Source: Candidatus Enterousia sp.
GTDB taxonomy: Bacteria > Pseudomonadota > Alphaproteobacteria > Rs-D84
Direction of reading: 5' to 3'
Assembly (NCBI GenBank): GCA_045630455.1
Contig: JAZQTD010000039.1
Location: forward strand, 6,498 to 70,497
Length of the DNA stretch: 64,000 bases
Program-made: the position numbers and the translations under genes
Notes under the pieces: generated by a model
The model's input: the letters and a program-made list of their open reading frames with translations, nothing else
What the model was told of the DNA's origin: nothing
The model's database searches: none
Shown: piece by piece, positions 1-64,000 of the stretch
How the letters are laid out: every line of letters begins with the position of its first letter
Position numbering within the stretch: position 1 is the first letter of the stretch

Positions 1-123
1 AGCATATACGGTCCAATGCAAATTATGGCATATATAACGTTGGGGCGTGATGCCACGATATATCCAGATACACTTGGATTTTATGTAACAGACTTTAACG
101 CGTACAGGATGTATAACGAATGA
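1..123 (+). CDS. 3' end of unidentified CDS (partial, runs off window start)
   Basis: The frame is open from position 1 (...GFYVTDFNAYRMYNE*). Its TGA overlaps the next ATG (ATGA at 120-123), suggesting translational coupling. No family recognised. Confidence 0.3.
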   Translation, partial: SIYGPMQIMAYITLGRDATIYPDTLGFYVTDFNAYRMYNE

Positions 124-761
124 AAAAACTGATTATGTTTTTTGCGGGATTGATTCTGATGTGCCTGATGTTTGGGATGGTGATGGTTGGTGGTGCGCTT
201 TATGATACTGCATCCCAGCAGACAATTGATACATTCTTTTTCCAGCCGACTAATTTGTCATCTCGTCGTATTGGGGCACCTGTTGCGCTGGAAGATTTAA
301 GTAACGACCAAATTCGTGAAATGCTGGTAGACAAATTTATAACAGAATATTTCTATGTTATACCAGATATGCACGATGTAACCCAGCGACTAGAAGGTGG
401 CAAAGGACTGCGTCGTATGGTGTCTGCGGATGTGTTTAATCAATGGGCTGCAACGACAGGTGCTGAAATATCTGAAATGGCGACAAGTGGTGCAATGCGA
501 ATGGCACGATTGATTGAGATGGAATTGCCTTTAGAAAGCAAAGACTGGTGGACGGTGACGTATGAATTGACGACTTGGGATACACCAAATGATTTTTCGC
601 ATGCTCCAGAGGTTACGCGTGGGATTATGTACATAAACCTAACATATATCCCAGGGATTCGTAAAACACTTTCGCTTGAAAAGTTTGATTTGGGCAAATT
701 CTTGGAAAACGGTGGTGATCCATCGGTAATATTTATGTTTCGTGTCGAGGATGTAGAGTAA
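120..761 (+). CDS. hypothetical N-terminally membrane-anchored protein
   Basis: 213-aa ORF with a single N-terminal TM (LIMFFAGLILMCLMFGMVMVGGAL) and a soluble domain. The architecture vaguely recalls VirB8/NTF2-like proteins, but no diagnostic motif was seen. Confidence 0.55.
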   Translation: MKKLIMFFAGLILMCLMFGMVMVGGALYDTASQQTIDTFFFQPTNLSSRRIGAPVALEDLSNDQIREMLVDKFITEYFYVIPDMHDVTQRLEGGKGLRRMVSADVFNQWAATTGAEISEMATSGAMRMARLIEMELPLESKDWWTVTYELTTWDTPNDFSHAPEVTRGIMYINLTYIPGIRKTLSLEKFDLGKFLENGGDPSVIFMFRVEDVE

Positions 762-764
762 AAT

Positions 765-1535
765 ATGATTAAAAAATTTGGTATATTTTTATTGTTTGGT
801 CTGGCGACGCTTGGTGCGCGTGCTGATGATTTTGATTTTAGCGAGTTTGCAATCACAGACGGCGCAGATATAGATTTGATGCTGGATGCTATTACCCTGA
901 ACGACAACACGGGCGGTGCTGGGGTTGATGGTTTTGATATCGCAGGTGTAATGTTGGGTATGAGCTATGATGATGTAGAAATGTTGTTCTATAAGAACAA
1001 AGGGCTTTATGCGCCACGTAAAAAAGATAGTATAATTTATTCGATACATAAAGATTGGAAATATAATCTGGATTATGAATGCCGCCAAGACGGAATTGTT
1101 ATCCCAGAAAAACTGGAACACTGTATACGCACACTGGCAAAAAATCGTGGATTGTTGTATGCATCTGAAATGCATCTGGTGCGGGAAAACACAGGTGAAA
1201 CATTGGATGTATATTTTACCAGCAATGCAACAGATAATGTTGTCTGGCGAGTTGTTTACAATAACGACGTAAACGAGTTAGAAGGAGAATCTGAAAAATT
1301 CGAAAACCAACGTGAAAAAAAGATTCTAGCATTCTGGCAAAGCGTGCTGGATAAATATGGCGCACCGAATTCTGGCTCAGATAAATGGGCTTCATCTGAT
1401 AATGCGTATGATCCAGTTATGACGGCATACTATGGCGCACTAGATTTAGTAGATAACGGTCGTCGCGCAACGGACGAATCCGCGAATGTTCAGCAAGCAC
1501 GCGAAAACTTCAAAGCAAAATCTTATGCATTCTAA
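765..1535 (+). CDS. hypothetical secreted protein
   Basis: 256-aa ORF starting 4 nt after the previous stop, with a signal-peptide-like N-terminus (MIKKFGIFLLFGLATLGARA). No family recognised. Confidence 0.55.
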   Translation: MIKKFGIFLLFGLATLGARADDFDFSEFAITDGADIDLMLDAITLNDNTGGAGVDGFDIAGVMLGMSYDDVEMLFYKNKGLYAPRKKDSIIYSIHKDWKYNLDYECRQDGIVIPEKLEHCIRTLAKNRGLLYASEMHLVRENTGETLDVYFTSNATDNVVWRVVYNNDVNELEGESEKFENQREKKILAFWQSVLDKYGAPNSGSDKWASSDNAYDPVMTAYYGALDLVDNGRRATDESANVQQARENFKAKSYAF

Positions 1536-1878
1536 AAACAATAGTTATACAACAGGACTGCGTGCAGAATTTATCGCGCGTATGTATTTACGCCTGCATG
1601 GATTTCACATTTTGCACAGTCGATATATAACAGGACGAAACACAAATCGTGCAGAAATCGATATCATCGCAAAGCGAAAAAATCTTATTATTTTTGTAGA
1701 GGTTAAATCACGCCCCGACGTTCAAACCGCCTGTGAAGCCGTGACCATTCCCCAGGCACGCCGCTTACGTGCAGCGGCGGATACGTTTTTGATGCATCGC
1801 GGTTGGATGGGCGATGCGCGTTTTGATGTGATTGCGGTATGCGGTTGGCGTGTCACCTGGTTCAAAAATGCGATATAA
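1525..1878 (+). CDS. yraN: YraN-family (UPF0102) endonuclease-like protein
   Basis: Carries the family pattern GLRAEFIARMYLRLHGFHIL...AEIDIIAKRKNLIIFVEVKSR...DVIAV. Start moved to the internal ATG at 1525; the ORF-track start at 1486 overlaps the upstream gene. Confidence 0.75.
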   Translation: MHSKNNSYTTGLRAEFIARMYLRLHGFHILHSRYITGRNTNRAEIDIIAKRKNLIIFVEVKSRPDVQTACEAVTIPQARRLRAAADTFLMHRGWMGDARFDVIAVCGWRVTWFKNAI

Positions 1879-1946
1879 AAATTTGCAATCTATGCGACTT
1901 AGATTTATAATAAGTATGTTTTCACAAAAACACAAAAGGAGACACT

Positions 1947-2096
1947 ATGAAAAAAGCATTATTAGCATTATTTGCTGTTATGACATTGGCTGCCTGCACA
2001 GGCTCTTATAAATCTGGCAATTGCGAATATGATTTCTTGTTGCACAAAGATATTTCTATTTCAAAAATCGTTGGCAATATGACCGGCGGTTGTTAA
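1947..2096 (+). CDS. small putative lipoprotein (49 aa)
   Basis: Not in the ORF track because it is under 60 aa. AAGGAG-like RBS (aaaaggagacactATG), a lipobox-like signal (MKKALLALFAVMTLAAC) and an immediately following terminator. Confidence 0.5.
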   Translation: MKKALLALFAVMTLAACTGSYKSGNCEYDFLLHKDISISKIVGNMTGGC

Positions 2097-2127
2097 TAAA
2101 AATCCCCCAAACGGGGGATTTTTTTTA
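2097..2127. terminator. bidirectional rho-independent terminator
   Basis: aaaAATCCCCCaaacGGGGGATTtttttt lies between convergent genes, with an A-run upstream and a T-run downstream. Confidence 0.75.
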
Positions 2128-2139
2128 TAACTATGAAAG

Positions 2140-2481
2140 TTATTTTTTCCAGAATGCAAATCCACGACGTGTTGACTTTTCTTCGCGTTGCTTTCTGTCT
2201 TCGATTGCACGACGGCGTTCGGCACGACGTTCCTGGAAACGACGGGCTGATTCTTCGTCACGCTGAATCAATGTAATAGTTGTGGCTGATAATTTATCGT
2301 TGCGCACTTCTTCTTCGAACTCTACAATATCGTTTTCATTCAAAAAGCGAATGCCTGCAGCCTTTAAAGAACTGGAATGAACAAATACATCATCTGTGTT
2401 ACCATTTTCATTTGGTGTGTCTGGGGTAATAAACCCGAAACATTTTTTACCGTTATACCATTTTACTTTTCCCTGACGCAT
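2140..2481 (-). CDS. cspA: cold-shock domain protein with basic C-terminal extension
   Basis: CSD motifs GKVKWYNGKKCFGFI and DVFVHSSSL, followed by an Arg/Glu-rich tail. Confidence 0.85.
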   Translation of the reverse strand: MRQGKVKWYNGKKCFGFITPDTPNENGNTDDVFVHSSSLKAAGIRFLNENDIVEFEEEVRNDKLSATTITLIQRDEESARRFQERRAERRRAIEDRKQREEKSTRRGFAFWKK

Positions 2482-2600
2482 AATCGTATCCTTTGTTATG
2501 CTTGTTATGGTTCTCTAAGACAGTCAAGAACCTGATATTATTTTGCCACTTTTGGCAATTTAACGCAAGGGGAATAAAAAGACCCGCCGATGGCGGGATT

Positions 2601-4001
2601 TTATGATTTTTTGTAATAACGTTGGACTTCGTTCATCACAAAGTTAAACAGTTTGCCCGCCAGAGTGGTCGCGGGAACCGCCCAATCTTTCTGCATATAG
2701 GGCATTGCCGACACCAATACAAAGCGCGCCATAAAATGGAAAATCGTGCTTTCTTGGTGACGCGACAATTTTGTTGGCGCATCTTCAACACGAAAGACTT
2801 CGTTTTCAATCGCATCATCCAGTTTTTCATTTATGTTATCTAATATTTTCTGTGGATAATACAGTTTACATTCGTGCGGAAACCCCTCAAACATAGACAT
2901 ACGAGTATCTTGGGAATATAAAATATTCCAACCAACACGTTCAAACAATGCCTCCAGACAGCGACAAATCATACGATTATAAGATTTTACACCGTCTTCA
3001 AGGAATGTCGCCAACTGGCTTTCCATATTATCGGATTTAGCATTCTTGGCACGGCGTGTTGTTTCATACACATCGTGCGTTTTACGCTCGAATTCAAAAA
3101 ATGTACGAACCTGACAAATGATTTCCATCGGGACAACCGTTTTCCCGTGTCCAATATTTAATATAACCTTGGCATCACGATAATTACGTGGGTTTGTCAT
3201 ATCATAAAACTTGTCCCGACTGGACAGTACGCGCTCTGGCATCGCGGCATATAAACGCTCTATGAACGTGCGCGCCTGGGGAACCAAGTCGAACAAACAC
3301 TTTACACGCCAAACGTCCTGTAATCTATGATGTGGTTTTTCAATCTTGTCCAAGGCACGAACCATTTCAACCGCAATTTTTTCGTGTCCGCGACCAATGA
3401 TGGACAAAACTGTTTCAGATGCATTTGTAATGTATTTTTCATTAAATATTTCGTGAATTTTGTCTGATATCGCACGCGCAGATGCATCACGACCATCTGC
3501 ACTTAGCACACGATATGCCGCACGCGCAACTTCGTTAACATAATCATGATAATATTTGCCAGTTATTTTATCCAGCGCACGCTGAATCTTTTTCTGGGCG
3601 GCGACAATAACCGTTACAATCGAAGATACAGACAGCTCAATTTTATGACCCGGCAGGCTTGTAAAAAACTGATTACGCATTGGGTCTGCGTCCAGACGAT
3701 GCTGAACAACGTATGGTACCAGTGGATGAATATCTGATATTTTCATCGGTTCTTCGATTGCAGAATCCGTCTCGTAATCATATTTCATAACTGGTGCTTT
3801 TGGCGCACCAAAAGATTTGCCCAGAACATGAAAAACCTCACGAAACCACATCATACTGTCGCTGTACAAGGTGCGCAGATATTCAGCGGCTTCGTCATTA
3901 ATACGTCCTGTTTCAAGTGCCTTGTCTATTGACGCAAGATTTTTTATATCCTGATTAATGGTCAACGCTTCTGCGTAAACTTCCGGCATACCATTATTCA
4001 T
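2601..4001 (-). CDS. hypothetical protein with divergent RelA/SpoT-like nucleotidyltransferase motif
   Basis: 466-aa ORF. The central stretch DVWRVKCLFDL...NPRNYRDAKVILNIG...VPMEIICQVRTFFEFERKTHDVYE fits the RelA_SpoT pattern (D..G.R....; GYrs.H; .E.Q.RT......H..Y). The coding call is solid; the functional call is weak. Confidence 0.4.
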   Translation of the reverse strand: MNNGMPEVYAEALTINQDIKNLASIDKALETGRINDEAAEYLRTLYSDSMMWFREVFHVLGKSFGAPKAPVMKYDYETDSAIEEPMKISDIHPLVPYVVQHRLDADPMRNQFFTSLPGHKIELSVSSIVTVIVAAQKKIQRALDKITGKYYHDYVNEVARAAYRVLSADGRDASARAISDKIHEIFNEKYITNASETVLSIIGRGHEKIAVEMVRALDKIEKPHHRLQDVWRVKCLFDLVPQARTFIERLYAAMPERVLSSRDKFYDMTNPRNYRDAKVILNIGHGKTVVPMEIICQVRTFFEFERKTHDVYETTRRAKNAKSDNMESQLATFLEDGVKSYNRMICRCLEALFERVGWNILYSQDTRMSMFEGFPHECKLYYPQKILDNINEKLDDAIENEVFRVEDAPTKLSRHQESTIFHFMARFVLVSAMPYMQKDWAVPATTLAGKLFNFVMNEVQRYYKKS

Positions 4002-4011
4002 ATCGCCCCCC

Positions 4012-5487
4012 CTACTTCATCATCGGGAATAGAACGATATCGCGCAGGGTTGGCTGATCAAAAATAATGCTTGCCAATCTGTCTACGCCCATACCGACAC
4101 CGGAAATTGGTGGAAAACCGTGTTCCATCGCACGAACAAAGTCGTTATCTGGATTAAATGCTTCTTCGTCACCATCGGCGATATTGCGTGCCTGTTCTTC
4201 GAATGCTGCCAATTGTTGGATTGGGTTTACAAGTTCTGAATACCCCTTGCAGATTTCAGCACCGCATACCAGCAACTGGTACATATCGATACGGCGTTCA
4301 TCCGCATCACTGCGGCGTGCCAATGGTACCATATACGCTGGATAGTTATACAAGATTGTTGGGTTTACAATGTCGTTGCGAATTTTACGCTTGTACACAT
4401 AGTCAACCAATGTTGGGATAGACTTTAAATCTTCCAATTCACTCATTGGGAACATACCCGCATCAACCAATTTCTGGCGCAGGGCATCGACATCGTCAAA
4501 GTCCAAGATATCACAGCCAAAGAATTCGTTCATCTTGGCGGTATAGTCAATCATTTCATATTTGCTGAAATCTAATTGTGTGCCTTGGTATTCGATTTGC
4601 AGTGTGCCACGGCATTTCATCAGCAATTCCTGGATTAATTCCCAAGTGAACTTGATATTGTCGTTATAATCCCAGTACGCCGCATACCATTCAACCATTG
4701 TAAATTCTTGCAGGTGGGTTGCATCCATACCTTCGTTGCGGAAGTCTTTGGCAACTTCGTACACACGGTCAAAGCCGGCACCGATTGCCTGCTTTAAGAA
4801 TAATTCTGGGGAAATACGCAGTTGGAAATCCGCATCCAGTGCATTGTGATGTGTTGTAAACGGACGCGCCGCCGCACCCGATGCGATATTCTGTAATACC
4901 GGTGTTTCTATTTCCAAGAAACCATTACGGTTCATATAATCACGCCAGTACTGGGTCATCTTGAATCGACCCAACAATGCATTGCGTGCCTCTGGATTTG
5001 AGATAATATCCAAATAACGCTGGCGATATCTGGTTTCCATATCGGTCAGCCCATGATACTTTTCAGGCAGTGGGCGCAAAGCCTTGGCCAGGATTTCATA
5101 GTTCGATACCTTTACCGTTAATTCGCCCGCCGTTGTATGATACAGTTCGCCTGTAATACCGATAAAGTCGCCCAAATCAACGTTAGCCTTCATAAACTTG
5201 TAGTTTTCTTCGCCCAATTCTTCGCGGGACATAGAAAACTGAATTTCGCCATCAATATCATAAATACGACCAAACATCAGTTTGCCCAACCAACGCAAAG
5301 CCGTTACACGACCCGCCAAGCGCACCGACGTGCCATCTACCAACTCTCGCGCCGCCACAATTGTATGTGTGCGGTCAAATTTGTCTTTCCATACAACACC
5401 GTCGCGCGCACGAATGTTTTCAGCCTTTTGCAGACGTGCCGTCAATTCATTGGTTGAAATCTGTGTATTTGTTGTATTTTCTGACAT
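4012..5487 (-). CDS. lysS: lysyl-tRNA synthetase, class II
   Basis: 491 aa with an OB-fold N-domain and class II motifs (FLEIETPVL, FRNEG, GVGMGVDRL). Confidence 0.95.
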   Translation of the reverse strand: MSENTTNTQISTNELTARLQKAENIRARDGVVWKDKFDRTHTIVAARELVDGTSVRLAGRVTALRWLGKLMFGRIYDIDGEIQFSMSREELGEENYKFMKANVDLGDFIGITGELYHTTAGELTVKVSNYEILAKALRPLPEKYHGLTDMETRYRQRYLDIISNPEARNALLGRFKMTQYWRDYMNRNGFLEIETPVLQNIASGAAARPFTTHHNALDADFQLRISPELFLKQAIGAGFDRVYEVAKDFRNEGMDATHLQEFTMVEWYAAYWDYNDNIKFTWELIQELLMKCRGTLQIEYQGTQLDFSKYEMIDYTAKMNEFFGCDILDFDDVDALRQKLVDAGMFPMSELEDLKSIPTLVDYVYKRKIRNDIVNPTILYNYPAYMVPLARRSDADERRIDMYQLLVCGAEICKGYSELVNPIQQLAAFEEQARNIADGDEEAFNPDNDFVRAMEHGFPPISGVGMGVDRLASIIFDQPTLRDIVLFPMMK

Positions 5488-5652
5488 TTTATTTTTCCCT
5501 TGGTTTTTTATAAAAAACGGGCGTACGAAAAGTGCGCCCGCAGTTTTGTTACTGATGGTCGCACAATCAATTAAAACGTTTAATAAACAATTTCATTTTT
5601 GTGTTCTACCTTTATTTTACCATAAAACCGCCACAAGGGCGGTTTCGAATTC

Positions 5653-5729
5653 TGGTGCGAGCAAAGGGGCTCGAACCCTCGACCTCAACCTTGGCAAGGT
5701 TGCGCTCTAGCCAACTGAGCTACGCTCGC
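5653..5729 (-). tRNA. tRNA-Gly (anticodon GCC), CCA encoded
   Basis: Hand-folded cloverleaf: GCGAGCG TA GCTC AGTTGGCTA GAGC G CAACC TTGCCAA GGTTG AGGTC GAGGG TTCGAGC CCCTT TGCTCGC A CCA. A hairpin plus T-run follows at about 5627-5647. Confidence 0.9.
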
Positions 5730-5787
5730 ATTGCGTGGTATATATTGACATATATTTTTTCGCTTTGCAAGTATTTTTTTTATTTTT

Positions 5788-6027
5788 TTACTTTTGATGC
5801 GATTTCATATACTCAAAACGCAATGAATCCAGTGTATACTGTTGCTTTGCAACCTCAAGACGCTGTTTGTTTATTTCCTTGTTCTCTCGCGTTGCTTGTT
5901 CCGTCGAACAAGTATTCAACGCAATCGCCAGCAATAAAACCATCCCTGCGGTAGCAATAGACCCACGCAACTTCACCTTGATTGGTTCATCGAACGTACC
6001 CTGCTCTATTTTTACTTTATTATCCAC
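5788..6027 (-). CDS. hypothetical small membrane protein
   Basis: 79-aa ORF with one TM (IATAGMVLLLAIAL). No family recognised. Confidence 0.4.
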   Translation of the reverse strand: MDNKVKIEQGTFDEPIKVKLRGSIATAGMVLLLAIALNTCSTEQATRENKEINKQRLEVAKQQYTLDSLRFEYMKSHQK

Positions 6028-6045
6028 ATTGCACCCCTTGTGTTA

Positions 6046-7029
6046 TTAAAACCAAGTCCAGGGCTGGAATACTTTTAACAAGCCCAGCGCAGTGCGTTTA
6101 TCCGCATATGTATGACCGCAACGTGGGCATACATTAAATGGCTTGATAATCGCCTTGACTTTCTTGGATACCAAGAACCACAAGTACAGACCAATCGCCC
6201 ACACGGCAATTACCAATCCCCACGCAACATAGCCGAAATAAGTATCAACTGTGCGGGTGATAACTGTTATTGTATCAACGTCTGATTTAGACAAATCATC
6301 ATAAATCTTGGTCGCAACACCCCAAGTAGATGGCCGCCAAGCATATACATGCTCTACCCCATAGTTGGTCAGCAATGTTGTCCCCAGACCACCGCTGTTT
6401 TTATCCAGCGCAGATTTTACCGCCGCGTCTAATGCCGCATCGATTTCAGTCTGGGCAACACGAGTCAAATCTTTTTGCACCTTGTCCAGTTTTTCATTTA
6501 CCAATTTTGCTGTATTATCGACCGATGTGATTGTTTTGTTTGCCTTGGCCACTGTATCGTCTACGTCTGCAACGGCTTTATCAACACTATCCGTTTTAAC
6601 ACCAAATTTATTTGCCAGCCCCGTCAATTTCTTAACACCGGATGTTTTTTCCGTGACCGCGGCGGTTTTTTCTTTGGCTTTGTCGGTGACATCACTTACC
6701 TTGTCAACCGCATTTTCCGCCATTTTAACCTGTTTAATTGCGGCAGCAATTGGCTTTTCCAGATTGATAGAGTCTGCAACACCTTTTAATAATGCTTCGT
6801 ATTGTTTTACAATACCACGTTGCAGGTCAAAGAATATTGAAACAACAATTGATTTCTTAATCGGCTGGCTGTATGTGTTTTTGACATGCAACGGAAACCA
6901 AGCCAGCAAAACAACCCACACAACAGTCACAATTGTAAATGTGCGTTTAACACCTTTAACAAGTGATGCTTTTTTCGCGACCGTTTTTGCGCCACCCATA
7001 TCGATTACTTCAACTTGCCTTTTTGCCAT
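6046..7029 (-). CDS. hypothetical membrane protein with long coiled-coil and C-terminal CPRCGH motif
   Basis: 327-aa ORF with two TM segments flanking a Lys/Asp/Val/Thr-rich helical region. No family recognised. Confidence 0.55.
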   Translation of the reverse strand: MAKRQVEVIDMGGAKTVAKKASLVKGVKRTFTIVTVVWVVLLAWFPLHVKNTYSQPIKKSIVVSIFFDLQRGIVKQYEALLKGVADSINLEKPIAAAIKQVKMAENAVDKVSDVTDKAKEKTAAVTEKTSGVKKLTGLANKFGVKTDSVDKAVADVDDTVAKANKTITSVDNTAKLVNEKLDKVQKDLTRVAQTEIDAALDAAVKSALDKNSGGLGTTLLTNYGVEHVYAWRPSTWGVATKIYDDLSKSDVDTITVITRTVDTYFGYVAWGLVIAVWAIGLYLWFLVSKKVKAIIKPFNVCPRCGHTYADKRTALGLLKVFQPWTWF

Positions 7030-7099
7030 TTGTTCCCCCTTGTTGCTTTGTTTTTTACAAATAATAGTTTATATAATTCCAACAGTGTATTGCAATCAC

Positions 7100-7432
7100 T
7101 TATTTAGTTTTGCCTGTTTTAGGATGCATTTGCGCAATAGTTTCACGAAACTTGGAAATTTCTGATCGCAAATCTTTTTTCATTTGATTGATTTGTGGGT
7201 ATCTAATTGCTTGATACTTTTGAACAGTCTTTATACATTCGTTATATTCCCAGATTGTTTCGCCAATCCCAGACACAACGGTGACATCAACTTCTGGGGT
7301 CGTGTGCCATTCGTCACGATTGGCACGACAAACTAATGTGTAAATGTGATAATACCTATCATCACATGAGTCAATCGTTTGTTTAACCTTGTAGTCCAAA
7401 ATCAAATCGCTGGCATTTATTTTGGCAACCAT
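7100..7432 (-). CDS. hypothetical protein
   Basis: 110-aa ORF co-oriented with its neighbours. No family recognised. Confidence 0.45.
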   Translation of the reverse strand: MVAKINASDLILDYKVKQTIDSCDDRYYHIYTLVCRANRDEWHTTPEVDVTVVSGIGETIWEYNECIKTVQKYQAIRYPQINQMKKDLRSEISKFRETIAQMHPKTGKTK

Positions 7433-7443
7433 AATTACATTTC

Positions 7444-9887
<2,444 letters not shown>

Positions 9888-9890
9888 CGC

Positions 9891-10787
9891 TTACTTCTTA
9901 AACTCTAACCCTTGGTCGATATAGTTTTCTGCCTTTTCTTCCCAGTCAGGTTCAACACGAACAAACAAGTGCAGACGTGCGTTTACATCCCACTGGTCTT
10001 GGATATCGTGACGGGCCGCCGTTCCAATGCGTTTTAGTTGTTCGCCACCCTTACCCACGACTATCTTTTTATGTGCTTCGTTTTGAACTGCAATTTTTTG
10101 ATAGATATCCAGAACACCATCCGCATCAACATCAACACGTTCGGTCACAACGTTGATATGATACGGCAATTCTTGGTGGATATATTTATAAATCTTTTCA
10201 CGGGTCAATTCCGATAAATACAGTTCGTCCGGCACATCTGGCGCATCAACCGTATCAAATAAATATGGACTTTCGGGCATTACATCCGCCAATGCAGCCA
10301 GCATTTTTTCAACGCCGTCATTTTTCAGGGCTGAAATCATAAATATTTCACGCCACGGGGCCAGTTCGTTTAATTCTGCAACCATTGGTAGCAGTTCCAG
10401 TTTCGGAATTGCATCAACCTTGTTCAATGCGACAAAGATATTTGGGCGATCTGCAACCTTTTGCGCCAGTGTGCGAATTGTTTCAGTGATCCCCTTTTGC
10501 GCATCCACCAGTAACAATACCGCATCCGCATCTGCCACCGCATCCATAGCGGCCGCAACCATTGCCCTATCCAGACGACGAGACGGCTTAAACACGCCGG
10601 GAGTATCAACGAACACCAGCTGTTTCGCACCAACCATCTTAACCGCACGCAGGCGAGTTCTGGTCGTTTGCACTTTGTGCGAAACAATGGACACTTTGCG
10701 TCCCATAATTTGATTTAACAATGTACTTTTGCCCGCATTTGTCGGGCCGATAATGGCAACAAAGCCAGAGTATGTTTTTTCAGTCAT
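9891..10787 (-). CDS. era: GTPase Era
   Basis: G1 motif GFVAIIGPTNAGKSTLLN, DTPG, NKVD and a C-terminal KH domain. Start set at MTEKTYSGF. Confidence 0.95.
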   Translation of the reverse strand: MTEKTYSGFVAIIGPTNAGKSTLLNQIMGRKVSIVSHKVQTTRTRLRAVKMVGAKQLVFVDTPGVFKPSRRLDRAMVAAAMDAVADADAVLLLVDAQKGITETIRTLAQKVADRPNIFVALNKVDAIPKLELLPMVAELNELAPWREIFMISALKNDGVEKMLAALADVMPESPYLFDTVDAPDVPDELYLSELTREKIYKYIHQELPYHINVVTERVDVDADGVLDIYQKIAVQNEAHKKIVVGKGGEQLKRIGTAARHDIQDQWDVNARLHLFVRVEPDWEEKAENYIDQGLEFKK

Positions 10788-10897
10788 ACGCAAACAATAG
10801 CACACTAAAACCAAAAGTGAATAAAAATCTTGCAATTATGTGCGTGGATTTTCCATAATATGGATGTGAGTGGGGACAACAGAAAAGGATTATCAAA

Positions 10898-11611
10898 ATG
10901 CTGCTGACCGGACCAGAAATAAAAAAGCGTATGATGGGGAAAAATCCTGATATCGTAATTCGACCATTTGATGATAGATGTTTGGGGTCGAACAGTTATG
11001 ATTTGCACTTGGGCGATACGCTAAAGGTATATAAACACACAATCCCGTTTGGTATGAAACCGGCAATTGAGTACAAAGGCGCCCCAAAAGCACACACTAT
11101 GCGCGACTGGTTCGAATACAGTACACGATACGAAACATACAAATCAAATCCAAATGAATACGATATTCGTAATCCACGGTACTTGATTGACCCGACCAAT
11201 CCTGCACACCACGAAACAATTGATATAAAAATCCCTGAAACGGGACTGATTCTGTCGCCGGATGTTGGGTATTTGGGCTCGACAGTCGAATATACAGAAA
11301 CGCGTAATCTGTTCCCAGAAATTGACGGTAAATCCAGTATTGGGCGTAATTTTATACTAAATCATCATACAGCGGGACGTGGTGACGATGGATTCTGCGG
11401 TCAATGGACACTGGAAATACACGTTCTTTATCCGACTGTGGTTTATCCATATATGCGTATCGGTCAGATTTATTTCAAAGAATTTACAGGCGAACGTAAG
11501 CCGTATGATAAAAACCCAACCAGTCACTATAACGGGCAAATGGGGCCAACCCCCGCCGCACCAGTACCGGTTGACACATTTTTGAACGATTTAATTCAAA
11601 AACAAAAGTAA
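10898..11611 (+). CDS. dcd: dCTP deaminase / dUTPase-superfamily protein (long form)
   Basis: N-terminus MLLTGPEIKKRM...IRPFDDRCLGSNSYDLHLG resembles Dcd. The protein is longer (237 aa) than E. coli Dcd. Confidence 0.75.
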   Translation: MLLTGPEIKKRMMGKNPDIVIRPFDDRCLGSNSYDLHLGDTLKVYKHTIPFGMKPAIEYKGAPKAHTMRDWFEYSTRYETYKSNPNEYDIRNPRYLIDPTNPAHHETIDIKIPETGLILSPDVGYLGSTVEYTETRNLFPEIDGKSSIGRNFILNHHTAGRGDDGFCGQWTLEIHVLYPTVVYPYMRIGQIYFKEFTGERKPYDKNPTSHYNGQMGPTPAAPVPVDTFLNDLIQKQK

Positions 11612-11639
11612 AAAATCCCCCGTTTAGGGGATTTTTTTA
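11610..11639. terminator. bidirectional rho-independent terminator
   Basis: aaaaAATCCCCcgtttaGGGGATTttttt lies between convergent genes. Confidence 0.7.
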
Positions 11640-11864
11640 TTTCTTTTTTGATTTTGATTTTGCGACTGCCTTTGCTGCAGGCTTTCTGTATTCGCGTGCC
11701 AACGCAACAATACAAGTATATGCCAATAATGCAGACATCGCAGTAATCAGACCCGAAACCAGACCATCAGAAAAGACTGCAAACAAAATAATTGATGCAA
11801 CCAAAACAACTGTATAGCCTAAGTTAGCAGACAATACATTCATCAGTTTTTCAAAAGATTTCAT
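11637..11864 (-). CDS. hypothetical small membrane protein
   Basis: 75 aa with two hydrophobic helices and a Lys-rich C-terminus. Confidence 0.45.
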   Translation of the reverse strand: MKSFEKLMNVLSANLGYTVVLVASIILFAVFSDGLVSGLITAMSALLAYTCIVALAREYRKPAAKAVAKSKSKKK

Positions 11865-11978
11865 ATTTTTTTCCTTTGCTTATACACGTGTATTATATCA
11901 CAGTCATATTCTGTTCGCTATGAAAAAAGACCACGAATAAATCCGTGGTCTTGTCTTTAAGGCACTAAACAAAAACTG

Positions 11979-12731
11979 TTATAATACAACGTATCCGCCC
12001 AAACGCGCCGTCGCAGGGATTGGACCGAACGAAGAACGTGGACTGACGTAAATATTACCAGTTACTGTAAATTCACCACAGAACTGTAACATACTTACAT
12101 CACGCAAGAACAAGTTTCCATTGATACGCACACCACATGGCAATGTGTATTTACGCATATTTTGCAGATACAAATTACCTTGGACGTTAGTATTGTGCTT
12201 GATAGTCGTAGCTGCGTTGCGACCATCAATAACAGCATCACCCATAATTTTATTTTCTTGTTCGACACGTGCAATTTGCTTAGTCAACATTGGACAAGGT
12301 TTGGCCGGCGCAACAACAATAGGCTCGTTAATAACTTCGCGTGTTTTTTCATTGCGTGCCATTGGCAATGTGTTTGTAACTGGTTTAACTGGGCGTGCAA
12401 CAACGTTACGCTTTTCTGTTGGCAACACTGGTGTCTGAACAACATCAGAGCGAACAATAACAGTCTGGTTGTTGCATTTTGTAAAGTCCAGAATCAACAT
12501 GGAAAATAAAACGATAATCGCAACCAACAATGTCAGGTTAACAATCCCAATAACGTTTATTCCGCACAGCCATTTCCAAAACCACTTTGCGCCACGTGCC
12601 AACATGCGAAATGGCCAGCAGATACAATTCCATACTTTTTTCCAAAAATTACCTTTGCGCGACTTTTTTGCGACTACCTTTTTTGTCTGCACGCGTTTAG
12701 TTGCGCGCTTAATCTGTTGTTTTTTAGACAT
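11979..12731 (-). CDS. hypothetical membrane-anchored protein
   Basis: Start set at MSKKQQIKRATKR. Basic N-terminus, one TM, and a C-terminal region of uncertain fold. No family recognised. Confidence 0.5.
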   Translation of the reverse strand: MSKKQQIKRATKRVQTKKVVAKKSRKGNFWKKVWNCICWPFRMLARGAKWFWKWLCGINVIGIVNLTLLVAIIVLFSMLILDFTKCNNQTVIVRSDVVQTPVLPTEKRNVVARPVKPVTNTLPMARNEKTREVINEPIVVAPAKPCPMLTKQIARVEQENKIMGDAVIDGRNAATTIKHNTNVQGNLYLQNMRKYTLPCGVRINGNLFLRDVSMLQFCGEFTVTGNIYVSPRSSFGPIPATARLGGYVVL

Positions 12732-12929
12732 ACTATAACCCCTTTGGTTAAAACTGTTTACTAGGATTATAGTCCAAAAACATAATTTGTCAATACGTTT
12801 TGTAAAAATTGTAAAACCAACAAACACAAGCCGCTAAACATTTATTTTTTCATACAACATCATATCTCGTGTTTCATAAACAAAAATCCCGCCGATTAGC
12901 GGGATTTTTATTAGCAATCAAACCAAAAC

Positions 12930-13202
12930 TTAGTTCAAAGCTTCTTTCAATGCTTTACCTGGTTTGAATTTAGGCTGAACAGAAGCTGGGATTTTGATAG
13001 CTGCGCCTGTCTGTGGGTTGCGGCCTGTTGTTGCTTTGCGTTTTGCAGTTGCAAATGTACCAAAACCAACCAAGCGAACTTCGCCTTTCTTTTTCAGAAC
13101 TTTTGTTACGTTGTTGATGAATGCGTCTACACAAGCAGCAGCAGCAGCTTTTGTAATATCTACATCGTTTGCGATTGCTTCAATCAATTGAGCTTTGTTC
13201 AT
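12930..13202 (-). CDS. hup: DNA-binding protein HU
   Basis: 90 aa: MNKAQLIEAIA...GFGTF...R.GRNPQTG..I.IPA...P.FKPGK.LK. Confidence 0.95.
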   Translation of the reverse strand: MNKAQLIEAIANDVDITKAAAAACVDAFINNVTKVLKKKGEVRLVGFGTFATAKRKATTGRNPQTGAAIKIPASVQPKFKPGKALKEALN

Positions 13203-13440
13203 ATGTTTCTCCTTTCATAGATTTTTATAATAAAGGTGTCCCGCAAGTTTCACCAGGCAATGCCAATATAACCAAGTGCGCGTATTTGTGGGATTTTTTA
13301 GAATCACATCACCCCAACGTCTTAGATTATATGGACATTGCCTGCCCTGCTTACTCGAATCGTAGAGAAATCCGCGCTTTAAGTCAAGCCCATAATTAAA
13401 AAATAGCGATTTTTTTGATTGTTGACAAAATAAGTGCTTT

Positions 13441-13944
13441 TTAATGCGATATAATGTCTGCGCGTACAGGGTACGCACCTTCGTCGCCAACCTCACACAA
13501 GATAAAATCTTTGCTGATTCCATTAACGTGGACAGTTCGGAAATAATTTGGTGTCATCATCAGCATAAATATAGCAACCGTCGCCCAAAACAGCATCTTG
13601 GTCAATCCCCAAGGCTGCTTGTATTTGTCGCCGTCAAATTTGTCTTTTAACAAGTTCTGATAAAAAGCCCAACCCCACGTAAACGACAGAATGATAAGGC
13701 ATGCCGCCAATAATACTTTAAAGAACTGGGAAAACTGACTAAAACCTGTGGCGACTGGATCCCATATAGAACTTTCCACTGGGCATACGTATAAAATATT
13801 TGCCGCAACTGCATCTGGAATTCGCGATGAAACATCAACTGGATCCAGCTGTAATCCAAAAGACGACACGATAATAATCGCAGTCAATAAACAAATAGCC
13901 GTCACCATTGTTGATTTCATTTCTTTCCCCTTGATGCATTTCAT
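13441..13944 (-). CDS. hypothetical integral membrane protein
   Basis: 167-aa ORF with about 4 hydrophobic segments. The true start may be the internal Met at 13920. Confidence 0.5.
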   Translation of the reverse strand: MKCIKGKEMKSTMVTAICLLTAIIIVSSFGLQLDPVDVSSRIPDAVAANILYVCPVESSIWDPVATGFSQFSQFFKVLLAACLIILSFTWGWAFYQNLLKDKFDGDKYKQPWGLTKMLFWATVAIFMLMMTPNYFRTVHVNGISKDFILCEVGDEGAYPVRADIISH

Positions 13945-14001
13945 TATATCATAAAATACTAATACATTGCAATTTTAGAAAGTTTAATTTAATATCTTCT
14001 T

Positions 14002-14778
14002 ATGGCACGTACAGAAAATAATATTGTTATAGGCTTAACAACGTTCAGCCACGAATTTTTAAATATCTCTGTGGCGGGTCTGTCGCGTTTGGGAAAGAAT
14101 ATCACTTTGGTTATATACAATGATAATCCGTGCCGAAAATTAACGCATCGTGATATTCGAAAGTTTGGGTTTCGCGGACGCACTCATATTATCAATACAG
14201 ATGAAAATATCGGGGGGTTGCGCGCACGTATTGCGATACTGGAATATGTACGTGAAAATAAAATAGCCGCATCATGGGTTATGTTTGCCAACGATGATGA
14301 TATTGTTCTAAATGCGGTCGCGCCAATCGTAGATGCAAACACGTACGCTGTTATAGGAAATGCAGTGTCTGTGGGCGGGCGATTGCTGGACGTACTGCGT
14401 GTAATGATAAATCCGAACGACTATACAGTTGATGGTTCGGACACTAAATTATTTGCACCCCATATTTCAATGGCTGGAACTTTTGTACGTATGGATGTAC
14501 TGTCAGAATTTGGTGATTTTTTATCATCTGTAATTCTGGATGTTATAGGTATCGTGTCTGATGTTCCGTATGTTGCGCCAACAGACTTAATTATGTGGCA
14601 TATGCTGACCGAGTATATGCGTGTATCGCATCCTGATATGTTACCAATCTATATGAACCAGACAAACTATTTAATGACTAAATTAAATAATACACAATAT
14701 CCAACCGCATCTCAGCGTGACAGTATCATTTCACGTGCAACTGCATTGGTGGTGGCCGCCCTGCGGGGCAATGAATAA
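14002..14778 (+). CDS. putative GT-A-type glycosyltransferase-like protein
   Basis: The N-terminal beta-strand (IVIGLTTF), LVIYNDN and an acidic DDDD stretch resemble a GT2-like fold. Weak. Confidence 0.35.
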   Translation: MARTENNIVIGLTTFSHEFLNISVAGLSRLGKNITLVIYNDNPCRKLTHRDIRKFGFRGRTHIINTDENIGGLRARIAILEYVRENKIAASWVMFANDDDIVLNAVAPIVDANTYAVIGNAVSVGGRLLDVLRVMINPNDYTVDGSDTKLFAPHISMAGTFVRMDVLSEFGDFLSSVILDVIGIVSDVPYVAPTDLIMWHMLTEYMRVSHPDMLPIYMNQTNYLMTKLNNTQYPTASQRDSIISRATALVVAALRGNE

Positions 14779-14863
14779 ATTTTTTACTTTTTTTATAAAT
14801 ATATGATTGAAACGGGCGTTTAATACTTATACAATGCCCCATGAAAATAAAAGGATAAATGAT

Positions 14864-16942
14864 ATGAAGTATAATGATATAAGAAAAGCGTTCTTAGACT
14901 ATTTTGAATCCAAGGGTCACACGATTGTTCCATCCGCATCATTGATTCCAAACGATCCAACACTGTTGTTTACTGTTGCCGGTATGGTTCCATGGAAGGG
15001 GATTTTACAAGGCACCGAACCTGCATTTGCGCCACGTGTCGCAGACGTTCAGAAATGTATCCGTGCAGGTGGTAAACATAACGACCTGGAAGACGTTGGT
15101 TTCGATGGTCGTCACCACACATTTTTTGAAATGTTGGGGAACTGGTCTTTTGGCGATTATTTCAAGGCTGGCGCAATTGAAATGTCGTGGGAATTATTGA
15201 CCAAGGTTTTTGGTCTGGACCCAGACAGAATTGTCGTCACAACACATTACAGCGATGACGAAGCGGCAAAAATATGGAAGCAGGTTGCCGGCAAAGATGC
15301 TATTTTATTAGGTGACAAAGATAACTGGTGGTCGGCGGGCGACACCGGCCCATGCGGACCATGTACAGAAATGCACTATGATATGGGTGCGCATTTGCCA
15401 GGGGGCTTGCCCGGCTCTGCGGACGAGGATGGTGGTCGCTGGGTTGAAATCTGGAATGACGTGTTTATGCAGTACGACCGCGATGCAAATGGCAACTTAA
15501 CCCCACTGCCAAAACAAAATGTTGATACGGGCGCAGGGCTGGAACGCTTTGCATCAATTTTACAGGGCAAAACAGATAACTATGACACAGATTTATTTGT
15601 GAACTTGAAACGTGCTGTATCTGACGTAACGGGTGTTGCAGAAACTGCGGATAATGTCGCCAGTTTCAAGGTTATCACAGACCACCTGCGTTCTGTTGGT
15701 TTTGCGATTGCAGACGGTGTGATTCCATCGAATACAGATAGGGGCTATGTAATCCGCCGTATTTTGCGCCGCGCAATGCGCCACGGCCAAATTCTTGGAC
15801 ACAAGGGGGCATTGCTGTCAAAACTGTATCCTGCATTGATATCAGAAATGGGTGTGGCGTATCCAGAATTGGCTGCAAACCAGTCACGCGTTGTTGAAAT
15901 TATTCAAAACGAAGAAAACGCGTTTGCAGATATGCTGCAAAACGGTATGAAGTTACTGGAAAGCGAACTGCCAAAACTGAACAACGGCATTTTGCCGGGC
16001 GATGTTGCGTTCAAGTTGTTTGACACATATGGCTTCCCATTGGATTTAACGCAAATGATTCTGCGCGATAAAAACATAGACGTTGATGTTGCAGGCTTTG
16101 AAAAATCAATGGCTGAACAAAAAGAACGTTCCCGCGCAAATACCAAGGGCACACGTATTTTCTGGGAATCCCAGACCGATTTAGTGGCTACTAACGACAC
16201 CGCAAAATATGCACCAATGGAAATGGAATCACGCGTGCTGTCTATTTTGCGCAATGGCGAATTTGTTGAATCTGCAAATGCCGGTGATGAAGTCGAAGTT
16301 GCGCTGGACAAAACAACATTCTATGGCACCCAGGGTGGTCAGGTCGGCGACAGTGGCGAATTAAAACAGGGTGCAGACACCGTTATGGCCGTAACCGAAG
16401 CGGGGCGCGTAGATAACGTTGTTATTCACAAGGGTGTATTAAAATCAGAACTAAAAGTTGGCGATATTGTTTCGCCGGTAATTAACGGCGCGGCACGTCA
16501 ACAAACCGCACGTGCACATACTGCGACACACTTGTTACAGGCGGCGTTACGTCACGTTTTGAATGAAGACGTAGAACAACGCGGGTCCAAGGTTTCACCA
16601 GACTCTGTCCGTTTTGACTTTTCATTTGGTCGTGCAATGACCGCTGAAGAAAAGACAACGGTTGAAGAACTGATTAACAAATGGATTGCATCCGATATGC
16701 CGGTCACGCACGAAGAAATGTCAATGGACGATGCGGTTAAACGTGGCGCAATGGCACTGTTTGGCGAAAAGTATGGCGAAACCGTTCGCGTAATCACTGC
16801 GGGTGATGTTTCATGTGAATTGTGCGGTGGCACACATATCCACCACACAGGCGAAATATTAAAGGCCAAGATTAACAAAGAAAAATCTATCAGCAGTGGT
16901 ATCCGCCGCATCACAATGTCGGTTGGAACACTGGCTGAATAA
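14864..16942 (+). CDS. alaS: alanyl-tRNA synthetase, lacking C-terminal C-Ala domain
   Basis: RBS AAGGA precedes the ATG at 14864. N-terminus MKYNDIRKAFLDYFESKGH, the FFEMLGNWSFGDYFK motif, and editing-site HTATHLL and CGGTHI motifs. The protein ends about 25 aa after CGGTH, giving 692 aa. Confidence 0.95.
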   Translation: MKYNDIRKAFLDYFESKGHTIVPSASLIPNDPTLLFTVAGMVPWKGILQGTEPAFAPRVADVQKCIRAGGKHNDLEDVGFDGRHHTFFEMLGNWSFGDYFKAGAIEMSWELLTKVFGLDPDRIVVTTHYSDDEAAKIWKQVAGKDAILLGDKDNWWSAGDTGPCGPCTEMHYDMGAHLPGGLPGSADEDGGRWVEIWNDVFMQYDRDANGNLTPLPKQNVDTGAGLERFASILQGKTDNYDTDLFVNLKRAVSDVTGVAETADNVASFKVITDHLRSVGFAIADGVIPSNTDRGYVIRRILRRAMRHGQILGHKGALLSKLYPALISEMGVAYPELAANQSRVVEIIQNEENAFADMLQNGMKLLESELPKLNNGILPGDVAFKLFDTYGFPLDLTQMILRDKNIDVDVAGFEKSMAEQKERSRANTKGTRIFWESQTDLVATNDTAKYAPMEMESRVLSILRNGEFVESANAGDEVEVALDKTTFYGTQGGQVGDSGELKQGADTVMAVTEAGRVDNVVIHKGVLKSELKVGDIVSPVINGAARQQTARAHTATHLLQAALRHVLNEDVEQRGSKVSPDSVRFDFSFGRAMTAEEKTTVEELINKWIASDMPVTHEEMSMDDAVKRGAMALFGEKYGETVRVITAGDVSCELCGGTHIHHTGEILKAKINKEKSISSGIRRITMSVGTLAE

Positions 16943-16963
16943 ATAAATAAATAAATAAATAAA
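16940..16963. repeat. (TAAA)6 tetranucleotide microsatellite beginning at the alaS stop codon
   Basis: Direct reading: taaataaataaataaataaataaa. Confidence 0.9.
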
Positions 16964-16988
16964 ATCCCCGCATTTGCGGGGATTTTTG
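16961..16988. terminator. bidirectional rho-independent terminator (alaS / rpsD convergent)
   Basis: aaaATCCCCGCatttGCGGGGATtttt. Confidence 0.75.
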
Positions 16989-17004
16989 CTTTTTCCTTTC
17001 TCTA

Positions 17005-17637
17005 TTAACGAGAATAGAATTCGACAACCAATTCTGGGAACATCTGAACTGGGTATGGAACATCTTCGAACGCAGGTACGCGTACGAATGTTGCTGTAAA
17101 GTTCGCGCTGTCCACAGATACATAGTCTGCAAAATTGCGTTCCGCAGATTCCAATGCCAAAACAACCAATGGCATCTGTTTTGCTTTTTCGCTGACTGTG
17201 ATGACGTCACCTGGCTTTACGCGATAGGATGCAACCTTAACGCGCTGACCATTTACATAGATGTGACCGTGGCTGATTAACTGACGTGAAGAGAATACAG
17301 TTGGTGCCAATTTTGCACGATATACAACTGCATCCAAACGACGTTCCAACAAACCAATCAAGTTTTCTGGGGTGTCGCCCTTCATATTGCTTGCTTCCAG
17401 ATAGTATGCACGGAATTTCTTTTCGCCAACGTTGCCATAGTAGCCCTTTAATGTCTGTTTTGCACGCATCTGTTTTGCGTAATCAGAAGAGTTACCACCA
17501 CGTGATGTTGGTCCATGCTGACCTGGTTTATATTTACGTTTGTTAAATGGGGATTTAGCCTGGCCCCACAGATTAACGCCCAATGAACGTCCAATCTTTA
17601 ACTTACGAGTATTGCGCTTTGCGCCTGCTCTTGCCAT
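17005..17637 (-). CDS. rpsD: 30S ribosomal protein S4
   Basis: 210 aa: MARAGAKRNTRKLKIGRSLGVNLWG..., an S4 RNA-binding domain (RLDAVVYRAKLAPT...ARQLISHGHI.VNG). Confidence 0.95.
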   Translation of the reverse strand: MARAGAKRNTRKLKIGRSLGVNLWGQAKSPFNKRKYKPGQHGPTSRGGNSSDYAKQMRAKQTLKGYYGNVGEKKFRAYYLEASNMKGDTPENLIGLLERRLDAVVYRAKLAPTVFSSRQLISHGHIYVNGQRVKVASYRVKPGDVITVSEKAKQMPLVVLALESAERNFADYVSVDSANFTATFVRVPAFEDVPYPVQMFPELVVEFYSR

Positions 17638-17755
17638 AGTTTTTTCCTTTTTTTTGGTTTTTGTTGTGCCAAATATTTTACAGAATCCTTATCACAGGTG
17701 GGACCAAAAAAATGCACCACCGTTTAATCAGTTCTGATTACCCAGCGCGCACAGT

Positions 17756-18619
17756 TTATAGTGTTTTTTTACGAAAATCAAGTATTTTCTGTGCAGTGGC
17801 AAAGTTTTTTATCCCTTTTGCGCGTGCTTGTAAATATGCCTGCCCAAAATCGCGTCCAATTCGCCCGATGTCATGCGCATCATCAGAAAACAGCACAGGA
17901 ACATTGTGTTCAGCCAGCATTTCTATAATTTTTGGGCCTGGGTATGGCTGGCCTGTGCCAATTTTATATCCGCTGGTATTAATTTCTACAGGGATTCCAG
18001 CATTTGCAATGATTCCAATTGTTTCCTTTTTTAAGTCGTCCCATTTGGCTTGCTCGCCAAGTTTCTTTTTCTTGGGCAAATCCAGGTGTGCCAGCCAGTT
18101 GAACATACCAGTCTGGGCCAAACGTTGTACATTCAGCCAATATCTTTTTAACATATCATCACGTGCTTGCGAGTCAACAACTGCTATGTCATGCACGTTG
18201 CACACAGTACCACCGTATTCAACAAAGTGTGCCGAACCTATCAGATAGTCTGGTTTTAACATCTCGCATACACGTGCAAATCCGTCACACCATTCATTTG
18301 TTGGGAAATAATCAACTTCCATCCCGCACAAAATGCGCATATCTGGATTTTCTGTCTGAAGGCGGCGCAATTCTTCATAATGTGGCAAGAATTTTGCCAG
18401 TGCTTCATCAAAACTGTTGTTATACATTGCGCTATAACCACGCGCCATCGCAGCCCCGAACATTTTAGTTCGTTTAATTTCAGGATGCACGATAAAGTGA
18501 TTTGATATCCCAATCGTCTTAAAGTCTTTGTCACGCGCCGCAGCAATCATTTCTGCGGATGTATTTTTTCCATCAAATCCAATCGTATGTGTGTGTAATG
18601 TAAAGTCTTGTATTATCAT
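17756..18619 (-). CDS. PHP-domain phosphoesterase (histidinol-phosphatase HisJ family-like)
   Basis: LHTHT...DG near the N-terminus, internal GSAH, and C-terminal SDDAHD. These are typical PHP metal-binding motifs. Confidence 0.7.
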   Translation of the reverse strand: MIIQDFTLHTHTIGFDGKNTSAEMIAAARDKDFKTIGISNHFIVHPEIKRTKMFGAAMARGYSAMYNNSFDEALAKFLPHYEELRRLQTENPDMRILCGMEVDYFPTNEWCDGFARVCEMLKPDYLIGSAHFVEYGGTVCNVHDIAVVDSQARDDMLKRYWLNVQRLAQTGMFNWLAHLDLPKKKKLGEQAKWDDLKKETIGIIANAGIPVEINTSGYKIGTGQPYPGPKIIEMLAEHNVPVLFSDDAHDIGRIGRDFGQAYLQARAKGIKNFATAQKILDFRKKTL

Positions 18620-19512
18620 TATATGATTCTTTTCTTGATTGCGCCAAATAATGCAAACCCAACAAGCAATACCATAATCGCAATGAATATGGATACCGCT
18701 ACCTTAGGATTTTCTGCGAATGGCAGATGAACATTCATTCCGTAGTATCCAACAATAACCGTTGGAATCACCAAGACAATATTCCACATAGTCAGCCAAT
18801 TAATGTTTGTATTCGAATCCATATTGATAACACTTTCGAATGTTTCCTTAATCGCTTTTAGCATTTTGCCGTATGTTGCCACGACTTCGGTTGCCTGACC
18901 TAATTCGATGCGTGCATCCTCAGCCAGTTCTTGGGCCTCGTCCGTTTTAACAAATCCACGAACTTTTTCCAGTTTGTCTAACACCGCGACATTACCCTTA
19001 ATCCCAGCCATAAACAAAGTATAACTGTTTTCAACCTCAAGCAAATCCATTAGTTCTTTTTTGCGGATGCGTTCTTGTAATACATGCTTAGATGCGACAA
19101 CACGTTTGTTTAATTCTTTTAACATGCGCAGGTACGATTCCGCAATATAGTACATAATGTTCAAGATAAATTCTTCGCGTGATGTCTTTTCAGAACGCTT
19201 GATTTTATCCAATATATCACAACGCTTGCGACAAACGGTTATAACGCGATTGGATGTGTAAATAATAGACAGCGGTTCGGTATGCCACAGTGTATCTGTT
19301 TCACGATTAATAATCGGGAAACGGACGATTATAACCTTGTAATCATCTTCGACTTCAAATCGTGGCTGTTCATCGGGGTCTAAAATGTCCGAGATAGTAT
19401 CCTCGTCAATTTTGTATTCGTTTTGCAGTTTTTCAAAATCTTTATGATCGGGGTTTCCAACATTTATCCATGAAAAAGTTTTTAATTTTTCTGTCACGAA
19501 CATTCGGTCCAC
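18619..19512 (-). CDS. corA: CorA-family magnesium/cobalt transporter
   Basis: 297 aa with a YGMNV (GMN) motif between two C-terminal TM helices. Confidence 0.8.
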   Translation of the reverse strand: MDRMFVTEKLKTFSWINVGNPDHKDFEKLQNEYKIDEDTISDILDPDEQPRFEVEDDYKVIIVRFPIINRETDTLWHTEPLSIIYTSNRVITVCRKRCDILDKIKRSEKTSREEFILNIMYYIAESYLRMLKELNKRVVASKHVLQERIRKKELMDLLEVENSYTLFMAGIKGNVAVLDKLEKVRGFVKTDEAQELAEDARIELGQATEVVATYGKMLKAIKETFESVINMDSNTNINWLTMWNIVLVIPTVIVGYYGMNVHLPFAENPKVAVSIFIAIMVLLVGFALFGAIKKRII

Positions 19513-19636
19513 CTTTGAATATGATTGACGTATTATTTTACATTGTTAATTTCAAAATGCAAGGTTTTCCCGCGGAATATAAACCCGTATATTAAAACTT
19601 TTCATCATGCTAGGATAACTGTATCGGAGACTTCAA

Positions 19637-20086
19637 ATGCCAAAACAAAAAGAATTTCAAACAAACTCTTTTACAATCGCACACTATATTTTGCTGTTTA
19701 TGGTTGTTGTCACATGCGCCAGTGTTGTGGTGTGGCTGATAATGGACCGATATAAAGCCCAGCAAGAATCCAGAACAAATATCACATATATCATAAAAAA
19801 CGACCCATGTGTTGCCCAGACCCGTGATGCAGTATCCCGTATGTGGGCATATAACCAAGAACTGATTCCCACCAGATATAAAACAATGGCAGATACATAT
19901 GCGAATAATGCTGTTATGGGGCGTATCACAGGATACTGCAACGGCATACCGTTTACGTGTCGTGCAGGACAGTTGCGCCGTACTTGTGACCCGTGTGCAA
20001 CTGAGTCTGGGCGCAACATGGCAAAGAAATACCATATTGCCGATATGGTACGCGCAAACTGTGGGTATGAATTGGATAAAAAATAA
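19637..20086 (+). CDS. hypothetical membrane-anchored Cys-containing protein
   Basis: 149-aa ORF with one TM (ILLFMVVVTCASVVVWLI). No family recognised. Confidence 0.45.
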   Translation: MPKQKEFQTNSFTIAHYILLFMVVVTCASVVVWLIMDRYKAQQESRTNITYIIKNDPCVAQTRDAVSRMWAYNQELIPTRYKTMADTYANNAVMGRITGYCNGIPFTCRAGQLRRTCDPCATESGRNMAKKYHIADMVRANCGYELDKK

Positions 20087-20128
20087 TTTGTTTTTTATTA
20101 ATATATGCTATATCATTGCGAACATTGT

Positions 20129-20205
20129 CGGGGTGTAGCTCAGCCTGGTAGAGTACTTGCATGGGGTGCAAGGGGTCGCATGTTCGAATCATGTCACCCC
20201 GACCA
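20129..20205 (+). tRNA. tRNA-Pro (anticodon GGG), CCA encoded
   Basis: CGGGGTG TA GCTC AGCCTGGTA GAGT A CTTGC ATGGGGT GCAAG GGGTC GCATG TTCGAAT CATGT CACCCCG A CCA. G37 is as expected for Pro. Confidence 0.9.
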
Positions 20206-20335
20206 TATAAATTCAAATCGGCCTGGTGCCCGTTTTTTTATTTCGGAATTCTTGCATATTGTGGGGCGGGTGGCGGTGGTGTATTATGTATTTGTCCGGA
20301 CATAAACAATAATCACAAAAGAAAAAGGATAGAAA

Positions 20336-20443
20336 ATGTCAAAAAGCGATGATAAACAATGTAAATGCAAAAACTGTCAGGGCTTAACTGTGGGCTGTGA
20401 TGGCAAGAAATCTGGGGACGAAAAAAAGAAGTGTGATAAATAG
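20336..20443 (+). CDS. small Cys/Lys-rich peptide (35 aa)
   Basis: Not in the ORF track. RBS aaaAAGGAtagaaaATG. Product MSKSDDKQCKCKNCQGLTVGCDGKKSGDEKKKCDK, followed by the hairpin CACCGGCAattttttGCCGGTAttttt. Confidence 0.35.
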   Translation: MSKSDDKQCKCKNCQGLTVGCDGKKSGDEKKKCDK

Positions 20444-20562
20444 AAAAACACCGGCAATTTTTTGCCGGTATTTTTATGTATTTTGTGCTTGCACGAATCG
20501 GATAAATATTACTAGTATGCGCATATCAGTTTTAACACAATCAACGAAGGGAGAAAACTGTT

Positions 20563-20937
20563 ATGATAGCAGGCATCGGAATTGATTTAGTCGAATGCGA
20601 CCGCTTTTTAGATTGGTCTGCATTCAAAAAACAGCGCATATTCACAAAGAAAGAATTGGAATACGCCGATAATGATAATGCAAATTCTGAAAAGCATTTG
20701 GCAAATTTCTGGGCCGCACGTGAAGCTTTCTTAAAGGCTTTGGGGACTGGTTTTGGCGAAGACATTGCGTTTTCGGATGTGTCGGTTGTGCATAATGATT
20801 TGGGCCGCCCAGAGTTATTGATTTCTGGTGGTGCAAAATCAACATTGAAGCAAATTGCAGGAACTGATGCACATATCCATCTGTCTATTACCGATCAGGG
20901 CGATTATTGTGCAGCAATGGTTGTGATTGAAAAATAA
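20563..20937 (+). CDS. acpS: holo-[acyl-carrier-protein] synthase
   Basis: 124 aa: MIAGIGIDLVE..RF, FT..E, AAREAFLKALG and the H.SI(T/S)D motif. Confidence 0.9.
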   Translation: MIAGIGIDLVECDRFLDWSAFKKQRIFTKKELEYADNDNANSEKHLANFWAAREAFLKALGTGFGEDIAFSDVSVVHNDLGRPELLISGGAKSTLKQIAGTDAHIHLSITDQGDYCAAMVVIEK

Positions 20938-20965
20938 ATCCCCCGCCAGACGGCGGGATTTTTAT
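20936..20965. terminator. bidirectional rho-independent terminator at left edge of phage-like cluster
   Basis: aaATCCCCCGCCagacGGCGGGATtttt. Confidence 0.7.
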
Positions 20966-21219
20966 TTGATAACTGCGCTTTTGATAAGGTTCAAATCTTC
21001 CTTGATATCGTCTATTTTTATTTGAATCTGCCCTATTCCTGTTTCCAGCACAGTTGTGCGATTTTCAAGTGCAGTTATACGAACGTCTGCACGTTCAATC
21101 TGTGCCAACGATGAATCTTGACGTGCAACCCAGTAAATTACGCCCGCAATAAAGGCGATTAAAAACCAGCTGTCACGCAAAAAATCCACAATTCCTGTGG
21201 CACTGGGTTGCATTGTCAT
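20962..21219 (-). CDS. phage-cluster small membrane/coiled-coil protein
   Basis: 85 aa with one TM (WFLIAFIAGVIYWV) followed by a coiled coil. Starts 2 nt after the upstream gene. Confidence 0.5.
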   Translation of the reverse strand: MTMQPSATGIVDFLRDSWFLIAFIAGVIYWVARQDSSLAQIERADVRITALENRTTVLETGIGQIQIKIDDIKEDLNLIKSAVIK

Positions 21220-21221
21220 TT

Positions 21222-21416
21222 CTATTTCCCCCGTTCTGTAAAATTTTCAATTTGATGAACTAAGGCTCGCTGGGCCTCTAGCCCACGCAGTTCTGCATCG
21301 GTCGCGTTCGCCCCCAGGACCCGTTCAATCGTTATCTTGCGCAAATGCGCCAGTACACGCACCCCAGACGGGGTGCAAAATGTACGTGCAAAATCGTGTT
21401 CTATGTTTTCAGACAT
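21222..21416 (-). CDS. small phage protein, Bbp19-like pattern
   Basis: Start set at MSENIEH. FCTPSGVRVLAHLRK...LRGLEAQRALVHQIENF resembles the small portal-adjacent phage family (F.t..G..VL..L....EG.R.lv..I). Recognised from memory only. Confidence 0.45.
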   Translation of the reverse strand: MSENIEHDFARTFCTPSGVRVLAHLRKITIERVLGANATDAELRGLEAQRALVHQIENFTERGK

Positions 21417-21420
21417 TTGA

Positions 21421-22650
21421 TTAGACCCCCGCGACACTTTCCAGCGCAACCATCTGCGCAATCGGTGCAATGTATTTTAATTCTGCATCACCGTGCAGGG
21501 TTATTGGCTCTATCTGTCCACGGCGGGATAAAATCTGCAATCCACGTTCACACAGTGGACGAATAAATTCGTGCAACAGACGTCCATAAGTCGCCCCCAA
21601 AATACGCATCATATCAGAATTACGTGCCATTATTTCGGTTGCTGTCATTTCTTTCTCAGACAACAGCCCCAGTCTGTCCGCCAATAATGTGTGACGAATC
21701 CGTTCACGCAGGTCTTTTAATATAATCTGGGATACGTCAAAATTCGCACCAGATGTCAATGGGGTCAAACCCGAGGACCCAACCGCCTTGGGTATTATCG
21801 CCCCTGGGGTCAGGTTAATATTATTCAAATTTATAACACCGTCATCGTCTGCCATCCAGATGCCAGACACTGAAATTGTCGCGTTTTTCAAGACCAGTTC
21901 TACGACCTTGTTTGCGGTTTTAATATCTGGCAATGCACGCAAGACCGGGCTACGACCATACGTTTCACCAGACATCACAGACCAGCGGAAAACTAAATAC
22001 GGATTTGTTTCGAACGTACCCGTTGCCACAATATTATTTTCAATATCACCACCCACATCCAACCAGGCTGTAAATTCAGTACCAACCAAACTCTGTACCA
22101 GTTTTATTGGTGTGTCTGGGCTCTGGTTTAGTGTGTCACGCAAATTTGCCGGCAATGTCCAAGCGGGATATTTCTGGACGGCCTCGGCCAGTGGCATTGA
22201 TGTTGTGTGAAATACTGCGTTTGGTAAAATCGCAATGTCTGACATCGGAATCGCAGTGAAAGAAAATGCAGACGATGCGCCAATCGGATTTTCAGACATA
22301 AACAAACACGCTGTACCCAGTACGACCAAGTCCATATAGCACTGGTGCACGGTGGTGTAAAAATTAGAATCATTCAAATGCGCACGCAGTGCTTGTGTCG
22401 CATATTCTGGGTCTGGGGATAAATCACTTTCGGGCACCAGATTCAGCCACAATGATTCAGGCGGGGTCAGTAATGTATAAAGCGATGCTGCCAGATTATC
22501 CACTGCATCAGACGCAGTCGCATCAAACAGGGTCGCCATATCTTCATCGGTTGATGGTGCAGTATATCGGCGTGCCGCATCCCAGCGGTTTAACCATGGC
22601 GCACGATTATCCAGCGCACGTTTATATAATTGCTCAAGGTTTTGTTGCAT
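21421..22650 (-). CDS. phage portal (head-to-tail connector) protein, T7 gp8-like
   Basis: YKRALDNRAPWLNRWDAARRYTAPS aligns with T7 gp8 YERLKNDRAPYETRAQNCAQYTIPS. GETYGRSPV aligns with GESYGRSYI. At 409 aa it is shorter than T7 gp8 (536 aa). Confidence 0.85.
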   Translation of the reverse strand: MQQNLEQLYKRALDNRAPWLNRWDAARRYTAPSTDEDMATLFDATASDAVDNLAASLYTLLTPPESLWLNLVPESDLSPDPEYATQALRAHLNDSNFYTTVHQCYMDLVVLGTACLFMSENPIGASSAFSFTAIPMSDIAILPNAVFHTTSMPLAEAVQKYPAWTLPANLRDTLNQSPDTPIKLVQSLVGTEFTAWLDVGGDIENNIVATGTFETNPYLVFRWSVMSGETYGRSPVLRALPDIKTANKVVELVLKNATISVSGIWMADDDGVINLNNINLTPGAIIPKAVGSSGLTPLTSGANFDVSQIILKDLRERIRHTLLADRLGLLSEKEMTATEIMARNSDMMRILGATYGRLLHEFIRPLCERGLQILSRRGQIEPITLHGDAELKYIAPIAQMVALESVAGV

Positions 22651-22678
22651 TTATGTTTCCTTTTGGTTTTGTGTTGTT

Positions 22679-23518
22679 CTATATCTTGAAATCTGTATTT
22701 GCAGAAAAGGTTTTTAGGTTGCGACTGATTGGGTGCAGTGCGATTGGCATCTGGGTAATCGCCCCCGCCAATGCATCCAGACCGTCATCGTGCCCCACCC
22801 CGCCAATCGGTGACCACCCCAGCATTTCTGCAACCAATGGTGTTTGCCGGATACGCATATGTGCATACAGGTGACCCGACGTTAACAATGGTTCAATCGC
22901 ATCCAAGATACGGTCTGATTTATTCCGATTGTTGGTGATTTTATTTACGTATATGTTTTGTCCGCTGCGGGCCGCTACATCACGCATAATTTCAGGCAAT
23001 GCGTTTCCCAATCCATTGGTTTCAATCGTTATGCGGCGCATACTGTATCGGTGCATAAAATCAATCACCATTTCGCACTGGGTATTCAGTGGATGTGTCT
23101 CGTTGTCTGATACGTGCATATAAATCACATCGTGGATAAAGACATTGTGGTTTTTATCATCACGATAGATGAGCACACAGACACTGTGGTCTGATTTATG
23201 GCGGCCACTGGACGGATCCCAATAGACAGATGCGCCAGTTATCATGTGTGGTCCCAGACGCGCCGAATGTATATCCAGCATATCTTCGTAAAAATGAATT
23301 TGTCCGGGGTCAAGGCGAATCCGATCGGCCGGCACATAATCCAGCATCATTTGTGATGAAAAGTGGCGTGGTCCGACAATTTGACGCATCTGATTTATCT
23401 TTTCAATCGGGAAAAGTTCCGGCCATGCGGGCGTGCCATCTGGGCTAATTATCGGAATTTTCAATATTTTATAGCCCGATAAAAAAGGCATTGAAAAAGC
23501 ATTTTTTTCATATACCAT
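22679..23518 (-). CDS. terminase large subunit, C-terminal fragment (lid plus RNaseH-like nuclease)
   Basis: SGYKILKIPIISP aligns with T7 gp19 RGYTTIIWPALYP. Nuclease acidic residues are in context: VYWDPSSGRHKSD, ITIETNGLG, HDDGLDALAGAI (T7: HDDRLDALA). The start is ambiguous (Met codons at 23545, 23518 and 23491); the ORF is open to 23620. Confidence 0.85.
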   Translation of the reverse strand: MVYEKNAFSMPFLSGYKILKIPIISPDGTPAWPELFPIEKINQMRQIVGPRHFSSQMMLDYVPADRIRLDPGQIHFYEDMLDIHSARLGPHMITGASVYWDPSSGRHKSDHSVCVLIYRDDKNHNVFIHDVIYMHVSDNETHPLNTQCEMVIDFMHRYSMRRITIETNGLGNALPEIMRDVAARSGQNIYVNKITNNRNKSDRILDAIEPLLTSGHLYAHMRIRQTPLVAEMLGWSPIGGVGHDDGLDALAGAITQMPIALHPISRNLKTFSANTDFKI

Positions 23519-23543
23519 TGGCGTTAAGGAAAAGGATTTTGAC

Positions 23544-25100
23544 ATGGATTTTACCCCTAAGACTTTGCCAACTAATCTGGAAGCAGAACAGGCAGTATTG
23601 GCCGCAGTGTTAATGAACAATCGCGCTTTAGAACGTGTGTCAGAATTCTTGACATCGGAACACTTTTCACACCCCGCCCACCAGGAAATCTATAAACTGG
23701 CGGAACGTCAATTCGCAGCGGGTATCCCATTTGATATCATCACGGCGAAAACATATCTGGAACAGCAAGGCGTTCTGGAATCTGTTGGTGGTGTTGACTA
23801 TTTAACCCAATTATCAGGCGCAGGTGCAACAGTCGTTAATGTTGAACAATATGGTCGCATCGTGCACGAAAACGCACAAAGACGGCAATTAATCAATCTG
23901 GCCCAAGATATTATGGACGGTGCGTTTGTCGAAGATTTGGACAACCCAGTTGAAACCCAGATTCAAGTTGCGGAACAAAAACTGTTCGATTTGGCATCCA
24001 AAGGATCATCCGAACGAGATGTTGTTTCAATTGCAACTGCATTACAGGCCGCCCTGCGAGAGGCTGAAACAGCATACAAAGCCGATGGACAATTGTCTGG
24101 TTTAACAACGGGATTAACCGCACTGGATAAATCAATCAGTGGTTTGCATCATTCCGACCTTATTATTGTCGCAGGTCGACCAGCGATGGGTAAAACGACA
24201 CTTGCGATGAATATTGCATTCAATGCAGCAAATGCAATTCACTATGGCACTGCGAACAAGAACTATAAGGGTGCAGTTGTGTTTTTTAGTCTTGAAATGT
24301 CCCATTCCCAGTTGGCGGCACGTGTTTTGTCGTCCCAATCAAAGGTGCCTGCATCCGCAATGCGTGAAGGTAATTTGACAGACGAAGATATGCTAAAAAT
24401 GACACAGTACGCCGATGCAATTAGCAAAATCCCACTGTGTATTGATGATACACCTGGGATGTCTGTGCCAATGATGCGTACACGTGCAAGACGTTTATCA
24501 CGCAAATATGGTGGAATCGCACTGATTGTTGTTGACTATTTACAGCTTATGACATCCCCTGGGGGCAAGCGCAGTGACAACCGTGTTCAAGAAATTTCTG
24601 AGATTACACGAGGCCTCAAAATGCTGGCCAAGGAATTGGATGTTCCGGTTATTGCCCTGTCACAGTTGTCACGTAGCGTTGAACAGCGTGACGACAAACG
24701 TCCACAATTGGCGGACTTGCGTGAATCTGGGTCTATTGAACAAGACGCCGACATTGTTATGTTCACATATCGTGAAGAATACTATTTGGCGAACCGCAAT
24801 CCGTCTGAACGTATTTCTAACACAACAAATTCTTCGATGGTAGAATCATGGCAAAAGCGCTATGAACAATCCCGTGGCAAAGCAGATATTATCATTGGTA
24901 AAAACCGTCACGGCCGTCCAGAAACTGTGCGCACGGCGTTCTTTGGCGATTACAGCTTGTTCGACAATCTGCCCGATGAATTTGACATACGTGGCGAAAA
25001 TATCACACCACAGCCAACGACCAGTGTACCATTGGATGGATCTGAATTTGCGCCAACACCAATTGACGCGGATGCAATCCCAGACGATATGCCGTTATAA
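23544..25100 (+). CDS. dnaB: replicative DNA helicase DnaB
   Basis: 518 aa. N-terminus LPTNLEAEQAVLAAVLMNN, Walker A GRPAMGKTT, Walker B IVVDYLQLM, and the SQLSR and RESG.IEQDAD motifs. RBS AAGGAAAAGGA. Confidence 0.95.
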   Translation: MDFTPKTLPTNLEAEQAVLAAVLMNNRALERVSEFLTSEHFSHPAHQEIYKLAERQFAAGIPFDIITAKTYLEQQGVLESVGGVDYLTQLSGAGATVVNVEQYGRIVHENAQRRQLINLAQDIMDGAFVEDLDNPVETQIQVAEQKLFDLASKGSSERDVVSIATALQAALREAETAYKADGQLSGLTTGLTALDKSISGLHHSDLIIVAGRPAMGKTTLAMNIAFNAANAIHYGTANKNYKGAVVFFSLEMSHSQLAARVLSSQSKVPASAMREGNLTDEDMLKMTQYADAISKIPLCIDDTPGMSVPMMRTRARRLSRKYGGIALIVVDYLQLMTSPGGKRSDNRVQEISEITRGLKMLAKELDVPVIALSQLSRSVEQRDDKRPQLADLRESGSIEQDADIVMFTYREEYYLANRNPSERISNTTNSSMVESWQKRYEQSRGKADIIIGKNRHGRPETVRTAFFGDYSLFDNLPDEFDIRGENITPQPTTSVPLDGSEFAPTPIDADAIPDDMPL

Positions 25101-25130
25101 GTGATTATTTACTTGCGCTTGCCTTAAAAA

Positions 25131-25158
25131 TTGACTATTATTTTGTCAAGATTATACT
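25131..25158 (+). promoter_or_regulatory. sigma70-like promoter with embedded inverted repeat upstream of the HTH regulator
   Basis: TTGACT-16 nt-TATACT. The inverted repeat TTGAC(n9)GTCAA spans the -35 box and spacer and could be an operator. Confidence 0.45.
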
Positions 25159-25175
25159 TTTTAAGGAGTTTCGTA

Positions 25176-26183
25176 ATGGCCCAAGAAGAAATCATTTTTC
25201 CAAATAATATCAGAAACATCCGCCTGAAAAATGGTATGAAGATGACAGAACTGGCACGCCGGACGGGGTTGTCGCTGTCTGCAGTTTCCAAAATTGAAAA
25301 GGGCGTTCGTCGCTTGAATCAAAAGCAGTTATTAAATATCTGTAATATTTTGGGTTGCAAATTATCCGACATTTTCATCAAAGCTTCAGATGAAGTGGCT
25401 GAACAGTGGCAAACTGAAATCAAACGCCGTTTGAACGATAACGAAGACGGTGGCTTGAAAATTTTCGGCAGTGGGCTGCGCAAAATTCGTCAGCAAACAG
25501 GTAAAACAATCGCACGCGCCGCCAAAGATGCGGGGATGACATTGTCTGTATACCATAAAATCGAAGTAGGACAGCGCGAAATCTATGAAAATGAAATCGA
25601 GCCATTAGCAAAATCGTTCGCGATGACTGTTGAAGGGATGTTCGACAAAATCGCAACTTTATATAAAAGTGGCGATTTGAACAAACATATTAACAAGGTT
25701 AAAGAACGCGTAAAATCTGTTCTGGAACCCGGCAATCCATTATCCAGCATTGATATGGCTGGCGGTTTGTATGGCGCAAAACTGTATGAAAGCGCGCGTA
25801 AAAAATTGGTTCCTGTATTTGGTATGCCATCGGGTAAATCAATCGCCTTCAGAAAATCTGATAAAACTATGATTGTTGCCCCAATGTCTTTGGAAGGCCG
25901 CAGTGGTATTTATGCAGTTATGCCAAATTCTAAACGCCTGGGTGGATTTATCCCAGAAAAATCATATGTTTTCGTAGATGTTGACGCCCCTGTTGCGGTG
26001 GGTGACTTGGCAGTGTGCATTGACACAGATTTCAATACACTGGATTCAGAAACAACTGTGAATGCACAAATTGCTATAGTGCGCCAGGATTCCAAGAGCA
26101 AAATCTATGGTCAAGTATCAAGCCCAGAAGAAAAAATTAACGCGCAAACAATGCACAAAGTTATTATGATTGTGATGGAATAA
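25176..26183 (+). CDS. double XRE-type HTH regulator with CI/LexA (S24)-like C-terminal domain
   Basis: RBS AAGGAG. Two HTH_3-like units (IRNIRLKNGMKMTELARRTGLSLSAVSKIEKG; LRKIRQQTGKTIARAAKDAGMTLSVYHKIEVG). The C-terminus follows the S24 pattern (LVPVFGMPSG...YAVMPNSKRL..FIPEKSYVFVD...VGDLAV). Confidence 0.65.
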   Translation: MAQEEIIFPNNIRNIRLKNGMKMTELARRTGLSLSAVSKIEKGVRRLNQKQLLNICNILGCKLSDIFIKASDEVAEQWQTEIKRRLNDNEDGGLKIFGSGLRKIRQQTGKTIARAAKDAGMTLSVYHKIEVGQREIYENEIEPLAKSFAMTVEGMFDKIATLYKSGDLNKHINKVKERVKSVLEPGNPLSSIDMAGGLYGAKLYESARKKLVPVFGMPSGKSIAFRKSDKTMIVAPMSLEGRSGIYAVMPNSKRLGGFIPEKSYVFVDVDAPVAVGDLAVCIDTDFNTLDSETTVNAQIAIVRQDSKSKIYGQVSSPEEKINAQTMHKVIMIVME

Positions 26184-26219
26184 GACCATCGCAATCATGC
26201 CCGGAGAGAGAGGTTCAAT

Positions 26220-26876
26220 ATGAAAGCACGTATCACAGCAATCGCCCAAAAGTTGCTTAACCTGTATCGTCAAGAACACGTTATTATTGGTGGTTGGGCC
26301 ACAGTCAATCCTGTGTTTGTTAACGAAGCAGATGATAATGTTATCAACGAGCTTCGCGAAATGCCGACTGGCAAAATGCTGGTACAACATATCGAGAATC
26401 TGCGCAGCGGAAAAACACCAATGGATTCTATTGAACCAGAACTGGTTCCATACGGCGGTATGATGGCACAGTCAGATTTGGTCAATGCAGTACTAAGCCG
26501 TCAAGAATTAACCGAACTGCAATCTGTGCTAAATACGTTTACCCCAGATCAAAATGGATTGGATGCAATAGAAAAACTGGGCGCAGTTCGTCGATTTGGC
26601 GACGAATGGCAAAATGCGATACATGATGCACTGAAATCACACCCAGATTTACAACCTAAATGGGACATCGTCACCAAAACATATCGTGCATATCAATTGT
26701 GGGATACAGCAAACCAAACTATTAACACACCACTGGACGAACGCGCACGCGCAGAAATCCAAGCAGAAATGCCAGAATATGAAACATATCTGCCGATGTT
26801 TGGGGATGCTGGCAATGAATTACTGGCACGATTGCGCACATTTATCAGCTCAATAAAGACCGAAGACAATGCCTAG
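26220..26876 (+). CDS. hypothetical protein (last gene of the cassette)
   Basis: 218-aa ORF with a good RBS (GGAGAGAGAGG). No family recognised. Its TAG stop shares the palindrome CTAG with the stop of the terminase N-fragment on the other strand. Confidence 0.5.
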   Translation: MKARITAIAQKLLNLYRQEHVIIGGWATVNPVFVNEADDNVINELREMPTGKMLVQHIENLRSGKTPMDSIEPELVPYGGMMAQSDLVNAVLSRQELTELQSVLNTFTPDQNGLDAIEKLGAVRRFGDEWQNAIHDALKSHPDLQPKWDIVTKTYRAYQLWDTANQTINTPLDERARAEIQAEMPEYETYLPMFGDAGNELLARLRTFISSIKTEDNA

Positions 26877-27478
26877 TCTTTATCACTGGTGCGATATATC
26901 GTATCCATTGTGTGCGGTGTACCGATATAAATCATTGCGCCAGCAGGCGATAAAATAAAATCTAATTCACGCAATCTTTCGCGCAGATTTTCACGCTTTT
27001 GTGGGGTGTTTGATGTATTTGGCACTTCTACATCATCACAGATTATTAAATCTGCACGCATACCGGTTATATTTCCGTAAATACCCTGACATATTACAGA
27101 TGGTTCACGTATGCCAACAGGACGATTTACTGTGATATGCCCCGATGCCCATTCACGCCGTGATGCAGGTATCAAATCTCCGCACCACGGATGATTTTCC
27201 AAGATATGTCGAATATGTGATACCATACGCGATGCCAGACCGCTGTGCGCCGACAAAATCAGGATTCGTATCGACGGATACAAATACAATGTGCAGGCTG
27301 CGAAAATTCCGACAACTGTTGATTTACCAGAGTGCCGAAACGCCATCAGTAGTCCACGATGCATATCATCGTTCAAAACATCGACCAAAAAATTCATAAT
27401 TTTCCGATGATGTGATGGCGTAGTCTGACCCAGCACCCTATTCCACGCATCCATAAAATTACAATAATCCGTAATCAT
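26873..27478 (-). CDS. terminase large subunit, N-terminal ATPase fragment
   Basis: Colinear with T7 gp19 residues ~30-235. Walker A LLMAFRHSGKST (T7 ILQAFRGIGKSF), ILILSAH (ILIVSAS), Walker B RADLIICDDVEVPN (RADIIIADDVEIPS), and IYIGTPHTMDTIY (IYLGTPQTEMTLY). It ends 5 codons later at a stop. Start candidates are 27523, 27478 and 27454. Confidence 0.85.
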   Translation of the reverse strand: MITDYCNFMDAWNRVLGQTTPSHHRKIMNFLVDVLNDDMHRGLLMAFRHSGKSTVVGIFAACTLYLYPSIRILILSAHSGLASRMVSHIRHILENHPWCGDLIPASRREWASGHITVNRPVGIREPSVICQGIYGNITGMRADLIICDDVEVPNTSNTPQKRENLRERLRELDFILSPAGAMIYIGTPHTMDTIYRTSDKD

Positions 27479-28007
27479 CGCATTCGGCGTCTGTGGTCGT
27501 ATCCGTAATGTATCCATAGTCATTTATCAAATTCGGCAACGCGTTATCCAGTACCATTATCAGATTTTTATACAATCCCAATACGCCACCACCTGTTAAT
27601 TTGTCTTGGATTAAACTGTTTGTGTATTCCAAGAAACTTATTACATTCGTATGCGTGTTGCGCCACGCTTCGATATCGACATCGGGCGCATGCAGGTCTT
27701 TTAAGGCTTCGATTAAAAAGTTAAAGTCTGCGTTCAAGTGTTCTGGATCTATTTTTGCAGTTGGCTGATAGTCCACAACACGTGACAGCGCAACCATTCG
27801 ATAAATATCAATCCGCGTATCTGCAGCTGGCGCATTATTAAATACAATTCGCCCACCATCAAAAGACGGATTTTCAACAACTGAATATTCATCGGGGCTT
27901 AAAACAACCTCATTAAACGCAACATGAACATCAGCCGCCTGAAAAAAAGGAAATGCAAATTCAAATTCGGTTGCTTCGCCGTCTGCAATATAAGATATTT
28001 TATGCAT
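27459..28007 (-). CDS. tail-fibre protein, N-terminal (tail-attachment) domain only, T7 gp17-like
   Basis: Start at MHKISYIADG with RBS GGGGGA. Y.ADGEATEFEFAFPF...VHVAF...YSV...IVFNNAP...IDIYR...RVVDY...LNADFNFL follows the T7 gp17 N-domain pattern. Only 182 aa against 553 aa in T7. Confidence 0.65.
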   Translation of the reverse strand: MHKISYIADGEATEFEFAFPFFQAADVHVAFNEVVLSPDEYSVVENPSFDGGRIVFNNAPAADTRIDIYRMVALSRVVDYQPTAKIDPEHLNADFNFLIEALKDLHAPDVDIEAWRNTHTNVISFLEYTNSLIQDKLTGGGVLGLYKNLIMVLDNALPNLINDYGYITDTTTDAECDDYGLL

Positions 28008-28023
28008 ATCGTTCCCCCTGTGC

Positions 28024-28371
28024 TTATCCAACCAGATCATCAAATCGACTAAGTATTGTTTTTATCAGATTTGGTTTTTTAGCCTTGGTTGATTTCAATT
28101 TTTGCAAATTAGCATTGCGCTTTTCTGTGTATGGTTTTTCTGTTTCTGACTTTAGTCGCGCCAGAACCGCCCCCTGGGTCAGACCACGCGCAGATACGCC
28201 AGATGCACCATATTTTGCACGTTGACTGGCCAAGGCTTTTTTAACCAGATTTGTTTTTTCAGCTTCGTCCGATGCCATTTGTTTCAAGATTTCTTGACGG
28301 GTGGATTTTGCTTGTTTTTTTTCATCTTGGTAATCCAAGATTTCACTAACATCTGATACCAATTGTCCCAT
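28024..28371 (-). CDS. hypothetical Lys-rich phage-cluster protein
   Basis: 115-aa ORF in the position occupied by internal virion proteins in T7-like genomes. No family recognised. Confidence 0.4.
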   Translation of the reverse strand: MGQLVSDVSEILDYQDEKKQAKSTRQEILKQMASDEAEKTNLVKKALASQRAKYGASGVSARGLTQGAVLARLKSETEKPYTEKRNANLQKLKSTKAKKPNLIKTILSRFDDLVG

Positions 28372-28403
28372 AATTTTTTCCTTTGGTTTATTAAGTTGAT
28401 AAA

Positions 28404-30119
28404 TTAAACACTGTATCTGCCGGATACATTGACTGACAAGACTGTGATTGGTTGTGGTTCATTGCCGTGGATTATCCAGTATGGTTCTGTACACGTTTTT
28501 GTCGTGCCCAAAACATTTACAGATACATCACCTGTAAAGCCGATGTGTTCATCTGCATAAATTTCATTCGGCATGCTAACGCGTGCGCCATTTATAGATA
28601 CAGACTTGGTATTTAACAGGCGTAGTGATATCTTGCGAATACGCAGGGCTGTCACGTTATGACCCGATGCACGAAACGGCAAAGATGCAGCACGAAGCGC
28701 AAAGTTATATTTGCCAGCATCGTCCAATGCATCATCTGCAAAGCATTCCAGATTGTATGTGCCGTCACGCAGTGTCACGACATATGTCGAACCGTCAACA
28801 ACCGCCACAGAAATAAAAGAACCGTATGTTTTATACCGCCCCCACGCAGATATTCCCAATGCGCTGTTCTGGTTCAAAACTGCCATATCGCCATCTGCGG
28901 TCACAACGAACAACTGGGACGTTGCATCGTTATACGACATATCAATTGGCGATGTCATTATATGCTTTGCAAATGCGCAAAGGTCTGTGGCGTTATAGTT
29001 TTGCCCCAAATCGTCCAACGACAATTCACGAATATCATGCAATGTCTTGGACACGAACACAGTCGCACCTTCTATCTTTTGCGGTGCCAGATATCGTGTG
29101 GCACACGAACCAACCGATGTATGCTGCTTAACATCAACAGATGACGGGGTCAGTGGTTTACTGGAAATTGCCCATTCGCCATCAGACGTTAGAATTTGCA
29201 GGTTATCGCCGCTGACCACGGTACAAATTTGCTGGCGCTGTTGTGATAAAAGTGTCAAGAAAATCGCCTCGTCATCCAGTCCGGTGCCAACATCAAAGTT
29301 TTTATGTTGCCCCACTTTGGACATCCAAATGCCGGCGGGATATGAACGCGAACCACCAAAGACCAGTCTGTCTTGATGAAATGTGATACTGCATGGCCAA
29401 CCACGCTGGGTGCTAAATGCAGCCTCGTACCAATTAGACACAGAGGTGCTGGGCAAACTGTATGTGCCGTTTACGTATGCGATAACTTCTGTGGAACTGA
29501 TGTATTCATCAATTATCCACTGTTTATCCAAAAGCAAGAATCGCGCACGAACATATTCAGGTGTCCAGAAATCTGAACTGGTTGTAAACTTGGCATAGTT
29601 ATTGCCACGATCACTGGTAGATACTGTGATTTTAATATCAGATGTATCTTCGAACCGCATAAACGGTATGTACATAGACATATCTGCGTCATTTATCGCA
29701 AAGATAAAGTCCGTCAATTCAAACCCAGTGGATGTCTTGCGCAAGATTTGTGGCTGGTAATCTGGGTGCACAAATATCATCGTATCAAAACGCTGGGCGT
29801 ATTGCAGATTCTGTAAATCATCTTGCCCCCATGGGACTAGCAAATCCGCAACACGCGTATCCCCAGAATATATCTGGACATGGCCGGCACTTAGCACCAG
29901 AATATAGTTTTCGTTTTCTCCCACAGAAAAAGCGGCCAGACGTGAGTTATCACGCAAGGTCGTGATATGCTTTAGTCCACGTCTGCGCGTTAATCCACCA
30001 CTGGGCAGCACATCCATATTTTCCAGATGTGATAAACCGTTTATATCATCACGTGCATAGAATTCAGGTGCGACCTCGCCATGGGCAAACGAATTTTGTG
30101 TATAAATAAAATTTGCCAT
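28404..30119 (-). CDS. tail tubular protein B (nozzle), T7 gp12-like
   Basis: GEVAPEFYARDDINGLSHLENMDVLPSGGLTRRRG aligns with T7 gp12 GGISQQPDILRYPDQGSRQVNGWSSETEGLQKRPP. FHQDRLVFGGS...SKVGQHKNF aligns with FFRNRLGFLSG...SRTAKYFNF. 571 aa. Confidence 0.75.
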   Translation of the reverse strand: MANFIYTQNSFAHGEVAPEFYARDDINGLSHLENMDVLPSGGLTRRRGLKHITTLRDNSRLAAFSVGENENYILVLSAGHVQIYSGDTRVADLLVPWGQDDLQNLQYAQRFDTMIFVHPDYQPQILRKTSTGFELTDFIFAINDADMSMYIPFMRFEDTSDIKITVSTSDRGNNYAKFTTSSDFWTPEYVRARFLLLDKQWIIDEYISSTEVIAYVNGTYSLPSTSVSNWYEAAFSTQRGWPCSITFHQDRLVFGGSRSYPAGIWMSKVGQHKNFDVGTGLDDEAIFLTLLSQQRQQICTVVSGDNLQILTSDGEWAISSKPLTPSSVDVKQHTSVGSCATRYLAPQKIEGATVFVSKTLHDIRELSLDDLGQNYNATDLCAFAKHIMTSPIDMSYNDATSQLFVVTADGDMAVLNQNSALGISAWGRYKTYGSFISVAVVDGSTYVVTLRDGTYNLECFADDALDDAGKYNFALRAASLPFRASGHNVTALRIRKISLRLLNTKSVSINGARVSMPNEIYADEHIGFTGDVSVNVLGTTKTCTEPYWIIHGNEPQPITVLSVNVSGRYSV

Positions 30120-30133
30120 TGTTATCCCCCCAA

Positions 30134-30664
30134 TTAAAAACGTGTATCTATTAATGAAAATTTATCTATCTGGGCGGTGGGGCTGGTGGTGCTGTCGATA
30201 AATTTAGCAGATTGTAATTCTGATTCATATAATGCTGTCAGCATTCTGAATACAGTCTGGTCGCCAGATAATGGTATACAAAATTCCATTGCTAACTTGG
30301 TCGCCACCAGTGACACAAAATAACTGGGGTATTTATCAACGTCAATACGGACACACGCAGTTATTGTTATCTTGTCAAATGGTGCAATAATTTTATTTCC
30401 GACAATGTCGCCGTTTGATTTTAATACACGCAAAACATTGTTCGGGATTACAAAGTTCCCGTCTGAATCAGGCACAAGATCTAATTGACGAATTGCGAAA
30501 CACCACGGATGCGATGCAATCAGCGCATCTGTTATTGGATCAAACAGTGTTCGTGCCAACTGGGCTGCGGCGGCATCATCACTGAGTGATTGAATTGGTG
30601 CTTCGCCCAGTTTCAATAACGCCATTGAACATAAGTCTATTTTTGTAAGCATATTTGCCCCCAT
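30134..30664 (-). CDS. tail tubular protein A (adaptor), T7 gp11-like
   Basis: IDLCSMALLKLGEAPIQSLSDDAAAAQLARTLF...HPWCFA aligns with T7 gp11 [31 protein letters not shown]...RGWTFN. 176 aa. Confidence 0.75.
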   Translation of the reverse strand: MGANMLTKIDLCSMALLKLGEAPIQSLSDDAAAAQLARTLFDPITDALIASHPWCFAIRQLDLVPDSDGNFVIPNNVLRVLKSNGDIVGNKIIAPFDKITITACVRIDVDKYPSYFVSLVATKLAMEFCIPLSGDQTVFRMLTALYESELQSAKFIDSTTSPTAQIDKFSLIDTRF

Positions 30665-30720
30665 TAAATTCGATAAAAATTATCGGTGACGCAAATATGC
30701 GCCACCGTTTTATAAAGCCC

Positions 30721-30954
30721 CTAGGCCAATGCACCAGTTGTGACATTGCTGGCGGTGATGTTAATCTTTTTGATTGTTGTGTTATCAGATGCGTTGATAA
30801 TTACAACGTCACCAATATTCATCAATGTCTTAACATCGTTAAAGTATCCAGTTGCAGAAATAGTCGCAACTGTTTCAGAACTGGATGCATAGTGCCACAA
30901 TGTGAACCCGTTTGCATACGCAATAACCGACAGATTTTTATTTTGAAATGCCAT
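30721..30954 (-). CDS. hypothetical small phage-cluster protein
   Basis: 77-aa ORF between the capsid and adaptor genes. No family recognised. Confidence 0.4.
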   Translation of the reverse strand: MAFQNKNLSVIAYANGFTLWHYASSSETVATISATGYFNDVKTLMNIGDVVIINASDNTTIKKINITASNVTTGALA

Positions 30955-30998
30955 AAGATTTATCCTTTGGTTAAAAAAATTATTTGAACACGTGATAT

Positions 30999-31826
30999 TT
31001 AAGCAGCCTTGGCATCACTGCATTTAACGCGAACAATACCATCGTTGTCGATTAAGACTGCACCTTGGGACATACTGTTGCTGATAAAGTGCGCTGCGCG
31101 TTCACCGTGCCAAGAAATATCTGTTTTGACTTCCTGGCCACAGGCGTGCCCAATGCTGGATGCGTGATAGATAAAGCAGTCGCGATTAGATTCACTAAAT
31201 GGCAAACCGTTATGCAATACCCACGTGATACCCAACCATTTTTTTGCTTCGAAACCGTTTAACAATGGTGTCGCATCGCCAACATAGTCTGCAGATACAA
31301 ATTCATCCATTGCCAACAGTTCGTTCCACTGGTGTACGCCAATCACAGCAAAACGACGACCATCATCTGGAACATCGTTTGTATTCAGAACTTCGACCGC
31401 AGATAAAATCAAATCTTTGGTTAAACCGGTCGTATAATCACCAACAGACAATGTTGATGCATTCATTGCATCGATAATTAATTCGTCTGTTTTGCGACCC
31501 AATGCGTATGCACCCGCAGATGCAACAACACGGCGTTCATCAATATTGACTTTTAATTCATCCAATGCATCAACCCAGTCACCTGCATAATAATCCATCA
31601 ACAAGCATTCCACAGGTTCGTGATTCAAATTCATCACTGGTACAATACCGTGACGTGATTTTGTGCTGGCAGTGCCACGACCAACTTTTTGGAATGTCGT
31701 AGATGCACCAACAACCCCAGATTTACTGCGAACAGTTGAACGCAGTTTTGTACCCATCTGTTGATAGGCTAAATGAACATCGGCTTCGAATTGTTTTACG
31801 AAAACCTGATCAATTGAAATGGACAT
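30999..31826 (-). CDS. major capsid protein, T7 gp10-like
   Basis: Start MSISIDQ with RBS AAGGAAAAA. VFVKQFEADVHLAYQQ...VRSKSG...FQKVGRG...DELKVNIDERRVVASAGAYALGRKTDELI parallels T7 gp10 LFLKVFGGEVLTAF...VRSISSGKSAQFPVLGRT...YDVRSEYTSQLGESLAMAADGAVL. Confidence 0.85.
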   Translation of the reverse strand: MSISIDQVFVKQFEADVHLAYQQMGTKLRSTVRSKSGVVGASTTFQKVGRGTASTKSRHGIVPVMNLNHEPVECLLMDYYAGDWVDALDELKVNIDERRVVASAGAYALGRKTDELIIDAMNASTLSVGDYTTGLTKDLILSAVEVLNTNDVPDDGRRFAVIGVHQWNELLAMDEFVSADYVGDATPLLNGFEAKKWLGITWVLHNGLPFSESNRDCFIYHASSIGHACGQEVKTDISWHGERAAHFISNSMSQGAVLIDNDGIVRVKCSDAKAA

Positions 31827-31948
31827 ATTTTTTTCCTTTGTTTGGTTAAATAAAAAAAGCGCAACGCGCGACAAATTTTGTAAAACGGTTATGCAAAATG
31901 CGCCGTGATTACAAAATGAATGCGGGGTCTGGGGGACTTGTCCGCAAT

Positions 31949-32020
31949 AAAAAATTCAGTCAGACTGATTAGTCATCTGACTGAAATTTTCAAAATAAAA
32001 ACCCGAACAAACGTTCGGGT
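31949..32020 (-). terminator. two tandem rho-independent terminators downstream of the AKP-rich gene
   Basis: On the minus strand: ACCCGAACgtttGTTCGGGTttttatttt (32020-31991), then TCAGTCAGAtgactaatcagTCTGACTGAatttttt (31984-31949). Confidence 0.6.
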
Positions 32021-32042
32021 AAATTAATAATACGAATTTATA

Positions 32043-32495
32043 TTATTTCTTTTTTGCGCATTTTTTTGCACATGCTTTTTTTGCAACTGGTTTTGCAGCT
32101 ACTTTTTTAACAGCTACTTTTTTTGCAGGTGCTTTTTTAGCAACTGGCTTTTTAACCGCTACTTTTTTTGCAACTGGTTTTTTTGCAGCTGGTTTCGCAG
32201 CAACTTTTTTTGCAGGTGCTTTTTTTGCAACTGGTTTTTTAACTGCTACTTTTTTAGCAACTGGTTTTGCAGCTGGTTTTGCAGCTACTTTTTTTGCAGG
32301 TGCTTTTTTTGCAACTGGTTTTTTAACTGCTACTTTTTTAGCAACTGGTTTTGCAGCTGGTTTAGCAGCTGGTTTAGCAGCTACTTTTTTTGCAGGTGCT
32401 TTTTTTGCAGCAGGCTTTTTAGCCGCTACTTTTTTAGCAACTGGTTTTGCAGCTGGTTTCGCAGCTACTTTCTTTTTGAACAGGCGGAATACCAT
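32043..32495 (-). CDS. Ala/Lys/Pro-rich histone H1-like basic repeat protein
   Basis: 150 aa made almost entirely of [28 protein letters not shown]-type units. RBS GAAGGAGAG. It has its own downstream terminators. Confidence 0.7.
32060..32470. repeat. imperfect in-frame tandem repeat, ~84-nt (28-codon) unit, ~4.5 copies
   Basis: Visible periodicity of ...tttttttgcaggtgctttttttgcaactggttttttaactgctacttttttagcaactggttttgcagctgg.... Boundaries are approximate. Confidence 0.8.
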
Positions 32496-32604
32496 TTTTC
32501 TCTCCTTCTCTTCTATTTTTTAGATAGAACAAAATTCGTTTTGTTCTTACTTGTTATTTTATCTGAATATCAAAAAATAGTAAAGAAGAAAGTGACATTT
32601 TTTC

Positions 32605-33261
32605 TTATGAATATAATTTTTTAAATCCATTTTCTATTTTGCGAATGTATTCTGTATCGCCATCACGCCAATATTTTGGATCACGCATCATACGACGCAA
32701 ATCTGAATCAGTTAAATTTTTTATTTCATTTTTATCTGTTTCAACGGTTGGTTCCATCGATTGCATCATTCGATATACGCCTTGGATTCCTTGGGGTGTA
32801 GAGCATAATTCATCAAACGCCTCGGCGGGTAAATATTTAGTTCCGAACGCTTCGATTGCACGCAATGCATCGTTCATTTTTTCTGTGCCACCAAAAAAGT
32901 TTTTTAATTCACCGATTGCATTTTTTTCATTTTGTGTTTCATATAATTCACTTATCACAGGTGCTAAAAATTCATTCGCGATTGCATAAATTTTTTCAAC
33001 TTGGTTTGTTGTTAATCCAATTTCATGAAATTTATTTTTTATATTTTCATCATCAAATAATTCATTTGTTGGATATTGATCAGCCGATTCGGGCACACCA
33101 ATTGCACGATTTAATCGCGTGCGCACATTTTCGTCACTGTCACTTGTTGGCACAGTTATCATTGTTCCAATCTTTCTTTCCAGTTCCGAATAAGATTTCA
33201 TCAATGCATCTGTATTCAATGTGCCGTCCGCGTTTAAAAATTTTTCTGGAACTTTATCCAT
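32605..33261 (-). CDS. capsid assembly scaffolding protein, T7 gp9-like
   Basis: The N-terminus PEKFLNADGTLNTDALMKSYSELERKIG is typical of podophage scaffolds. The C-terminus LRRMMRDPKYWRDGDTEYIRKIENGF aligns with T7 gp9 MIKAMSDPRYRTDANYRRQVEQKV. Confidence 0.75.
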   Translation of the reverse strand: MDKVPEKFLNADGTLNTDALMKSYSELERKIGTMITVPTSDSDENVRTRLNRAIGVPESADQYPTNELFDDENIKNKFHEIGLTTNQVEKIYAIANEFLAPVISELYETQNEKNAIGELKNFFGGTEKMNDALRAIEAFGTKYLPAEAFDELCSTPQGIQGVYRMMQSMEPTVETDKNEIKNLTDSDLRRMMRDPKYWRDGDTEYIRKIENGFKKLYS

Positions 33262-33262
33262 T

Positions 33263-33463
33263 TTATTTATCCTTTGGTTCGTTTGATTTTCTTAGAAAGT
33301 AAATTCCACCAAGTGTAAAAATACTTTGCAATGTTATAAAAATATCTGTGTCACCGACCAGATATGCTGTGATAGCAGATATAATACCAACACCTGATAT
33401 AATGTATGTTCGATACCCAGACAGAAACCCACCTTTGACAAACTTGTTCATTGTTATTTCCAC
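33263..33463 (-). CDS. putative holin (two-TM small protein)
   Basis: 66 aa with two hydrophobic helices and a charged C-terminus (RKSNEPKDK). It directly follows the lysin gene. Confidence 0.45.
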   Translation of the reverse strand: MEITMNKFVKGGFLSGYRTYIISGVGIISAITAYLVGDTDIFITLQSIFTLGGIYFLRKSNEPKDK

Positions 33464-33892
33464 CTACAAATAAAATAATAATTCATCAACATCTAAAATA
33501 TAGCCACGTGCACGTGCCCAATCTGGTAAAACACTGGCGCGATGAAAATTGGTTGCGCCACGACACATATCCGGCAAACTACCCATCAGCATCCGCCCCG
33601 CAACACGCAGGCACATTTGAAAACCACGACTGGTCGGGGGGACTGATAACATATCGTGACGCGCCGATGTTTCGCGTAAAGATTCAAACATATCGGTATC
33701 CGATATTATTTGTGCGACATTTTTACCGGTGGCACGTGATGCATTATCAATCATGGATACCAGTGCCTCGACCGCGGATAGTGAAGATGCAGATGTTTCT
33801 GCATAAACAACACGCGCAATTTGATATGATAACTTTCTGGACGCGTCTGGATTTTTTATCAGTCGTAAATTCATTTCTGAAAATCCCCCCAT
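33464..33892 (-). CDS. SleB/Hydrolase_2-type cell-wall hydrolase (endolysin-like)
   Basis: IARVVYAETSASS...AVEALVSMIDNA and the C-terminal ATNFHR...LPDWA match the cell-wall hydrolase SleB family pattern. The start may be Met7 at 33874. Confidence 0.7.
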   Translation of the reverse strand: MGGFSEMNLRLIKNPDASRKLSYQIARVVYAETSASSLSAVEALVSMIDNASRATGKNVAQIISDTDMFESLRETSARHDMLSVPPTSRGFQMCLRVAGRMLMGSLPDMCRGATNFHRASVLPDWARARGYILDVDELLFYL

Positions 33893-34062
33893 TGTATTTT
33901 ATGACAAATAAAAAACCGCACAAAAATGTGCGGCTTAAAAAATAGACAAAAAAAATCCCCAACCGATGTTGTGGATATAATCTCTGTCTTTGATATATTG
34001 TATGGTATCACATTTTCAGATAAAAGTCAAGAACTTTTTTTCAAACCCGCGAAAAACCGCCA

Positions 34063-34749
34063 TTACAGCATTGTAATCTCGTCACCATAGACCAGCAAAT
34101 ACCGCGTATCACGGCGCAATATTAACGCACCGTTTTCATTGATTCCGATTAGTTCAGCGGGTGTGCCTTGGTATAATACATCTTTGTTCAAATGCTCAAC
34201 CAACTGCATCCAGCGGGTACGTACAGCCGAGAAATCTGTTCTGCGCCATTTATCCAGATTGCGCATCACCCCCCCCAACAATTCCGTCGCAGACATCCCA
34301 GAAATATAATTATCAAGTTTAGTTGTTTTATATTCGCGCACCGTCGGATTCGTCTTGATGTTTATGCCAATACCAACAATGACATAGGGACCTGCATATT
34401 CTATTAATATTCCACTGACTTTTTTGCCATCAATTAAAATATCGTTTGGCCATTTAATTGTCGGCTCTATTCCATAAGAAATCAGAGTTTCTGCAACCGC
34501 AACCGCAACCGTATACGCCAAGCGACCATCACGTACATCACAATCATAAATAAAACTGACATATAAGTTACCGTGGTGTGAAACCCATTTACGACGATGA
34601 CGACCGCGTCCCGCACTTTGCGCCAGTGCAACAATCGCCACGCGATTTGCCCCACGCCCCGCCGCAATCAATTCGTGTGCAGCATCTTGGGTACTGGGGA
34701 TTTTATCAAAAGAATAAACCTTATATCCGGCCAAGTTTATATACCCCAT
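34063..34749 (-). CDS. birA: biotin--[acetyl-CoA-carboxylase] ligase (no N-terminal HTH)
   Basis: GRGRHRRKW motif, KWPNDI, and 228 aa. Confidence 0.9.
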   Translation of the reverse strand: MGYINLAGYKVYSFDKIPSTQDAAHELIAAGRGANRVAIVALAQSAGRGRHRRKWVSHHGNLYVSFIYDCDVRDGRLAYTVAVAVAETLISYGIEPTIKWPNDILIDGKKVSGILIEYAGPYVIVGIGINIKTNPTVREYKTTKLDNYISGMSATELLGGVMRNLDKWRRTDFSAVRTRWMQLVEHLNKDVLYQGTPAELIGINENGALILRRDTRYLLVYGDEITML

Positions 34750-35140
34750 TGCTGTTTAAAATAAATTCACGACCAAATTTTCGACGCAATTGATAAATAG
34801 CGGTATCAACCGTATGTGTTGATGTATCCGCAGCATAACCCAGTGCGCTTTTCAGTTCCAGCGCGTTCATACCACCACTTTTATAAAGAGCCACCACAAC
34901 CTTGCCCTGAATATACGGCAACGATACAGGTTCGCCAAAAAATTCAGTCAAGATTCGAGAGTTATCACACGCGGCCAACAAAGTTGCTTTTAAATCAATC
35001 GGCGATATCGGTGTACAGATATCAATTTCATCAAGATTTAAATCTGTAAGACTGGGGGCGTCCAGAACCGTTGCGTTCAAATCAGCCAGGATTTGACGCC
35101 AAATATTGTCAGATGTAAAAACACGCACCCCTGTTAACAT
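34721..35140 (-). CDS. OmpR/PhoB-type winged-helix protein without canonical receiver domain
   Basis: C-terminus ...ALELKSALGYAADTSTHTVDTAIYQLRRKFGREFILNSNGVYKLG fits the Trans_reg_C pattern (..sr.vDvhI..LRkK......I.t....GY.l). Start set at the internal Met. Confidence 0.4.
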   Translation of the reverse strand: MLTGVRVFTSDNIWRQILADLNATVLDAPSLTDLNLDEIDICTPISPIDLKATLLAACDNSRILTEFFGEPVSLPYIQGKVVVALYKSGGMNALELKSALGYAADTSTHTVDTAIYQLRRKFGREFILNSNGVYKLGRI

Positions 35141-35238
35141 ATAACAACAATACCCAAAAGCCGCCCAAATGTCCAATAAAAAACCACGTGCATAACGCGC
35201 GTGGTTTGGGATGTCGAAACCGTGCATAAAAAATGTGC

Positions 35239-35487
35239 TTAGTCGCGTCCAGTGTTCTGGGGCGAATCAATATACTTAGTAAAGTCTTGGATTCGCGCCC
35301 CGGTCGACGACAAAATCTTGGAAATACTGTTTGTCGACGGCCATCTAGGCTGTCCTTCTTTGGACCAACGCTTGCTTTTATTAAAAGTCGTTGGATCCAG
35401 ACCACTGCACTTCGCCAGTCCCGAACAAGACATACCATGTTCGATCGCAAAGCGTTCTATTGCCCGCCATACATCTTCGTGGGTCAT
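35239..35487 (-). CDS. Cro/CI-type HTH protein (HTH domain only)
   Basis: RBS GGAGAGAG. MTHEDVWRAIERFAIEHGMSCSGLAKCSGLDPTTFNKSKR....RWPSTNSISKIL resembles the N-terminal HTH of alphaproteobacterial CI/S24-type repressors. No peptidase domain follows. Confidence 0.55.
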   Translation of the reverse strand: MTHEDVWRAIERFAIEHGMSCSGLAKCSGLDPTTFNKSKRWSKEGQPRWPSTNSISKILSSTGARIQDFTKYIDSPQNTGRD

Positions 35488-35670
35488 TTTTCTCTCTCCT
35501 TTCGATTTTTGCCAGAAACCACATAAACGTTCCAGCACACCACGAATTTTATGTCAGGGCACTAATTCATACAACAAGTAGCATTTCCTAGGTTTTTAGG
35601 GATATTTCGGGCCTTTTTTAGGAATTTTTAGAAAAAAATTAAAATACAAAAATTTTTTTTGACAAAACAC

Positions 35671-35699
35671 TTGACAAATCCAAATATCTGTATTATATT
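35671..35699 (+). promoter_or_regulatory. sigma70-like promoter of candidate sRNA
   Basis: TTGACA-17 nt-TATATT, with a second TTGACA 12 nt upstream. Confidence 0.45.
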
Positions 35700-35705
35700 T
35701 CGATT

Positions 35706-35898
35706 CGTCAAAGGAAGCAAAGCCGATGACCAGGTGCGAAAGCATCTGTGGGGTCCAGGGATTCAGACTCCCTCCTACATTCTCTCTCCTCTGGACCGTG
35801 GACCCCAGAACATATTTTTAGAATGCCCAATTTCTTTTTCTCCTTTCCTTCCTTTCGGGGCATTCGGAAATACCGCCGGCAACGGCGGTGTTTTTTTT
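35706..35898 (+). ncRNA. candidate ~190-nt sRNA with CU-rich (anti-Shine-Dalgarno-like) loops
   Basis: Bounded by the promoter above and by the terminator ACCGCCGgcaaCGGCGGTgtttttttt (35872-35898). Internal hairpins are GGGGTCC...GGACCCC and GAATGCCC(29-nt loop tttctttttctcctttccttcctttc)GGGCATTC. The family is unknown. Confidence 0.4.
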
Positions 35899-35995
35899 AT
35901 AAACAAAGTACAGATTATAACCAATAAATATATTCGACAGGATTTTTCCGCGATTTGAATATTGAAAAAATCCCCCGCATTTGCGGGGGTGGCGG

Positions 35996-37089
35996 CTAGT
36001 CATTTGTGTAATAACATCTGCTACTGGGATATCGAAAGGAACCTTTGATATTTGTACCCGTATACCCCGATTCCACATAGCAATCTGTTATTGCGGCGGA
36101 TCCTGCATCGCTCGTTGCCTTAGAATCACCTGTCTTCTCGGCACAGGATACACAATCTATTTTTGTTAAATTATTGCCATAACCACCCATAGAGACTGTA
36201 TAATCCCCTATTCCCTTATTGTTGTAATATCCTGGACTGCATCTTAGCTTACCCTTTCCCGAAGTAGTAGAGCACGCCCCAGTAGTACTGCTGCAACATT
36301 TTAGAGCAGACCACTGCGCTTCTGGATTGTTCGTCAGTGTACTATAGTCGTTGTACCCCGAACACCCACCGTCGTAACAGCATTTCCATACAGCGTAATT
36401 CGTTATTGTTATCTCATCACCATATTCCCCATTCCAATCAGTTTTTATTGATGTTGCGCCACATGCAGAACTGCAGTCTTCTAGGCTTTTAGCCATATCT
36501 GAACCACTAACATACTCCCCCCTACGGAGATGTGGTTTTGAAAGCACATAATAACTTTTGTTGCAGAAGATAACCAAGAAGGGGCTGTTATACTGTACAC
36601 CCCGCAGTTGTATTGGTTATATAAATATCTATAACCTTCACTTAAACGTTGGTCTTTTATCAACTGGTTTATTATTGCTTCCCCTTGTTTAGACACACCA
36701 AGAGTATTACAGACAGATGCATATATATCTGTACTACTGTCGCATTCAGTTACAACAATCGCGTAGTCGTGGTCAGGAAGACAATCTGTCATTGTAAAAG
36801 TACACCCGCCCGTATTAATAGTTCTATTAACTGCTGTATACCCATTGTTACAGCTACCACTACCACACGAAGAATAACAAACATTTTGCCCCTTAATATA
36901 GTATGTAGCGGGGGTTCCATTGCAATTGGATGCATAATGAGCTGCACTACTGCATGAGCCCGTACTCGCTGTCTCGCAAGTAGCACCGTACACAAAATTC
37001 GTCGTCATTATCGAAAATATAGACACAAAAAATAAACCGATATTTAGATCCGACATAAACCCAGTTAATTTTTTCCCGATTTTTCGCAT
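35996..37089 (-). pseudogene. Cys-rich secreted protein gene split into two overlapping frames (frameshift)
   Basis: The ORFs 36481..37140 (signal peptide, start MRKIGKK at 37089) and 35996..36577 overlap by 97 nt in different frames. Both halves share the same Cys/Gly/Ser/Thr/Tyr-rich composition. A C6 tract at 36517-36522 lies within the overlap. Confidence 0.55.
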
Positions 37090-37195
37090 GTTACACCCCC
37101 GTTTTCGCGCCGAAAATAAACGTCCCATTGGATTCAGCACAGATTTTCCTTCTCTATGTCAGGTATCATAATGCTTTGCGCGTTTTTAGGCAAGA

Positions 37196-38119
37196 CTATT
37201 TTTCAAATATAGAAAATATTTCCCAATGGGTGCTGCCTACAAACTGGTCAACGGGGATTAATGTCTTTAATTCATAACCACCGCGCGTTAATGTTTCCAT
37301 ATCGCGCCGAAATGTTTGTGGATTACACGATACGTAAATTATGCGCTGAACATTACTTTTAACCAATTCGCGGCATTGGGCGTCTGCGCCGGCGCGTGGC
37401 GGATCCATTACCACACAATCGTACGTGTTCAGCATACCAACCGTTAATGGTTTCTTGAATAAATCGCGCTTAGCGCCTGTGCCAACAACGTCAAAACCGT
37501 CTGCGTTCAATGCAAATGTAAAATTTCCCAGACCACAAAATAAATCAGCCACACGTTTTGCGCCAGACGTTGCGTCCACAACCATATTGCGCAAGGCATC
37601 TGCGCCGGTGACAGTTGGCTGTAAAAACGCATTTGGTGGAAATTCTGTGACGGTGTCGCCAAAACTGACCACTGGTTTTGCTTTTTTAAAAACAGCCTTA
37701 TCATTCCAAGTTATTCGGATAACGGGCAGTTTTTCCGCTGTACGTCTAAATTCGGGGGTCACATATGGAACAGAACTGGTTATATTAACGTCAATCCCGT
37801 TGTCGCACAGTGTTACCAGACACGCACCAGCACCCGCCCACGGCAAGCGCGCTAAATCCGGCAAAATAGAGTTTATTTCTGGAACCAAATTTGGACATTC
37901 AGTTATCGGAACGATATTTTTTGTGCCTGTTTCAAAAAAGCCAAACACGCCACCTGCAAAACAAAAATCAGCCCGTCGGCGCAGCCCACCATCAATCCAA
38001 ATCGGCGCGCCCATCATTGGCAATGCGGGCAAAGCAGCAATCTTTTTGTCGTGATAGTCGGATGCTGCAAAATCAAATTTGCAACCACCACATCGACCAA
38101 AAAAAGGACAGGTTTTCAT
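37196..38119 (-). CDS. RumA/TrmA-family (uracil-5)-RNA methyltransferase, no TRAM domain
   Basis: N-terminal Fe-S Cys cluster CPFFGRCGGCKF, the SAM site FCGLGNF, and the DPPRAG and C-terminal catalytic SCNP motifs. Confidence 0.8.
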   Translation of the reverse strand: MKTCPFFGRCGGCKFDFAASDYHDKKIAALPALPMMGAPIWIDGGLRRRADFCFAGGVFGFFETGTKNIVPITECPNLVPEINSILPDLARLPWAGAGACLVTLCDNGIDVNITSSVPYVTPEFRRTAEKLPVIRITWNDKAVFKKAKPVVSFGDTVTEFPPNAFLQPTVTGADALRNMVVDATSGAKRVADLFCGLGNFTFALNADGFDVVGTGAKRDLFKKPLTVGMLNTYDCVVMDPPRAGADAQCRELVKSNVQRIIYVSCNPQTFRRDMETLTRGGYELKTLIPVDQFVGSTHWEIFSIFEK

Positions 38120-38127
38120 TTATTACC

Positions 38128-38775
38128 CTAGAAATTTACGCGTACGCCCGCACGTAATTGATGCGCAATCGGATTAAAGTCCGTAAGCGTTTCAATTCCT
38201 GGCTCAAACATATACATATAGCGGTATCCAAAATCCAATGCAAAGTGTTCGCCCATTTCAAACGCAATTCCCGCCAGTGCAGCAACCACAGGACTTATCT
38301 TTTTATCTAATGTGACACCATCTGCACTGTTCCAAGACAACCCAGCACCAAATCCAACATATGGCACAATCATCTGGGGCCGAAACATACGATACATACT
38401 ATCAATTCTGGCATCAAACAACGCATTTATAAACATCGTGTCGCCCGTTAATTTGAATGTATCCCATTCGGCATTATTGCGAATATAGTTTGCCTCTAAT
38501 CTAAAAGTGTCATAAATGCGGATACCGGCAACCGCTTCGAACGAAGACGTGTTTTGACCACTGGTTACGACTGTGCCATCATTATCGTCGGACCACATTG
38601 AAAAATTATACATTCCACCGATATAAAAACGATGTTCGCGCGCAAAAGATTCAGAATCATTGCCAGATTCTGGAATTATAACCGGCATTTCAACCATTTC
38701 TACACGATATGGAACCGCAGCATTCGCCACCATTGGCATTAATGCAAAAAATGGAAACAAAACTTTCTTATTCAT
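38128..38775 (-). CDS. outer-membrane beta-barrel protein
   Basis: Signal peptide MNKKVLFPFFALMPMVANA, alternating hydrophobic beta-strand pattern, and a C-terminal ...GVRVNF. Confidence 0.65.
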   Translation of the reverse strand: MNKKVLFPFFALMPMVANAAVPYRVEMVEMPVIIPESGNDSESFAREHRFYIGGMYNFSMWSDDNDGTVVTSGQNTSSFEAVAGIRIYDTFRLEANYIRNNAEWDTFKLTGDTMFINALFDARIDSMYRMFRPQMIVPYVGFGAGLSWNSADGVTLDKKISPVVAALAGIAFEMGEHFALDFGYRYMYMFEPGIETLTDFNPIAHQLRAGVRVNF

Positions 38776-38790
38776 AATCCATACCCCCAA

Positions 38791-39555
38791 TTAGAAATTC
38801 ATACGAAACGACGCCATAATATTGCTGATATTATCAACGCCACCGCGCGGCACATTCCATCCAAAGCCGTTACCAATCATCATCTGATACTGGTAATAAA
38901 CATCCATACCGATTAAATCGTTGAACATTACATTGAATCCCAATGCTGCACGTGGCGCAGCGATGACCACACCATCTGCACCATTTGCACCATCAAAGCG
39001 ATACGCACCAAATGCTGCCCCCACACCCATAAACGGCACAAAGGTTCGACGATGCGTTATGTCGCCCAACTGGACATAGCGACGCGCTAAATCAAAATAC
39101 AACATTCCACCAAACGTCTGGTAGTTTGCAGATAAATCATCCAGGTCCGAAAACTTTAACGTTGTGGCTTGGAAATCCAGTTCTGTCCGTACATATGATG
39201 ACAAGTTCCATCCCAAGCCAATCTGAGTCGTATAAGAACCCGACGATTCATATTTGTCGCCCATATATTTTGCCTGGGACGTTGCAAAACCAAGATTCAA
39301 TCCGCCCCCCATACGCACATACATAGACGTTGGAACAAACATACGTACATTTGCATCTTCTATGATTCCAGCGGTTTCATACACCTCTGCTCCAAGTGCA
39401 CCAGGTGCTTCATCGACAGCATTTGGCGCAATACGTGGTGCCGCTACAACATCAACGCCACGTTTAACCTCTCTTATAAAAAGGTCTGCATCAAATCCTG
39501 CCAAAGCAGGCGATGTAACCAACATAGTTAGTAAAACATAAGAAACTTTATTCAT
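38791..39555 (-). CDS. outer-membrane beta-barrel protein (tandem paralogue)
   Basis: Start set at MNKVSYVLLTMLVTSPALA (39555). Ends in ...MASFRMNF. The 114-codon upstream extension in the ORF track was rejected. Confidence 0.65.
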   Translation of the reverse strand: MNKVSYVLLTMLVTSPALAGFDADLFIREVKRGVDVVAAPRIAPNAVDEAPGALGAEVYETAGIIEDANVRMFVPTSMYVRMGGGLNLGFATSQAKYMGDKYESSGSYTTQIGLGWNLSSYVRTELDFQATTLKFSDLDDLSANYQTFGGMLYFDLARRYVQLGDITHRRTFVPFMGVGAAFGAYRFDGANGADGVVIAAPRAALGFNVMFNDLIGMDVYYQYQMMIGNGFGWNVPRGGVDNISNIMASFRMNF

Positions 39556-39634
39556 CGTTATAACCCAGGTTTTATTTATAATGAATTTTAACATAAATTG
39601 AAACTTGATTCCAGTGCCTTTTATGCGTACCATT

Positions 39635-40465
39635 ATGGTTATGAAAAAAAATACAGATAAAAAAATAGCACTGGTTGCGGGCGCATTGGATTTACCGTTC
39701 TTTACACGAGATGCATTGCAACGCGCTGGCTGGGACGTGTTTATCGTTGGTCTGAAAAATTTCGTAGACCCACGACTGAACCCAGATTTGGTCGTACGAC
39801 TGGGGGGCGCAGGCCGCGCAGTACGAGAGGCAAGAAAACGCGGAATAAAAAAAATCACATTTGTGGGCGCGTTGGGACATCCAAATCTGTCTGACATTCG
39901 ACCAGACTGGTGGTCGTTTTGGACATTGTTAAAAATACTAAAAAATCAACGGGGGTATGATTCTATGGCGGTTGCATTAAATAAAGTTTTAGAAAAACAG
40001 GGCTTTGAAATTGTCGCAGCCCAAGATTTAGCCCCTGAATTAGCTTTTGAAACAGCGGGCGTGCAGACACGCGCAAAACCAACCACAGCAGACAAGAAAA
40101 ATATTGAACGTGCCATAGAGGTTTCACACACCATCGGCGCGGCTGATATTGGCGCATCTGTTGTTGTTGACAAGCAAGTAATCGCTGTCGAAGCGGCCGA
40201 AGGTACTGCACGAATGCTGAACCGAGTGGTTGAAATGCGCGCAAACCGCAAACGCAAAAGCGGCGTTTTTGCAAAAATGACCAAACCCGGTCAAGATTTA
40301 CGCATCGACATCCCCGCAATCGGTGTTGATACAGTTAATGCGGTGGCAGACGCAAACCTGCGCGGGATTATAGTAAACACAAAAACGTGCTTTGTTGTGA
40401 ACAAGCCCGCAGTTATCAAACAAGCCGATAAACGCGGAATATTTATCGTTGCACTGAACGAATAA
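39635..40465 (+). CDS. lpxI: UDP-2,3-diacylglucosamine pyrophosphatase LpxI
   Basis: KIALVAGALDLP, IGASVVVDKQVIAVEAAEGTARMLNR and KPGQDLRIDIPAIGVDT match LpxI (DUF1009) motifs. The start codon is uncertain (39605, 39635 or 39641). Confidence 0.8.
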   Translation: MVMKKNTDKKIALVAGALDLPFFTRDALQRAGWDVFIVGLKNFVDPRLNPDLVVRLGGAGRAVREARKRGIKKITFVGALGHPNLSDIRPDWWSFWTLLKILKNQRGYDSMAVALNKVLEKQGFEIVAAQDLAPELAFETAGVQTRAKPTTADKKNIERAIEVSHTIGAADIGASVVVDKQVIAVEAAEGTARMLNRVVEMRANRKRKSGVFAKMTKPGQDLRIDIPAIGVDTVNAVADANLRGIIVNTKTCFVVNKPAVIKQADKRGIFIVALNE

Positions 40466-40491
40466 AAATCCCCCATTCCTGGGGGTTTTTT
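40464..40491. terminator. bidirectional rho-independent terminator
   Basis: aaaaatCCCCCattcctGGGGGtttttt lies between convergent lpxI and the FKBP gene. Confidence 0.65.
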
Positions 40492-40502
40492 GATATTTTA
40501 CA

Positions 40503-40829
40503 TTATTCTGCTTCGATAATATCTACAACAGTTACCTCGAACACAACGTCTTTACCCGCCAATTCTGGAACATATTCTGTTGGGAATGTGATATTAACCT
40601 TGCGTTCTTCGCCCTTAACAGCGCCAATCAATTGATCTTCAAAACCTGGGACAAATTGGCCACTGCCCAGTTTTAATGGAAAACCTTCGGCTGTGCCACC
40701 AGGGAACTGAACCCCGTCCAAGAATCCAGCAAAATTAATAACAACGGTGTCACCATTTTGCGCGCCAGCATTACTGTCACAGGCACCTAATACGCCACAC
40801 AAACCCAATGCAATCATCAATTTTTTCAT
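40503..40829 (-). CDS. FKBP-type peptidyl-prolyl cis-trans isomerase (small, lipoprotein signal)
   Basis: INFAGFLDGVQF..G.......LG.GQFVPGFEDQLIG...GE.....ITFP..Y matches an FKBP_C domain. The N-terminus MKKLMIALGLCGVLGAC is lipobox-like. Confidence 0.8.
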   Translation of the reverse strand: MKKLMIALGLCGVLGACDSNAGAQNGDTVVINFAGFLDGVQFPGGTAEGFPLKLGSGQFVPGFEDQLIGAVKGEERKVNITFPTEYVPELAGKDVVFEVTVVDIIEAE

Positions 40830-40858
40830 TTGCTTTCCTTTTGTTTTAGTTGTTTTGT

Positions 40859-41419
40859 TTAGTTGTTATACACACAGCGGAACCCATATTCACGCATTGT
40901 AGATCCCTCCGCTTCAATTCGATAATCAAAATATGGTGTCGGGCGCATCACGTCAAATGACGGTTTGTCGTATACCATAACAATACTAGCTGCGTTGCGG
41001 CCACAAATACGTTTCATTTCATAGTCAGCCACCGCCGCCAATACAGTGCGAGCATCACCATTTATATCCATACCATCCGCATTCTGCATCAAGCGCAAAC
41101 GCATTTCGCGCAGATCCGAATTCCCCAACAAAATCTGAACACGAACCATCGTGCCGTGATATTCTTGCCAACGGGTTTCCATACGGGATGTATTCCAGCG
41201 GTTAGCAGTTTGTTCTTTTTCGGCCGCAGTCTTTGGCTTGTACGAATCGATATTAGCAAATTGGTTATCTGCCTGCATAAAAGTACTGGTTCTTTCGTTA
41301 TACAGTGGCGCATCCGCCCCACCCGTTGCAAAATCGTCAACATTGTATGGCGCATCACCTGTCGTACACCCAGCCAACGTCAGCGCAGAACACAGTGCAA
41401 AAAGAATTGTTTTTTTCAT
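40859..41419 (-). CDS. hypothetical lipoprotein
   Basis: Start at MKKTILFALCSALTLAGC (lipobox). No family recognised. Confidence 0.55.
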   Translation of the reverse strand: MKKTILFALCSALTLAGCTTGDAPYNVDDFATGGADAPLYNERTSTFMQADNQFANIDSYKPKTAAEKEQTANRWNTSRMETRWQEYHGTMVRVQILLGNSDLREMRLRLMQNADGMDINGDARTVLAAVADYEMKRICGRNAASIVMVYDKPSFDVMRPTPYFDYRIEAEGSTMREYGFRCVYNN

Positions 41420-41499
41420 GGTCTTTTTCTCTCTTTTTTTTAATTTTAGCAAATAAACCTTTTTGATTCAAGTCACGATTTATGGTAAAATATGCATAG

Positions 41500-42459
41500 A
41501 TGTCAAATGTAGTACTGGAATCTTTATTGCGCCCACTGGAAGAATTCTATAAACCAGAGTTTGTAGAAGAAATCGCAATTAACCACGCGGGCGAGGTTTG
41601 GATGCGCCTGCACGGCGCACGTGTTCCCTGGGTTTCATATCAGGCAGAGTTTTTATCCAAACAGTACTTGGTTGATTTAATTCATACTGTTGCAAATATA
41701 TACGAACGACCATTCGACCCCGTTCACGGTATGCCGGTGGTATATGCCACCCTGCCGGGAAATCATCGTTTCACTGCTATTGCAGGACCAAATGTACAAT
41801 ACGACGAGCGTGACGTAACAGGAGGTGTTGCGATGAATATTCGTGGCGGCGGCGCACATGATACTAGTTTTGAAAACTATCACTTGAAACGCGGTCAAGA
41901 ATTATTAAAAGTCAAACCACGCGAAAACGTTCGCCCAGACGACCCGTATGAACGCTTGATGACTGCAATTAATGACGGTAGTCCAATTTTAATCAGTGGC
42001 GCAACTGCAACAGGTAAGACAACTTTCCTGAATCATATGTTGACGCTGATTGATAAAAATAGTCGTGTTATCACCGTCGAAGACGCGCGTGAAATCCGTG
42101 TCCCCCAACTAAATCGGGTGCACTTTGTATTGTCGCGTACAGAACAAACAAACGATATGAATTATGCGAGATTACTGGACTTGGTTGTTCGCATGACGCC
42201 TGATGTGATTATCGGTGGCGAAATCTCAACCGACAATGCGGCGGTTTTGTGGGAAATGCTGGGCACGGGACATGATCATTTCTATACCACAATCCATGCC
42301 GAAAGTGCTGAGGCCGCATACGCCGCGTTCGCAGACCGCATCTTGCACACCCAGCCTGCATACGACCGTACAGACTTAATCACGGAAATGAAAAAGAAAA
42401 TCCGTGTCGTTCAGTTATCTCGCGATGGTGCTCTGCGCGCCGTTACCGAAGTTGTATAA
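41500..42459 (+). CDS. virB11: VirB11/TrbB-family type IV secretion ATPase (orphan)
   Basis: 319 aa. N-domain VEEIAINHAGEVWMRLHG, Walker A ISGATATGKTTFLN, Walker B/Asp box RVITVEDARE, and the His box GTGHDHFYTTIHA. Confidence 0.75.
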   Translation: MSNVVLESLLRPLEEFYKPEFVEEIAINHAGEVWMRLHGARVPWVSYQAEFLSKQYLVDLIHTVANIYERPFDPVHGMPVVYATLPGNHRFTAIAGPNVQYDERDVTGGVAMNIRGGGAHDTSFENYHLKRGQELLKVKPRENVRPDDPYERLMTAINDGSPILISGATATGKTTFLNHMLTLIDKNSRVITVEDAREIRVPQLNRVHFVLSRTEQTNDMNYARLLDLVVRMTPDVIIGGEISTDNAAVLWEMLGTGHDHFYTTIHAESAEAAYAAFADRILHTQPAYDRTDLITEMKKKIRVVQLSRDGALRAVTEVV

Positions 42460-42471
42460 AAGGAGTACATT

Positions 42472-42717
42472 ATGAACGAGAACGAGATTGCAATTACGGA
42501 CCCAAACTATCGTGCACCACAAAGCGATGAACTAAGTCGCGAATTAAAAGAGCGCGAAGTAGAAAAACTGCGTCAAGCCGAAGAAAAAGAAAACCAAATG
42601 CTAGAAGAGTCTTGGCAACGTCATTTAAAACGTGTTGAAATGCGCAAGAAATTCTTGGCTGCAATAAAGAAGATCTTTGTCAGAAACAATACCCAAACAG
42701 GACAAAAAGAACGATAA
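42472..42717 (+). CDS. hypothetical charged coiled-coil protein
   Basis: 81-aa ORF starting 12 nt after virB11 with RBS AAGGAG. No family recognised. Confidence 0.4.
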   Translation: MNENEIAITDPNYRAPQSDELSRELKEREVEKLRQAEEKENQMLEESWQRHLKRVEMRKKFLAAIKKIFVRNNTQTGQKER

Positions 42718-42804
42718 AACGTCCCCAAAATGGGGATTTTTAGTTTTTTTAAAAAAAGTACTTGCATTTATTCCATCAACAATATATTATACATAACGCT
42801 TTAA

Positions 42805-42881
42805 GGGGTTGTAGCTCAGCTGGTTAGAGCGTCTGCCTGTCACGCAGAAGGTCGCGGGTTCGAGCCCCGTCAATCCCGCCA
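42805..42881 (+). tRNA. tRNA-Asp (anticodon GTC), CCA encoded
   Basis: GGGGTTG TA GCTC AGCTGGTTA GAGC G TCTGC CTGTCAC GCAGA AGGTC GCGGG TTCGAGC CCCGT CAATCCC G CCA. Confidence 0.9.
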
Positions 42882-42888
42882 GCTATTC

Positions 42889-42913
42889 ACACCGTCAAAC
42901 GACGGTGTTTTTT
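42889..42913 (+). terminator. rho-independent terminator after tRNA-Asp
   Basis: ACACCGTCaaacGACGGTGTttttt. Confidence 0.7.
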
Positions 42914-42925
42914 ACACACATCTTG

Positions 42926-42953
42926 TTGACAAAAAATATTTTAATAATATAAT
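42926..42953 (+). promoter_or_regulatory. sigma70-like promoter
   Basis: TTGACA-16 nt-TATAAT, located ~27 nt upstream of the GTG start at 42980. Confidence 0.45.
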
Positions 42954-42979
42954 CACAAGCAATATTAAAGGATATTTGT

Positions 42980-43417
42980 GTGCCTACCAAGTATAACCTG
43001 ACTGCAGAACAGCAGAAGCGCGTTAACGAATTACGCAAAATGTCACCCAGTGCATATGAAAAGATATGCAAAGGATGTGGTATATGCTGTCTGCACAAAA
43101 TAGGAACTCAAAACATAACATTCTATACAAAATTATGTTGTGACCATCTGGATTTAAAAACAAAGCGTTGCAAAATATATTCAAAACGCCTAAGCGCCAA
43201 CAAGCACGAATGCACCAAGGTTACACCAGACCTTGTTCTGGACGGCGATTTAGTGCCACGCTCGTGCGGATATGTAGAATATATTTTCGGACCTGCACTA
43301 CAACCAATTAATCTGGATTGGCCAATGGTACGCCATTGCAACAACTTGAATTTAGATGACATCTGCATCGCAATAAATGCGATAATCCCAGATTCCATAA
43401 ATTGGAAACAAAGATAA
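42980..43417 (+). CDS. YkgJ-family Cys-cluster (CxxCxxCC) zinc/iron-chelating domain protein
   Basis: CKGCGICCLHK...CCDHLD...KRCKIYSKR pattern. GTG start with RBS AAAGGA. Confidence 0.6.
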   Translation: MPTKYNLTAEQQKRVNELRKMSPSAYEKICKGCGICCLHKIGTQNITFYTKLCCDHLDLKTKRCKIYSKRLSANKHECTKVTPDLVLDGDLVPRSCGYVEYIFGPALQPINLDWPMVRHCNNLNLDDICIAINAIIPDSINWKQR

Positions 43418-43427
43418 GGAAAAAACT

Positions 43428-43895
43428 ATGACAAAAGCATACAGAATTTCACAAGTATACGATATTGCACATAACTTTATTACAGACAGAACATCTTTTA
43501 TGTCTATCAAACAGACAAACTCGGCGATAAAGTATAAATTTTCACAAAAATTTATGTCTGGGGACGTTTATACATTAAGTATCATTCAGCCCATAGGCCC
43601 TGTGATCAAACCACATTTTAGCGTTCGAGACTGGGAAGTTGACTATAAATTGGGCTCGATTATATTAGAGCACAACGGACAAAACCTGATGTTGGCTCAA
43701 ACCAGACACAGTGTTGGCAAAGCTGCTGACAAGACCACGTCTGATGCAGAAAAATGGTTAACACGTATAAAATCACGCAAATTCTTTGATTTGATTGACT
43801 TGGTAAAACAAAGAACAGCTGGCAATTTACCGTTGCAGAATAACTCTAAAGAGATATTCAACATTGTGTACAGACTGCAAGAATTACAAAAATAA
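43428..43895 (+). CDS. hypothetical protein
   Basis: 155-aa ORF with RBS AAGGAAAAA. No family recognised. Confidence 0.45.
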   Translation: MTKAYRISQVYDIAHNFITDRTSFMSIKQTNSAIKYKFSQKFMSGDVYTLSIIQPIGPVIKPHFSVRDWEVDYKLGSIILEHNGQNLMLAQTRHSVGKAADKTTSDAEKWLTRIKSRKFFDLIDLVKQRTAGNLPLQNNSKEIFNIVYRLQELQK

Positions 43896-43930
43896 AAGCC
43901 CCAATAGGGCTTTTATTTTTATACAAACGA

Positions 43931-45130
43931 TTACTTTCGTTCTTTGAAATACGGCAACATGCGCATCGTAAAAAGACCGGCCAGCATTATCGACAATGTG
44001 ATAATAACCAGATACCAACGCAACCACGAATAACCACCAAATACACCAATATACATCAGCCCTACATAACCAATCCAACGACCGATAAACAATGCAAAAT
44101 CACGAAAAACAAAATATTCTATTCGGTGATTAGATGTTATGCATTTTGAATTTGATAGTTTATACATATTTACTGAGCACAATTGATCCAAAACAACTAT
44201 CGCAGTCGAATACACAAAATTATAAATTAAAAACGTTATCGGTGTCGTGCGCCACACAAATATAGATATCCCTATCAGTGAAACAAACATAGCAAACAAT
44301 ATCATATACGGATAATATCGCGGCTTGCCATATCGGCCCGACAACCACGATGTAATAATCGAACAAGCCGAAAACAGCGTTGTTAATATCCCCAAATTCA
44401 AGTCTGTCTTGAATATATATACTGTGTACATAGTTATCACAGACGCCAGCAACCCTGTACCAAAACCACGCATAATTTCCATCGCGAACAGATGACGGAT
44501 AACTGAGAATCGCAGCATACAGCGAAAGAAGCCACCAAAATCAATCGGCTTGCTACTGCGATGACGTGACGGCGATAAAAATGCCATCAGAATCAATTCC
44601 AGCACAGATAGCACCAGCAACACATTTGCAACCTGAACAAACGAACCTGTATCAATAAAAAATCCCAATAGCACCGGCACAAATACTTTGACTGCATAAC
44701 ACGCAGCCATTTTGGCGCCCATATACAAGCCAACATTGTGACGCGTACTTTTTTCGGCGACCATAGAATGCATCGGCAGATAGTAAAGTGCCGACCCCAG
44801 TCCATATAACACCCCCAGTGGGATCACATAATTCGGCACAAGGTCACCCAGCATAATAATCGAAATCAACAGCGCAATTTTTGGCAGTTGATTCAGTGCA
44901 AATATCACAACTTTGTTATAACGCTTGCACCAGTTCGCGAAAATAAAAAATCCTGCACATGTGGCAGCATACTCAAACAACTTGTACATCGACACAGACA
45001 AAATCTGTTCAGACGACAAACTCATAATAAAAGAAATTAAAAACGTTCCCAAAAACAAGTCCGTAACATTACGCAATGCTGAAAACACAACTAATAACTT
45101 TAAATCGCGGGACATTTTCTGGGATAACAT
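43931..45130 (-). CDS. MFS-like polytopic membrane transporter
   Basis: 399 aa with about 10-12 hydrophobic helices. The family assignment rests on architecture only. Confidence 0.5.
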   Translation of the reverse strand: MLSQKMSRDLKLLVVFSALRNVTDLFLGTFLISFIMSLSSEQILSVSMYKLFEYAATCAGFFIFANWCKRYNKVVIFALNQLPKIALLISIIMLGDLVPNYVIPLGVLYGLGSALYYLPMHSMVAEKSTRHNVGLYMGAKMAACYAVKVFVPVLLGFFIDTGSFVQVANVLLVLSVLELILMAFLSPSRHRSSKPIDFGGFFRCMLRFSVIRHLFAMEIMRGFGTGLLASVITMYTVYIFKTDLNLGILTTLFSACSIITSWLSGRYGKPRYYPYMILFAMFVSLIGISIFVWRTTPITFLIYNFVYSTAIVVLDQLCSVNMYKLSNSKCITSNHRIEYFVFRDFALFIGRWIGYVGLMYIGVFGGYSWLRWYLVIITLSIMLAGLFTMRMLPYFKERK

Positions 45131-45200
45131 GATATATTTCTCTCTCTGAAAGGGTATTATATCATAAAATTCCCAAGAAATAAATCAGACATATAAAAAA

Positions 45201-45229
45201 TTGACACTATGATTTGGCTGTTATATAAT
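45201..45229 (+). promoter_or_regulatory. perfect-consensus sigma70 promoter
   Basis: TTGACA-17 nt-TATAAT. The -10 box ends 7 nt before the ATG at 45237, implying a leaderless or near-leaderless mRNA with no SD. Confidence 0.5.
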
Positions 45230-45236
45230 ATAAAAT

Positions 45237-45353
45237 ATGAAAAAAACAGTATTTATTTTGTTTGCGATAATGGTGGTATTGGCGGGCTGTGGTGTAAAAT
45301 CTGGGCTGCGCCACCCGAACCCAGATTATCCACGTTCTTACCCAGTTTATTAA
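45237..45353 (+). CDS. small lipoprotein (38 aa)
   Basis: Not in the ORF track. MKKTVFILFAIMVVLAGCGVKSGLRHPNPDYPRSYPVY has a lipobox LAGC followed by a short Pro-rich tail, as in small envelope lipopeptides. Confidence 0.55.
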   Translation: MKKTVFILFAIMVVLAGCGVKSGLRHPNPDYPRSYPVY

Positions 45354-45382
45354 AAATCCCGCCGGTTGGCGGGATTTTTTTA
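45352..45382. terminator. bidirectional rho-independent terminator
   Basis: aaaaATCCCGCCggttGGCGGGATttttttt lies between the convergent lipoprotein gene and parC. Confidence 0.75.
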
Positions 45383-47620
45383 TTTTCCGAATTTACCACT
45401 GCGGGGGAATCCGACCGGTATTGTGCGCCCCTGGGATGCACGCTTGGCAACCCATGGTTTCCAATCTTCCAGTTTTGTTGTTCCACGACCTGTTGTCCAA
45501 CCAAAACCGTTTGCCGCATCAAAGAACATAACATCCAAAACATACGTGCGTTCGGCGTTATATTTTTGCAGGATTACACCCTTGCCCCTGGACATTTCTG
45601 GGATTTCATTCGTTGCAAATATCAGCAATTTATCATTCGACCCCGACATTGCAACCATATCGCCCGTCACCGACACACACATAATCGCAGGATTCTTTGC
45701 ATCTACATTCATAACCTGCTTACCATTGCGGGTTTGTGCCAGACAGTTTTCACCAGACACAACAAAACCAACACCGTGACGACCAATAACCAAGTATTTC
45801 GCATTTGTATCCAGCACAAATGCACGAACAATTGTTTCGTCTGCGCCGATATCCGCCATCATACGCACAGATTCACCAAATCCACGCGCAGATGGTAATT
45901 CGTTTGCCGGCAATGTAAACATTTTACCCCCAGATGCAAACAAATTGATTTTATCCGTAGACATTGCGTGGAATGCAAATTGCAATTCGTCACCTTCTTT
46001 GAATTTGACATCCAGACTGTTCAAATCCAAGTGCCCCTTGGCGGCACGAATCCAACCCATTGTCGACAAGATAATTGTCAGCGGTTCTTTTTCAATAAAT
46101 TCGTCTGCGTTGATAACAACTTCTTCGGTTTGTTCCGCCCAAGTTGTGCGGCGACGCCCCAAAGTCGTCTTTTTATCATAACGCTTTTTGATATCTGCGA
46201 ACCAAGCCTTTAATTGCTCGTTCTGCATTTCAGGGCTGGCCATTAATTCTTGTAATTGACGTTGCTCTTCACGCAGGGCGGCATCTTCGCGCTTAATTTC
46301 CATCTCTTCTAATTTACGCAACGAGCGCAGGCGTGTATTCAAGATTGCTTCTACTTGAACCTCTGTCAAATTAAATTCAGCAGTTAACACAGCCTTGGCA
46401 TCGTCTTCGGTTCTGATGATTTCAATAACACGATCAAGATTCAAATAAACAACCAGCAAACCGCCCAATATTTCCAAACGGCGCGCAATGTTATTCAGTC
46501 GCCACGTTGTGCGGCGTAGCAAAACATCTTTTTGATGTGCGACGAATTCACGCAACACATCGCCAATCGGCATTACACGTGGCGCACCCTTAGAATCAAT
46601 CACGTTAAAGTTCATATTAAAACGCGATTCTAAATCTGTCAGCGCGAACAAATGCGCCATCATTTTATCTGCTGGAATATTTTTAGACTTTGGTGTGATA
46701 ACAATCCTAACATCGGTGGTCGATTCATCGACAATGTCGTCAACCAGCGGCAACTTTTTCGCATCAATTAATGTTGCAATCTGTTCCACCAGTTTAGATT
46801 TTACAATCCCGTATGGGATTTCAGAAATTACAACCTGATACGTGCCACGTTCTAATTCTTCGACAGCCCAGCGTGCGCGCACACGAAACGCGCCCCGCCC
46901 CGTGTCATAATTCTTTACAATCGTTTCAAAAGAATCAATCAAGATACCGCCTGTCGGAAAATCTGGGCCGACCATCTTTTTCATAATCTGGGCGGTGGTA
47001 GATTCAGGTTTGTCCACAATCAGAGTCAAAGCATCGCAAACCTCAGCCACATTATGCGTTGGGATATTTGTTGCCATACCAACCGCAATCCCCATACCAC
47101 CATTAGCCAATAAGTTTGGAAATGCCCCCGGCATAACAACAGGTTCCATTGTAGTGCCGTCAAAGTTCGGCATCATATCGACACTAGATTCGTCTAAACC
47201 CTCCATAATCAGCATAGCGGCATCAGTCATCTTGGATTCTGTGTATCGATATGCCGCCTGGGGGTCGCCGTCAATATTACCAAAGTTACCCTGGCCATCA
47301 ATTAATGGATATCGGACAGAGAAATCCTGGGCCAGACGGACCATTGCATCATAAACAGATGAATCCCCGTGCGGATGATAATGCCCCAGCACGTCACCAA
47401 CAACCGTGGCGCATTTACGAAACGCCGCCGATGGAGACAATTTCTGGCGCAACATAGAATATAAAATACGACGATGTACAGGCTTTAACCCGTCACGAAC
47501 ATCAGGCAATGCGCGGGATACAATCGTACTGACCGCGTATGACAAATAGCGTTCAGACAGTGCGTCTGATAACTGTTGTGAATCAATTCTTTCGATAATT
47601 TCTTTAACCATAGCACCCAA
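45380..47620 (-). CDS. parC: DNA topoisomerase IV subunit A
   Basis: Type IIA A-subunit motifs ([31 protein letters not shown] with the active-site Tyr). Called ParC rather than GyrA because it is 746 aa and I see no GyrA-box (QRRGGKG). Confidence 0.85.
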
Positions 47621-47686
47621 AATTTAGAACATTTGAAAAAAAATAACAACAGAAAAATACCCACTTTTCAAGTGGGCGATTATTTT

Positions 47687-47971
47687 TTACTGGGCAATTT
47701 TGTGTTTGATTTCACGAATACGTGCCAATATTTCTTTTAAGTCTGCATCTGTGACACTGGGGACGATGGATGATTTAGAACGAACCTCATCCGCCATAAC
47801 AATGCACAATGTCGCCAACAACGCACTTTCCGGCAAGGGGCCGATTTTATCCAAAATCTGGCGGGCGCGCGCATCAACCATCTTTCCCAATTCAATCAAG
47901 CGGGCTTCTTGACCATCTTCGCAGCCCATGGGATAATTTTTGTTAACGATTGGAATTGTCACTACACTCAT
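47687..47971 (-). CDS. zapA: cell division protein ZapA
   Basis: 94 aa. V.I.I.N..Y.M.CEDGQE..L..L...VD... is a typical ZapA N-terminus. Confidence 0.7.
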   Translation of the reverse strand: MSVVTIPIVNKNYPMGCEDGQEARLIELGKMVDARARQILDKIGPLPESALLATLCIVMADEVRSKSSIVPSVTDADLKEILARIREIKHKIAQ

Positions 47972-48177
47972 ACTAACTTCTTTAATATATCCATAGATTT
48001 ATCAATCATATCGGCTGCACGAGCGTTTTTATCACGCAAGTTTTTAACCTGTTCGGTTAGAATTGCAACCTCAAGATCGGTTTGCTTACCTGCTGCAACC
48101 GCCGTACCACGCAGACGTGCCGCTGCTTCTTCCAAAGATGCCAGTTCTTGAAAAATTTGTTGTTTTATATCTGCCAT
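47968..48177 (-). CDS. coiled-coil protein upstream of zapA (DUF4164-like)
   Basis: 69-aa all-helical protein, translationally coupled to zapA by a 4-nt overlap. This arrangement is common in alphaproteobacteria. Confidence 0.5.
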   Translation of the reverse strand: MADIKQQIFQELASLEEAAARLRGTAVAAGKQTDLEVAILTEQVKNLRDKNARAADMIDKSMDILKKLV

Positions 48178-48261
48178 AACGTCAGTTTAAGATATTTTTT
48201 ATATGCGTTCAACCCTAAAATGTGATATAATATACAGGTAAGTTTTGGGGGGGTGTATTCA

Positions 48262-49224
48262 ATGAAAACAAAAATAATCTATATTTCTGGTAATGAAGTG
48301 TTCGAAATAGCTCAGATTCGCGCCGCTTTTGAAGAAGTACGCAGTGCGTTGGGGTTAGATAACGATACGATTTTATTCGGTGTGCCGGTTGATGCAGACA
48401 ACGCGTTGGCAAATACAACATCCGAATCAACAACCGCCCAAGAACCAACACCAATTACCACCACCGAAATCGAAGTCTGTGAAGAAATAATCGAACCGGC
48501 CCCAGAAATCACCCCAATTATCTCAGAAGTTATTGAACAAAACATCCCTACAGAACCTATGGTGGAAATTATCCCAGAACCCCTTCAAGAAATCGAATCC
48601 GTGGCGGATACTGTAGAAGAAACAGCAGTCCCAGAAACAGAACCAGAAACAGAACCGGTTATTCCAATTCTGTCTATATTATCAACAAACGATGATGCAC
48701 CAGAACAAACAGTCGAAGCATCTGAACCCTGTATCGAAACTGTGGCAGAAGCCACCACAATTGAACAGCCAGAAATCGATAACGCCGAAACATTGACTGT
48801 TTCAATTGATGATATTGTTGCAGACGAAGCACCTGTTATCGAACGCGAAAAAACACTGGAAGAATTGCTGGAATCTATGGAACCACTGGGCGAAGATGAA
48901 ATTCCAGAATTAGACATCGCACCAGAAGGCACCACAGAAGATACAGATTTTTCTATTTCTATGACGGATAATGTGGCGGATACTGATGCTACATTGGCAC
49001 AGTTAGCTAGCGAATTTGCACAAACCCAAGACAAAATTCCTGACGCACCAAAATCATCGAGCAATGGAAAAATCGGAAAACTAAAAAATATTTTACCGTT
49101 CAAAAAGGCAAAACGTGACGATTCTGGACTGATGGGCGATCTGTTCGGATGGGCGGGAATTGCAGCGAACGACGAAGACTTTTCTATCCCGGGATTCTTT
49201 ACCAGCGCCGGTGGTCAAAAATAA
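48262..49224 (+). CDS. hypothetical highly acidic Glu/Thr/Pro/Ile-rich protein
   Basis: ATG at 48262 preceded by a GGGGGGG RBS. It has long low-complexity acidic segments. No family recognised. Confidence 0.5.
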   Translation: MKTKIIYISGNEVFEIAQIRAAFEEVRSALGLDNDTILFGVPVDADNALANTTSESTTAQEPTPITTTEIEVCEEIIEPAPEITPIISEVIEQNIPTEPMVEIIPEPLQEIESVADTVEETAVPETEPETEPVIPILSILSTNDDAPEQTVEASEPCIETVAEATTIEQPEIDNAETLTVSIDDIVADEAPVIEREKTLEELLESMEPLGEDEIPELDIAPEGTTEDTDFSISMTDNVADTDATLAQLASEFAQTQDKIPDAPKSSSNGKIGKLKNILPFKKAKRDDSGLMGDLFGWAGIAANDEDFSIPGFFTSAGGQK

Positions 49225-49236
49225 AAAAACACGTGA

Positions 49237-50286
49237 ATGGAAAAAGAAACAATTCTTAGATTGTTATATAATTCGGGTTTTCATAACCTGAGTATAGATG
49301 ATGCGTTTATTCGTATGGAAGACCCAGGTTGTGTCATTCGCAGTTTTCAGACTTTTTTTGAATACGCCTGGACAATTTTAATGTTTATTGTCGGGATTTT
49401 GTTGGCGGGTTGGGCCTGGGCAATGATACGCGGGTCTAAGAATGCGCAACTGGAATCTATTGCAAATAACATAAAAAACTTGGTGTTTATTTTCGGCATA
49501 ATTTGTGCAGTTCCCGTTATTGTTAACGCCATTTACGGCGGTGATTTAATCGGCCAAGGTTGCAAAACTATTTCTATTCCGCTGAAAAATGTTAATGCTC
49601 TGCTGGATCTGCGCAACAAGAAGATGGAAAAGTACGATGAATATAAACTATACGAAGAATTTGACATATATGATTCAGGCGTAAATATAGCGGCCGAACC
49701 ATATTCAGACGTTCCCCTGGTGTCCTCTGGCGTACCGGGCGCGATGTACGACTGGACAGAAGAGTCAGTCCAAGCATCGTCTTTGCAGTCGTCGTCGACT
49801 GTTGCAATGCCTGTCCAAACTTCATCTGGCACCGCGAATATGACACCAGTGCGTGCGATACAATCTGGCAATGATGTGATTTTTATTGCTGATGACAACA
49901 CACAATATAAACAAGTGGGCGGAACACGTGCGTGGCGCAATAATAATCCAGGCAATATTCGTATGTCTGATTTTTCACAACTCGCCGGCGCAATCGGAGA
50001 GGCAGGTGGATTTGCGGTATTTCCAGATGAAGCCACTGGTATGCGCGCGGTAAAAAGTTTACTGTTGGGCAACAGTTATAAAAACCTGACTATTGCAAAT
50101 GCAATCAGTCGATATGCACCACCATCTGAAAACAATACTGTTGCATATCAACGCAGTATTGAACGTCTGACCGGTTTATCTATTAACCGAAAAATATCTG
50201 ATTTAAGCGACTCGGAACTGGATAAAGTTATTAACGCAATTCGACAAATCGAAGGCTGGAAGCCGGGTAAAGTTGAACAAATATAA
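49237..50286 (+). CDS. hypothetical membrane-anchored protein with conserved C-terminal WRNNNPGNIR domain
   Basis: 349 aa with two N-terminal TMs. The C-terminal ~130 aa (GGTRAWRNNNPGNIR...GFAVFPDEATGMRA...YAPPSENNT..Y) look like a conserved globular domain that I cannot name. Confidence 0.5.
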   Translation: MEKETILRLLYNSGFHNLSIDDAFIRMEDPGCVIRSFQTFFEYAWTILMFIVGILLAGWAWAMIRGSKNAQLESIANNIKNLVFIFGIICAVPVIVNAIYGGDLIGQGCKTISIPLKNVNALLDLRNKKMEKYDEYKLYEEFDIYDSGVNIAAEPYSDVPLVSSGVPGAMYDWTEESVQASSLQSSSTVAMPVQTSSGTANMTPVRAIQSGNDVIFIADDNTQYKQVGGTRAWRNNNPGNIRMSDFSQLAGAIGEAGGFAVFPDEATGMRAVKSLLLGNSYKNLTIANAISRYAPPSENNTVAYQRSIERLTGLSINRKISDLSDSELDKVINAIRQIEGWKPGKVEQI

Positions 50287-50299
50287 AAGGATAAACACA

Positions 50300-50920
50300 A
50301 TGAAATCACAACGCGGTGGAACTTTGGTTAATGTTTTACTGATTCTAATGCTAGTTGGGGTATGTGCATTACTTTTTATGCTGATAAAGGGGGACTTTAA
50401 CAAATCAGGTACAACTATTGCCCAATCCAGCCCAACAATAACACAACGAGCATCTGGGGCCGTGTCTGTATCTAGCCTTTTTACAGACGGTTTGGGGACA
50501 CCGGACGTAATTACACATGGCACACTGGATGAATTTGGCGCAGGTGTTGAAAGCATCGCTGAATTTAATCGTGACATTAACAATGATGGAAAAACAGACC
50601 GCATAACTCGCACTCATATCGCCACTGGCAATGCACACGATTATGATGAATATAAAATTGAACTAAATAAAAACGACACAATGCAAGATATTACCCCAAA
50701 AGGATTCAGAACAACCCACGGTGCTAACTGTGCGCTGCGTCTGATTCAGTTCCATTTTGAACCTGCGTTTGGCGCAACTGTTATATCGCGCCCATTTAAA
50801 GATACTTGGGATACGCCATCAGTTGCGACAAAAACAGAATACAAATTAGAAAACAATCAAATTACAAACAGCCTCAGCACACAAATGAAAGCCGTTTGTG
50901 ATGTAAAAGATTTATTTTAA
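50300..50920 (+). CDS. hypothetical protein with N-terminal TM and Asp-rich (NNDGKTDRI) motif
   Basis: RBS AAAAGGA. Start MKSQRGGTLVNVLLILMLVGV, which is pilin/pseudopilin-like in its hydrophobic N-terminus. The function is unknown. Confidence 0.45.
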   Translation: MKSQRGGTLVNVLLILMLVGVCALLFMLIKGDFNKSGTTIAQSSPTITQRASGAVSVSSLFTDGLGTPDVITHGTLDEFGAGVESIAEFNRDINNDGKTDRITRTHIATGNAHDYDEYKIELNKNDTMQDITPKGFRTTHGANCALRLIQFHFEPAFGATVISRPFKDTWDTPSVATKTEYKLENNQITNSLSTQMKAVCDVKDLF

Positions 50921-51631
50921 ATGCATTTGAGCGGCCAGATAGTCTAATTCAGATAAGACAGTTGTACTGCGCATACTGTACAACATTCCAAAAGAATCTA
51001 TAATCAAATGATCAAAAATAGTTATCTTGTGCTGTAATAATATTTTCCCCAGCTCTATTGTCATATCAACATCATCTTGGGATGCGGTGCAATCGCCCAC
51101 AGGATGATTATGAAATAAAGCAACACGTGTTGCACCCGTCATTAATGCACGCGCTAATATTTTATCTGGATATACATTTGAATGATTAACCGTACCAACA
51201 TCATTTAATTCATTGTATAAAACACGACCTGAATCATCAAGATACATAACATGCATTTCTTCGGTGGGTTTATTCGCCAGATGAATTCGACAGTATTCTT
51301 GAAGACGAGCTGGATTTACAATTACCGATTCCACTTTGTCTCGGGCACGATATCCTTTTGCAATAATGCTGTGCAGTAATTTGAAAAATATCGCAACCCC
51401 GTCACCCACACCTGGAACAGAGGTTATATCTTCGGGTTTGGCAAGAATAGCGTTATATGCAGAACCAAACTTTTGCATCAACAATCGTGAAGGCACACGC
51501 ACATCACGACGTTGGATTACATAAGTCATCAGCAGTTCCATTTCATCAGCGTCACTGGCATTGCCTGCTTCGAATTTACTACGCAGATGTTCACGATGCC
51601 CCGCACGCATTAATGGATCTGACTTTGCCAT
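50912..51631 (-). CDS. radC: RadC-family JAB-domain protein
   Basis: The HhH-like N-half (ELLMTYV..., GVGDGVA) and the JAMM motif LFHNHPVGDCTASQDD. Confidence 0.85.
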   Translation of the reverse strand: MAKSDPLMRAGHREHLRSKFEAGNASDADEMELLMTYVIQRRDVRVPSRLLMQKFGSAYNAILAKPEDITSVPGVGDGVAIFFKLLHSIIAKGYRARDKVESVIVNPARLQEYCRIHLANKPTEEMHVMYLDDSGRVLYNELNDVGTVNHSNVYPDKILARALMTGATRVALFHNHPVGDCTASQDDVDMTIELGKILLQHKITIFDHLIIDSFGMLYSMRSTTVLSELDYLAAQMHLK

Positions 51632-51639
51632 AATATATC

Positions 51640-52401
51640 CTAAATCATTTTTTCTGTAAATATTACTGCGCCATCTTCGGTAATACCGATTGTGTGTTCC
51701 CATTGCGCCGACAGACCACCGTCAACCGTACGAGCAGTCCAGCCATCTTCATCAATCTTGCATTCTGGTCGACCTGTGTTAATCATTGGTTCAATCGTAA
51801 ACACTAATCCTGGAACCATCTTAACTTTATCCCAACGCTTATCATAAAAGTGATAAATTTGTGGCTCGTCGTGCATAACCTTGCCAATGCCGTGCCCAAC
51901 AAAGTCACGCGAAATCGAAAAGCCGTGCGGGGTAACAACTTCTTCGATAACACGGCCGATTTCAGACAGAGGAACCCCCGGTGCACAGATTGAAATCGCC
52001 GCATTCAGTGCATTTTGGCATACATTTACCAATTTTCGCGCTTGATTCGACACATTGCCAATCATAAACATACGCGATGCATCACCGTGAAAACCCTTGA
52101 ATTCGGCAGTTAAATCAACGTTTACAATATCGCCGTCTTTTAATACGACATCATCACTGGGGATGCCGTGAACAATGACATCATTCACAGATGTACAAAT
52201 ATGTTTTGGATAACCCTGATATCCTAAATCAGATGAACGTGCACCGTTTTCTTTTAAAAATTCAGCAACCATGCGATCAATTTCACCCGTTGAAATCCCT
52301 GCTTTGATATATGGCGAAATAAAATCAAAACAACGTGCGACCAAATCACCAACCACACGCAGACGCTTAAAATCTTTTGGAGCATAAACAGATGCTAACA
52401 T
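51640..52401 (-). CDS. map: methionine aminopeptidase, type I
   Basis: 253 aa with metal ligands in context: GDIVNVD, GFHGD, GHGIG, FTIEP and QWEHT. Confidence 0.95.
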   Translation of the reverse strand: MLASVYAPKDFKRLRVVGDLVARCFDFISPYIKAGISTGEIDRMVAEFLKENGARSSDLGYQGYPKHICTSVNDVIVHGIPSDDVVLKDGDIVNVDLTAEFKGFHGDASRMFMIGNVSNQARKLVNVCQNALNAAISICAPGVPLSEIGRVIEEVVTPHGFSISRDFVGHGIGKVMHDEPQIYHFYDKRWDKVKMVPGLVFTIEPMINTGRPECKIDEDGWTARTVDGGLSAQWEHTIGITEDGAVIFTEKMI

Positions 52402-52405
52402 TTTC

Positions 52406-53392
52406 TTAATTCCTTCTTTTGATTGCTAATTTGGCGGCACGCACCGATAATTTTAACGCAAAATCACGTAATAAAACCTCGGCCGGCATACCAGTTGTAC
52501 GCAATTGTTTTTCAAGTTCATTCAGACGATTTAAAACCATCGTTATTTCAGATACAGGCCAAATTTTGACCGCATTGTTAAATTTTTCCGCAACCTTCCA
52601 AAACAGACGTGGCAACTGGCCATCGACAACCGCCGTCAATAATTTCTTGAAATGAATATCCAGCATACGTACCAACATATTCGGCTCTGCATTATCATAC
52701 AGCAATCTGTCCAATGCCGTCATAGTCTGGGCAATATGACCCGCAGTTAACGAATATAAAAAATCATCCATATCTGCCGCCGCAGAATCCGGCAAACACT
52801 TTTCAACATCGTCTAAATCAACGGTCTTTTTATCATTTACATACAGTGCTATCTTGGTCAAAAAGCCACGTGTAATTCCACGATCCCCACCCAAATGTGC
52901 TGTCATATACGCCATCGCATCCGGATGAATACGACCGATTCCCGCCGCTGCCAATTCATTGCGTATAAGCGGTTCCAACGTTCGCGCATCGTCTGTATAA
53001 CACGCCAATGCCGCCAACTTTTCGCCGCCCTCGAACAAAGAGCGCAAACCGCCACCACTGCGCAAATCGCCACCCGTCACAATTACGGTTGCACAAAGTC
53101 CTGGGTGTTCGATTAATTCTGTAATTTGCTTTGCCGATGCATCACCCGCATTGGAAATAATAACCATCTTGCGGCCACCGAACATAGATGGCGTACAACT
53201 TTCTGCGAACAATGCGTCTTGTTTATCCCGCAAGTCATCAGAATCCAGCGCAAACAAGTTATCTTTTTCAATCCCCAGTTTCGCAATTGCACGATCACAG
53301 TATTCATCAACCTGGCCAGCATCGGGACCGTATATCAGCACCGCACGTACAGTTTCAATCCCAGTGTTAAAATCGGTTTCTTTCCATTTCAT
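52406..53392 (-). CDS. holA: DNA polymerase III subunit delta
   Basis: 328 aa with the conserved N-terminal pattern (VLIYGPD.G), positioned directly downstream of lptE as in many proteobacteria. Confidence 0.75.
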   Translation of the reverse strand: MKWKETDFNTGIETVRAVLIYGPDAGQVDEYCDRAIAKLGIEKDNLFALDSDDLRDKQDALFAESCTPSMFGGRKMVIISNAGDASAKQITELIEHPGLCATVIVTGGDLRSGGGLRSLFEGGEKLAALACYTDDARTLEPLIRNELAAAGIGRIHPDAMAYMTAHLGGDRGITRGFLTKIALYVNDKKTVDLDDVEKCLPDSAAADMDDFLYSLTAGHIAQTMTALDRLLYDNAEPNMLVRMLDIHFKKLLTAVVDGQLPRLFWKVAEKFNNAVKIWPVSEITMVLNRLNELEKQLRTTGMPAEVLLRDFALKLSVRAAKLAIKRRN

Positions 53393-53871
53393 TATTTTTT
53401 ATCGACTGTTTTCGTATGGGTTGCAGTAATTGCACGGGTACTGATTTTATCCGCAAGCACCGTTAATGAATTTTTCACTGCATTATTGTACGATGCATTT
53501 GATGCAACCAAATATCGTACAAACGTATATGATTCAGATGCACGCTCGGTTCCTGTGGCTAAGACCTTACCTGTTGTCGTTTCTGACAGTTTGAAAGAAG
53601 CAGTCATTGATATTTCTTGCCATGTGGCATCACCAGTTTGTTCCAATGCCTTATATTGTGTTGTCGGCTCGCCCAAATCTATGGACAATGTATATTTTGA
53701 GCTTGCATCACGTGCACCACCAAATTTTGCGTTTAGCGCATTGCGTAATTCAATACCGTTAATCCCACGAATTGGTAACACATAAATATCAGAATCGTTG
53801 TCAATGTACATTGGGGTAAAACCACATCCTGATAACAGCAGTAACGATAAAATTATTTTCTTCATAGGCAA
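53392..53871 (-). CDS. lptE: LPS-assembly lipoprotein LptE
   Basis: Lipobox LLLLSGCGF, 159 aa, and synteny with holA. Confidence 0.65.
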   Translation of the reverse strand: MPMKKIILSLLLLSGCGFTPMYIDNDSDIYVLPIRGINGIELRNALNAKFGGARDASSKYTLSIDLGEPTTQYKALEQTGDATWQEISMTASFKLSETTTGKVLATGTERASESYTFVRYLVASNASYNNAVKNSLTVLADKISTRAITATHTKTVDKK

Positions 53872-53929
53872 ACTTCCTGTTGCAGTTTATACTTATATTA
53901 GCTACACTTTTAATAAATCGCAAGGGAGA

Positions 53930-55168
53930 ATGATGAATATTTTTATTATGATTTTAGTTGTGCTGTTTATGGCGGGCTATTATGTGATGGACAGCCCCAG
54001 CCAAAAAATCCAAGAGCACGACACAGAATATTCAATAAAAAAATCTGATATGCGCTCAATTGCTCAATGCGCCGCAGCAGTTCATAATGCACAAATCAAA
54101 GGCACTGTATTTGAAGATATCTGTGTACAACAAAACACTATCAACAGTCGTTATATTTGCTTGGACAATCGGCGAAATATAACCAAGTGCGAAATTATAA
54201 AAAATAAGAAGCCTGCATTCAGTTATATTGTTACATCTACAGCCCCTATTGCGAGCGAACAATACAATAGCATGATGGAAATACTGGAATCAGAATTTAG
54301 TGATGCAGGAACATTTGGAATATTTAACGATAATGTAATTGTATCTGGCGGGACCAGCACAAAGCGCATCGTACCCAAAACTATTATCGAACAAATGAAA
54401 TTGCAACCGGGCCAGTTGGTATATCTGACACAATACGAAATTCCAGATACACTGACTGAATATACGGTTAATATTACCGAAGACATCGCGTGTCCTGTGG
54501 GTACAGTCAAAGTTTTTCGTTTCGGTCGCTGGCAATGTACAGGATACAATGTCAAAACAAACTGTGGCGGGGATATGATATGGGATTCTGACTTAATGGA
54601 ATGTATCCCAGATGAATCACGCAAACCACTGTGTGCCAACAACCAAACCGCAGTTATGGTAGACAGTGTGTGGGAATGCATCAGCCCATTCCCAGAAAAA
54701 AGTTGTCCGGATAAAATGGTGGCACAATTAAACTATAATACACTGGAATGGGAATGTGTTGGCGCCCCAGCCGCAAATGCACCATCGAAAAAATGCGACC
54801 ACATAAAATACAGTAATGCATACGGCGTAGCCGGCGCAACCCTGCGCGCGCCACAAACGTCTTGCACAGACTGTGAAAAAATGATTGTGAACAACGAAAC
54901 GTGTATTGCTAGATGTGTGCCAGATGAAACAAAAATCAACGACCCACGATGCTATAACGGCAATGTATCGGAATGCACTGGCCCGACACGTGCCCTGTTC
55001 TTTGGGTTTCCAAATCGCGAATACGTAAACCAGTCTGGCATCGATGGAATAAATGTGCCGCTGGGGTCGGGATATTCACAAAATCGACGATTTAACTGTA
55101 AAGACTGTGGCGAAACAGGTATAAACATTGAGTTATCTAAACCACCGTATGTTGTTATATGCAATTAA
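53930..55168 (+). CDS. hypothetical membrane-anchored Cys-rich protein
   Basis: RBS AAGGGAGA. Start MMNIFIMILVVLFMAGYYV (TM). The C-terminal 250 aa contain over 20 Cys in repeated C...W(E/Q)C-like spacing. Confidence 0.55.
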   Translation: MMNIFIMILVVLFMAGYYVMDSPSQKIQEHDTEYSIKKSDMRSIAQCAAAVHNAQIKGTVFEDICVQQNTINSRYICLDNRRNITKCEIIKNKKPAFSYIVTSTAPIASEQYNSMMEILESEFSDAGTFGIFNDNVIVSGGTSTKRIVPKTIIEQMKLQPGQLVYLTQYEIPDTLTEYTVNITEDIACPVGTVKVFRFGRWQCTGYNVKTNCGGDMIWDSDLMECIPDESRKPLCANNQTAVMVDSVWECISPFPEKSCPDKMVAQLNYNTLEWECVGAPAANAPSKKCDHIKYSNAYGVAGATLRAPQTSCTDCEKMIVNNETCIARCVPDETKINDPRCYNGNVSECTGPTRALFFGFPNREYVNQSGIDGINVPLGSGYSQNRRFNCKDCGETGINIELSKPPYVVICN

Positions 55169-55191
55169 AATGCCCCAATCGGGGCATTTCT

Positions 55192-56118
55192 TTATCCACA
55201 AATCAAATACAGAACATATGCCAAGTACGCCACAATAAATAACATCCCTGGGATAAAAGTTAAACGTTTGTATGGCATAACAAACACCCACAGCATTACT
55301 GTTGTCAATATCGCAACAATTCCATCAAATAAAAACGCAGAATTAAATGGTATCGGCAATATCAGCCCCGCAATCCCAAGAACAAACAAAATATTAAATA
55401 TATTTGAACCCACAATATTGCCAATTGCAATATCAGATTCACCTTTGCGGGCGGCGATAACGCTGGTGACCAGTTCTGGCAAACTGGTGCCAAGTGCGAC
55501 AATTGTCAAACCAATTACACGCTCAGATATACCAATATATCGGGCAATAGAAACCGCAGATTCTACTGTTAAATTACTGCCCCAGACCAATGCCACCAAC
55601 CCCAAAACAATATACAGCACAATCTTTGTTGTGGATAATTTTTTTATCTGGTCAATAGAGCATTCTGTGTTGCGCGACATAAAATACAAATACCCCAGAA
55701 ACACGACAAACAATCCTAAAAACAGCCCTGCCCCAGCACGCGAAATCATACCATATTGCAACCCCAACCAGTACAACAGTATTGTTATCAATACAACAAA
55801 CGGTATTTCATAACGAACTGTATTTTTCTGGACCACCAATGGAGTTATCATCGCCGTCAACCCCAATGTAAATAATACATTTACTATATTTGATCCCAAA
55901 ACATTTCCTATGGCAATCGCATTTGAACCGTGTAATGCAGAAGATATACTGACCGCGGCCTCTGGCGCACTGGTTCCCATTGCAACCACCGTCAAACCAA
56001 TAATAATCGGCGGTATACACATACGTGTAGCCAAACAGGATGCACCATCGACAAAGTAGTCTGCACCCTTAACCAATAAAACAAAACCCAAAACCAGTAA
56101 AATTAAATCTATTAACAT
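55192..56118 (-). CDS. CaCA-family Na+/Ca2+ exchanger (YrbG-like)
   Basis: 308 aa with two alpha-repeat motifs (GTSAPE and GTSLPEL) and GADYFVDGAS near the N-terminus. Confidence 0.8.
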   Translation of the reverse strand: MLIDLILLVLGFVLLVKGADYFVDGASCLATRMCIPPIIIGLTVVAMGTSAPEAAVSISSALHGSNAIAIGNVLGSNIVNVLFTLGLTAMITPLVVQKNTVRYEIPFVVLITILLYWLGLQYGMISRAGAGLFLGLFVVFLGYLYFMSRNTECSIDQIKKLSTTKIVLYIVLGLVALVWGSNLTVESAVSIARYIGISERVIGLTIVALGTSLPELVTSVIAARKGESDIAIGNIVGSNIFNILFVLGIAGLILPIPFNSAFLFDGIVAILTTVMLWVFVMPYKRLTFIPGMLFIVAYLAYVLYLICG

Positions 56119-56256
56119 TTTCTTTCCTTTAATAAAACCGCTAGGAAATTATATCATATGAAACAAAGCTTGTCGATTACGTCTTGTTTTTTTTCCTGTT
56201 CAATATTTATAATATATAGTTTATAATAAACATTATTAAGCCAAAGGAGAAAACTG

Positions 56257-56691
56257 ATGAAATTTAAAATGTTTGCAATCGGCGCATGTGCAATGGCACT
56301 GGCGGCGTGCGATATGAACACTCAAAACCCGGATATGTTAAAGGGTAAGCACTTTGTAGCAGCCCAGCCAGATGCAACGATTGTGCTGTCTTTTGCGCCA
56401 GACGAAATGCGCGTTAACGGCAAGGTTGTAAACCTGTATAACGGGGCATATACAGCCGATGGGAACAACATTAAGTTTGATGGATTCGCATCAACTATGA
56501 TGATGGGCGAACCAAATGCAATGATGGCCGAGACTGAGTACTTCCAGTTTATGCCAACGGTCACAACATATGAACTGCGCGACGGAACACTGGTACTGAC
56601 CGCACAAGACGGCACAGAAATCGTATTCACAGCGGTTGAAACCGACCCACTGGCGACAACCGAGACAGTGACTGAAACAGTGACTGAATAA
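56257..56691 (+). CDS. META/HslJ-domain lipoprotein
   Basis: Lipobox MALAAC. F....L.F.........G..N.Y.G.Y......I.F....ST.M.. is the META domain pattern. Confidence 0.65.
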   Translation: MKFKMFAIGACAMALAACDMNTQNPDMLKGKHFVAAQPDATIVLSFAPDEMRVNGKVVNLYNGAYTADGNNIKFDGFASTMMMGEPNAMMAETEYFQFMPTVTTYELRDGTLVLTAQDGTEIVFTAVETDPLATTETVTETVTE

Positions 56692-56695
56692 AAAC

Positions 56696-56724
56696 TTGAC
56701 ACGGGGCAAAAATACATGTATAAT
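56696..56724 (+). promoter_or_regulatory. perfect-consensus sigma70 promoter of tRNA-Glu
   Basis: TTGACA-17 nt-TATAAT, ending 32 nt upstream of the tRNA 5' end. Confidence 0.55.
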
Positions 56725-56803
56725 TTGCCGGCGTTCGATAAGAACATGGCAGTTTTGGCCCCATCGTCTAGAGGCCTAGGACACCGCCCTTTCAAGGCGA
56801 GAA
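56722..56803 (+). repeat. 82-bp direct repeat, copy 1 (tRNA-Glu leader plus nt 1-47)
   Basis: Identical base for base to 61693-61774 by my own character comparison. Confidence 0.9.
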
Positions 56804-56832
56804 CACCGGTTCGAATCCGGTTGGGGCTGCCA
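56757..56832 (+). tRNA. tRNA-Glu (anticodon TTC), CCA encoded
   Basis: GGCCCCA TC GTCT AGAGGCCTA GGAC A CCGCC CTTTCAA GGCGA GAAC ACCGG TTCGAAT CCGGT TGGGGCT G CCA. Confidence 0.9.
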
Positions 56833-57183
56833 GAATAACAAAATCACCCAAACGGGTGATTTTTTATTTGTTTTCTAATACTTTCACAAGTTCGTAAGTT
56901 GGGTGGTAAAAAACATGCCCGTTTTGATAACTTTCGAACTTTTTATAAAAAAAGGTTAGAAATCTAACCTTTTGCTTTGTTCGAATTCGTAAAAGGCGAT
57001 ATAACTAATAGTATTAATTTATAAATCTGATTTTTCCATAATATACGATTTATGAAATCGGTATTTGATTAATCTCGTATTCAGTAGTTCTTTGGCCTTT
57101 TTGGTGTATAAAAATCACACGATTTTTGTTTACAAAATAATCCACATTGTGTACTATGTTTCACCGAACAAGGAAGAAATACA

Positions 57184-58101
57184 TTGTCTGACGTCGGTAT
57201 TTTATCGTCTGTTTTGTTGAATACCCTGATTATTGGTTCGGGTTATGCGATTGTCGCGATGGCTTTCCGCTTGATGTTTTCTGTATCTCCATTTTTTAAT
57301 ATGGCGTTGGGGGCATCGGTTGCATTGGGTGCATATCTGGGGTACGCGTTCTTGCCGATGTTTGGTATTTATGCGTATCCGTTGATTTTGGCGGGGGTGA
57401 TTTTATTTACCTGGGCCCAGGAAGCATTTATTTATCGCCCTATGCGACAATTTGGTGCAAGTCCAATGGTTTTATTGGTTGTATCATTGGGTGTTTATAC
57501 AATATTTGAATCGGTCATTCATTTGATATTTGGCCCGCAATATCAAACACTGGGAACGGTTGCGGAATTATCACAAATAAACCTGGGGTTTGCACATTTG
57601 CCATTGGTTCAATTGATTATAATCATATTGGGCGCATTATCGTTGGTTGGTATATACGTTTTGTTGCAAAAAACTTTCCTGGGTAAAGAAATTCGTGCAA
57701 TTGCACAAAATCCTGATTTAGCATTTACCACAGGCATAAACATCAATCGTGTTATCATCATTGTTTCCATAGTTGTTGGTGCAATATTGGGGGCATATGG
57801 TGTCTGTGTTGGATATGATACAGGTATGGAACCAACGATGGGATTTAACATTTTATTCAAAGGCATGATAGGCGCAATTATCGGCGGTCCAACGGTATTG
57901 GCGGCATATCTGGGTGCTATGGTATTGGCATTGGCGGAAAATATCGGTGTTTGGTTCTTTGCAAGTCAGTGGCGCGATTTAATCGCATTTGTGATATTTA
58001 TTTTGTTATTATGGTGGCAACCAAATGGAATATTTGTTCGCGCACCGAAAAAAGCTTCTTGTGAAATTAAACTAAATAAACCAAAAAGAAAAAGAAAATG
58101 A
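57184..58101 (+). CDS. livH: branched-chain amino acid ABC transporter permease (LivH-type)
   Basis: TTG start with RBS AGGAAG. 305 aa with about 8 TMs and an N-terminus LLNTLIIGSGYAIVAMAF typical of LivH. Confidence 0.8.
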   Translation: MSDVGILSSVLLNTLIIGSGYAIVAMAFRLMFSVSPFFNMALGASVALGAYLGYAFLPMFGIYAYPLILAGVILFTWAQEAFIYRPMRQFGASPMVLLVVSLGVYTIFESVIHLIFGPQYQTLGTVAELSQINLGFAHLPLVQLIIIILGALSLVGIYVLLQKTFLGKEIRAIAQNPDLAFTTGININRVIIIVSIVVGAILGAYGVCVGYDTGMEPTMGFNILFKGMIGAIIGGPTVLAAYLGAMVLALAENIGVWFFASQWRDLIAFVIFILLLWWQPNGIFVRAPKKASCEIKLNKPKRKRK

Positions 58102-59150
58102 AAAAACTTTTAATATCTGTGCTTGCTGCTTTGGCGGTTGCTGGATGCAGTAAAGATGATGAAAACACTATCAAAATTGGCGCTGTATTACCAATGACTG
58201 GTTCAAATGCCTCGGTCGGAGAATCTGTACGCGCGGGTATTGAAACCGCATTGGTGGATAAGACAAATACGAAATATAAATATAAAATTGTAATAGAAGA
58301 TGGTCAAGGCGCACCCGCGAAATCGGTCAGCGCAGCACAGAAATTGATATCTGCTGATTCTGTTAAGGTTTTAGTTTCTGCCTTAGCACACGTGGGTCGG
58401 TCAATGGTTCCTGTTGCTGAAAATGCAAATGTACTAAATCTGTGTGCCACATTAGAATCTGAAAACACAGAACCTTTGGGCAAAACAGGTTTTATCCAAG
58501 GCCCATCATTTGAAAGTTTCCACACAAGGACACTGAGTGCACTTAAAAAGAATAATGTGAAATCGATCGCGATCATCGCATCAAATGTTGGTGTTTCTTG
58601 CACTGGGTCGCAAGTATTGGGCAAAAAAATAAATGCGGCCGGCATCAAGGCCACAGTTGAATGCTTTAACCCCGGCGAACGTGACTTTAAATTTATTGCC
58701 GACAAATATAAAAATGTTGACGCGTATTATGTAAGCGCGTTCCCACCAGAGTCTGACATCGTTCTGCGCCAATTATATACAATGGGTATAGAGCGTAATC
58801 GTATTTACGGTCAAGGTTTAGATTTAAGTAGTGATACAGAAGTGTTCCAAGGGGTGAATCATATTATGGCCCAATGGGGAACACCAGAATTTATCGAACG
58901 TATAAACAAAGAATACAAATTAAAAAATATGAATCTTACATCCGCTGCTTACGACCTTGTATCACTAACAATTGATGCATTTGAAGCGGTTGGGCCAGAT
59001 AATATGGATGCAGTTTATGATTATATCAGACAACATGCGACAAGGGATTGTATGTCGGGAACATGCAAACTGTTGCCAAACGGCTTTATTGTAAATGAAG
59101 CAGAATGGCGCACTTATAAAGATGGCAAAACAATAGTTTTTGAGAAATAA
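58098..59150 (+). CDS. ABC transporter substrate-binding lipoprotein (LivK/Peripla_BP_6-type)
   Basis: Lipobox LAVAGC. IKIGAVLPMTGSNASVGES is the typical type-I periplasmic binding protein N-terminus. Confidence 0.75.
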   Translation: MKKLLISVLAALAVAGCSKDDENTIKIGAVLPMTGSNASVGESVRAGIETALVDKTNTKYKYKIVIEDGQGAPAKSVSAAQKLISADSVKVLVSALAHVGRSMVPVAENANVLNLCATLESENTEPLGKTGFIQGPSFESFHTRTLSALKKNNVKSIAIIASNVGVSCTGSQVLGKKINAAGIKATVECFNPGERDFKFIADKYKNVDAYYVSAFPPESDIVLRQLYTMGIERNRIYGQGLDLSSDTEVFQGVNHIMAQWGTPEFIERINKEYKLKNMNLTSAAYDLVSLTIDAFEAVGPDNMDAVYDYIRQHATRDCMSGTCKLLPNGFIVNEAEWRTYKDGKTIVFEK

Positions 59151-59151
59151 A

Positions 59152-60018
59152 ATGGAATATTTGATAAACCTGGGGATTTTGTTCTGTATATATGGCGTAT
59201 TGGCTCTGAGCCTTAACATGGTGGTGGGTATGACAGGGTTGCTATCGTTAGGTCATGCCGCATTCTTTGGTATCGGTGCGTATGCCACCGCCATAGTCAT
59301 GACAGAATTCGGGGTGAATTTCTTTGTGTCATTGTTAATTGGTGCAATTATCAATATTGCCGTCGCATATTTCGTTGGTAAAATATTATCTAGATTCAAC
59401 GGTGGATATTATTCTATTGTGTCTGCGGGATTGGCAATAATCGTGTATTCTTTGCTGTTAAATTGGAAAGATTTAACCAATGGTCCGCTGGGTATTTTTG
59501 CTATTCCAAAACCTTACGCTTTTGGCATAGCGATTGATTCAAATTCTGCATTTTTCGTTTTGTCTTTGATTGTGTTGGCTTTGATTTTCGCGCTGTATCG
59601 ATACATTGATAAATCTTCGTATGGTCGCGGTCTAAAAGCAATTCGTGAAGACGAACAATTGGCGGTGGTCATGGGGTATCCTGCGCACCGTATGAAAACG
59701 GTTATATTCTTGTTGTCTGCGGCAATTGCGGGAATTGCCGGGGCATTATTTGCATCATACATCGCGTTTATAGACCCCAGCACTTTCCAGGTTCACGAAA
59801 GTATATTCCTATTCACAATTATAATCATTGGTGGACTGGCATCCAGTGTAGGCAGTATAGTCGGTGCATTGATATTACTCAGTTTGCCAGAGGTTTTGCG
59901 TTTTGTTGGGCTGCCATACGAAACGGCGGCACAATTGCAACAGATAATTTATGGACTTGCTCTGATTTTGATTATGGTTTATAAACCACGCGGATTGTTT
60001 GGAAAATATAGGATGTAA
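59152..60018 (+). CDS. livM: branched-chain amino acid ABC transporter permease (LivM-type)
   Basis: GLLSLGHAAFFGIGAY and AIREDE motifs. Confidence 0.8.
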   Translation: MEYLINLGILFCIYGVLALSLNMVVGMTGLLSLGHAAFFGIGAYATAIVMTEFGVNFFVSLLIGAIINIAVAYFVGKILSRFNGGYYSIVSAGLAIIVYSLLLNWKDLTNGPLGIFAIPKPYAFGIAIDSNSAFFVLSLIVLALIFALYRYIDKSSYGRGLKAIREDEQLAVVMGYPAHRMKTVIFLLSAAIAGIAGALFASYIAFIDPSTFQVHESIFLFTIIIIGGLASSVGSIVGALILLSLPEVLRFVGLPYETAAQLQQIIYGLALILIMVYKPRGLFGKYRM

Positions 60019-60020
60019 AA

Positions 60021-60752
60021 TTGGCGGAAATTAAAATAACACATTTAACAAAAGCATTTGGCGGATTGCGTGCCGTTGATGATTTATCTATATCGATTAT
60101 GGTGGGCAAAACCACAGGTCTGATCGGTCCAAATGGTTCTGGTAAAACAACATTGATGAATTTGATTTCTGGCCTTTATAAACCAGATTGTGGAACAATA
60201 ACAATAGAAAACCAAACTTTTGATTCAATTGACCCTATAAAATTGCGTGCATTGCATATTGCGCGTACTTTCCAAGACGGGCGTTTGATAAACCAATTGT
60301 CGGTTGATGATAATTTATTATTGCCAATTGCTGAAACAAGTGTGTTGAAATCACTACGCCAATTCAAAACAAACGAAATGCAAAAATGCGTCAATGCCAT
60401 ATTAGAAAAGGTAGGCCTAACATCGCACCGGCATAAATTGGCAGAAGAATTGTCTTATGGTCAGCGTAAATTGCTGGAATTGGGACGCGCATTGATTCAA
60501 GATGCAGATATATATTTACTGGACGAACCGTTTTCTGGATTACAAGAAAAAATGGTTGAACATGTTCTGGCCTTGATTGGCGAATTGAAAAAACAAAAGA
60601 AAACGGTTGTGATTATTGAACACAATATGGGACTCATAAAACAATTGTCCGACCATATTATCGTTCTGGACCATGGGGCATTACTGGCATCTGGCAAACC
60701 GGATGCAGTGTTAAAAAATAAATCAGTTCAACAAGCATACCTGGGGGTGTAA
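60021..60752 (+). CDS. livG: ABC transporter ATP-binding protein (LivG-type)
   Basis: Walker A GPNGSGKTT, signature LSYGQRKLLEL, Walker B IYLLDEP. TTG start. Confidence 0.85.
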   Translation: MAEIKITHLTKAFGGLRAVDDLSISIMVGKTTGLIGPNGSGKTTLMNLISGLYKPDCGTITIENQTFDSIDPIKLRALHIARTFQDGRLINQLSVDDNLLLPIAETSVLKSLRQFKTNEMQKCVNAILEKVGLTSHRHKLAEELSYGQRKLLELGRALIQDADIYLLDEPFSGLQEKMVEHVLALIGELKKQKKTVVIIEHNMGLIKQLSDHIIVLDHGALLASGKPDAVLKNKSVQQAYLGV

Positions 60753-60753
60753 A

Positions 60754-61452
60754 ATGTTAGTATTAAAAAACATTTCTGCGGGGTATGGTAAAAAGGCGAT
60801 ATTGAACAATATATCTGTTCAATTTCGTGATAATTGTATAACTGTGATTATGGGGGCAAATGGTGCCGGAAAATCCACATTGTTAAAAACTGCATTTGGT
60901 GTGATAAAGCCGATGGGTGGCGAAATATATTTGGACGGTAAAAAAATTCACCCCACACCGCAAAATTTGGTGAAAAATGGCATTTGTTTTATTCCACAAC
61001 GTGATAGAGTGTTCCCAGAAATGTCTGTGTTGGAAAATTTGGAATTGGCAACACATTCGTGGGCAGACCGGTCGTTATTTCCACAATATTTGGATGATGT
61101 TTTGGAATTTTTCCCAGATTTGCGTACAAAATTAGACAATATGGCGGGTGAATTATCTGGGGGGCAACAACAAATTGTCGCTTTGGCGCGCGGTTTAATC
61201 AGCAAACCAAAGATGATTTTAATGGATGAGCCATCGATTGGCCTGTCGCCAAAGTTGATAAATGATGTATTTCATAAAATCAAAGATTTGCAAAAACATA
61301 CTGGCACAGCATTCGTAATCGTGGAACATAACTTGAAAACTTTATTACCATTAACAGATTATGCATATATCCTGCAAGATGGGCGGGTTGCATACGATGG
61401 TAAATCCAACGGCAAAACACTTGAAAAAATGGTGTCTGTGGTATTTAAGTGA
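60754..61452 (+). CDS. livF: ABC transporter ATP-binding protein (LivF-type)
   Basis: Walker A GANGAGKST, signature LSGGQQQ, Walker B ILMDEPS. Confidence 0.85.
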   Translation: MLVLKNISAGYGKKAILNNISVQFRDNCITVIMGANGAGKSTLLKTAFGVIKPMGGEIYLDGKKIHPTPQNLVKNGICFIPQRDRVFPEMSVLENLELATHSWADRSLFPQYLDDVLEFFPDLRTKLDNMAGELSGGQQQIVALARGLISKPKMILMDEPSIGLSPKLINDVFHKIKDLQKHTGTAFVIVEHNLKTLLPLTDYAYILQDGRVAYDGKSNGKTLEKMVSVVFK

Positions 61453-61692
61453 TATTCTAATAAAACCTCTTTATTGTTATATAAAACACCTGCCACGGCT
61501 TGAATTTTGCTTGTTTATGTGCGTTTTTTGCGTACTTTTGCTTTTTTTGGCGTTAAAATTTACTTAGGTTAAAGCAATAAAGTGAAACCATAACTAAAAA
61601 CAAAAGGCTATAAAATGAAACAACAGTCAAATCTTTTGAAACAATTCTAGGTATGGATGGAGCGGCGTGGATATTCCAAAACCACTAAATCA

Positions 61693-61774
61693 AATTTGCC
61701 GGCGTTCGATAAGAACATGGCAGTTTTGGCCCCATCGTCTAGAGGCCTAGGACACCGCCCTTTCAAGGCGAGAA
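61693..61774 (+). repeat. 82-bp direct repeat, copy 2
   Basis: Identical to 56722-56803. The consensus -35 box and the first three bases of the -10 box of copy 1 are not duplicated. Confidence 0.9.
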
Positions 61775-61861
61775 TACACAATTAGAAAAATCTTAAAAAA
61801 TCGACTTGGGAGATTTTTGATTTTTATTATTGAGTATCGAGGGGCGATATTGGGGCTGCCA
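61728..61861 (+). pseudogene. tRNA-Glu pseudogene / interrupted copy (T-arm replaced by 75 nt)
   Basis: nt 1-47 are identical to tRNA-Glu. Unrelated AT-rich sequence then occupies 61775-61849 where C47 and the T-arm should be. The 3' acceptor end TTGGGGCTGCCA follows at 61850-61861. Confidence 0.6.
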
Positions 61862-61910
61862 CAATAGAAATCAACCATTTGGCTACTATGACAATTTCAC
61901 ACCAAAAAAC

Positions 61911-61938
61911 TTGACATTCTGTTTTTTTGTACTATACT
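61911..61938 (+). promoter_or_regulatory. sigma70-like promoter
   Basis: TTGACA-16 nt-TATACT upstream of the 105-aa ORF. Confidence 0.4.
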
Positions 61939-61984
61939 TTAGATAAGAACTACAAGACAACTAATTACAAAAAAAGGATAATAA

Positions 61985-62302
61985 ATGTCAAAAACAACCG
62001 AACCAGCAACAAAGAGCTTCGCTATCGGTCTGATCGTATCCCTGATGACATTTGGCGCTTCTATGTCTTATGCGATTTCAGATGCAAAAAAATCTGAATC
62101 AGACGATGGAGCCGAACAGGTTGCAATATCCGAATCCTCTTCTGCTCTAACAAAGGGCGATGGTATCGTTTCGGCTATTTTGCTTTGTGGTGCACTTTCC
62201 GCTTTTTGTGGCTTACCAGCAATGGCTGTTGCTGATAAAATAGAAGCAAAAAAGAAAGCGAAAAATGTCGCACTTCAACAGTTAAAACAGAACCAACATT
62301 AA
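61985..62302 (+). CDS. hypothetical membrane protein
   Basis: 105 aa, RBS AAAGGA, two hydrophobic segments and a basic C-terminus. Confidence 0.45.
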   Translation: MSKTTEPATKSFAIGLIVSLMTFGASMSYAISDAKKSESDDGAEQVAISESSSALTKGDGIVSAILLCGALSAFCGLPAMAVADKIEAKKKAKNVALQQLKQNQH

Positions 62303-62356
62303 TCATTTAAAACACATGTCTAGTCAATAAAAGAATCTGGACAAGGTCGTTTTTGA

Positions 62357-64000
<1,644 letters not shown>

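Follow-up and report, generated by a model that had tools for sequence, protein, structure and literature searches.

Candidatus Enterousia, an uncultured gut alphaproteobacterium of the order Rs-D84 with a genome of 0.75–1 Mb, carries a cluster of phage structural genes that is probably a particle-forming module of the viriform or gene transfer agent (GTA) kind, derived from a podovirus whose structural module was T7-type, now fixed in the chromosome and vertically inherited throughout Rs-D84. The cluster spans positions 20962–33892 on the minus strand of the window (the whole 64,000-nucleotide stretch analysed), flanked by acpS and birA, as reported previously in a sequence-only reading; the rest of the window consists of housekeeping genes. 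Its genes form a complete set for a scaffolded HK97-fold head, a portal, a short gp11–gp12 tail and a packaging ATPase–nuclease, together with a lysis set. We infer a GTA-like nature from the genes, and the cluster is a strong candidate for a gene transfer agent of a new type.

The sequence-only reading had proposed a domesticated GTA-like system, and three lines of sequence evidence favour that proposal: the T7-like assignments, the state of the locus in related genomes and the whereabouts of the missing phage modules. Every gene it listed is present as an uninterrupted minus-strand open reading frame (ORF), and all assignments except the holin find support in HMM, PDB-sequence or fold searches. 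The modules it described as missing (integrase, RNA polymerase, polymerase, small terminase and the gp14–16 ejectosome) have no homologue in the cluster itself, elsewhere in the 64 kb window or in the relatives' 20 kb loci. No receptor-binding protein was recognised at the cluster, and searches of the cluster and window turned up no excisionase, no primase and no att-like repeats. The true starts lie downstream of the longest-ORF starts for the capsid (31826), C-terminal terminase (23545) and Bbp19-like (21416) genes, and the true start of the lysin is probably also later than its longest ORF, at 33874.

Conservation and vertical inheritance

The tail nozzle protein of the cluster is encoded in at least 333 species-representative genomes, of which all those named belong to Candidatus Enterousia or uncultured gut Alphaproteobacteria. 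The Rs-D84 sequences are all metagenome-assembled, from uncultured organisms. For comparison we fetched 80 loci from other species-level genomes, scoring each gene where the contig covers it. Cluster genes are full length and constant in order in every locus that reaches them (63–81 per gene), the fibre gene being the sole exception. Across the cluster dN/dS (NG86) ranges from 0.06 to 0.35, with 0.06 for the portal, 0.075 for the capsid, 0.086 for gp12, 0.11 and 0.17 for the N- and C-terminal terminase pieces (TerL-N and TerL-C), and 0.05 for dnaB and 0.15 for birA as comparators; these and all later values are approximate, dS being close to saturation. Purifying selection on the cluster genes is comparable to that on housekeeping genes. 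The mean pairwise distance is 0.15 for the capsid versus 0.17 for DnaB, and distances for capsid, portal and TerL-C correlate with those for DnaB (Spearman 0.66–0.75) as closely as do those for BirA (0.63). Cluster divergence follows that of host genes, which indicates vertical descent.

These data bear out the earlier suggestion of maintenance rather than decay. An ordinary defective prophage remnant, persisting by chance, would match the missing integrase, replication, small terminase and ejectosome genes, the interrupted terminase and the provirus label given by IMG/VR pipelines. Such a remnant is nevertheless extremely unlikely, contradicted by intact, syntenic genes (fibre excepted) in the 80 loci, by the breadth of nozzle-bearing species, by the dN/dS range, by capsid conservation equal to that of DnaB and by co-divergence with host genes. 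It would also have had to persist through extreme genome reduction; Rs-D84 genomes measure 0.75–1.0 Mb, with approximately 90% coding density and without pseudogene build-up (PMC12306168).

A mobile element, either a helper-dependent satellite or a mini-prophage that re-integrates at one site across many species, is very unlikely. Its compact size (10–13 kb), a repressor-like helix-turn-helix (HTH) gene nearby and related clusters in different alphaproteobacterial orders point that way, but the integration, excision and priming genes and att-like repeats were not found, the essential dnaB lies inside the cluster, divergence follows host genes, and the boundaries adjoin housekeeping genes and carry promoter and terminator signals that are conserved.

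Head, tail and lysis genes

Coordinates in this section refer to the minus strand. The head module comprises a T7 gp9-like scaffolding protein (32605–33261; PF05396, 29.5 bits against a cut-off of 27.1; phrog_3742) and a major capsid protein with the HK97 fold of the T7-like group (30999–31826; PF19821, 244 bits; phrog_3437, E = 3e-72; PDB 9eg4, E = 4e-25). Between them sits a gene for an Hc2/histone H1-like Ala-Lys-Pro repeat protein (32043–32495; PF07382, 44.6 bits; NF038053), followed by a terminator at 32020–32001. A Lys/Ala/Pro/Val-rich ORF occupies this position in nearly all of 60+ loci, and the Hc2-like gene is absent from relatives L085 and phage Hodr. The capsid gene is followed by one for a 77-aa protein (30721–30954; phrog_18004, E = 5e-12), which is present in related elements, is 51% identical to an L085 ORF and has a terminator downstream (30707–30684). 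The gp8-like portal (21421–22650; PF12236, 285 bits; PDB 9efk, E = 9e-18; T7 gp8 structure 6r21, E = 1.5e-10) has 409 aa versus 473–511 aa in relatives, with approximately 100 C-terminal residues missing. Next to it is a Bbp19-like small phage protein (21222–21416; PF25181, 41 bits), whose homologues adjoin the portal gene on its 3′ side in phage Hodr and L085. A T = 7 head, if kept, could hold approximately 35 kb, versus 13 kb for the cluster, so the GTA hallmark of a head too small for its own gene set is not guaranteed.

The tail consists of a gp11-like adaptor, or tail tubular protein A (30134–30664; PF17212, 33.5 bits; phrog_394, E = 3e-30), and a gp12-like nozzle, or tail tubular protein B (28404–30119; phrog_376, E = 4e-86). 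The profile of the nozzle matches PDB chain 8ck1, ‘Tail Nozzle’, at E = 3e-43, and in Foldseek searches its AlphaFold model matches the podovirus nozzles of Carin-1 and LME-1 and T7 gp12 (E = 1e-23 to 1e-9); it is 571 aa long (565–573 aa across loci) versus 790–830 aa in phages. A 115-aa charged protein (28024–28371) has no match in family searches but has a homologue in a related cluster of Acetobacteraceae, the 146-aa ORF downstream of gp12 there (30% identity, E = 7e-5). The fibre gene (27459–28043) encodes only the N-terminal, tail-attachment domain (PHROG tail-fibre families, E = 1e-9; PF03906, 22.9 bits, slightly under cut-off). This stub aligns to residues 8–114 of a 780-aa Roseomonas fibre, without the receptor-binding part, and is absent in 10 and internally deleted in 2 of the 80 loci, with at least 5 independent losses. 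Repeated loss of the fibre sits oddly with a device needing adsorption to recipients.

Three genes may serve lysis. The endolysin (33464–33892), SleB or Hydrolase_2-like, matches phrog_938 (E = 3e-9) and, under cut-off, PF07486 (E = 9e-4); it is 30% identical to the lysin of the Roseomonas cluster and has a dN/dS of 0.35. The adjacent 66-aa putative holin-like protein (33263–33463) has no family match in profile searches. The ORF called holin-like in the sequence-only reading is present and conserved in the 62–64 loci covering that position (dN/dS 0.17), and two predicted transmembrane segments suggest its identity. At the far end of the cluster, an 85-aa protein that combines a transmembrane segment with a coiled coil (20962–21219; weak matches to phrog_1193 ‘hemolysin’ and phrog_736) is kept in 65 loci (dN/dS 0.11), with a bidirectional terminator downstream of its gene (20941–20958), and is possibly a lysis accessory.

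The same genes allow a functional particle or shell with a selected role other than DNA transfer between cells: a device of presumed obligate symbionts for interaction with a partner or host cell, a killing particle, or an Hc2-linked DNA-condensing or storage compartment. The truncated and repeatedly lost fibre, the missing ejectosome, the shortened portal, the histone-like gene universally embedded in the head module and the predicted partner dependence of Rs-D84 bacteria (PMC12306168) all speak for such a role. We regard it as unlikely, though deserving of serious consideration: ATPase and nuclease catalytic residues are kept in the terminase halves under purifying selection, which indicates DNA packaging, and the lysis cassette is kept as well. 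As for a DNA compartment, the Hc2-like gene, which carries a promoter and a terminator of its own, may code for an unrelated nucleoid protein.

A terminase in two pieces around dnaB

The large terminase is divided into an N-terminal ATPase piece, TerL-N (26873–27523, minus strand; T7 gp19 4bij, E = 8e-22), and a C-terminal RNase H-like nuclease piece, TerL-C (22679–23545, minus strand; PF22530, 33.6 bits; PF17289). TerL-N aligns to residues 46–212 of T7 gp19 (4bij/8dgc, E ~1e-22) with Walker A, Walker B and C-motif intact, and in TerL-C residues D110, E175 and D253/D254/D257 are invariant. The sequence-only reading had recognised the split, which we confirm, but had overlooked what separates the halves: not a frameshift but a 3.3 kb plus-strand cassette (23544–26876). 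Its first gene (23544–25100) encodes DnaB, a helicase the earlier reading had described as missing from the locus, although this is the host's own replicative enzyme (NF006606 equivalog, 604 bits against a cut-off of 540). A phage-type DnaB was rejected, as the phage_DnaB model failed its cut-off. The second gene (25176–26183) encodes a 335-aa regulator with two HTH_3 domains (PF01381, E = 2e-19) and a beta-rich C-terminal domain that, in an alignment of 75 sequences, has no conserved catalytic serine (dN/dS 0.07). The third (26220–26876) encodes an all-helical, clade-restricted 218-aa orphan (AlphaFold pLDDT 74) with 1133 homologues, no Pfam match among the 120 homologues listed and no Foldseek match in the PDB and BFVD libraries.

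Insertion of the cassette is exact. The ATG of TerL-C overlaps that of dnaB in the tetranucleotide CATG, and the stop codons of the orphan and TerL-N overlap in CTAG. Intact relatives have 472–510 aa. Mapped onto the Roseomonas homologue, the break falls between residues 203 and 207, so no terminase sequence has been lost. The first 20 codons of TerL-C are under extra constraint, and its initiator methionine and Shine–Dalgarno sequence are kept even in locus L083, where the dnaB overlap is absent. In the more divergent lineage L144 (DnaB 56% identical) the terminase is likewise split around dnaB. The enzyme exists as two polypeptides, each translated separately and with its catalytic motifs intact. 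We know of no tested precedent for a break within the ATPase domain of a terminase, just past the C-motif, and the split enzyme might not translocate DNA. The earlier explanation of terminase–portal adjacency by deletion is unnecessary, as this order is native in the nearest phage relatives.

Restoration of an intact terminase by programmed excision of the dnaB cassette in terminally differentiating producer cells, by analogy with the skin element in sigK and the nifD element, is exceedingly improbable. The exact, frame-neutral position would suit excision, and producers near lysis could afford to lose dnaB. However, there is no recombinase gene in or near the cassette, its junctions have no direct or inverted repeats, TerL-C keeps its own start signals, and in L144 the split persists while the cassette content differs.

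Transcription signals, proposed mechanism and related clusters

Features in this section lie on the minus strand. A near-consensus sigma-70 promoter (34002–34030; TTGACT, 17 nt, extended −10 TGaTACCAT) precedes the lysin gene and is found in 64/64 loci as TTGAC[TA], a spacer of exactly 17 nt and TGnTAnnnT. It would fire into a leader that holds a tandem pair of intrinsic terminators, T1 and T2 (33907–33976; RNAfold z = −5.5); exactly two hairpins are present in 59/64 loci, and their stems covary. The first gene begins only about 25 nt beyond the terminators, pointing to read-through or antitermination as its route of expression. This arrangement resembles the antitermination logic of lambda Q at PR′–tR′ and of GafYZ at the Caulobacter GTA. 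Between the scaffold and Hc2-like genes, an intergenic region nearly invariant in a nucleotide alignment of 63 loci (32496–32604) contains the promoter-like CTTTACTA-N17-ATAAAATA, the inverted repeat AGAACAAA/TTTGTTCT and a ribosome-binding site. The capsid gene has a structured leader (31827–32000) with at least three hairpins, the invariant GCATAACC, double (compensatory) changes in 9/13 predicted pairs, motifs unique within the window and no Rfam family match.

Under the preferred reading of a GTA-like module, the promoter downstream of birA would switch on the lysis and structural operon only once termination is overcome, and procapsids would assemble in a subpopulation. The two-piece terminase would cut and package whatever DNA is available, by headful, because there is no recognisable small subunit for site specificity. 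Because the cassette junctions leave no space for a promoter or terminator, late transcription would probably cross dnaB and the HTH regulator in antisense before reaching the TerL-C and portal genes, and this would tie particle production to replication shut-down. Both the antitermination and the antisense-coupling steps are deduced from sequence geometry. Particles would be released by the lysin, holin and 85-aa membrane protein. Because the gp14–16 ejectosome is missing and the fibre stub dispensable, delivery would have to depend on receptor-binding or uptake functions encoded elsewhere by the host, much as RcGTA delivery relies on competence proteins.

A related morphogenesis-only cluster of 12–13 kb occupies one fixed chromosomal site in cultured Acetobacteraceae, in Roseomonas and Elioraea; Humitalea shares only the right flank of this site. 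It too is without integrase, replication and ejectosome genes, but its terminase is intact, whereas that of Rs-D84 is split around dnaB. No earlier description of the Rs-D84 cluster was found in the literature searched. FpGTA of Faecalibacterium is a published podovirus-like, GTA-like element (PMC12946183), unrelated in host and lineage; the Rs-D84 cluster is thus preceded by another short-tailed candidate.

Two candidate regulators lie beyond the cluster. A small HTH protein (35239–35487; PF13443, E = 6e-5) is 55% identical to a Roseomonas marmotae S24 protein (BLASTP, E = 5e-28); its homology is to the DNA-binding domain of the S24 repressor that flanks the Acetobacteraceae cluster, and it has no S24 domain itself. 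The 139-aa p168 (34721–35140), with a C-terminal OmpR/PhoB-type winged helix (weak PF00486 match), is a possible regulator found upstream of birA in all loci extending there (dN/dS 0.24).

A T7-type structural module among housekeeping genes

The cluster at window 20962–33892, on the minus strand, consists of phage-derived head, tail and packaging genes that sit in a cellular chromosome and are flanked by housekeeping genes. The sequence-only reading had listed its genes, assigned them to T7-like proteins and named acpS and birA as the flanks; the listed genes are genuine minus-strand ORFs without interruption, every T7-like assignment has profile, PDB-sequence or fold support, and acpS and birA do border the cluster. 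The rest of the window is housekeeping as well, with aminoacyl-tRNA synthetases, tgt, queA, era, dcd, rpsD, corA, a parC/gyrA-like gene and four tRNAs. In profile searches, the capsid matches PF19821 (244 bits), the portal PF12236 (285 bits), gp11 PF17212 (‘Tube’) and the terminase nuclease, of T7 type, PF22530, and the scaffold exceeds the cut-off of PF05396; an Ala/Lys/Pro-rich, Hc2-like basic protein matches PF07382 and a Bbp19-like small protein PF25181. PHROG families are matched by the nozzle (gp12), the tail fibre, the endolysin and both pieces of the large terminase, TerL-N (26873–27523) and TerL-C (22679–23545). TerL-N aligns with the structure of T7 gp19 over residues 46–212 (E ~1e-22), the portal matches the solved LME-1 and T7 portals in sequence search, the capsid matches PDB 9eg4, and the nozzle profile finds a PDB chain named ‘Tail Nozzle’ (E = 3e-43). 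Exact-sequence look-ups of the window’s own portal and nozzle proteins gave no record; an AlphaFold model of the nozzle (pLDDT 64) returns the Carin-1, LME-1, PhiM1 and T7 gp12 nozzles in Foldseek, with E = 1e-23 to 1e-9. The weakest calls are the putative holin, for which two transmembrane segments are the one basis, and the probable lysin and fibre N-domain, slightly under Pfam cut-offs with PHROG families in support. The structural module thus comprises gp8, gp9, gp10, gp11, gp12, gp17 and gp19, gp17 being reduced to its N-domain.

Homologous portal, scaffold, capsid, gp11, gp12, fibre N-domain and gp19-type terminase occur across T7, Hodr, Legionella LME-1 and Carin-1, and the order scaffold, capsid, small ORF, gp11, gp12 of T7-like podoviruses is colinear with that of the cluster. 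Among cultured phages, Pelagibacter phage Hodr (OQ414635) comes nearest, with a capsid 46% identical; its terminase was set aside as a relative, because it belongs to a different family, and Hodr therefore guides the comparison of the head–tail module only. Both Hodr and the record MT838907 have the order portal, Bbp19-like gene, scaffold, capsid, small ORF, gp11, gp12. MT838907.1 (L085) is a GC-rich ‘Bacteriophage sp.’ entry of 5084 bp from a human faecal sample from Mexico, with a capsid 61% identical to that of the window, and could be either a free phage or a piece of a further bacterial cluster belonging to this family, obtained from a virus-like-particle preparation.

As opposed to T7-like podoviruses, the cluster lacks RNA and DNA polymerases, a primase, an integrase, a recognisable small terminase and the gp14–16 core, its portal, gp11, gp12 and fibre are shortened, its portal block is displaced from the scaffold gene to the far end of the cluster, and host genes (the Hc2-like gene and a dnaB cassette) are interleaved. 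Compared with both the phages and the Acetobacteraceae cousins described below, the portal is ~100 C-terminal residues short, the nozzle is 50–350 residues short and the fibre lacks the whole receptor-binding part. After gp12, Hodr has ORFs of 159, 783 and 1247 aa, ejectosome-like by size and position, whereas the cluster has at this place, between gp12 and the fibre gene, only a 115-aa ORF and no gp14–gp16 core or ejectosome genes; similarity of this ORF to the Hodr post-nozzle protein or to the small ORF of MT838907 is undetectable. The direct succession of terminase and portal had been explained as the product of a deletion in a circularised T7-type genome, an explanation that is not needed, as this adjacency is already native in this phage group.

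Genes for autonomous replication, integration or excision were looked for in the cluster, the 64 kb window and the 20 kb loci of relatives, and none was found. Neither a single-subunit RNA polymerase nor a phage DNA replication module is found in the cluster or window, where the only helicase is the host’s DnaB equivalog, and no small-terminase candidate is recognised in the cluster. A phage satellite of the PICI or cf-PICI type would carry an integrase, a replication or primase module and att sites and would depend on a helper phage; no such genes or repeats were found, the cluster encodes its own tail, and this class does not fit. PBSX-type defective phages and tailocins share with the cluster domesticated phage structural genes and the release by lysis that is predicted for it, but PBSX is myovirus-like, and tailocins have no capsid, portal or terminase; a tailocin is ruled out here since capsid, scaffold, portal and terminase are all encoded.

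A large terminase in two pieces around dnaB

The sequence-only reading recognised that the terminase is split, which stands, and missed that the halves are parted by three plus-strand genes at 23544–26876. These encode DnaB, a protein with a double HTH_3 domain and a 218-aa orphan. At 604 bits, DnaB clears the 540-bit threshold of the NCBIfam replicative-helicase equivalog NF006606; it does not satisfy the phage_DnaB model, and is therefore the cell’s own helicase. The cassette fits without a gap: at CATG 23543–23546 the ATG of dnaB overlaps that of TerL-C head to head, and at CTAG 26873–26876 the stop of the 218-aa orphan overlaps that of TerL-N tail to tail. Both overlaps are kept in nearly all loci, an exception being L083, a homologous locus with a 279-bp spacer on the dnaB side.

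Together, TerL-N (216 aa) and TerL-C (288 aa) equal the length of intact relatives (472–510 aa), whose first 200–215 residues match TerL-N. In the numbering of the intact Roseomonas homologue, the interruption lies between residues 203 and 207, directly past the ATPase C-motif. TerL-N keeps its ATPase motifs (Walker A AFRHSGKS, Walker B with the catalytic glutamate DLIICDDVE, and C-motif GTPHT), and in TerL-C the nuclease motifs YWDPS, IETNG and HDDGLDA are invariant across 15 divergent sequences. TerL-C, used as a single sequence and as a profile, has no match among PDB sequences; its probable identity is based on Pfam and PHROG matches and on acidic residues that do not vary. A split intein was rejected: TerL-N ends 4 residues past its ATPase match and TerL-C has only ~20 extra residues. 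Excision or inversion of the cassette as a programmed event was likewise rejected, as junction repeats and a recombinase are both absent. In the first 20 codons of TerL-C the third-position variability is halved, which would fit a dnaB promoter and ribosome-binding site located within them.

The C-terminal domain of the double-HTH protein looks S24-like by eye, yet it has no Pfam match, no conserved serine and no alignment to the Roseomonas S24 repressor, and was not accepted as an S24 domain. For the 218-aa orphan, homologue search and Foldseek of an AlphaFold model (pLDDT 74) against PDB and BFVD gave a best E no better than 0.7; a match to the Sf6 small terminase, at rank 5 with E = 4, is noise. 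In a more distant lineage of the Enterousia type, L144 (IMGVR_UViG_2820136564_000001, 4731–10749), the terminase is also split around dnaB, with DnaB 56% identical, gp11 down to 124 aa and the fibre gene absent; an 834-aa protein without Pfam match replaces the HTH regulator and the 218-aa orphan. The same split with other companion genes indicates that the split is old and that the gene island enclosed by it has changed over time.

Retention in Rs-D84 and a sister cluster in Acetobacteraceae

The nozzle protein occurs in at least 333 genomes when each GTDB species is represented by a single genome, and the named carriers among the matches listed are Candidatus Enterousia or uncultured gut Alphaproteobacteria of the order Rs-D84. 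Genomes of this order measure 0.75–1.0 Mb, with ~90% coding density and without respiratory or biosynthetic pathways, and its members are thought to depend on partner cells; phage genes are not mentioned in that account (PMC12306168). Wherever the contig reaches, in 80 loci and one further locus from a 648 kb contig, no cluster gene except that of the fibre is missing, truncated or out of order, and the synteny extends to birA at one end and to the dnaB cassette within the terminase. In almost every locus the Ala/Lys/Pro-rich gene separates scaffold from capsid, its number of repeats varying.

A decaying prophage remnant would show frameshifts or stop codons, patchy presence and dN/dS near 1. 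The related loci are instead intact and syntenic, with dN/dS of 0.06–0.35, bearing out the earlier argument for maintenance. The lowest values are those of the portal (0.06), capsid (0.075) and nozzle (0.086), followed by TerL-N (0.11), TerL-C and gp11 (0.17 each), scaffold (0.21) and lysin (0.35), with dnaB (0.05) and birA (0.15) as comparators; these are Nei–Gojobori estimates from pairs with dS 0.1–1.2, rough because dS is near saturation, and the contrast with neutrality is large. Averaged over pairs, capsid proteins lie at a distance of 0.15, below the 0.17 of DnaB. Distances of the cluster genes correlate with those of DnaB at 0.43–0.75 overall, and the Spearman coefficients for capsid, portal and TerL-C (0.66–0.75) stand beside 0.63 for BirA. 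Tracking DnaB at least as well as BirA does, they match the prediction of vertical co-divergence, and the cluster is thus inherited vertically with the host lineage under purifying selection. Intact ORFs, wide presence and low dN/dS rule out the remnant, the one eroding gene being the fibre stub. This has been cleanly deleted in 10 loci (L014, L016, L017, L029, L038, L040, L049, L058, L064 and L077), through at least 5 independent losses, and deleted internally, in frame, in L053 and L060, the latter keeping a 66-aa remnant of the first 7 and about the last 58 residues. The data contradict decay and, likewise, both mobility and programmed rearrangement.

Alignment of the capsid also brings up many 12–13 kb provirus calls of uniform content in IMG/VR (L153–L186), which correspond to a related cluster in Acetobacteraceae. 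It comprises three small ORFs, portal, scaffold, capsid, gp11, a 626-aa nozzle, a 146-aa homologue of the window’s 115-aa ORF, a fibre/tailspike of 760–780 aa, an ORF of ~100 aa, an intact terminase and further small ORFs, after which, in Roseomonas marmotae, comes the lysin. Homologues of this type of nozzle number more than 3000 and keep a constant length of 626 aa, and its named carriers, all cultured Acetobacteraceae, are Roseomonas, Teichococcus, Belnapia, Neoroseomonas, Roseicella, Craurococcus, Humitalea, Elioraea and Siccirubricoccus. In R. marmotae (L214, 3938–18354) and Elioraea (L216), the left flank consists of a class-I lysyl-tRNA synthetase, an mprF-like gene and then a divergent Peptidase_S24 repressor, and the right flank of EamA, pyrD and a HAD hydrolase; Humitalea (L215) has the same repressor and right flank, with different genes further left. 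None of these three clusters contains integrase, replication or ejectosome genes. Identities to the window’s proteins are 43% for the portal, 37% for the scaffold, 60% for the capsid, 33% for gp11, 32% for gp12, 30% for the post-gp12 ORF, 35% for the fibre N-domain, 36–46% for the terminase and 30% for the lysin. The HTH domain of the repressor is 55% identical (E = 5e-28) to a small HTH ORF at 35239–35487, two genes upstream of the Enterousia cluster, which is without the S24 autocleavage domain that the Acetobacteraceae repressor retains. Unlike the window, the Acetobacteraceae cluster has an unbroken terminase of 472–499 aa, a full-length fibre/tailspike with a pectate-lyase-like domain and the portal gene first, has neither the Hc2-like gene nor the dnaB cassette, and resides in cultured hosts with large genomes. 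Its ORFs are intact and constant in length, with NG86 dN/dS of 0.26–0.52, values probably inflated by GC-rich codon bias. The literature searched gives no description of this cluster.

Conserved leaders and a possible gene transfer agent

A promoter downstream of birA, in which exactly 17 nt separate TTGAC[TA] from an extended −10, is conserved in all 64 loci that cover the region. About 25 nt past it stand two tandem intrinsic terminators, T1 and T2, with covarying stems (exactly two in 59 of the 64; RNAfold z = −5.5), and the ribosome-binding site of the lysin gene follows ~25 nt beyond them. This leaves no space for a second promoter, so that the lysis and structural genes would be reached by terminator read-through. 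The anatomy is read from conserved sequence, and from it we infer the function: the leader at window 33907–34030 (minus strand), with no ORF between promoter and terminators, would be either an antitermination-controlled operon entry or the source of a ~60-nt small RNA. The same layout of promoter plus terminators is found at lambda PR′–tR′, which is served by Q. More terminator-like hairpins stand downstream of the Hc2-like gene, the 77-aa gene and the last gene; that after the 77-aa gene occupies the position of T-phi after gene 10 in T7.

Two more leaders are conserved inside the cluster. The Hc2-like gene has its own nearly invariant promoter-like region at window 32496–32604 (minus strand), with nucleotide conservation above that of the surrounding coding sequence and an inverted repeat, AGAACAAA-N3-6-TTTGTTCT, which may be an operator or a 5′ stem-loop. 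The capsid leader (170 nt, window 31827–32000, minus strand) forms conserved hairpins with compensatory substitutions, in which TCAGTCAGA pairs with TCTGACTGA, GCGGACAAGTC with GACCCCGC and GGCGCA with TGCATAACC. No Rfam family matches it, and it could be an element of RNA processing, stability or antitermination; its motifs were rejected as marks of a regulon within the window, each being found there once. With no intergenic space at the cassette junctions, TerL-C and the portal gene have to be transcribed from a start inside dnaB or beyond, on the antisense strand, perhaps by read-through of the late operon.

The cluster is probably a domesticated particle-forming module, and the most economical function for it is that of a gene transfer agent (GTA), given an active-looking packaging enzyme without a specificity subunit, a lysis set, host-integrated regulation and clade-wide vertical retention. 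As in the RcGTA type (Rhodobacter capsulatus; Caulobacter CcGTA), chromosomal head, tail and terminase genes form a cluster that itself contains no replication or integration genes, are inherited vertically across a large clade under purifying selection and keep lysis genes. CcGTA is reported to be under activation and antitermination control (bioRxiv 10.1101/2023.11.12.565669), which matches the promoter-plus-terminators leader of the cluster. RcGTA, however, comes from an HK97-like siphovirus; its tail is long, its T = 3 oblate heads hold ~4 kb and its small terminase can be recognised, whereas the cluster, a candidate agent, is of T7 type (gp8–12, gp17 N-domain, gp19), has its large terminase in two pieces around dnaB and has no recognisable small terminase. 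The last feature would be consistent with packaging of random host DNA and proves nothing. Another system for comparison is FpGTA, a podovirus-like, GTA-like element of the Firmicutes gut bacterium Faecalibacterium with an operon of ~10 kb, backed by packaged-DNA read data (PMC12946183). Compared by description with this element, the cluster likewise belongs to a gut bacterium and is a compact, podovirus-like operon, but it is alphaproteobacterial, of T7 type and spans a whole order.

The intact lysis set and the transcription signals lend indirect support to the production and release of particles. Delivery to recipients is the weakest link, because the ejectosome and the receptor-binding domain are missing and the fibre has been lost repeatedly. 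With no recognisable ejection or receptor-binding apparatus and a dispensable fibre stub, actual transfer of DNA by the cluster seems a little short of an even prospect. Taken as a whole, a particle-forming module of the viriform or GTA kind is the explanation we favour, with moderate confidence. A more far-reaching scenario, which we consider unlikely, is a second, unrecognised family of alphaproteobacterial GTAs that arose anciently from a T7-type podovirus and became fixed in Acetobacteraceae and Rs-D84; the Rs-D84 form would be a minimal particle with a two-polypeptide terminase, whose late transcript, running antisense through the only dnaB and a repressor gene, would tie particle production and lysis to replication arrest.

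To our knowledge, only a handful of independent domestications of phages into GTAs are known. None of T7 lineage was found in the literature searched, which also gave no account of this element in Rs-D84, Enterousia or Acetobacteraceae. We believe that the T7-type origin, the two-piece large terminase and the placing of an essential replication gene inside a packaging gene are unprecedented. Some 10 kb of phage structural genes are kept at housekeeping-level selection in genomes of ~0.9 Mb shorn of most biosynthetic pathways, which argues that the predicted particles matter to these abundant uncultured gut bacteria. A natural two-piece large terminase would inform the mechanism of packaging motors, the interleaved dnaB suggests a new coupling of an altruistic lysis programme to replication, and the sister cluster in cultured Roseomonas and relatives opens the question to direct bench test.

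Three observations concern the surroundings. Between corA and tRNA-Pro, at window 19600–20100 and ~450 bp upstream of acpS, overlapping ORFs of 110–150 aa lie on both strands; the one scanned has no family match. Other Enterousia loci have recG in place of acpS after the cluster, which marks a lineage-specific rearrangement of its right-hand boundary. Window 41500–42459 (plus strand), 8 kb from the cluster, encodes an ATPase of the T2SSE family (PF00437), of secretion or pilus type, which may be relevant if DNA uptake by recipients uses a pilus or competence system.

Follow-up and report, generated by a model that had tools for sequence, protein, structure and literature searches.

T7/BPP-1-like phages, which the locus described here resembles, are roughly 38–45 kb in size. 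The locus is read here as a putative domesticated cluster of particle genes resembling a gene transfer agent (GTA). A precedent for an interrupted large terminase (TerL) gene is provided by the Jug jumbo phages, in which group I introns interrupt terL and splicing makes it whole again (PMC12880540).

The phage-derived cluster and the dnaB cassette

The window, that is, the whole stretch of 64,000 nucleotides that was analysed, derives from a Candidatus Enterousia-like gut alphaproteobacterium of the order Rs-D84 with genomes of ~0.75–1 Mb; every genome compared was a metagenome-assembled genome (MAG). Positions 20962–33892 (~13 kb including the cassette) comprise a compact, vertically inherited T7/BPP-1-like podovirus remnant, which retains particle genes only: those for a hydrolase, scaffold, capsid, both tail tube proteins (A and B), short fibre, terminase, and portal, along with several small proteins. 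The features of the region are as follows:

33464–33892, minus strand: cell-wall-hydrolase-like gene, first in the phage-derived cluster (weak PF07486 match, below cutoff)
32605–33261, minus strand: T7-type scaffold (capsid assembly) protein (PF05396; phrog_3742; 61–87% identity across loci)
32043–32495, minus strand: Lys/Ala-rich HC2-like 150-aa protein between the scaffold and capsid genes (PF07382, 44.6 bits)
30999–31874, minus strand: major capsid protein, MCP (PF19821, E = 1.8e-72; 82–96% identity; dN/dS 0.04–0.06)
30721–30954, minus strand: small conserved head-associated protein, o77 (phrog_18004; 69–95% identity)
30134–30664, minus strand: tail tubular protein A (PF17212; phrog_394)
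28404–30119, minus strand: tail tubular protein B (phrog_376, E = 3.7e-86)
28024–28371, minus strand: 115-aa Lys-rich protein, tentatively T7 gp14-like (internal virion protein; 40% local match)
27459–28043, minus strand: short tail-fibre protein, T7 gp17 N-terminal, tail-binding domain (weak PF03906; phrog_1640, phrog_2710)
26873–27478, minus strand: TerL-N, ~201 aa, ATPase Rossmann core with Walker A, Walker B/catalytic Glu, and motif III, GTPH (NF033889, T7/PhiV-1 match)
26220–26876, plus strand: 218-aa protein, last cassette gene (55–78% identity; dN/dS 0.10–0.16)
25176–26183 (ORF 25131–26183), plus strand: XRE-family regulator with two HTH_3 domains and an unassigned C-terminal domain (PF01381 twice; 75–93% identity)
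23544–25100, plus strand: dnaB, replicative DNA helicase of the cellular (alphaproteobacterial) type (NCBIfam; dN/dS 0.02–0.055)
23486–23546, plus strand: dnaB promoter-like block (TTGAAA-16-TACCAT, 23491–23518), Shine-Dalgarno AAGGA, and CATG with both starts (promoter scan, conservation)
22679–23545, minus strand: TerL-C, 288 aa, new N-terminal tail, next ATPase beta-strand, lid subdomain, and RNase-H-like nuclease (NF033889; PF22530; PF17289)
21421–22650, minus strand: portal, T7 head-to-tail connector (PF12236, E = 9e-85; 74–90% identity; dN/dS 0.06)
21222–21470, minus strand: Bbp19-like small phage protein (PF25181)
20962–21219, minus strand: 85-aa membrane protein, possibly holin-like, last cluster gene (weak phrog_1193 and phrog_736; 69–91% identity)

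The hydrolase-like gene was 47–81% identical and syntenic with the cluster in loci with enough flanking sequence, and a sister cluster (L054) likewise has a Hydrolase_2 gene. In other loci, the scaffold and MCP genes are separated by a gap similar in size to that occupied by the HC2-like gene. The 115-aa protein gave no family match of its own in PHROG and domain profile searches; its 40% local match is to the PF24072 (T7_gp14) gene of L054. A strong terminator follows o77 (30684–30707), and a bidirectional one (20941–20958) lies beyond the 85-aa membrane protein gene. Neither a promoter for TerL-C and portal nor a small terminase was identified. Ejection proteins of the gp15/gp16 type were absent within the cluster and could be encoded elsewhere in the genome.

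DnaB scored above the cutoffs of NF006606 (604 bits, cutoff 540) and TIGR00665 (508 bits, cutoff 385) and below that of phage_DnaB TIGR03600 (418 bits, cutoff 499), which upholds the earlier call of a canonical dnaB. Its host origin rests mainly on these NCBIfam cutoffs, because its BLAST identities to alphaproteobacterial replicon DnaBs (45–48%) were only slightly above those to phage DnaBs (41–46%). The gene previously described as a CI/LexA-like regulator does carry a helix-turn-helix region (the two XRE-type domains), but profile searches detected no S24/LexA peptidase domain in it. Its start was set from stops upstream in relatives, and a promoter-like site (TTGACT-16-TATACT, 25131–25158, 10/12 consensus positions) precedes it. 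The 218-aa protein had no match in Pfam, PHROG, NCBIfam, or PDB.

The cluster could in principle be a temperate phage of many Enterousia species, active now or until recently, with the cassette as its own replication/lysogeny module. The antisense pairing of an XRE repressor-like gene with a DnaB helicase resembles a phage immunity/replication module, DnaB is 41–46% identical to phage DnaBs, a tRNA-Pro gene lies ~750 bp from the cluster end, and four contigs with the identical gene order are classed as viral in IMG/VR. We regard this as very unlikely, since the phage-derived portion amounts to only ~9.6 kb, well short of the size of such phages, domain searches of the cluster and the flanking DNA turned up no gene for an integrase, polymerase, primase, or RNA polymerase, and dnaB, which falls on the cellular side of the equivalog cutoffs, is the most conserved gene in the region.

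The terminase break and its junctions

The earlier note had described TerL as divided into a 216-aa ORF (26873–27523, minus strand) and a 313-aa ORF (22679–23620, minus strand) by a plus-strand cassette of 3333 bp (26876 − 23544 + 1) carrying dnaB, a regulator, and a 218-aa unknown, and this architecture was recovered in full. The catalytic motifs were all located (FRHSGKST, DLIICDDVE, IYIGTPHTMDTIY, WDPSSG, IETNG, and HDDGLDALA), as were the junction palindromes: CATG (23543–23546) joins the start codons of dnaB and TerL-C, and CTAG (26873–26876) joins the stop codons of the 218-aa gene and TerL-N. Some details changed. Six codons, instead of five, were counted between TIY and the TerL-N stop, and the TerL-N ORF, while open to 27523, probably starts at Met16 (27478), since the codons upstream carry stops in relatives. 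The true TerL-C start is the ATG inside CATG (23545); the 25-codon TTG extension of its ORF merely reads, in antisense, the codons of the conserved N-terminus of DnaB.

That both ORFs are halves of one terminase was borne out by the NCBIfam T7-type terminase profile NF033889, of which TerL-N covers positions 1–191 (219.8 bits) and TerL-C positions 230–500. TerL-N matched T7/PhiV-1 TerL with E = 5e-22, and the joined protein aligned as one tblastn piece (aa 17–511) to intact T7-like TerLs. The sum of the halves (201 + 288 = 489 aa) lies within the 477–510 aa of intact relatives. The last homologous residue of TerL-N is 6 residues before its end, and TerL-C has ~20 extra residues.

In 77 intact relatives, the segment at the break (Y195–L229) is 9–22 aa long and unconserved. 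An AF2 model of the fused TerL had a pLDDT of 92, the sole low-confidence stretch being the junction (residues 200–222). Foldseek searches with this model matched full-length terminases, and the P74-26 ATPase-only domain was aligned over ~285 columns, which indicates that the ATPase domain spans the break. The site of the break is a length-variable, unconserved surface loop within the ATPase domain, past motif III, and neither half holds a complete ATPase domain. The unsplit state survives in a sister lineage, where the closest intact TerL (P0143) lies in a syntenic compact cluster adjoining host ruvB and rnpA. In a second, unrelated lineage (L051/L052), TerL is interrupted at this loop too, as a pair of overlapping ORFs that retain every motif.

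Two readings would restore a single chain. The halves lie on one strand, the N-terminal half first, and share a codon register, as had been noted, and exact deletion of the cassette would give an open full-length TerL; the cassette might be a programmed intervening element, excised or inverted in particle-producing cells, as the skin/sigK or nifD element. We regard such an excisable or invertible cassette, which the earlier note had also proposed, as very improbable. The longest string common to both junctions was 6–7 nt in nearly all loci, equal to the shuffled expectation of 6.7, and no junction repeat was conserved between species. No recombinase was found in or beside the cassette and no att-like sites were detected, the cassette carries a cellular, essential-type dnaB, and the halves have their own conserved start or stop codons fitted to the neighbouring genes. 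Rejoining at the RNA or protein level, through trans-splicing of a group I/II intron, a split intein, or translational bypass, has its precedent in the Jug phages and is rated even lower. No Rfam intron or ribozyme reached gathering thresholds anywhere in the window, and the three antisense genes that fill the intervening 3.3 kb are all held under purifying selection. The few residues by which TerL-N outlasts the homology and the extra residues of TerL-C, which are encoded by the dnaB promoter, leave no room for intein halves.

Conservation and inheritance of the split

The split is ancient and fixed across the clade. It was observed in ~40 species-level Ca. Enterousia/gut alphaproteobacterial MAGs, and the gene order, antisense cassette included, was identical in essentially all of the 44 GTDB species genomes with enough sequence. 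Misassembly is ruled out by the identical junctions in more than 40 independent assemblies, whose sample sources include humans, ruminants, and chickens. A 4-nt stop-stop overlap (CTAG or TTAA) was present in ~30 of 42 loci, and the best 120 TerL-N homologues in a set of 5.8 billion proteins were all 186–221 aa long. The dN/dS values were 0.08 for TerL-N and 0.15–0.18 for the non-overlapping parts of TerL-C (dS ~1.5 for both), comparable to those of the portal, the tail tube (0.09–0.15), and host acpS (0.04–0.06). Walker A, Walker B, and GTPH were all intact in TerL-N of 38/40 loci, and WDP, ETNG, and DDGLDA in TerL-C of 43/45.

From a single window, a recent insertion or an assembly artefact that inactivated a prophage terminase would be conceivable, each half being shorter than a normal TerL. 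This pseudogene reading, part of which the earlier note had offered as a recent insertion inactivating packaging, is already refuted by the comparative data and is given practically no weight: genomes that share identical junctions differ by dS > 1, dN/dS is ~0.1, and the catalytic motifs persist.

The cluster is inherited vertically, genus-wide. Mantel correlations of dnaB distances with those of TerL-C, portal, MCP, and tube B were 0.73–0.90, and with TerL-N 0.62 (p = 0.001 in each case), and the lipB-side synteny of the cluster is conserved. Both results further oppose a temperate phage, as does the persistence of the cassette in two decayed loci. Tail genes were lost in L010 and L044, and the portal also in L010; in both, TerL-N is cut short with in-frame stops, while all three cassette genes are intact. 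TerL-C is also truncated in L044, and its ORF is intact in L010 despite the absent portal and tail genes, which could reflect recent loss or packaging-independent selection on TerL-C. Since TerL decays with tail-gene loss while the cassette stays, TerL conservation tracks the particle genes and not the cassette.

Overlap with dnaB and a proposed two-chain terminase

The strand opposite the dnaB promoter block encodes TerL-C residues 1–20. A near-invariant block, GGCGTTGAAAAAGCATTTTTTTCATATACCAT, was found at the promoter in 18/18 aligned loci, and the SMS/CATG arrangement in 45/45. Third-codon-position conservation in the overlap was 0.82–0.89 against a background of 0.55, and dS was 0.46 against ~1.5. 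In dnaB codons 1–30, synonymous-site conservation was only slightly raised (0.68–0.72 vs. 0.64).

The location of the dnaB promoter and RBS within the first 20 TerL-C codons gives some weight to another reading, in which the halves are conserved and form no joint motor: they may have been exapted (for example, TerL-C as a stand-alone nuclease or TerL-N as an ATPase) or kept mainly as regulatory or 3′-end sequence of the essential dnaB operon. What survives in the decayed loci directly abuts the cassette, the whole TerL-C ORF of L010 included, and the split pair of L051/L052 has no other phage genes within 10 kb and adjoins defence-like genes. We nevertheless consider this reading unlikely. Purifying selection and motifs extend over the full length of the halves, far past any overlap, and synonymous sites of TerL-N are no more conserved towards the cassette than elsewhere. 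Capsid, portal, tube, and fibre genes of equally strong constraint accompany the halves, TerL-N decays once genes of these types are lost, and the break deprives each half of a complete ATPase domain.

The probable explanation, in our assessment, is that a domesticated, GTA-like podovirus remnant received an ancient antisense insertion of a host dnaB segment and now encodes a working two-chain TerL. In the ancestor of the clade, a host segment of ~3.4 kb (dnaB promoter, dnaB, XRE regulator, and 218-aa gene) would have entered the TerL gene in the antisense orientation, striking the codons of the short, variable loop after motif III. TerL would then have been produced as two polypeptides, TerL-C beginning at a new ATG that shares bases with that of dnaB and reading ~20 codons antisense to the dnaB promoter and RBS before continuing into the next beta-strand, the lid subdomain, and the nuclease. 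The arrangement would be frozen because the cell probably cannot do without dnaB, whose promoter and RBS double as codons of TerL-C, because the TerL-C Shine-Dalgarno in turn lies in dnaB codons, and because TerL-N and the last cassette gene stop in a shared 4-nt palindrome. The functional two-piece terminase that the earlier note had listed fits the fixation of the split in ~40 species, the selection on intact motifs, and decay only with particle-gene loss. This pattern of selection points to TerL-N and TerL-C forming a working terminase, in which they would have to reassemble non-covalently into one packaging ATPase-nuclease of a domesticated, gene-transfer-agent-like element.

The phage-derived cluster and the two terminase halves

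The phage particle genes occupy positions 20962-33892 of the window on the minus strand, and housekeeping genes make up the remainder (alaS, rpsD, corA, acpS, lipB, tgt, queA, era, the gene for type II topoisomerase subunit A, and tRNAs). The cluster runs in the order hydrolase-like gene, T7 scaffold, Lys/Ala-rich protein, capsid (PF19821), small head protein, tail tubes A and B, a 115-aa protein, short fibre (T7 gp17 N-domain), TerL-N, the cassette, TerL-C, T7-type portal, Bbp19-like protein, and a small membrane protein. The two halves of the large terminase (TerL) and the three cassette genes between them were located using the ORF map and the raw sequence:

22679-23620, minus strand, TerL-C ORF
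23544-25100, plus strand, dnaB
25131-26183, plus strand, ORF of the HTH gene (XRE regulator)
26220-26876, plus strand, ORF of the 218-aa protein
26873-27523, minus strand, TerL-N ORF

Every coordinate of the earlier note was reproduced from the ORF map and the raw sequence, including the cassette length of 3333 bp and the palindromes CATG (23543-23546) and CTAG (26873-26876). The TerL-N start is probably Met16 (27478), that of the HTH gene is probably at 25176, and the predicted TerL-C start is the ATG within CATG (23545), because the upstream extensions either hold stops in other genomes or simply mirror the conserved DnaB N-terminus in its wobble-matched antisense frame.

The proposal that the two ORFs are halves of one terminase was borne out, TerL-N and TerL-C covering positions 1-191 and 230-500 of the NF033889 profile, respectively. 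Pfam and NCBIfam identified them as the ATPase and nuclease halves of the T7-type terminase family. TerL-N passed the NF033889 cutoff (219.8 bits; cutoff 150); TerL-C alone was under it (104.7 bits) and was recognised as a nuclease half by PF22530 (33.6 bits; cutoff 27) and PF17289 (26 bits; cutoff 22.6). When joined in silico, the halves gave one continuous alignment with intact T7-like terminases as well as with the TerL structures of PhiV-1 and T7. By sequence and predicted fold, they belong to the same family as T7 gp19 (NF033889; PDB 4BIJ, 8DGC chain E) and are colinear with it: the N-terminal ASCE ATPase with Walker A, Walker B/catalytic Glu, and motif III is present in TerL-N, and the C-terminal RNase-H-like nuclease with the conserved acidic residues, a triad in the gp19 type, is present in TerL-C. 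Unlike the gp19 type, in which both domains lie on one polypeptide of ~480-590 aa, the Enterousia terminase consists of two polypeptides (201 and 288 aa) whose genes are 3.3 kb apart. TerL-N ends with '...IGTPHTMDTIYRTSDKD', and TerL homology picks up in TerL-C near 'PFLSGYKILKIPI' in the alignment with the nearest intact relatives (477-510 aa), according to which no part of TerL is missing across the two ORFs.

The position of the break was mapped on an AlphaFold2 model of the fused N+C sequence. The prediction from the single sequence was useless (pLDDT 34) and was rerun with an alignment of 77 intact homologues. The resulting model (pLDDT 92, pTM 0.86) had low confidence only at residues 200-222, which is exactly the junction, as TerL-N ends at residue 201. 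Foldseek matched the fused model to the full-length terminases of PhiV-1 (E = 7e-26), T4 (gp17), D6E, and Sf6, and also to terminase nuclease domains. The isolated P74-26 ATPase domain aligned over ~285 columns of the fused model; therefore, the ATPase domain runs ~80 residues into TerL-C, and the break falls inside this domain rather than between ATPase and nuclease. In the model, TerL-N is the Rossmann core up to and including motif III, and TerL-C is predicted to contribute strand 227-231, which comes next, the lid helices at 248-267, and, from ~300, the nuclease. The segment from the invariant Tyr195 to Leu229 is 9-22 residues long and unconserved in intact homologues, and from the alignment it is judged to be a permissive loop. 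Its Enterousia counterpart has 33 residues, comprising a 6-residue C-terminal tail of TerL-N and ~20 new N-terminal residues of TerL-C.

Age, conservation, and descent of the split

With one genome scanned per GTDB species, 44 loci were obtained, every one of them from 'Candidatus Enterousia' or unnamed gut Alphaproteobacteria MAGs, with humans, ruminants, chickens, and other animals as hosts. In tblastn searches of the window proteins against all loci, the gene order, including the antisense cassette, was identical in essentially every locus that was long enough, and the four matching IMG/VR contigs had the same order. The CATG common to both start codons was found in 45 of 45 loci. The stop codons of TerL-N and of the last cassette gene overlapped in a 4-nt palindrome (CTAG or TTAA) in approximately 30 of 42 loci and were only a few bases apart in most of the remaining ones. 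The best 120 TerL-N homologues from a collection of 5.8 billion proteins were all 186-221 aa long. The ATPase motifs (GKST, DDVE, and GTPH for Walker A, Walker B, and motif III) were unbroken in 38 of 40 TerL-N copies, and the nuclease motifs WDP, ETNG, and DDGLDA in 43 of 45 TerL-C copies.

The dN/dS values, calculated by the Nei-Gojobori method, were ~0.08 for TerL-N, 0.15-0.18 for the non-overlapping parts of TerL-C, 0.06 for the portal, 0.04-0.06 for the capsid, 0.09-0.15 for the tail tube, and 0.04-0.06 for host acpS, with the lowest values of the region in dnaB (0.02-0.055). Even between the closest genomes, dS was ~1 or above. The comparative data thus exclude both a misassembly at the junctions and the recent insertion considered in the earlier note, the split being shared across loci at such distances. 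Our confidence in the structural and evolutionary description, namely a split that is ancient, fixed, and selected, as read from the sequences, is very high. A single in-frame stop was observed in the portal gene of one locus (L009:4272-5495) within an otherwise 82%-identical sequence and may be either a sequencing error or the onset of pseudogenisation.

Two MAG loci in decay, L010 (5000-11500) and L044 (5700-10400), have lost their tail genes, and L010 its portal as well. TerL-N is cut short with in-frame stops in both, the capsid gene adjoins the truncated TerL-N, and TerL-C of L044 is likewise shortened. The dnaB, HTH, and 218-aa genes are full-length in both loci. Whether the terminase halves are conserved therefore depends on the other particle genes, which is not so for the cassette; this argues that the halves are retained for packaging and that the cassette works for the cell.

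In Mantel tests on distance matrices, the phage-derived genes correlated with dnaB (r 0.62-0.90, p = 0.001), and the lipB side of the cluster was syntenic across the loci with enough flank, which fits vertical descent. Enterousia belongs to the order Rs-D84 and has genomes of 0.75-1.0 Mb without the TCA cycle or respiration (PMC12306168). The phage-derived part of the locus amounts to ~9.6 kb between housekeeping flanks and is given over entirely to the head, tail, portal, and terminase. The cluster lacks genes for an integrase, a polymerase, a primase, and an RNA polymerase. It includes genes for the capsid, scaffold, portal, tubes A and B, and short fibre, a hydrolase-like gene, and a gene for a membrane protein. 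A small terminase and gp15/gp16-type ejection proteins were not recognised within the window; these could be unrecognised or encoded elsewhere.

An autonomous prophage with its own replication module is an unlikely explanation of the locus given the size and gene content of the cluster, its co-divergence with dnaB, and the class of the helicase. The DnaB, described in the earlier note as apparently canonical, indeed scored over the cellular equivalog cutoffs (NF006606, 604 bits, cutoff 540; TIGR00665, 508 bits, cutoff 385) and under that of phage_DnaB (418 bits; cutoff 499), and has both the N- and C-terminal domains (PF00772 and PF03796). That it may be the sole, essential replicative helicase of the genome is supported indirectly by its dN/dS, the lowest in the region, and by its survival in the decayed loci. 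Its BLAST identities of 41-46% in the phage collection and 45-48% in the plasmid/chromid collection are too close to decide between host and phage origin. The cluster instead resembles gene transfer agents (GTAs) such as RcGTA, BaGTA, and FpGTA: it is a phage-derived head-tail-packaging cluster that is too small for a self-sufficient phage, lacks an integrase and phage replication genes, and is vertically inherited amid housekeeping genes under purifying selection, with synteny in ~40 species and dN/dS of 0.04-0.18. Unlike RcGTA, which has HK97-like siphovirus ancestry, the Enterousia cluster has T7/BPP-1-like podovirus ancestry. It also differs from known GTAs in that the hosts have reduced genomes of <1 Mb, the terminase is in two pieces, and an essential-type host operon is nested within. 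FpGTA, a podovirus-like GTA-like element of Faecalibacterium, is in its authors' description the first of the human gut and also the first whose morphology is podovirus-like (PMC12946183).

Several further features of the cluster and its borders were observed. The Lys/Ala-rich 150-aa protein (32043-32495, minus strand), encoded between the scaffold and capsid genes, has a histone-H1/HC2-like match and could be a DNA-binding or internal head protein; its gene contains, at 32271-32466, three copies of a hairpin, AGCTGGTTTnGCAGCT, that precedes a T-run on the opposite strand. The block of rpsD, PHP, corA, o149, and acpS at the end of the cluster (window 17005-20937) is inverted in the closest relatives (L001-L005), and a tRNA-Pro (20129-20205) lies within it, ~750 bp off the cluster end. 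In other lineages, small Cys-rich genes encoding signal-peptide or lipoprotein-like products have been inserted on either side of portal, towards TerL-C or towards the Bbp19-like gene, several of them antisense (L025:9623-10294, L029 at the same position, L021:11137-11472, and L033:12191-13051). These unrelated, lineage-specific inserts indicate that the cluster tolerates interruptions ('morons').

A second split was found in a different bacterium. The contigs concerned (311 kb and 1.47 Mb) carry, at L051:10001-11480 and L052:10001-11441, a TerL from the same clade that is divided in the same post-motif-III loop into adjacent ORFs with an 8-nt overlap (210 aa plus 284 or 271 aa), with no cassette, and every ATPase and nuclease motif is kept. 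A variable PKFPE repeat stands at the start of the C piece. Within 10 kb there is no further structural phage gene; the neighbours are variable defence-like genes (OLD-TOPRIM/AAA_15, Peptidase_M78). The NJ tree, which is rough, with long branches and without support values, placed these terminases apart from those of Enterousia, and their split supports, as an apparently independent case, the permissiveness of the loop.

The nearest intact TerL, P0143 (477 aa), is encoded in a compact syntenic cluster, L054:400-8600 (also L055 and L056), in the order scaffold, capsid (59% identity), small protein, tube A, tube B, T7_gp14-like gene, TerL, 104-aa gene, and Hydrolase_2. This cluster directly adjoins host yidD, rnpA, and ruvB, and no portal was found on the L054 contig. 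It shows the unsplit state and may be a sister domesticated element.

The cassette and its interlocked expression signals

The middle gene of the cassette was confirmed as an HTH gene encoding an XRE regulator; the more specific CI/LexA-like assignment was not retained, as no S24/LexA domain was found in the Pfam, NCBIfam, and PDB sequence searches. The 218-aa protein had no match in Pfam, PHROGs, NCBIfam, or PDB. A 38-nt block (GGCGTTGAAAAAGCATTTTTTTCATATACCAT) located 5' of the dnaB ATG is near-invariant in 18 of 18 aligned loci and holds a predicted sigma-70-like promoter (TTGAAA-16-TACCAT, 23491-23518) followed by a predicted AAGGA ribosome-binding site. The opposite strand of the block encodes the TerL-C residues 'MSKSFSLTPMVYEKNAFS', and the ~20 new N-terminal residues of TerL-C, which have no counterpart in the gp19 type, are thus the antisense of a host promoter. 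Over the block, the TerL-C codons had a third-position conservation of 0.82-0.89 versus a background of 0.55 and a dS of 0.46 versus ~1.5. Reciprocally, the dnaB Thr-Pro codons form a GGGG(T) motif that precedes the TerL-C ATG by 9-13 nt, and the base completing this ATG is the invariant position -1 of dnaB. The unusual feature of the locus is an essential-type cellular operon lying antisense inside a terminase, with the predicted expression signals of each embedded in the other.

A resemblance of the TerL-C stretch 'TPMVYEKNAF' to 'TPHTMDTIYRTSD' of TerL-N was considered as a short duplication marking the insertion mechanism and was rejected as uninterpretable, since the invariant dnaB promoter fixes the sequence here. 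In L016, L018, L022, and L039 (~10078-10110; window equivalent 23519-23543), the interval from the conserved -10 element to the dnaB ATG has lost 18 nt, leaving ~7 nt and no AAGGA site, which suggests a leaderless dnaB mRNA; the same loss takes 6-7 residues off the TerL-C N-terminus. The best sigma-70-like match of the region (TTGACT-16-TATACT, 10 of 12 positions) lies between dnaB and the HTH gene (25131-25158, plus strand), and the HTH and 218-aa genes may therefore have their own promoter besides that of dnaB. The cumulative GC skew of the window (1-64000) declines steadily, reaches its minimum near 55-56 kb, and climbs thereafter, coinciding with a switch of gene orientation, and the skew of the cassette (23-27 kb) is opposite in sign to its flanks and tracks the coding strand. 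If the skew minimum is the origin, the dnaB operon would be head-on to replication.

On the cluster strand, no strong intrinsic terminator was found from 30684 to 20958. No conserved TerL-C/portal promoter was found inside dnaB, where synonymous-site conservation was marginally raised and the sole TTGACG...TATAAA pair had an 11-nt spacer. TerL-C, portal, and the putative lysis protein may therefore rely for their expression on read-through of the late operon across the antisense dnaB operon. This possible read-through is the basis for reading the nesting as a regulatory interlock of chromosome replication with particle production, in which constitutive dnaB transcription would gate terminase and portal expression via transcriptional collision, and induced read-through would yield antisense RNA silencing the replicative helicase and the XRE regulator in lysis-committed cells. 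The terminase would here also be the first viral packaging ATPase made naturally of two chains, and the cluster a T7-like GTA of an alphaproteobacterial gut symbiont whose genome is <1 Mb. We consider such an interlock improbable.

Other origins of the gap were weighed. Group I/II introns were rejected, as Rfam at gathering thresholds returned only four tRNAs and antisense genes under selection take up the 3.3 kb; inteins were rejected because there is no room for them and neither half has an intein-sized extension. A split by a homing endonuclease does not agree with an insert that encodes dnaB, an XRE regulator, and an unannotated protein. The excisable cassette suggested in the earlier note was likewise discarded: there is no recombinase, and the junction repeats matched the shuffled expectation and were not conserved, with att-like repeats at chance level both among the direct repeats of the window and among the longest common substrings per locus. 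In the simplest history, a host fragment comprising dnaB with its own promoter and two downstream genes would have been inserted antisense in the loop-coding region. TerL-C would then have gained a start codon at the insert edge, reading through the promoter antisense, and genome streamlining would later have stripped all spacer DNA.

Relation to known split genes and significance

Programmed intervening elements include skin in sigK, the nifD element, and prophage 'regulatory switches'. In these elements, too, several kb of foreign DNA interrupt a gene whose halves are colinear and in register; unlike them, the Enterousia insert has no recombinase or flanking repeats and carries an essential-type gene, and each TerL half has its own start or stop codon. 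Phage 'genes in pieces' include T4 topoisomerase gp39/gp60, and a split NrdA of Aeromonas phage Aeh1 was reportedly described by Friedrich et al. in 2007. Common to these cases and Enterousia is an enzyme gene cut by an insertion into two ORFs, whose products are thought to reassemble as an active enzyme. In contrast to them, the Enterousia insert is a three-gene cellular operon on the opposite strand with no homing endonuclease or intron, and the split is fixed clade-wide in a bacterial chromosome. A phage nrdD split by a homing endonuclease (PMC4837284) belongs to the same group. In the Jug jumbo phages, terL is split by group I introns, and its fragments are co-transcribed and spliced into one mRNA (PMC12880540); the large-terminase gene thus also exists as separate genomic fragments (two or three in Jug), whereas the Enterousia gap has no intron and carries antisense coding sequence. 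In the HCMV terminase, labour is divided between pUL56 and pUL89 (PMC6897398). ATPase and nuclease activities are likewise spread over more than one polypeptide there, but the herpesvirus subunits are different and non-homologous, whereas the Enterousia chains derive from one ancestral chain broken within the ATPase domain. The Enterousia locus is a 'gene in pieces' combined with a probably domesticated phage cluster. In the literature searched, there was no report of a protein-level split large terminase, nor of a GTA or prophage in Enterousia or Rs-D84.

Large terminases are textbook single-chain viral packaging motors. The two Enterousia chains probably form a working packaging enzyme in a GTA-like particle, as judged from the conserved sequences. 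A conserved natural split would show that the ATPase core and the lid-plus-nuclease module are able to act as separate chains and that the post-motif-III loop is a permissive fission site, which the second case at the same loop supports, and would offer a ready-made system to dissect the coupling of ATP hydrolysis to lid movement. The finding also points to an undescribed T7-like, GTA-like element retained in gut alphaproteobacteria; its being kept by bacteria that have shed most of their genome argues for a real particle function, e.g., gene exchange or repair. With the predicted promoter of an essential gene inside a phage gene and the predicted ribosome-binding site of a phage gene inside an essential gene, the viral DNA would be irreversibly locked into the chromosome, a clear example of the outcome of domestication.

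Follow-up and report, generated by a model that had tools for sequence, protein, structure and literature searches.

Integrase islands that target tRNA genes normally carry the 3' part of the tRNA as their attachment repeat, and Williams is said to have defined, in 2002, sublocation classes for the tRNA-targeting integrases. Non-coding units of another kind trail the tRNA gene at E. coli tyrT-tyrV (RtT, rttR, RF00391), where an inverted partial copy of the T stem and acceptor (GGGGAAGGAT) is followed by 19 nt that repeat the tRNA 3' end directly, CCA included. Prochlorococcus tycheposons are additive islands beside tRNA genes (Hackl et al., bioRxiv 10.1101/2020.12.28.424599).

We compared with these systems a locus in a 64,000-nt stretch of DNA (the window) from Candidatus Enterousia, gut bacteria whose genomes are about 1 Mb in size. 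The source assembly is a MAG of 48 contigs, and its genome and species are labelled G000 below. The locus, probably a tRNA-Glu-linked gene-cassette array, resembles the tycheposon islands in the streamlined genome, the variable array beside an intact tRNA gene, the nutrient-uptake cargo present in few genomes, the partial tRNA copies scattered through the array, and the displacement of older cassettes away from the tRNA (10.1101/2020.12.28.424599). It differs from them in that its liv cassette has no tRNA-specific tyrosine recombinase or replication module (Pfam found neither a recombinase nor a replication module in 56833-61692), and in that the bracketing repeat consists of the leader and 5' part of the tRNA, attributable to illegitimate recombination, and not a 3' att copy. 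As with classical attL/attR, cassette borders in the array are marked by short tRNA 3'-end copies in direct orientation (61850-61861 and 62366-62377), but the 82-nt repeat is a 5' part and no such site. The features of the locus are collected in Table 1.

Table 1. Features of the tRNA-Glu locus, in window positions
Feature	Position	Strand	Remarks
tRNA-Glu promoter TTGACA-17-TATAAT	56696-56724	+	12/12 consensus positions; conserved in relatives
Repeat copy 1	56722-56803	+	leader and tRNA-Glu 1-47; identical to 61693-61774
Intact tRNA-Glu(UUC), copy 1	56757-56832	+	ARAGORN and Rfam, 56 bits
tRNA-Glu terminator	56840-56863	+	identical sequence behind second tRNA-Glu of G126
Conserved post-tRNA motif (TTTCACAAGTTCGTAAGT ... 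CTTTCGAACTTTT, inverted repeat)	56872-56944	+	opens each tRNA-Glu-array cassette in relatives
Second terminator	56950-56973	+	3' of conserved post-tRNA motif
Five-gene branched-chain-amino-acid-type ABC transporter operon (liv, cargo)	57184-61452	+	Pfam
Permease	57184-58101	+	Pfam, liv operon
Binding protein	58098-59150	+	Pfam, liv operon
Permease (second)	59140-60018	+	Pfam, liv operon
ATPase	60021-60752	+	Pfam, liv operon
ATPase (second)	60754-61452	+	Pfam, liv operon
5' remnant of 96-aa gene	61615-61700	+	about 29 codons, in-frame TAG at codon 12, cut at AATTTGCC; 70/86 nt identical to G207 gene
Left joint, 8-nt microhomology AATTTGCC	61693-61700	+	common to 96-aa gene and tRNA-Glu leader; also in G126
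Repeat copy 2	61693-61774	+	leader and tRNA-Glu 1-47; no -35 box, -10 box truncated; also in contigs L125 and L126
Right joint, 6-nt microhomology CGAGAA	61769-61774	+	tRNA GGCGAGAAcAC vs module TACGAGAAtAC
Long AT-rich hairpin, 3' half of type-A tRNA-trailing module	61769-61842	+	relatives have up to 14 per genome; compensatory changes
Glu-type linker GGCGATA and module's direct copy of tRNA-Glu 3' end (TTGGGGCTGCCA, 61850-61861)	61843-61861	+	
Next cassette	61911-62302	+	promoter 61911-61938; ORF of 105-aa predicted membrane protein 61985-62302, no Pfam match
Third tRNA-Glu-end remnant and terminator	62355-62402	+	remnant GAATTGCACAG-ATGGCCCTGCCA 62355-62377, terminator 62388-62402
ligA	62501-64000	+	true start 62501

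Compared as strings within the window, the two copies of the repeat turned out to be identical over 82 nt, with 84 of 85 nt matching when the comparison was extended. Each comprises a 35-nt leader and tRNA-Glu positions 1 to 47, starting at the AAT inside the -10 box of the promoter. The original prediction, made from the DNA alone, had described this perfect repeat, an intact tRNA-Glu with a perfect promoter at copy 1, and the loss of the -35 box and part of the -10 box at copy 2, and all three were borne out. Copy 1 is the sole tRNA-Glu(UUC) gene of the assembly. The ARAGORN run proposed for both loci called it as such and left copy 2 uncalled; the Rfam tRNA model likewise reported copy 1 only, and a promoter search at copy 2 found none of its own. 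The tRNA part of copy 2 ends at position 47 and is followed by 75 nt (61775-61849) and then by TTGGGGCTGCCA; in its predicted fold there is no T-arm and the anticodon stem is broken.

The 4.9 kb between the copies had been taken to be exactly a five-gene operon. The five ABC transporter genes are there, but they are accompanied on the left by about 350 nt of conserved non-coding sequence (56833-56990: two terminators with a conserved motif between them) and on the right by a remnant of about 240 nt of another gene (61453-61700). Between the repeats Pfam gave ABC-transporter domains only and no integrase, and the five tyrosine recombinases of the genome (PF00589) are all on other contigs. The liv operon is a rare cargo that sits in tRNA-linked arrays elsewhere: its binding-protein gene was in none of the 60 other genomes of the genus sampled, and homologues occur in six other MAGs at tRNA-Glu or tRNA-Tyr loci; three species have the operon beside tRNA-Glu and four others beside tRNA-Tyr. 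In five relatives synteny is absent both downstream of tRNA-Glu and upstream of ligA, and therefore no clean empty site was found among the species representatives. The GC content of the operon, a check that had been suggested, was 0.395 against 0.42 +/- 0.023 for the genome, a 13th-percentile value that does not discriminate.

On its left side, copy 2 begins inside a protein gene. Homology to a gene for a 96-aa protein, intact on translation in G207 and G057 and with its start also matched by DNA in G119, G174, and G262, extends through AATTTGCC, and beyond it the sequence is that of the tRNA leader. The remnant, with 61453-61614 upstream of it, is in the same reading frame as the intact G207 gene. 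Among 299 family genomes this joint occurs in G000 and G126 only, and a metagenome scan for it (CTAAATCAAATTTGCCGGCG) yielded four matches, all of them unrelated chance ones.

In G126, a related species (MAG RGIG9479, contig JAGBVH010000019.1, locus L083), ARAGORN called two intact 76-nt tRNA-Glu(UUC) genes (L083:3109-3184 and 10745-10820), and these bracket a liv operon 86.7% identical to that of the window. The perfect repeat of G126 is 114 nt long, starting at the same AATTTGCC and ending elsewhere on the right, and its second copy has a terminator and the conserved motif behind it and no module. The leaders of G000 and G126 differ by three substitutions and one indel and are identical within each genome, which indicates concerted evolution. 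The original prediction had named two intact tRNA-Glu genes around liv in a relative as the finding that would speak against the unusual readings and for simple decay of one copy; this is the arrangement of G126, which moreover has the redundant copy intact behind the same left joint, and we therefore regard copy 2 as a simple case of decay. An old tRNA-Glu duplication with gene conversion, listed among the original explanations, was in essence right. G000 and G126 agree at ~99% over about 173 nt upstream of copy 2, against 87% over the operon, and simple decay leaves this ~99% identity unexplained.

On its right side, the tRNA 5' part joins a hairpin directly at CGAGAA, which reads ...GGCGAATA-CGAGAA-TACAC in the canonical Glu modules and ...AAGG-CGAGAA-CAC in the tRNA. 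Both ends of copy 2 are novel microhomology joints between two identifiable parents (AATTTGCC and CGAGAA), as expected of illegitimate recombination, and not att sites. The 75 nt past position 47 had been judged unrelated sequence; they are present, but as part of one copy of a multi-copy hairpin module, and the 12-nt end read as the authentic 3' acceptor of copy 2 belongs to this module and not to a tRNA gene. The window copy could be aligned end to end with 25 further distinct copies of the conserved long hairpin (CGAGAATACACAATTAG...TTGTGTATCGAGG), and 5 of the 14 predicted pairs showed compensatory (double) changes. One mark of a type-A module is a direct copy of at least the last 12 nt of the adjoining tRNA, 1 to 19 nt past the hairpin; in the window TTGGGGCTGCCA lies 7 nt past it, and the linker GGCGAT(A/G) is of the tRNA-Glu type. 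In related genomes the hairpin stands directly behind tRNA-Glu, Gln, Ser, His, Pro, Arg, and Tyr genes, with an inverted copy of the tRNA 3' end before it and a direct copy after it, and genus-wide the type-A modules follow at least 10 tRNA species. A perfect 12/12 copy of the end of the adjoining tRNA was found in 15 of the 23 modules with a nearby tRNA (chance expectation for 12/12 copies: mean 6.3, maximum 10 in 2000 random trials).

The window module lacks the inverted tRNA-end copy and the covarying short stem upstream of the hairpin, and the chimeric joint of tRNA positions 1 to 47 to the hairpin occurred in none of the 298 other family genomes. With the T-arm missing, not displaced, and the chimera confined in this way, the interrupted tRNA gene offered as one original explanation found no support. 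Insertion of a MITE into the tRNA was likewise rejected, there being no target-site duplication and no displaced T-arm.

Taken together, we consider it most probable that the locus is a tRNA-Glu-linked array in which copy 2 is a decayed second tRNA-Glu at the end of the liv cassette, arrived at through two illegitimate recombination events. The liv-type ABC operon would be one cassette, the distal end of which once bore a second, complete tRNA-Glu. That copy would have originated at the 8-nt AATTTGCC, by the joining of about codon 29 of the 96-aa accessory gene to tRNA-Glu leader position -35, and the arrangement with both genes intact would be the one surviving in G126. In the G000 species, a second illegitimate recombination, at the 6-nt CGAGAA, would have linked position 47 of the tRNA with the 3' half of a trailing module of the tRNA-Glu type, removing the T-arm and everything up to the hairpin; it may have been a short deletion (about 180 nt, given a G023-like layout) or a larger one. 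Gene conversion would have kept the 82-nt copies identical. The order of the two events is the one we infer, and the immediate precursor, with a hairpin module behind a second intact tRNA-Glu at this site, was seen in no genome.

Copy 2 is a pseudogene chimera; it is neither an att site nor a tRNA that bears an intron or does without a T-arm. What happened here is ordinary decay in a tRNA-linked array, and neither a new kind of integration site nor a split tRNA. In having 8- and 6-nt joints with both parents identifiable, a copy intact in one lineage and broken in another, and copies identical within a genome, the locus conforms to duplication at microhomologies with decay and gene conversion. 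It departs from that pattern in that the duplicated gene is the only tRNA-Glu(UUC) of the cell, and in that decay of the distal copy turns a deletion substrate into a repeat whose deletion product lacks the tRNA.

A possible, though less likely, course of events is that the cassette and its promoter-less tRNA-Glu copy move between species as a unit, by homologous (Campbell-type) insertion at the resident tRNA-Glu. The joint common to two species that are not obviously sisters would fit it, as would the placement of liv at two different tRNA genes, the near-identity of the two species directly upstream of copy 2, and the terminator that follows copy 1 in G000 and the second copy in G126. The operon, however, is only 87% identical, and therefore the unit as a whole, if transferred, was not transferred recently; a circular form was not seen, the cassette contains no transfer machinery, and the leader differences between the genomes would need later gene conversion. 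The LigA of G000 is 82% identical to that of G126 and 79 to 81% identical to those of four other species, so that G126 is not clearly its sister, and shared descent and cassette transfer are inseparable on this ground. The spread of the cassette may have been vertical or by transfer.

Far less credible is an integrase-driven island whose att site would be the leader and 5' two-thirds of tRNA-Glu, with the repeats as attL and attR. The direct repeat does surround cargo missing from most relatives, as an att island would have it, and the genus does have integrase islands at tRNA-Glu (G006, for example, has a 195-aa tyrosine recombinase beside this gene). Against this, the left edge of the repeat falls inside a truncated protein gene and at the right edge an unrelated module is fused on, each at a microhomology; the repeat of G126 has another right end; the segment is free of integrases; and in these arrays the other cassettes have tRNA 3'-end copies, not 5'-end ones, at their borders. 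The original remark that this is no textbook att structure holds, the repeat being the leader and positions 1 to 47 and its edges an ORF joint and a module fusion, and the unusual crossover point suggested alongside it gives way to the 8- and 6-nt microhomologies.

It is also very improbable that copy 2 is a working non-canonical RNA, be it a tRNA-Glu with a hairpin for a T-arm or a tRNA-like regulatory RNA. Its acceptor stem can still be closed, its fold is somewhat more stable than that of shuffled sequence (z = -2.5), and in three strains it is unchanged save for a 1-nt indel in the hairpin. Nevertheless, it goes unrecognised by ARAGORN and Rfam, has no promoter of its own, and loses the anticodon stem in the predicted fold, and the fusion is absent from the 298 other family genomes, and both parts have ordinary, separate homologues elsewhere.

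Two contigs from other samples (L125 and L126, found by exact-protein look-ups, one of them assembled at k = 141), 98.8 to 99.1% identical to the window, carry the same copy 2, and both have the order livF, gene remnant, 82 nt, hairpin, 105-aa ORF, and ligA. Look-ups with six other proteins gave either no match or short contigs that stop short of copy 1, and the left half of the locus (promoter, intact tRNA, and liv) is given by one assembly and graph logic: with the path through copy 2 fixed, the promoter side can join the T-arm side only. A misresolved or collapsed 82-bp repeat in the MAG, which its 48 contigs and the frequent position of the hairpin at contig ends in relatives might suggest, can hardly be the explanation, since independent assemblies contain the same chimera and the left joint was seen independently in G126.

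The decayed second copy bears on the fate of the cargo. The operon had been called deletable by homologous recombination between the repeats, which holds formally but misleads: after the recombination the T-arm-less gene alone would remain, there is no other tRNA-Glu(UUC) in the assembly, and such a deletion is therefore probably lethal, not easy. With the distal tRNA copy decayed, the cell probably cannot drop the cargo through the repeat and live. More generally, an amino-acid transporter operon is documented as a cargo that can move among the tRNA-linked arrays in Candidatus Enterousia, and a 5'-tRNA repeat on both sides of an operon does not by itself call for a new mechanism of integration or a split tRNA; the present one can be traced base by base to two putative illegitimate recombination events, with the intermediate extant in a related lineage.

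Beyond the next cassette, the third tRNA-Glu-end remnant is of the cassette-end type seen at two joints of G126. An ORF start at 62366 for ligA was rejected as an artificial N-terminal extension across this remnant.

The window adds one data point on the tRNA-trailing modules. They share with the E. coli RtT units their position behind a tRNA gene and their layout, an inverted and then a direct tRNA-end copy; they differ in that the E. coli unit has no counterpart of the type-A hairpin and is linked to one tRNA species, against at least 10 here. The RF00391 covariance model gave no match at E <= 1 in the window region and 15 module-bearing loci. Rfam contained no family matching the hairpin or the modules: a full-length match to IS128 (RF00125) stayed below threshold (32 bits against a gathering score of 80) and was judged spurious because E. 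coli IS128 adjoins timP/sseB, with no tRNA nearby, and a weak Phe_leader match was noise. It is conceivable, if doubtful, that the tRNA-matched modules are not just scars: as single-stranded RNA or DNA structures mimicking the 3' end of a tRNA gene, they could steer the insertion or exchange of cassettes to whichever tRNA gene they match. The cassette arrays of these tiny gut genomes would then be built by a programmable attachment system, and the G000 chimera would be a side product, one that also fixes the liv cassette in place, since loss of the cassette would destroy the only tRNA-Glu(UUC). As to the strand on which the modules act, the wobble signals point both ways, with G-T pairs in the short stem (+ strand) and A-C mismatches in the hairpin (G-U if read on the - strand).

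The genome carrying the locus (G000), a 1.2-Mb MAG of 48 contigs that is 94% complete, belongs to Candidatus Enterousia, a gut alphaproteobacterium with a small genome. The layout of the repeat and the liv operon had been described accurately in the original prediction. The two repeat copies were identical over 82 nt, each comprising a 35-nt leader followed by tRNA-Glu positions 1 to 47, and they flanked five genes with the domains of a branched-chain-amino-acid-type transporter. A sigma-70-type promoter matching the consensus at 12 of 12 positions lay upstream of copy 1, a complete tRNA gene, while copy 2 was called as a tRNA neither by ARAGORN nor by the Rfam tRNA model. Past position 47, copy 2 continued with 75 AT-rich nt and then TTGGGGCTGCCA. 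According to ARAGORN, the whole assembly held one UUC and one CUC tRNA-Glu gene.

Locations of the features discussed (window coordinates unless a contig or locus is named)
Feature	Location	Strand	Details
82-nt repeat, copies 1 and 2	56722-56803; 61693-61774		
Copy 1 tRNA-Glu(UUC), complete	56757-56832	+	ARAGORN; Rfam tRNA model, 56 bits
Five genes between the copies		+	Domain matches: two BPD_transp_2 permeases, Peripla_BP_6 binding protein, two ABC ATPases
Match to 96-aa gene	61615-61700		
Promoter and broken start of 96-aa gene	61520-61692; L083:10536-10710		Non-coding
Hairpin repeat	61769-61842		
TTGGGGCTGCCA	61850-61861		
Conserved motif, ~75 nt	56872-56944; L083:3225-3300, 4225-4300, 5770-5845, 10860-10935		Inverted repeat GTTCGTAAGT...ACTTACGAAC
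105-aa ORF	61985-62302		
Third tRNA-Glu-end remnant and terminator	62355-62402 (remnant 62355-62377)		Just upstream of ligA
G126 tRNA-Glu(UUC) genes	L083:3109-3184; 10745-10820		ARAGORN
G207 intact 96-aa gene and the genes after it	L100:8457-9966		
G000 tyrosine recombinases	C30:77241-77729; C3:38177-38683		~420-440 aa
G006 tyrosine recombinase	L034:5166-5753	minus strand of locus	195 aa
Second-type modules	C43 (tRNA-Ser GGA, tRNA-Lys UUU); C44 (tRNA-Cys); C48 (tRNA-Met)		165-200 nt

Exact-protein look-ups for independent contigs yielded two from other samples, ERZ28633867 scaffold_5913 (98.8% identical to the window over 5.2 kb) and ERZ27297729 k141_341570 (99.1% over 3.0 kb), both with the order livF, a gene remnant, the 82 nt, the hairpin, the tRNA-end copy, the 105-aa ORF and ligA. 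The tRNA-hairpin chimera is thus genuine, not an assembly artefact, and at least three strains carry it. Since the two contigs fix the path through copy 2, the promoter side can join only the T-arm side.

The 75 nt had been regarded as unrelated sequence, and TTGGGGCTGCCA as the authentic acceptor end of the tRNA. When 40 relatives were searched using copy 2 as the query, the former turned out instead to be a repeat of the genus, matching many sites (up to 14 per genome). The 38 copies read shared one anatomy: behind a tRNA gene and its terminator, the tRNA 3' end is repeated in inverted orientation as far as the T-loop GGAT. Next come a short stem with covarying sides (CGCCA/TGGCG, GGTCA/TGACC, CACCA/TGGTG), the long hairpin CGAGAATACACAATTAGAAAAATC...GATTTTTATTATTGTGTATCGAGG and a linker only a few bases long, after which the final 12 to 19 nt of the same tRNA, CCA included, are repeated in direct orientation ahead of a second terminator. 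The tRNAs so trailed were Glu, two Gln, three Ser, His, Pro, Arg, and Tyr. A perfect 12/12 copy of the upstream tRNA's end was present in 15 of the 23 modules with a tRNA no more than 450 nt upstream, against a chance expectation of 6.3 on average and 10 at most, and when 26 distinct hairpins were aligned, double changes preserved pairing at 5 of the 14 predicted pairs. Because the window linker, GGCGATA, is of the tRNA-Glu type (GGCGATG in relatives) and the module anatomy places a tRNA-end copy after it, TTGGGGCTGCCA is the module's own copy. The window hairpin is a broken copy of a tRNA-matched module, and copy 2 as a whole joins the 5' part of tRNA-Glu to a Glu-type module's 3' half. The two meet at CGAGAA, a hexamer shared by the tRNA (AAGG-CGAGAA-CAC) and the hairpin foot (AATA-CGAGAA-TAC), and the fused sequence was found in none of the 298 other genomes of the family. 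The hairpin matches in relatives often lay at contig ends, frequently no more than 150 nt from the end (G002, G007, G018, G021, and G024); short-read assemblies of the genus thus break at this element.

The 240 nt separating the last ATPase gene from copy 2 also matched other genomes. In two of them, G207 and G057, a 96-aa gene precedes a DUF3768 gene, and the matching sequence covers the promoter and start of the former. In frame, the window reads MKQQSNLLKQF*VWMERRGYSKTTKSNLP versus MKQQSNLLKQFQVWMEQKGYKKTTQSNLP in the intact gene, with 70 of 86 nt identical through AATTTGCC inclusive, beyond which the sequence switches to the tRNA-Glu leader. As AATTTGCC is common to both parents, the 96-aa gene and the leader, and the homology switches there, the left edge of copy 2 is an illegitimate-recombination joint within a gene and not an attachment site. 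In G207, a weak Rep-like ORF and a C-5 cytosine methylase come after the DUF3768 gene, and these neighbors suggest that the truncated gene derives from a small element of mobile or plasmid-like type.

A homologue scan gave six loci with relatives of the liv binding protein. In the yak-caecum MAG RGIG9479 (G126; contig JAGBVH010000019.1, L083), two tRNA-Glu(UUC) genes flank a liv operon 86.7% identical to that of the window, and upstream of the second lies the same gene remnant with the same joint. The G126 repeat is 114 nt, identical between the copies from AATTTGCC through the entire tRNA; among the 299 family genomes, the left joint was restricted to G000 and G126. Two intact tRNA-Glu genes around the operon in a relative are the outcome that the original prediction had named as refuting the unusual readings of the repeat, an odd island crossover or an interrupted tRNA. 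The leaders of the two genomes differed by three substitutions and one indel, the copies agreeing within each genome, and this identity within genomes despite the differences between them points to gene conversion homogenizing the repeat copies. The non-coding stretch with the 96-aa gene's promoter and broken start was ~99% identical between G000 and G126, versus 87% for the adjacent operon and 89% for the tRNA leader; this reflects either recent exchange or an unexplained constraint.

Sequence comparison thus gives direct support to two microhomology joints with known parents, to the intact two-copy state in G126 and to a module-derived right half. An event at AATTTGCC would first have created the second tRNA-Glu copy, and a later CGAGAA-mediated deletion would have fused the redundant copy to a Glu-type module, removing ~180 nt if the module trailed the tRNA as in the relative G023 and more otherwise. 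The structure is what ordinary duplication and decay produce in a tRNA-linked cassette array. The operon had been considered deletable; the repeats could indeed recombine, but the 82-nt by 82-nt product would carry the promoter, tRNA positions 1 to 47 and the hairpin as its only UUC gene. As such a recombinant would have no intact UUC gene, repeat-mediated loss of liv should be lethal in G000 and viable in G126.

Homology to G019 and G016 3' of tRNA-Glu reached ~56990, taking in two terminators and, between them, a conserved motif with an inverted repeat. This motif follows the terminator and opens each cassette of tRNA-Glu arrays, and it was also present in at least one tRNA-Tyr and at least one tRNA-Pro array. 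It occurs once in G000 and opens each of four cassettes in G126, two of which close with GTTCGTGAATTGCACNG-ATGGC(C/A)CTGCCA. The same cassette end, with the conserved sequence GAATTGCACAG-ATGGCCCTGCCA, was found at the third window remnant and at L083:4160-4188 and 5700-5727; given this G126-type end, the 105-aa ORF forms a cassette of its own. The true start of ligA is at 62501, the ORF listed from 62366 being an artificial extension. Of 60 further genomes sampled from the genus, none had the liv binding-protein gene. Its homologues adjoin tRNA-Glu in two further MAGs and tRNA-Gly/tRNA-Tyr in four, two of these with hairpin modules (L081 and L084). The suggested comparison of GC content showed an unremarkable composition of the liv region.

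A domain search found no integrase in the segment between the repeats. Elsewhere, G000 encodes three tyrosine recombinases that are not Xer-like, and two of the three adjoin tRNA genes; those on C30 and C3, less than ~1 kb from tRNA-Arg(UCU) and tRNA-Asn, probably belong to ordinary tRNA-linked islands. In G006, tRNA-Glu is immediately followed by the gene of a tyrosine recombinase that has just the catalytic domain, and the far end of the island around this gene carries the 3' end of the genus's other tRNA-Glu sequence variant. Contig C13 of G000 carries a similar 175-aa gene.

In the tycheposon islands of Prochlorococcus, elements insert at the proximal tRNA, partial tRNAs are left behind and the cargo serves nutrient uptake (10.1101/2020.12.28.424599). 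The G000 array resembles such additive tRNA-linked islands; in contrast, the liv cassette has neither an integrase nor replication genes. The layout of the tRNA-matched modules is that of the E. coli RtT units behind tyrV, which in the sequence read each contain an inverted GGGGAAGGAT and terminate in a 19-nt tRNA end. The Rfam RtT model (RF00391) matched none of the module loci tested, nor any of four modules of a second type, located in G000 behind tRNA-Ser(GGA), tRNA-Lys, tRNA-Cys, and tRNA-Met. None of these four had an inverted tRNA-end copy at 12/15 or better, and by eye a partial one was seen only behind tRNA-Lys. Each comprises a terminator, a GGTTCG-containing hairpin and a conserved GGGGCCCAT...ATGGG, and ends with an 18- to 19-nt copy of the tRNA 3' end, a layout parallel to that of the E. 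coli units.
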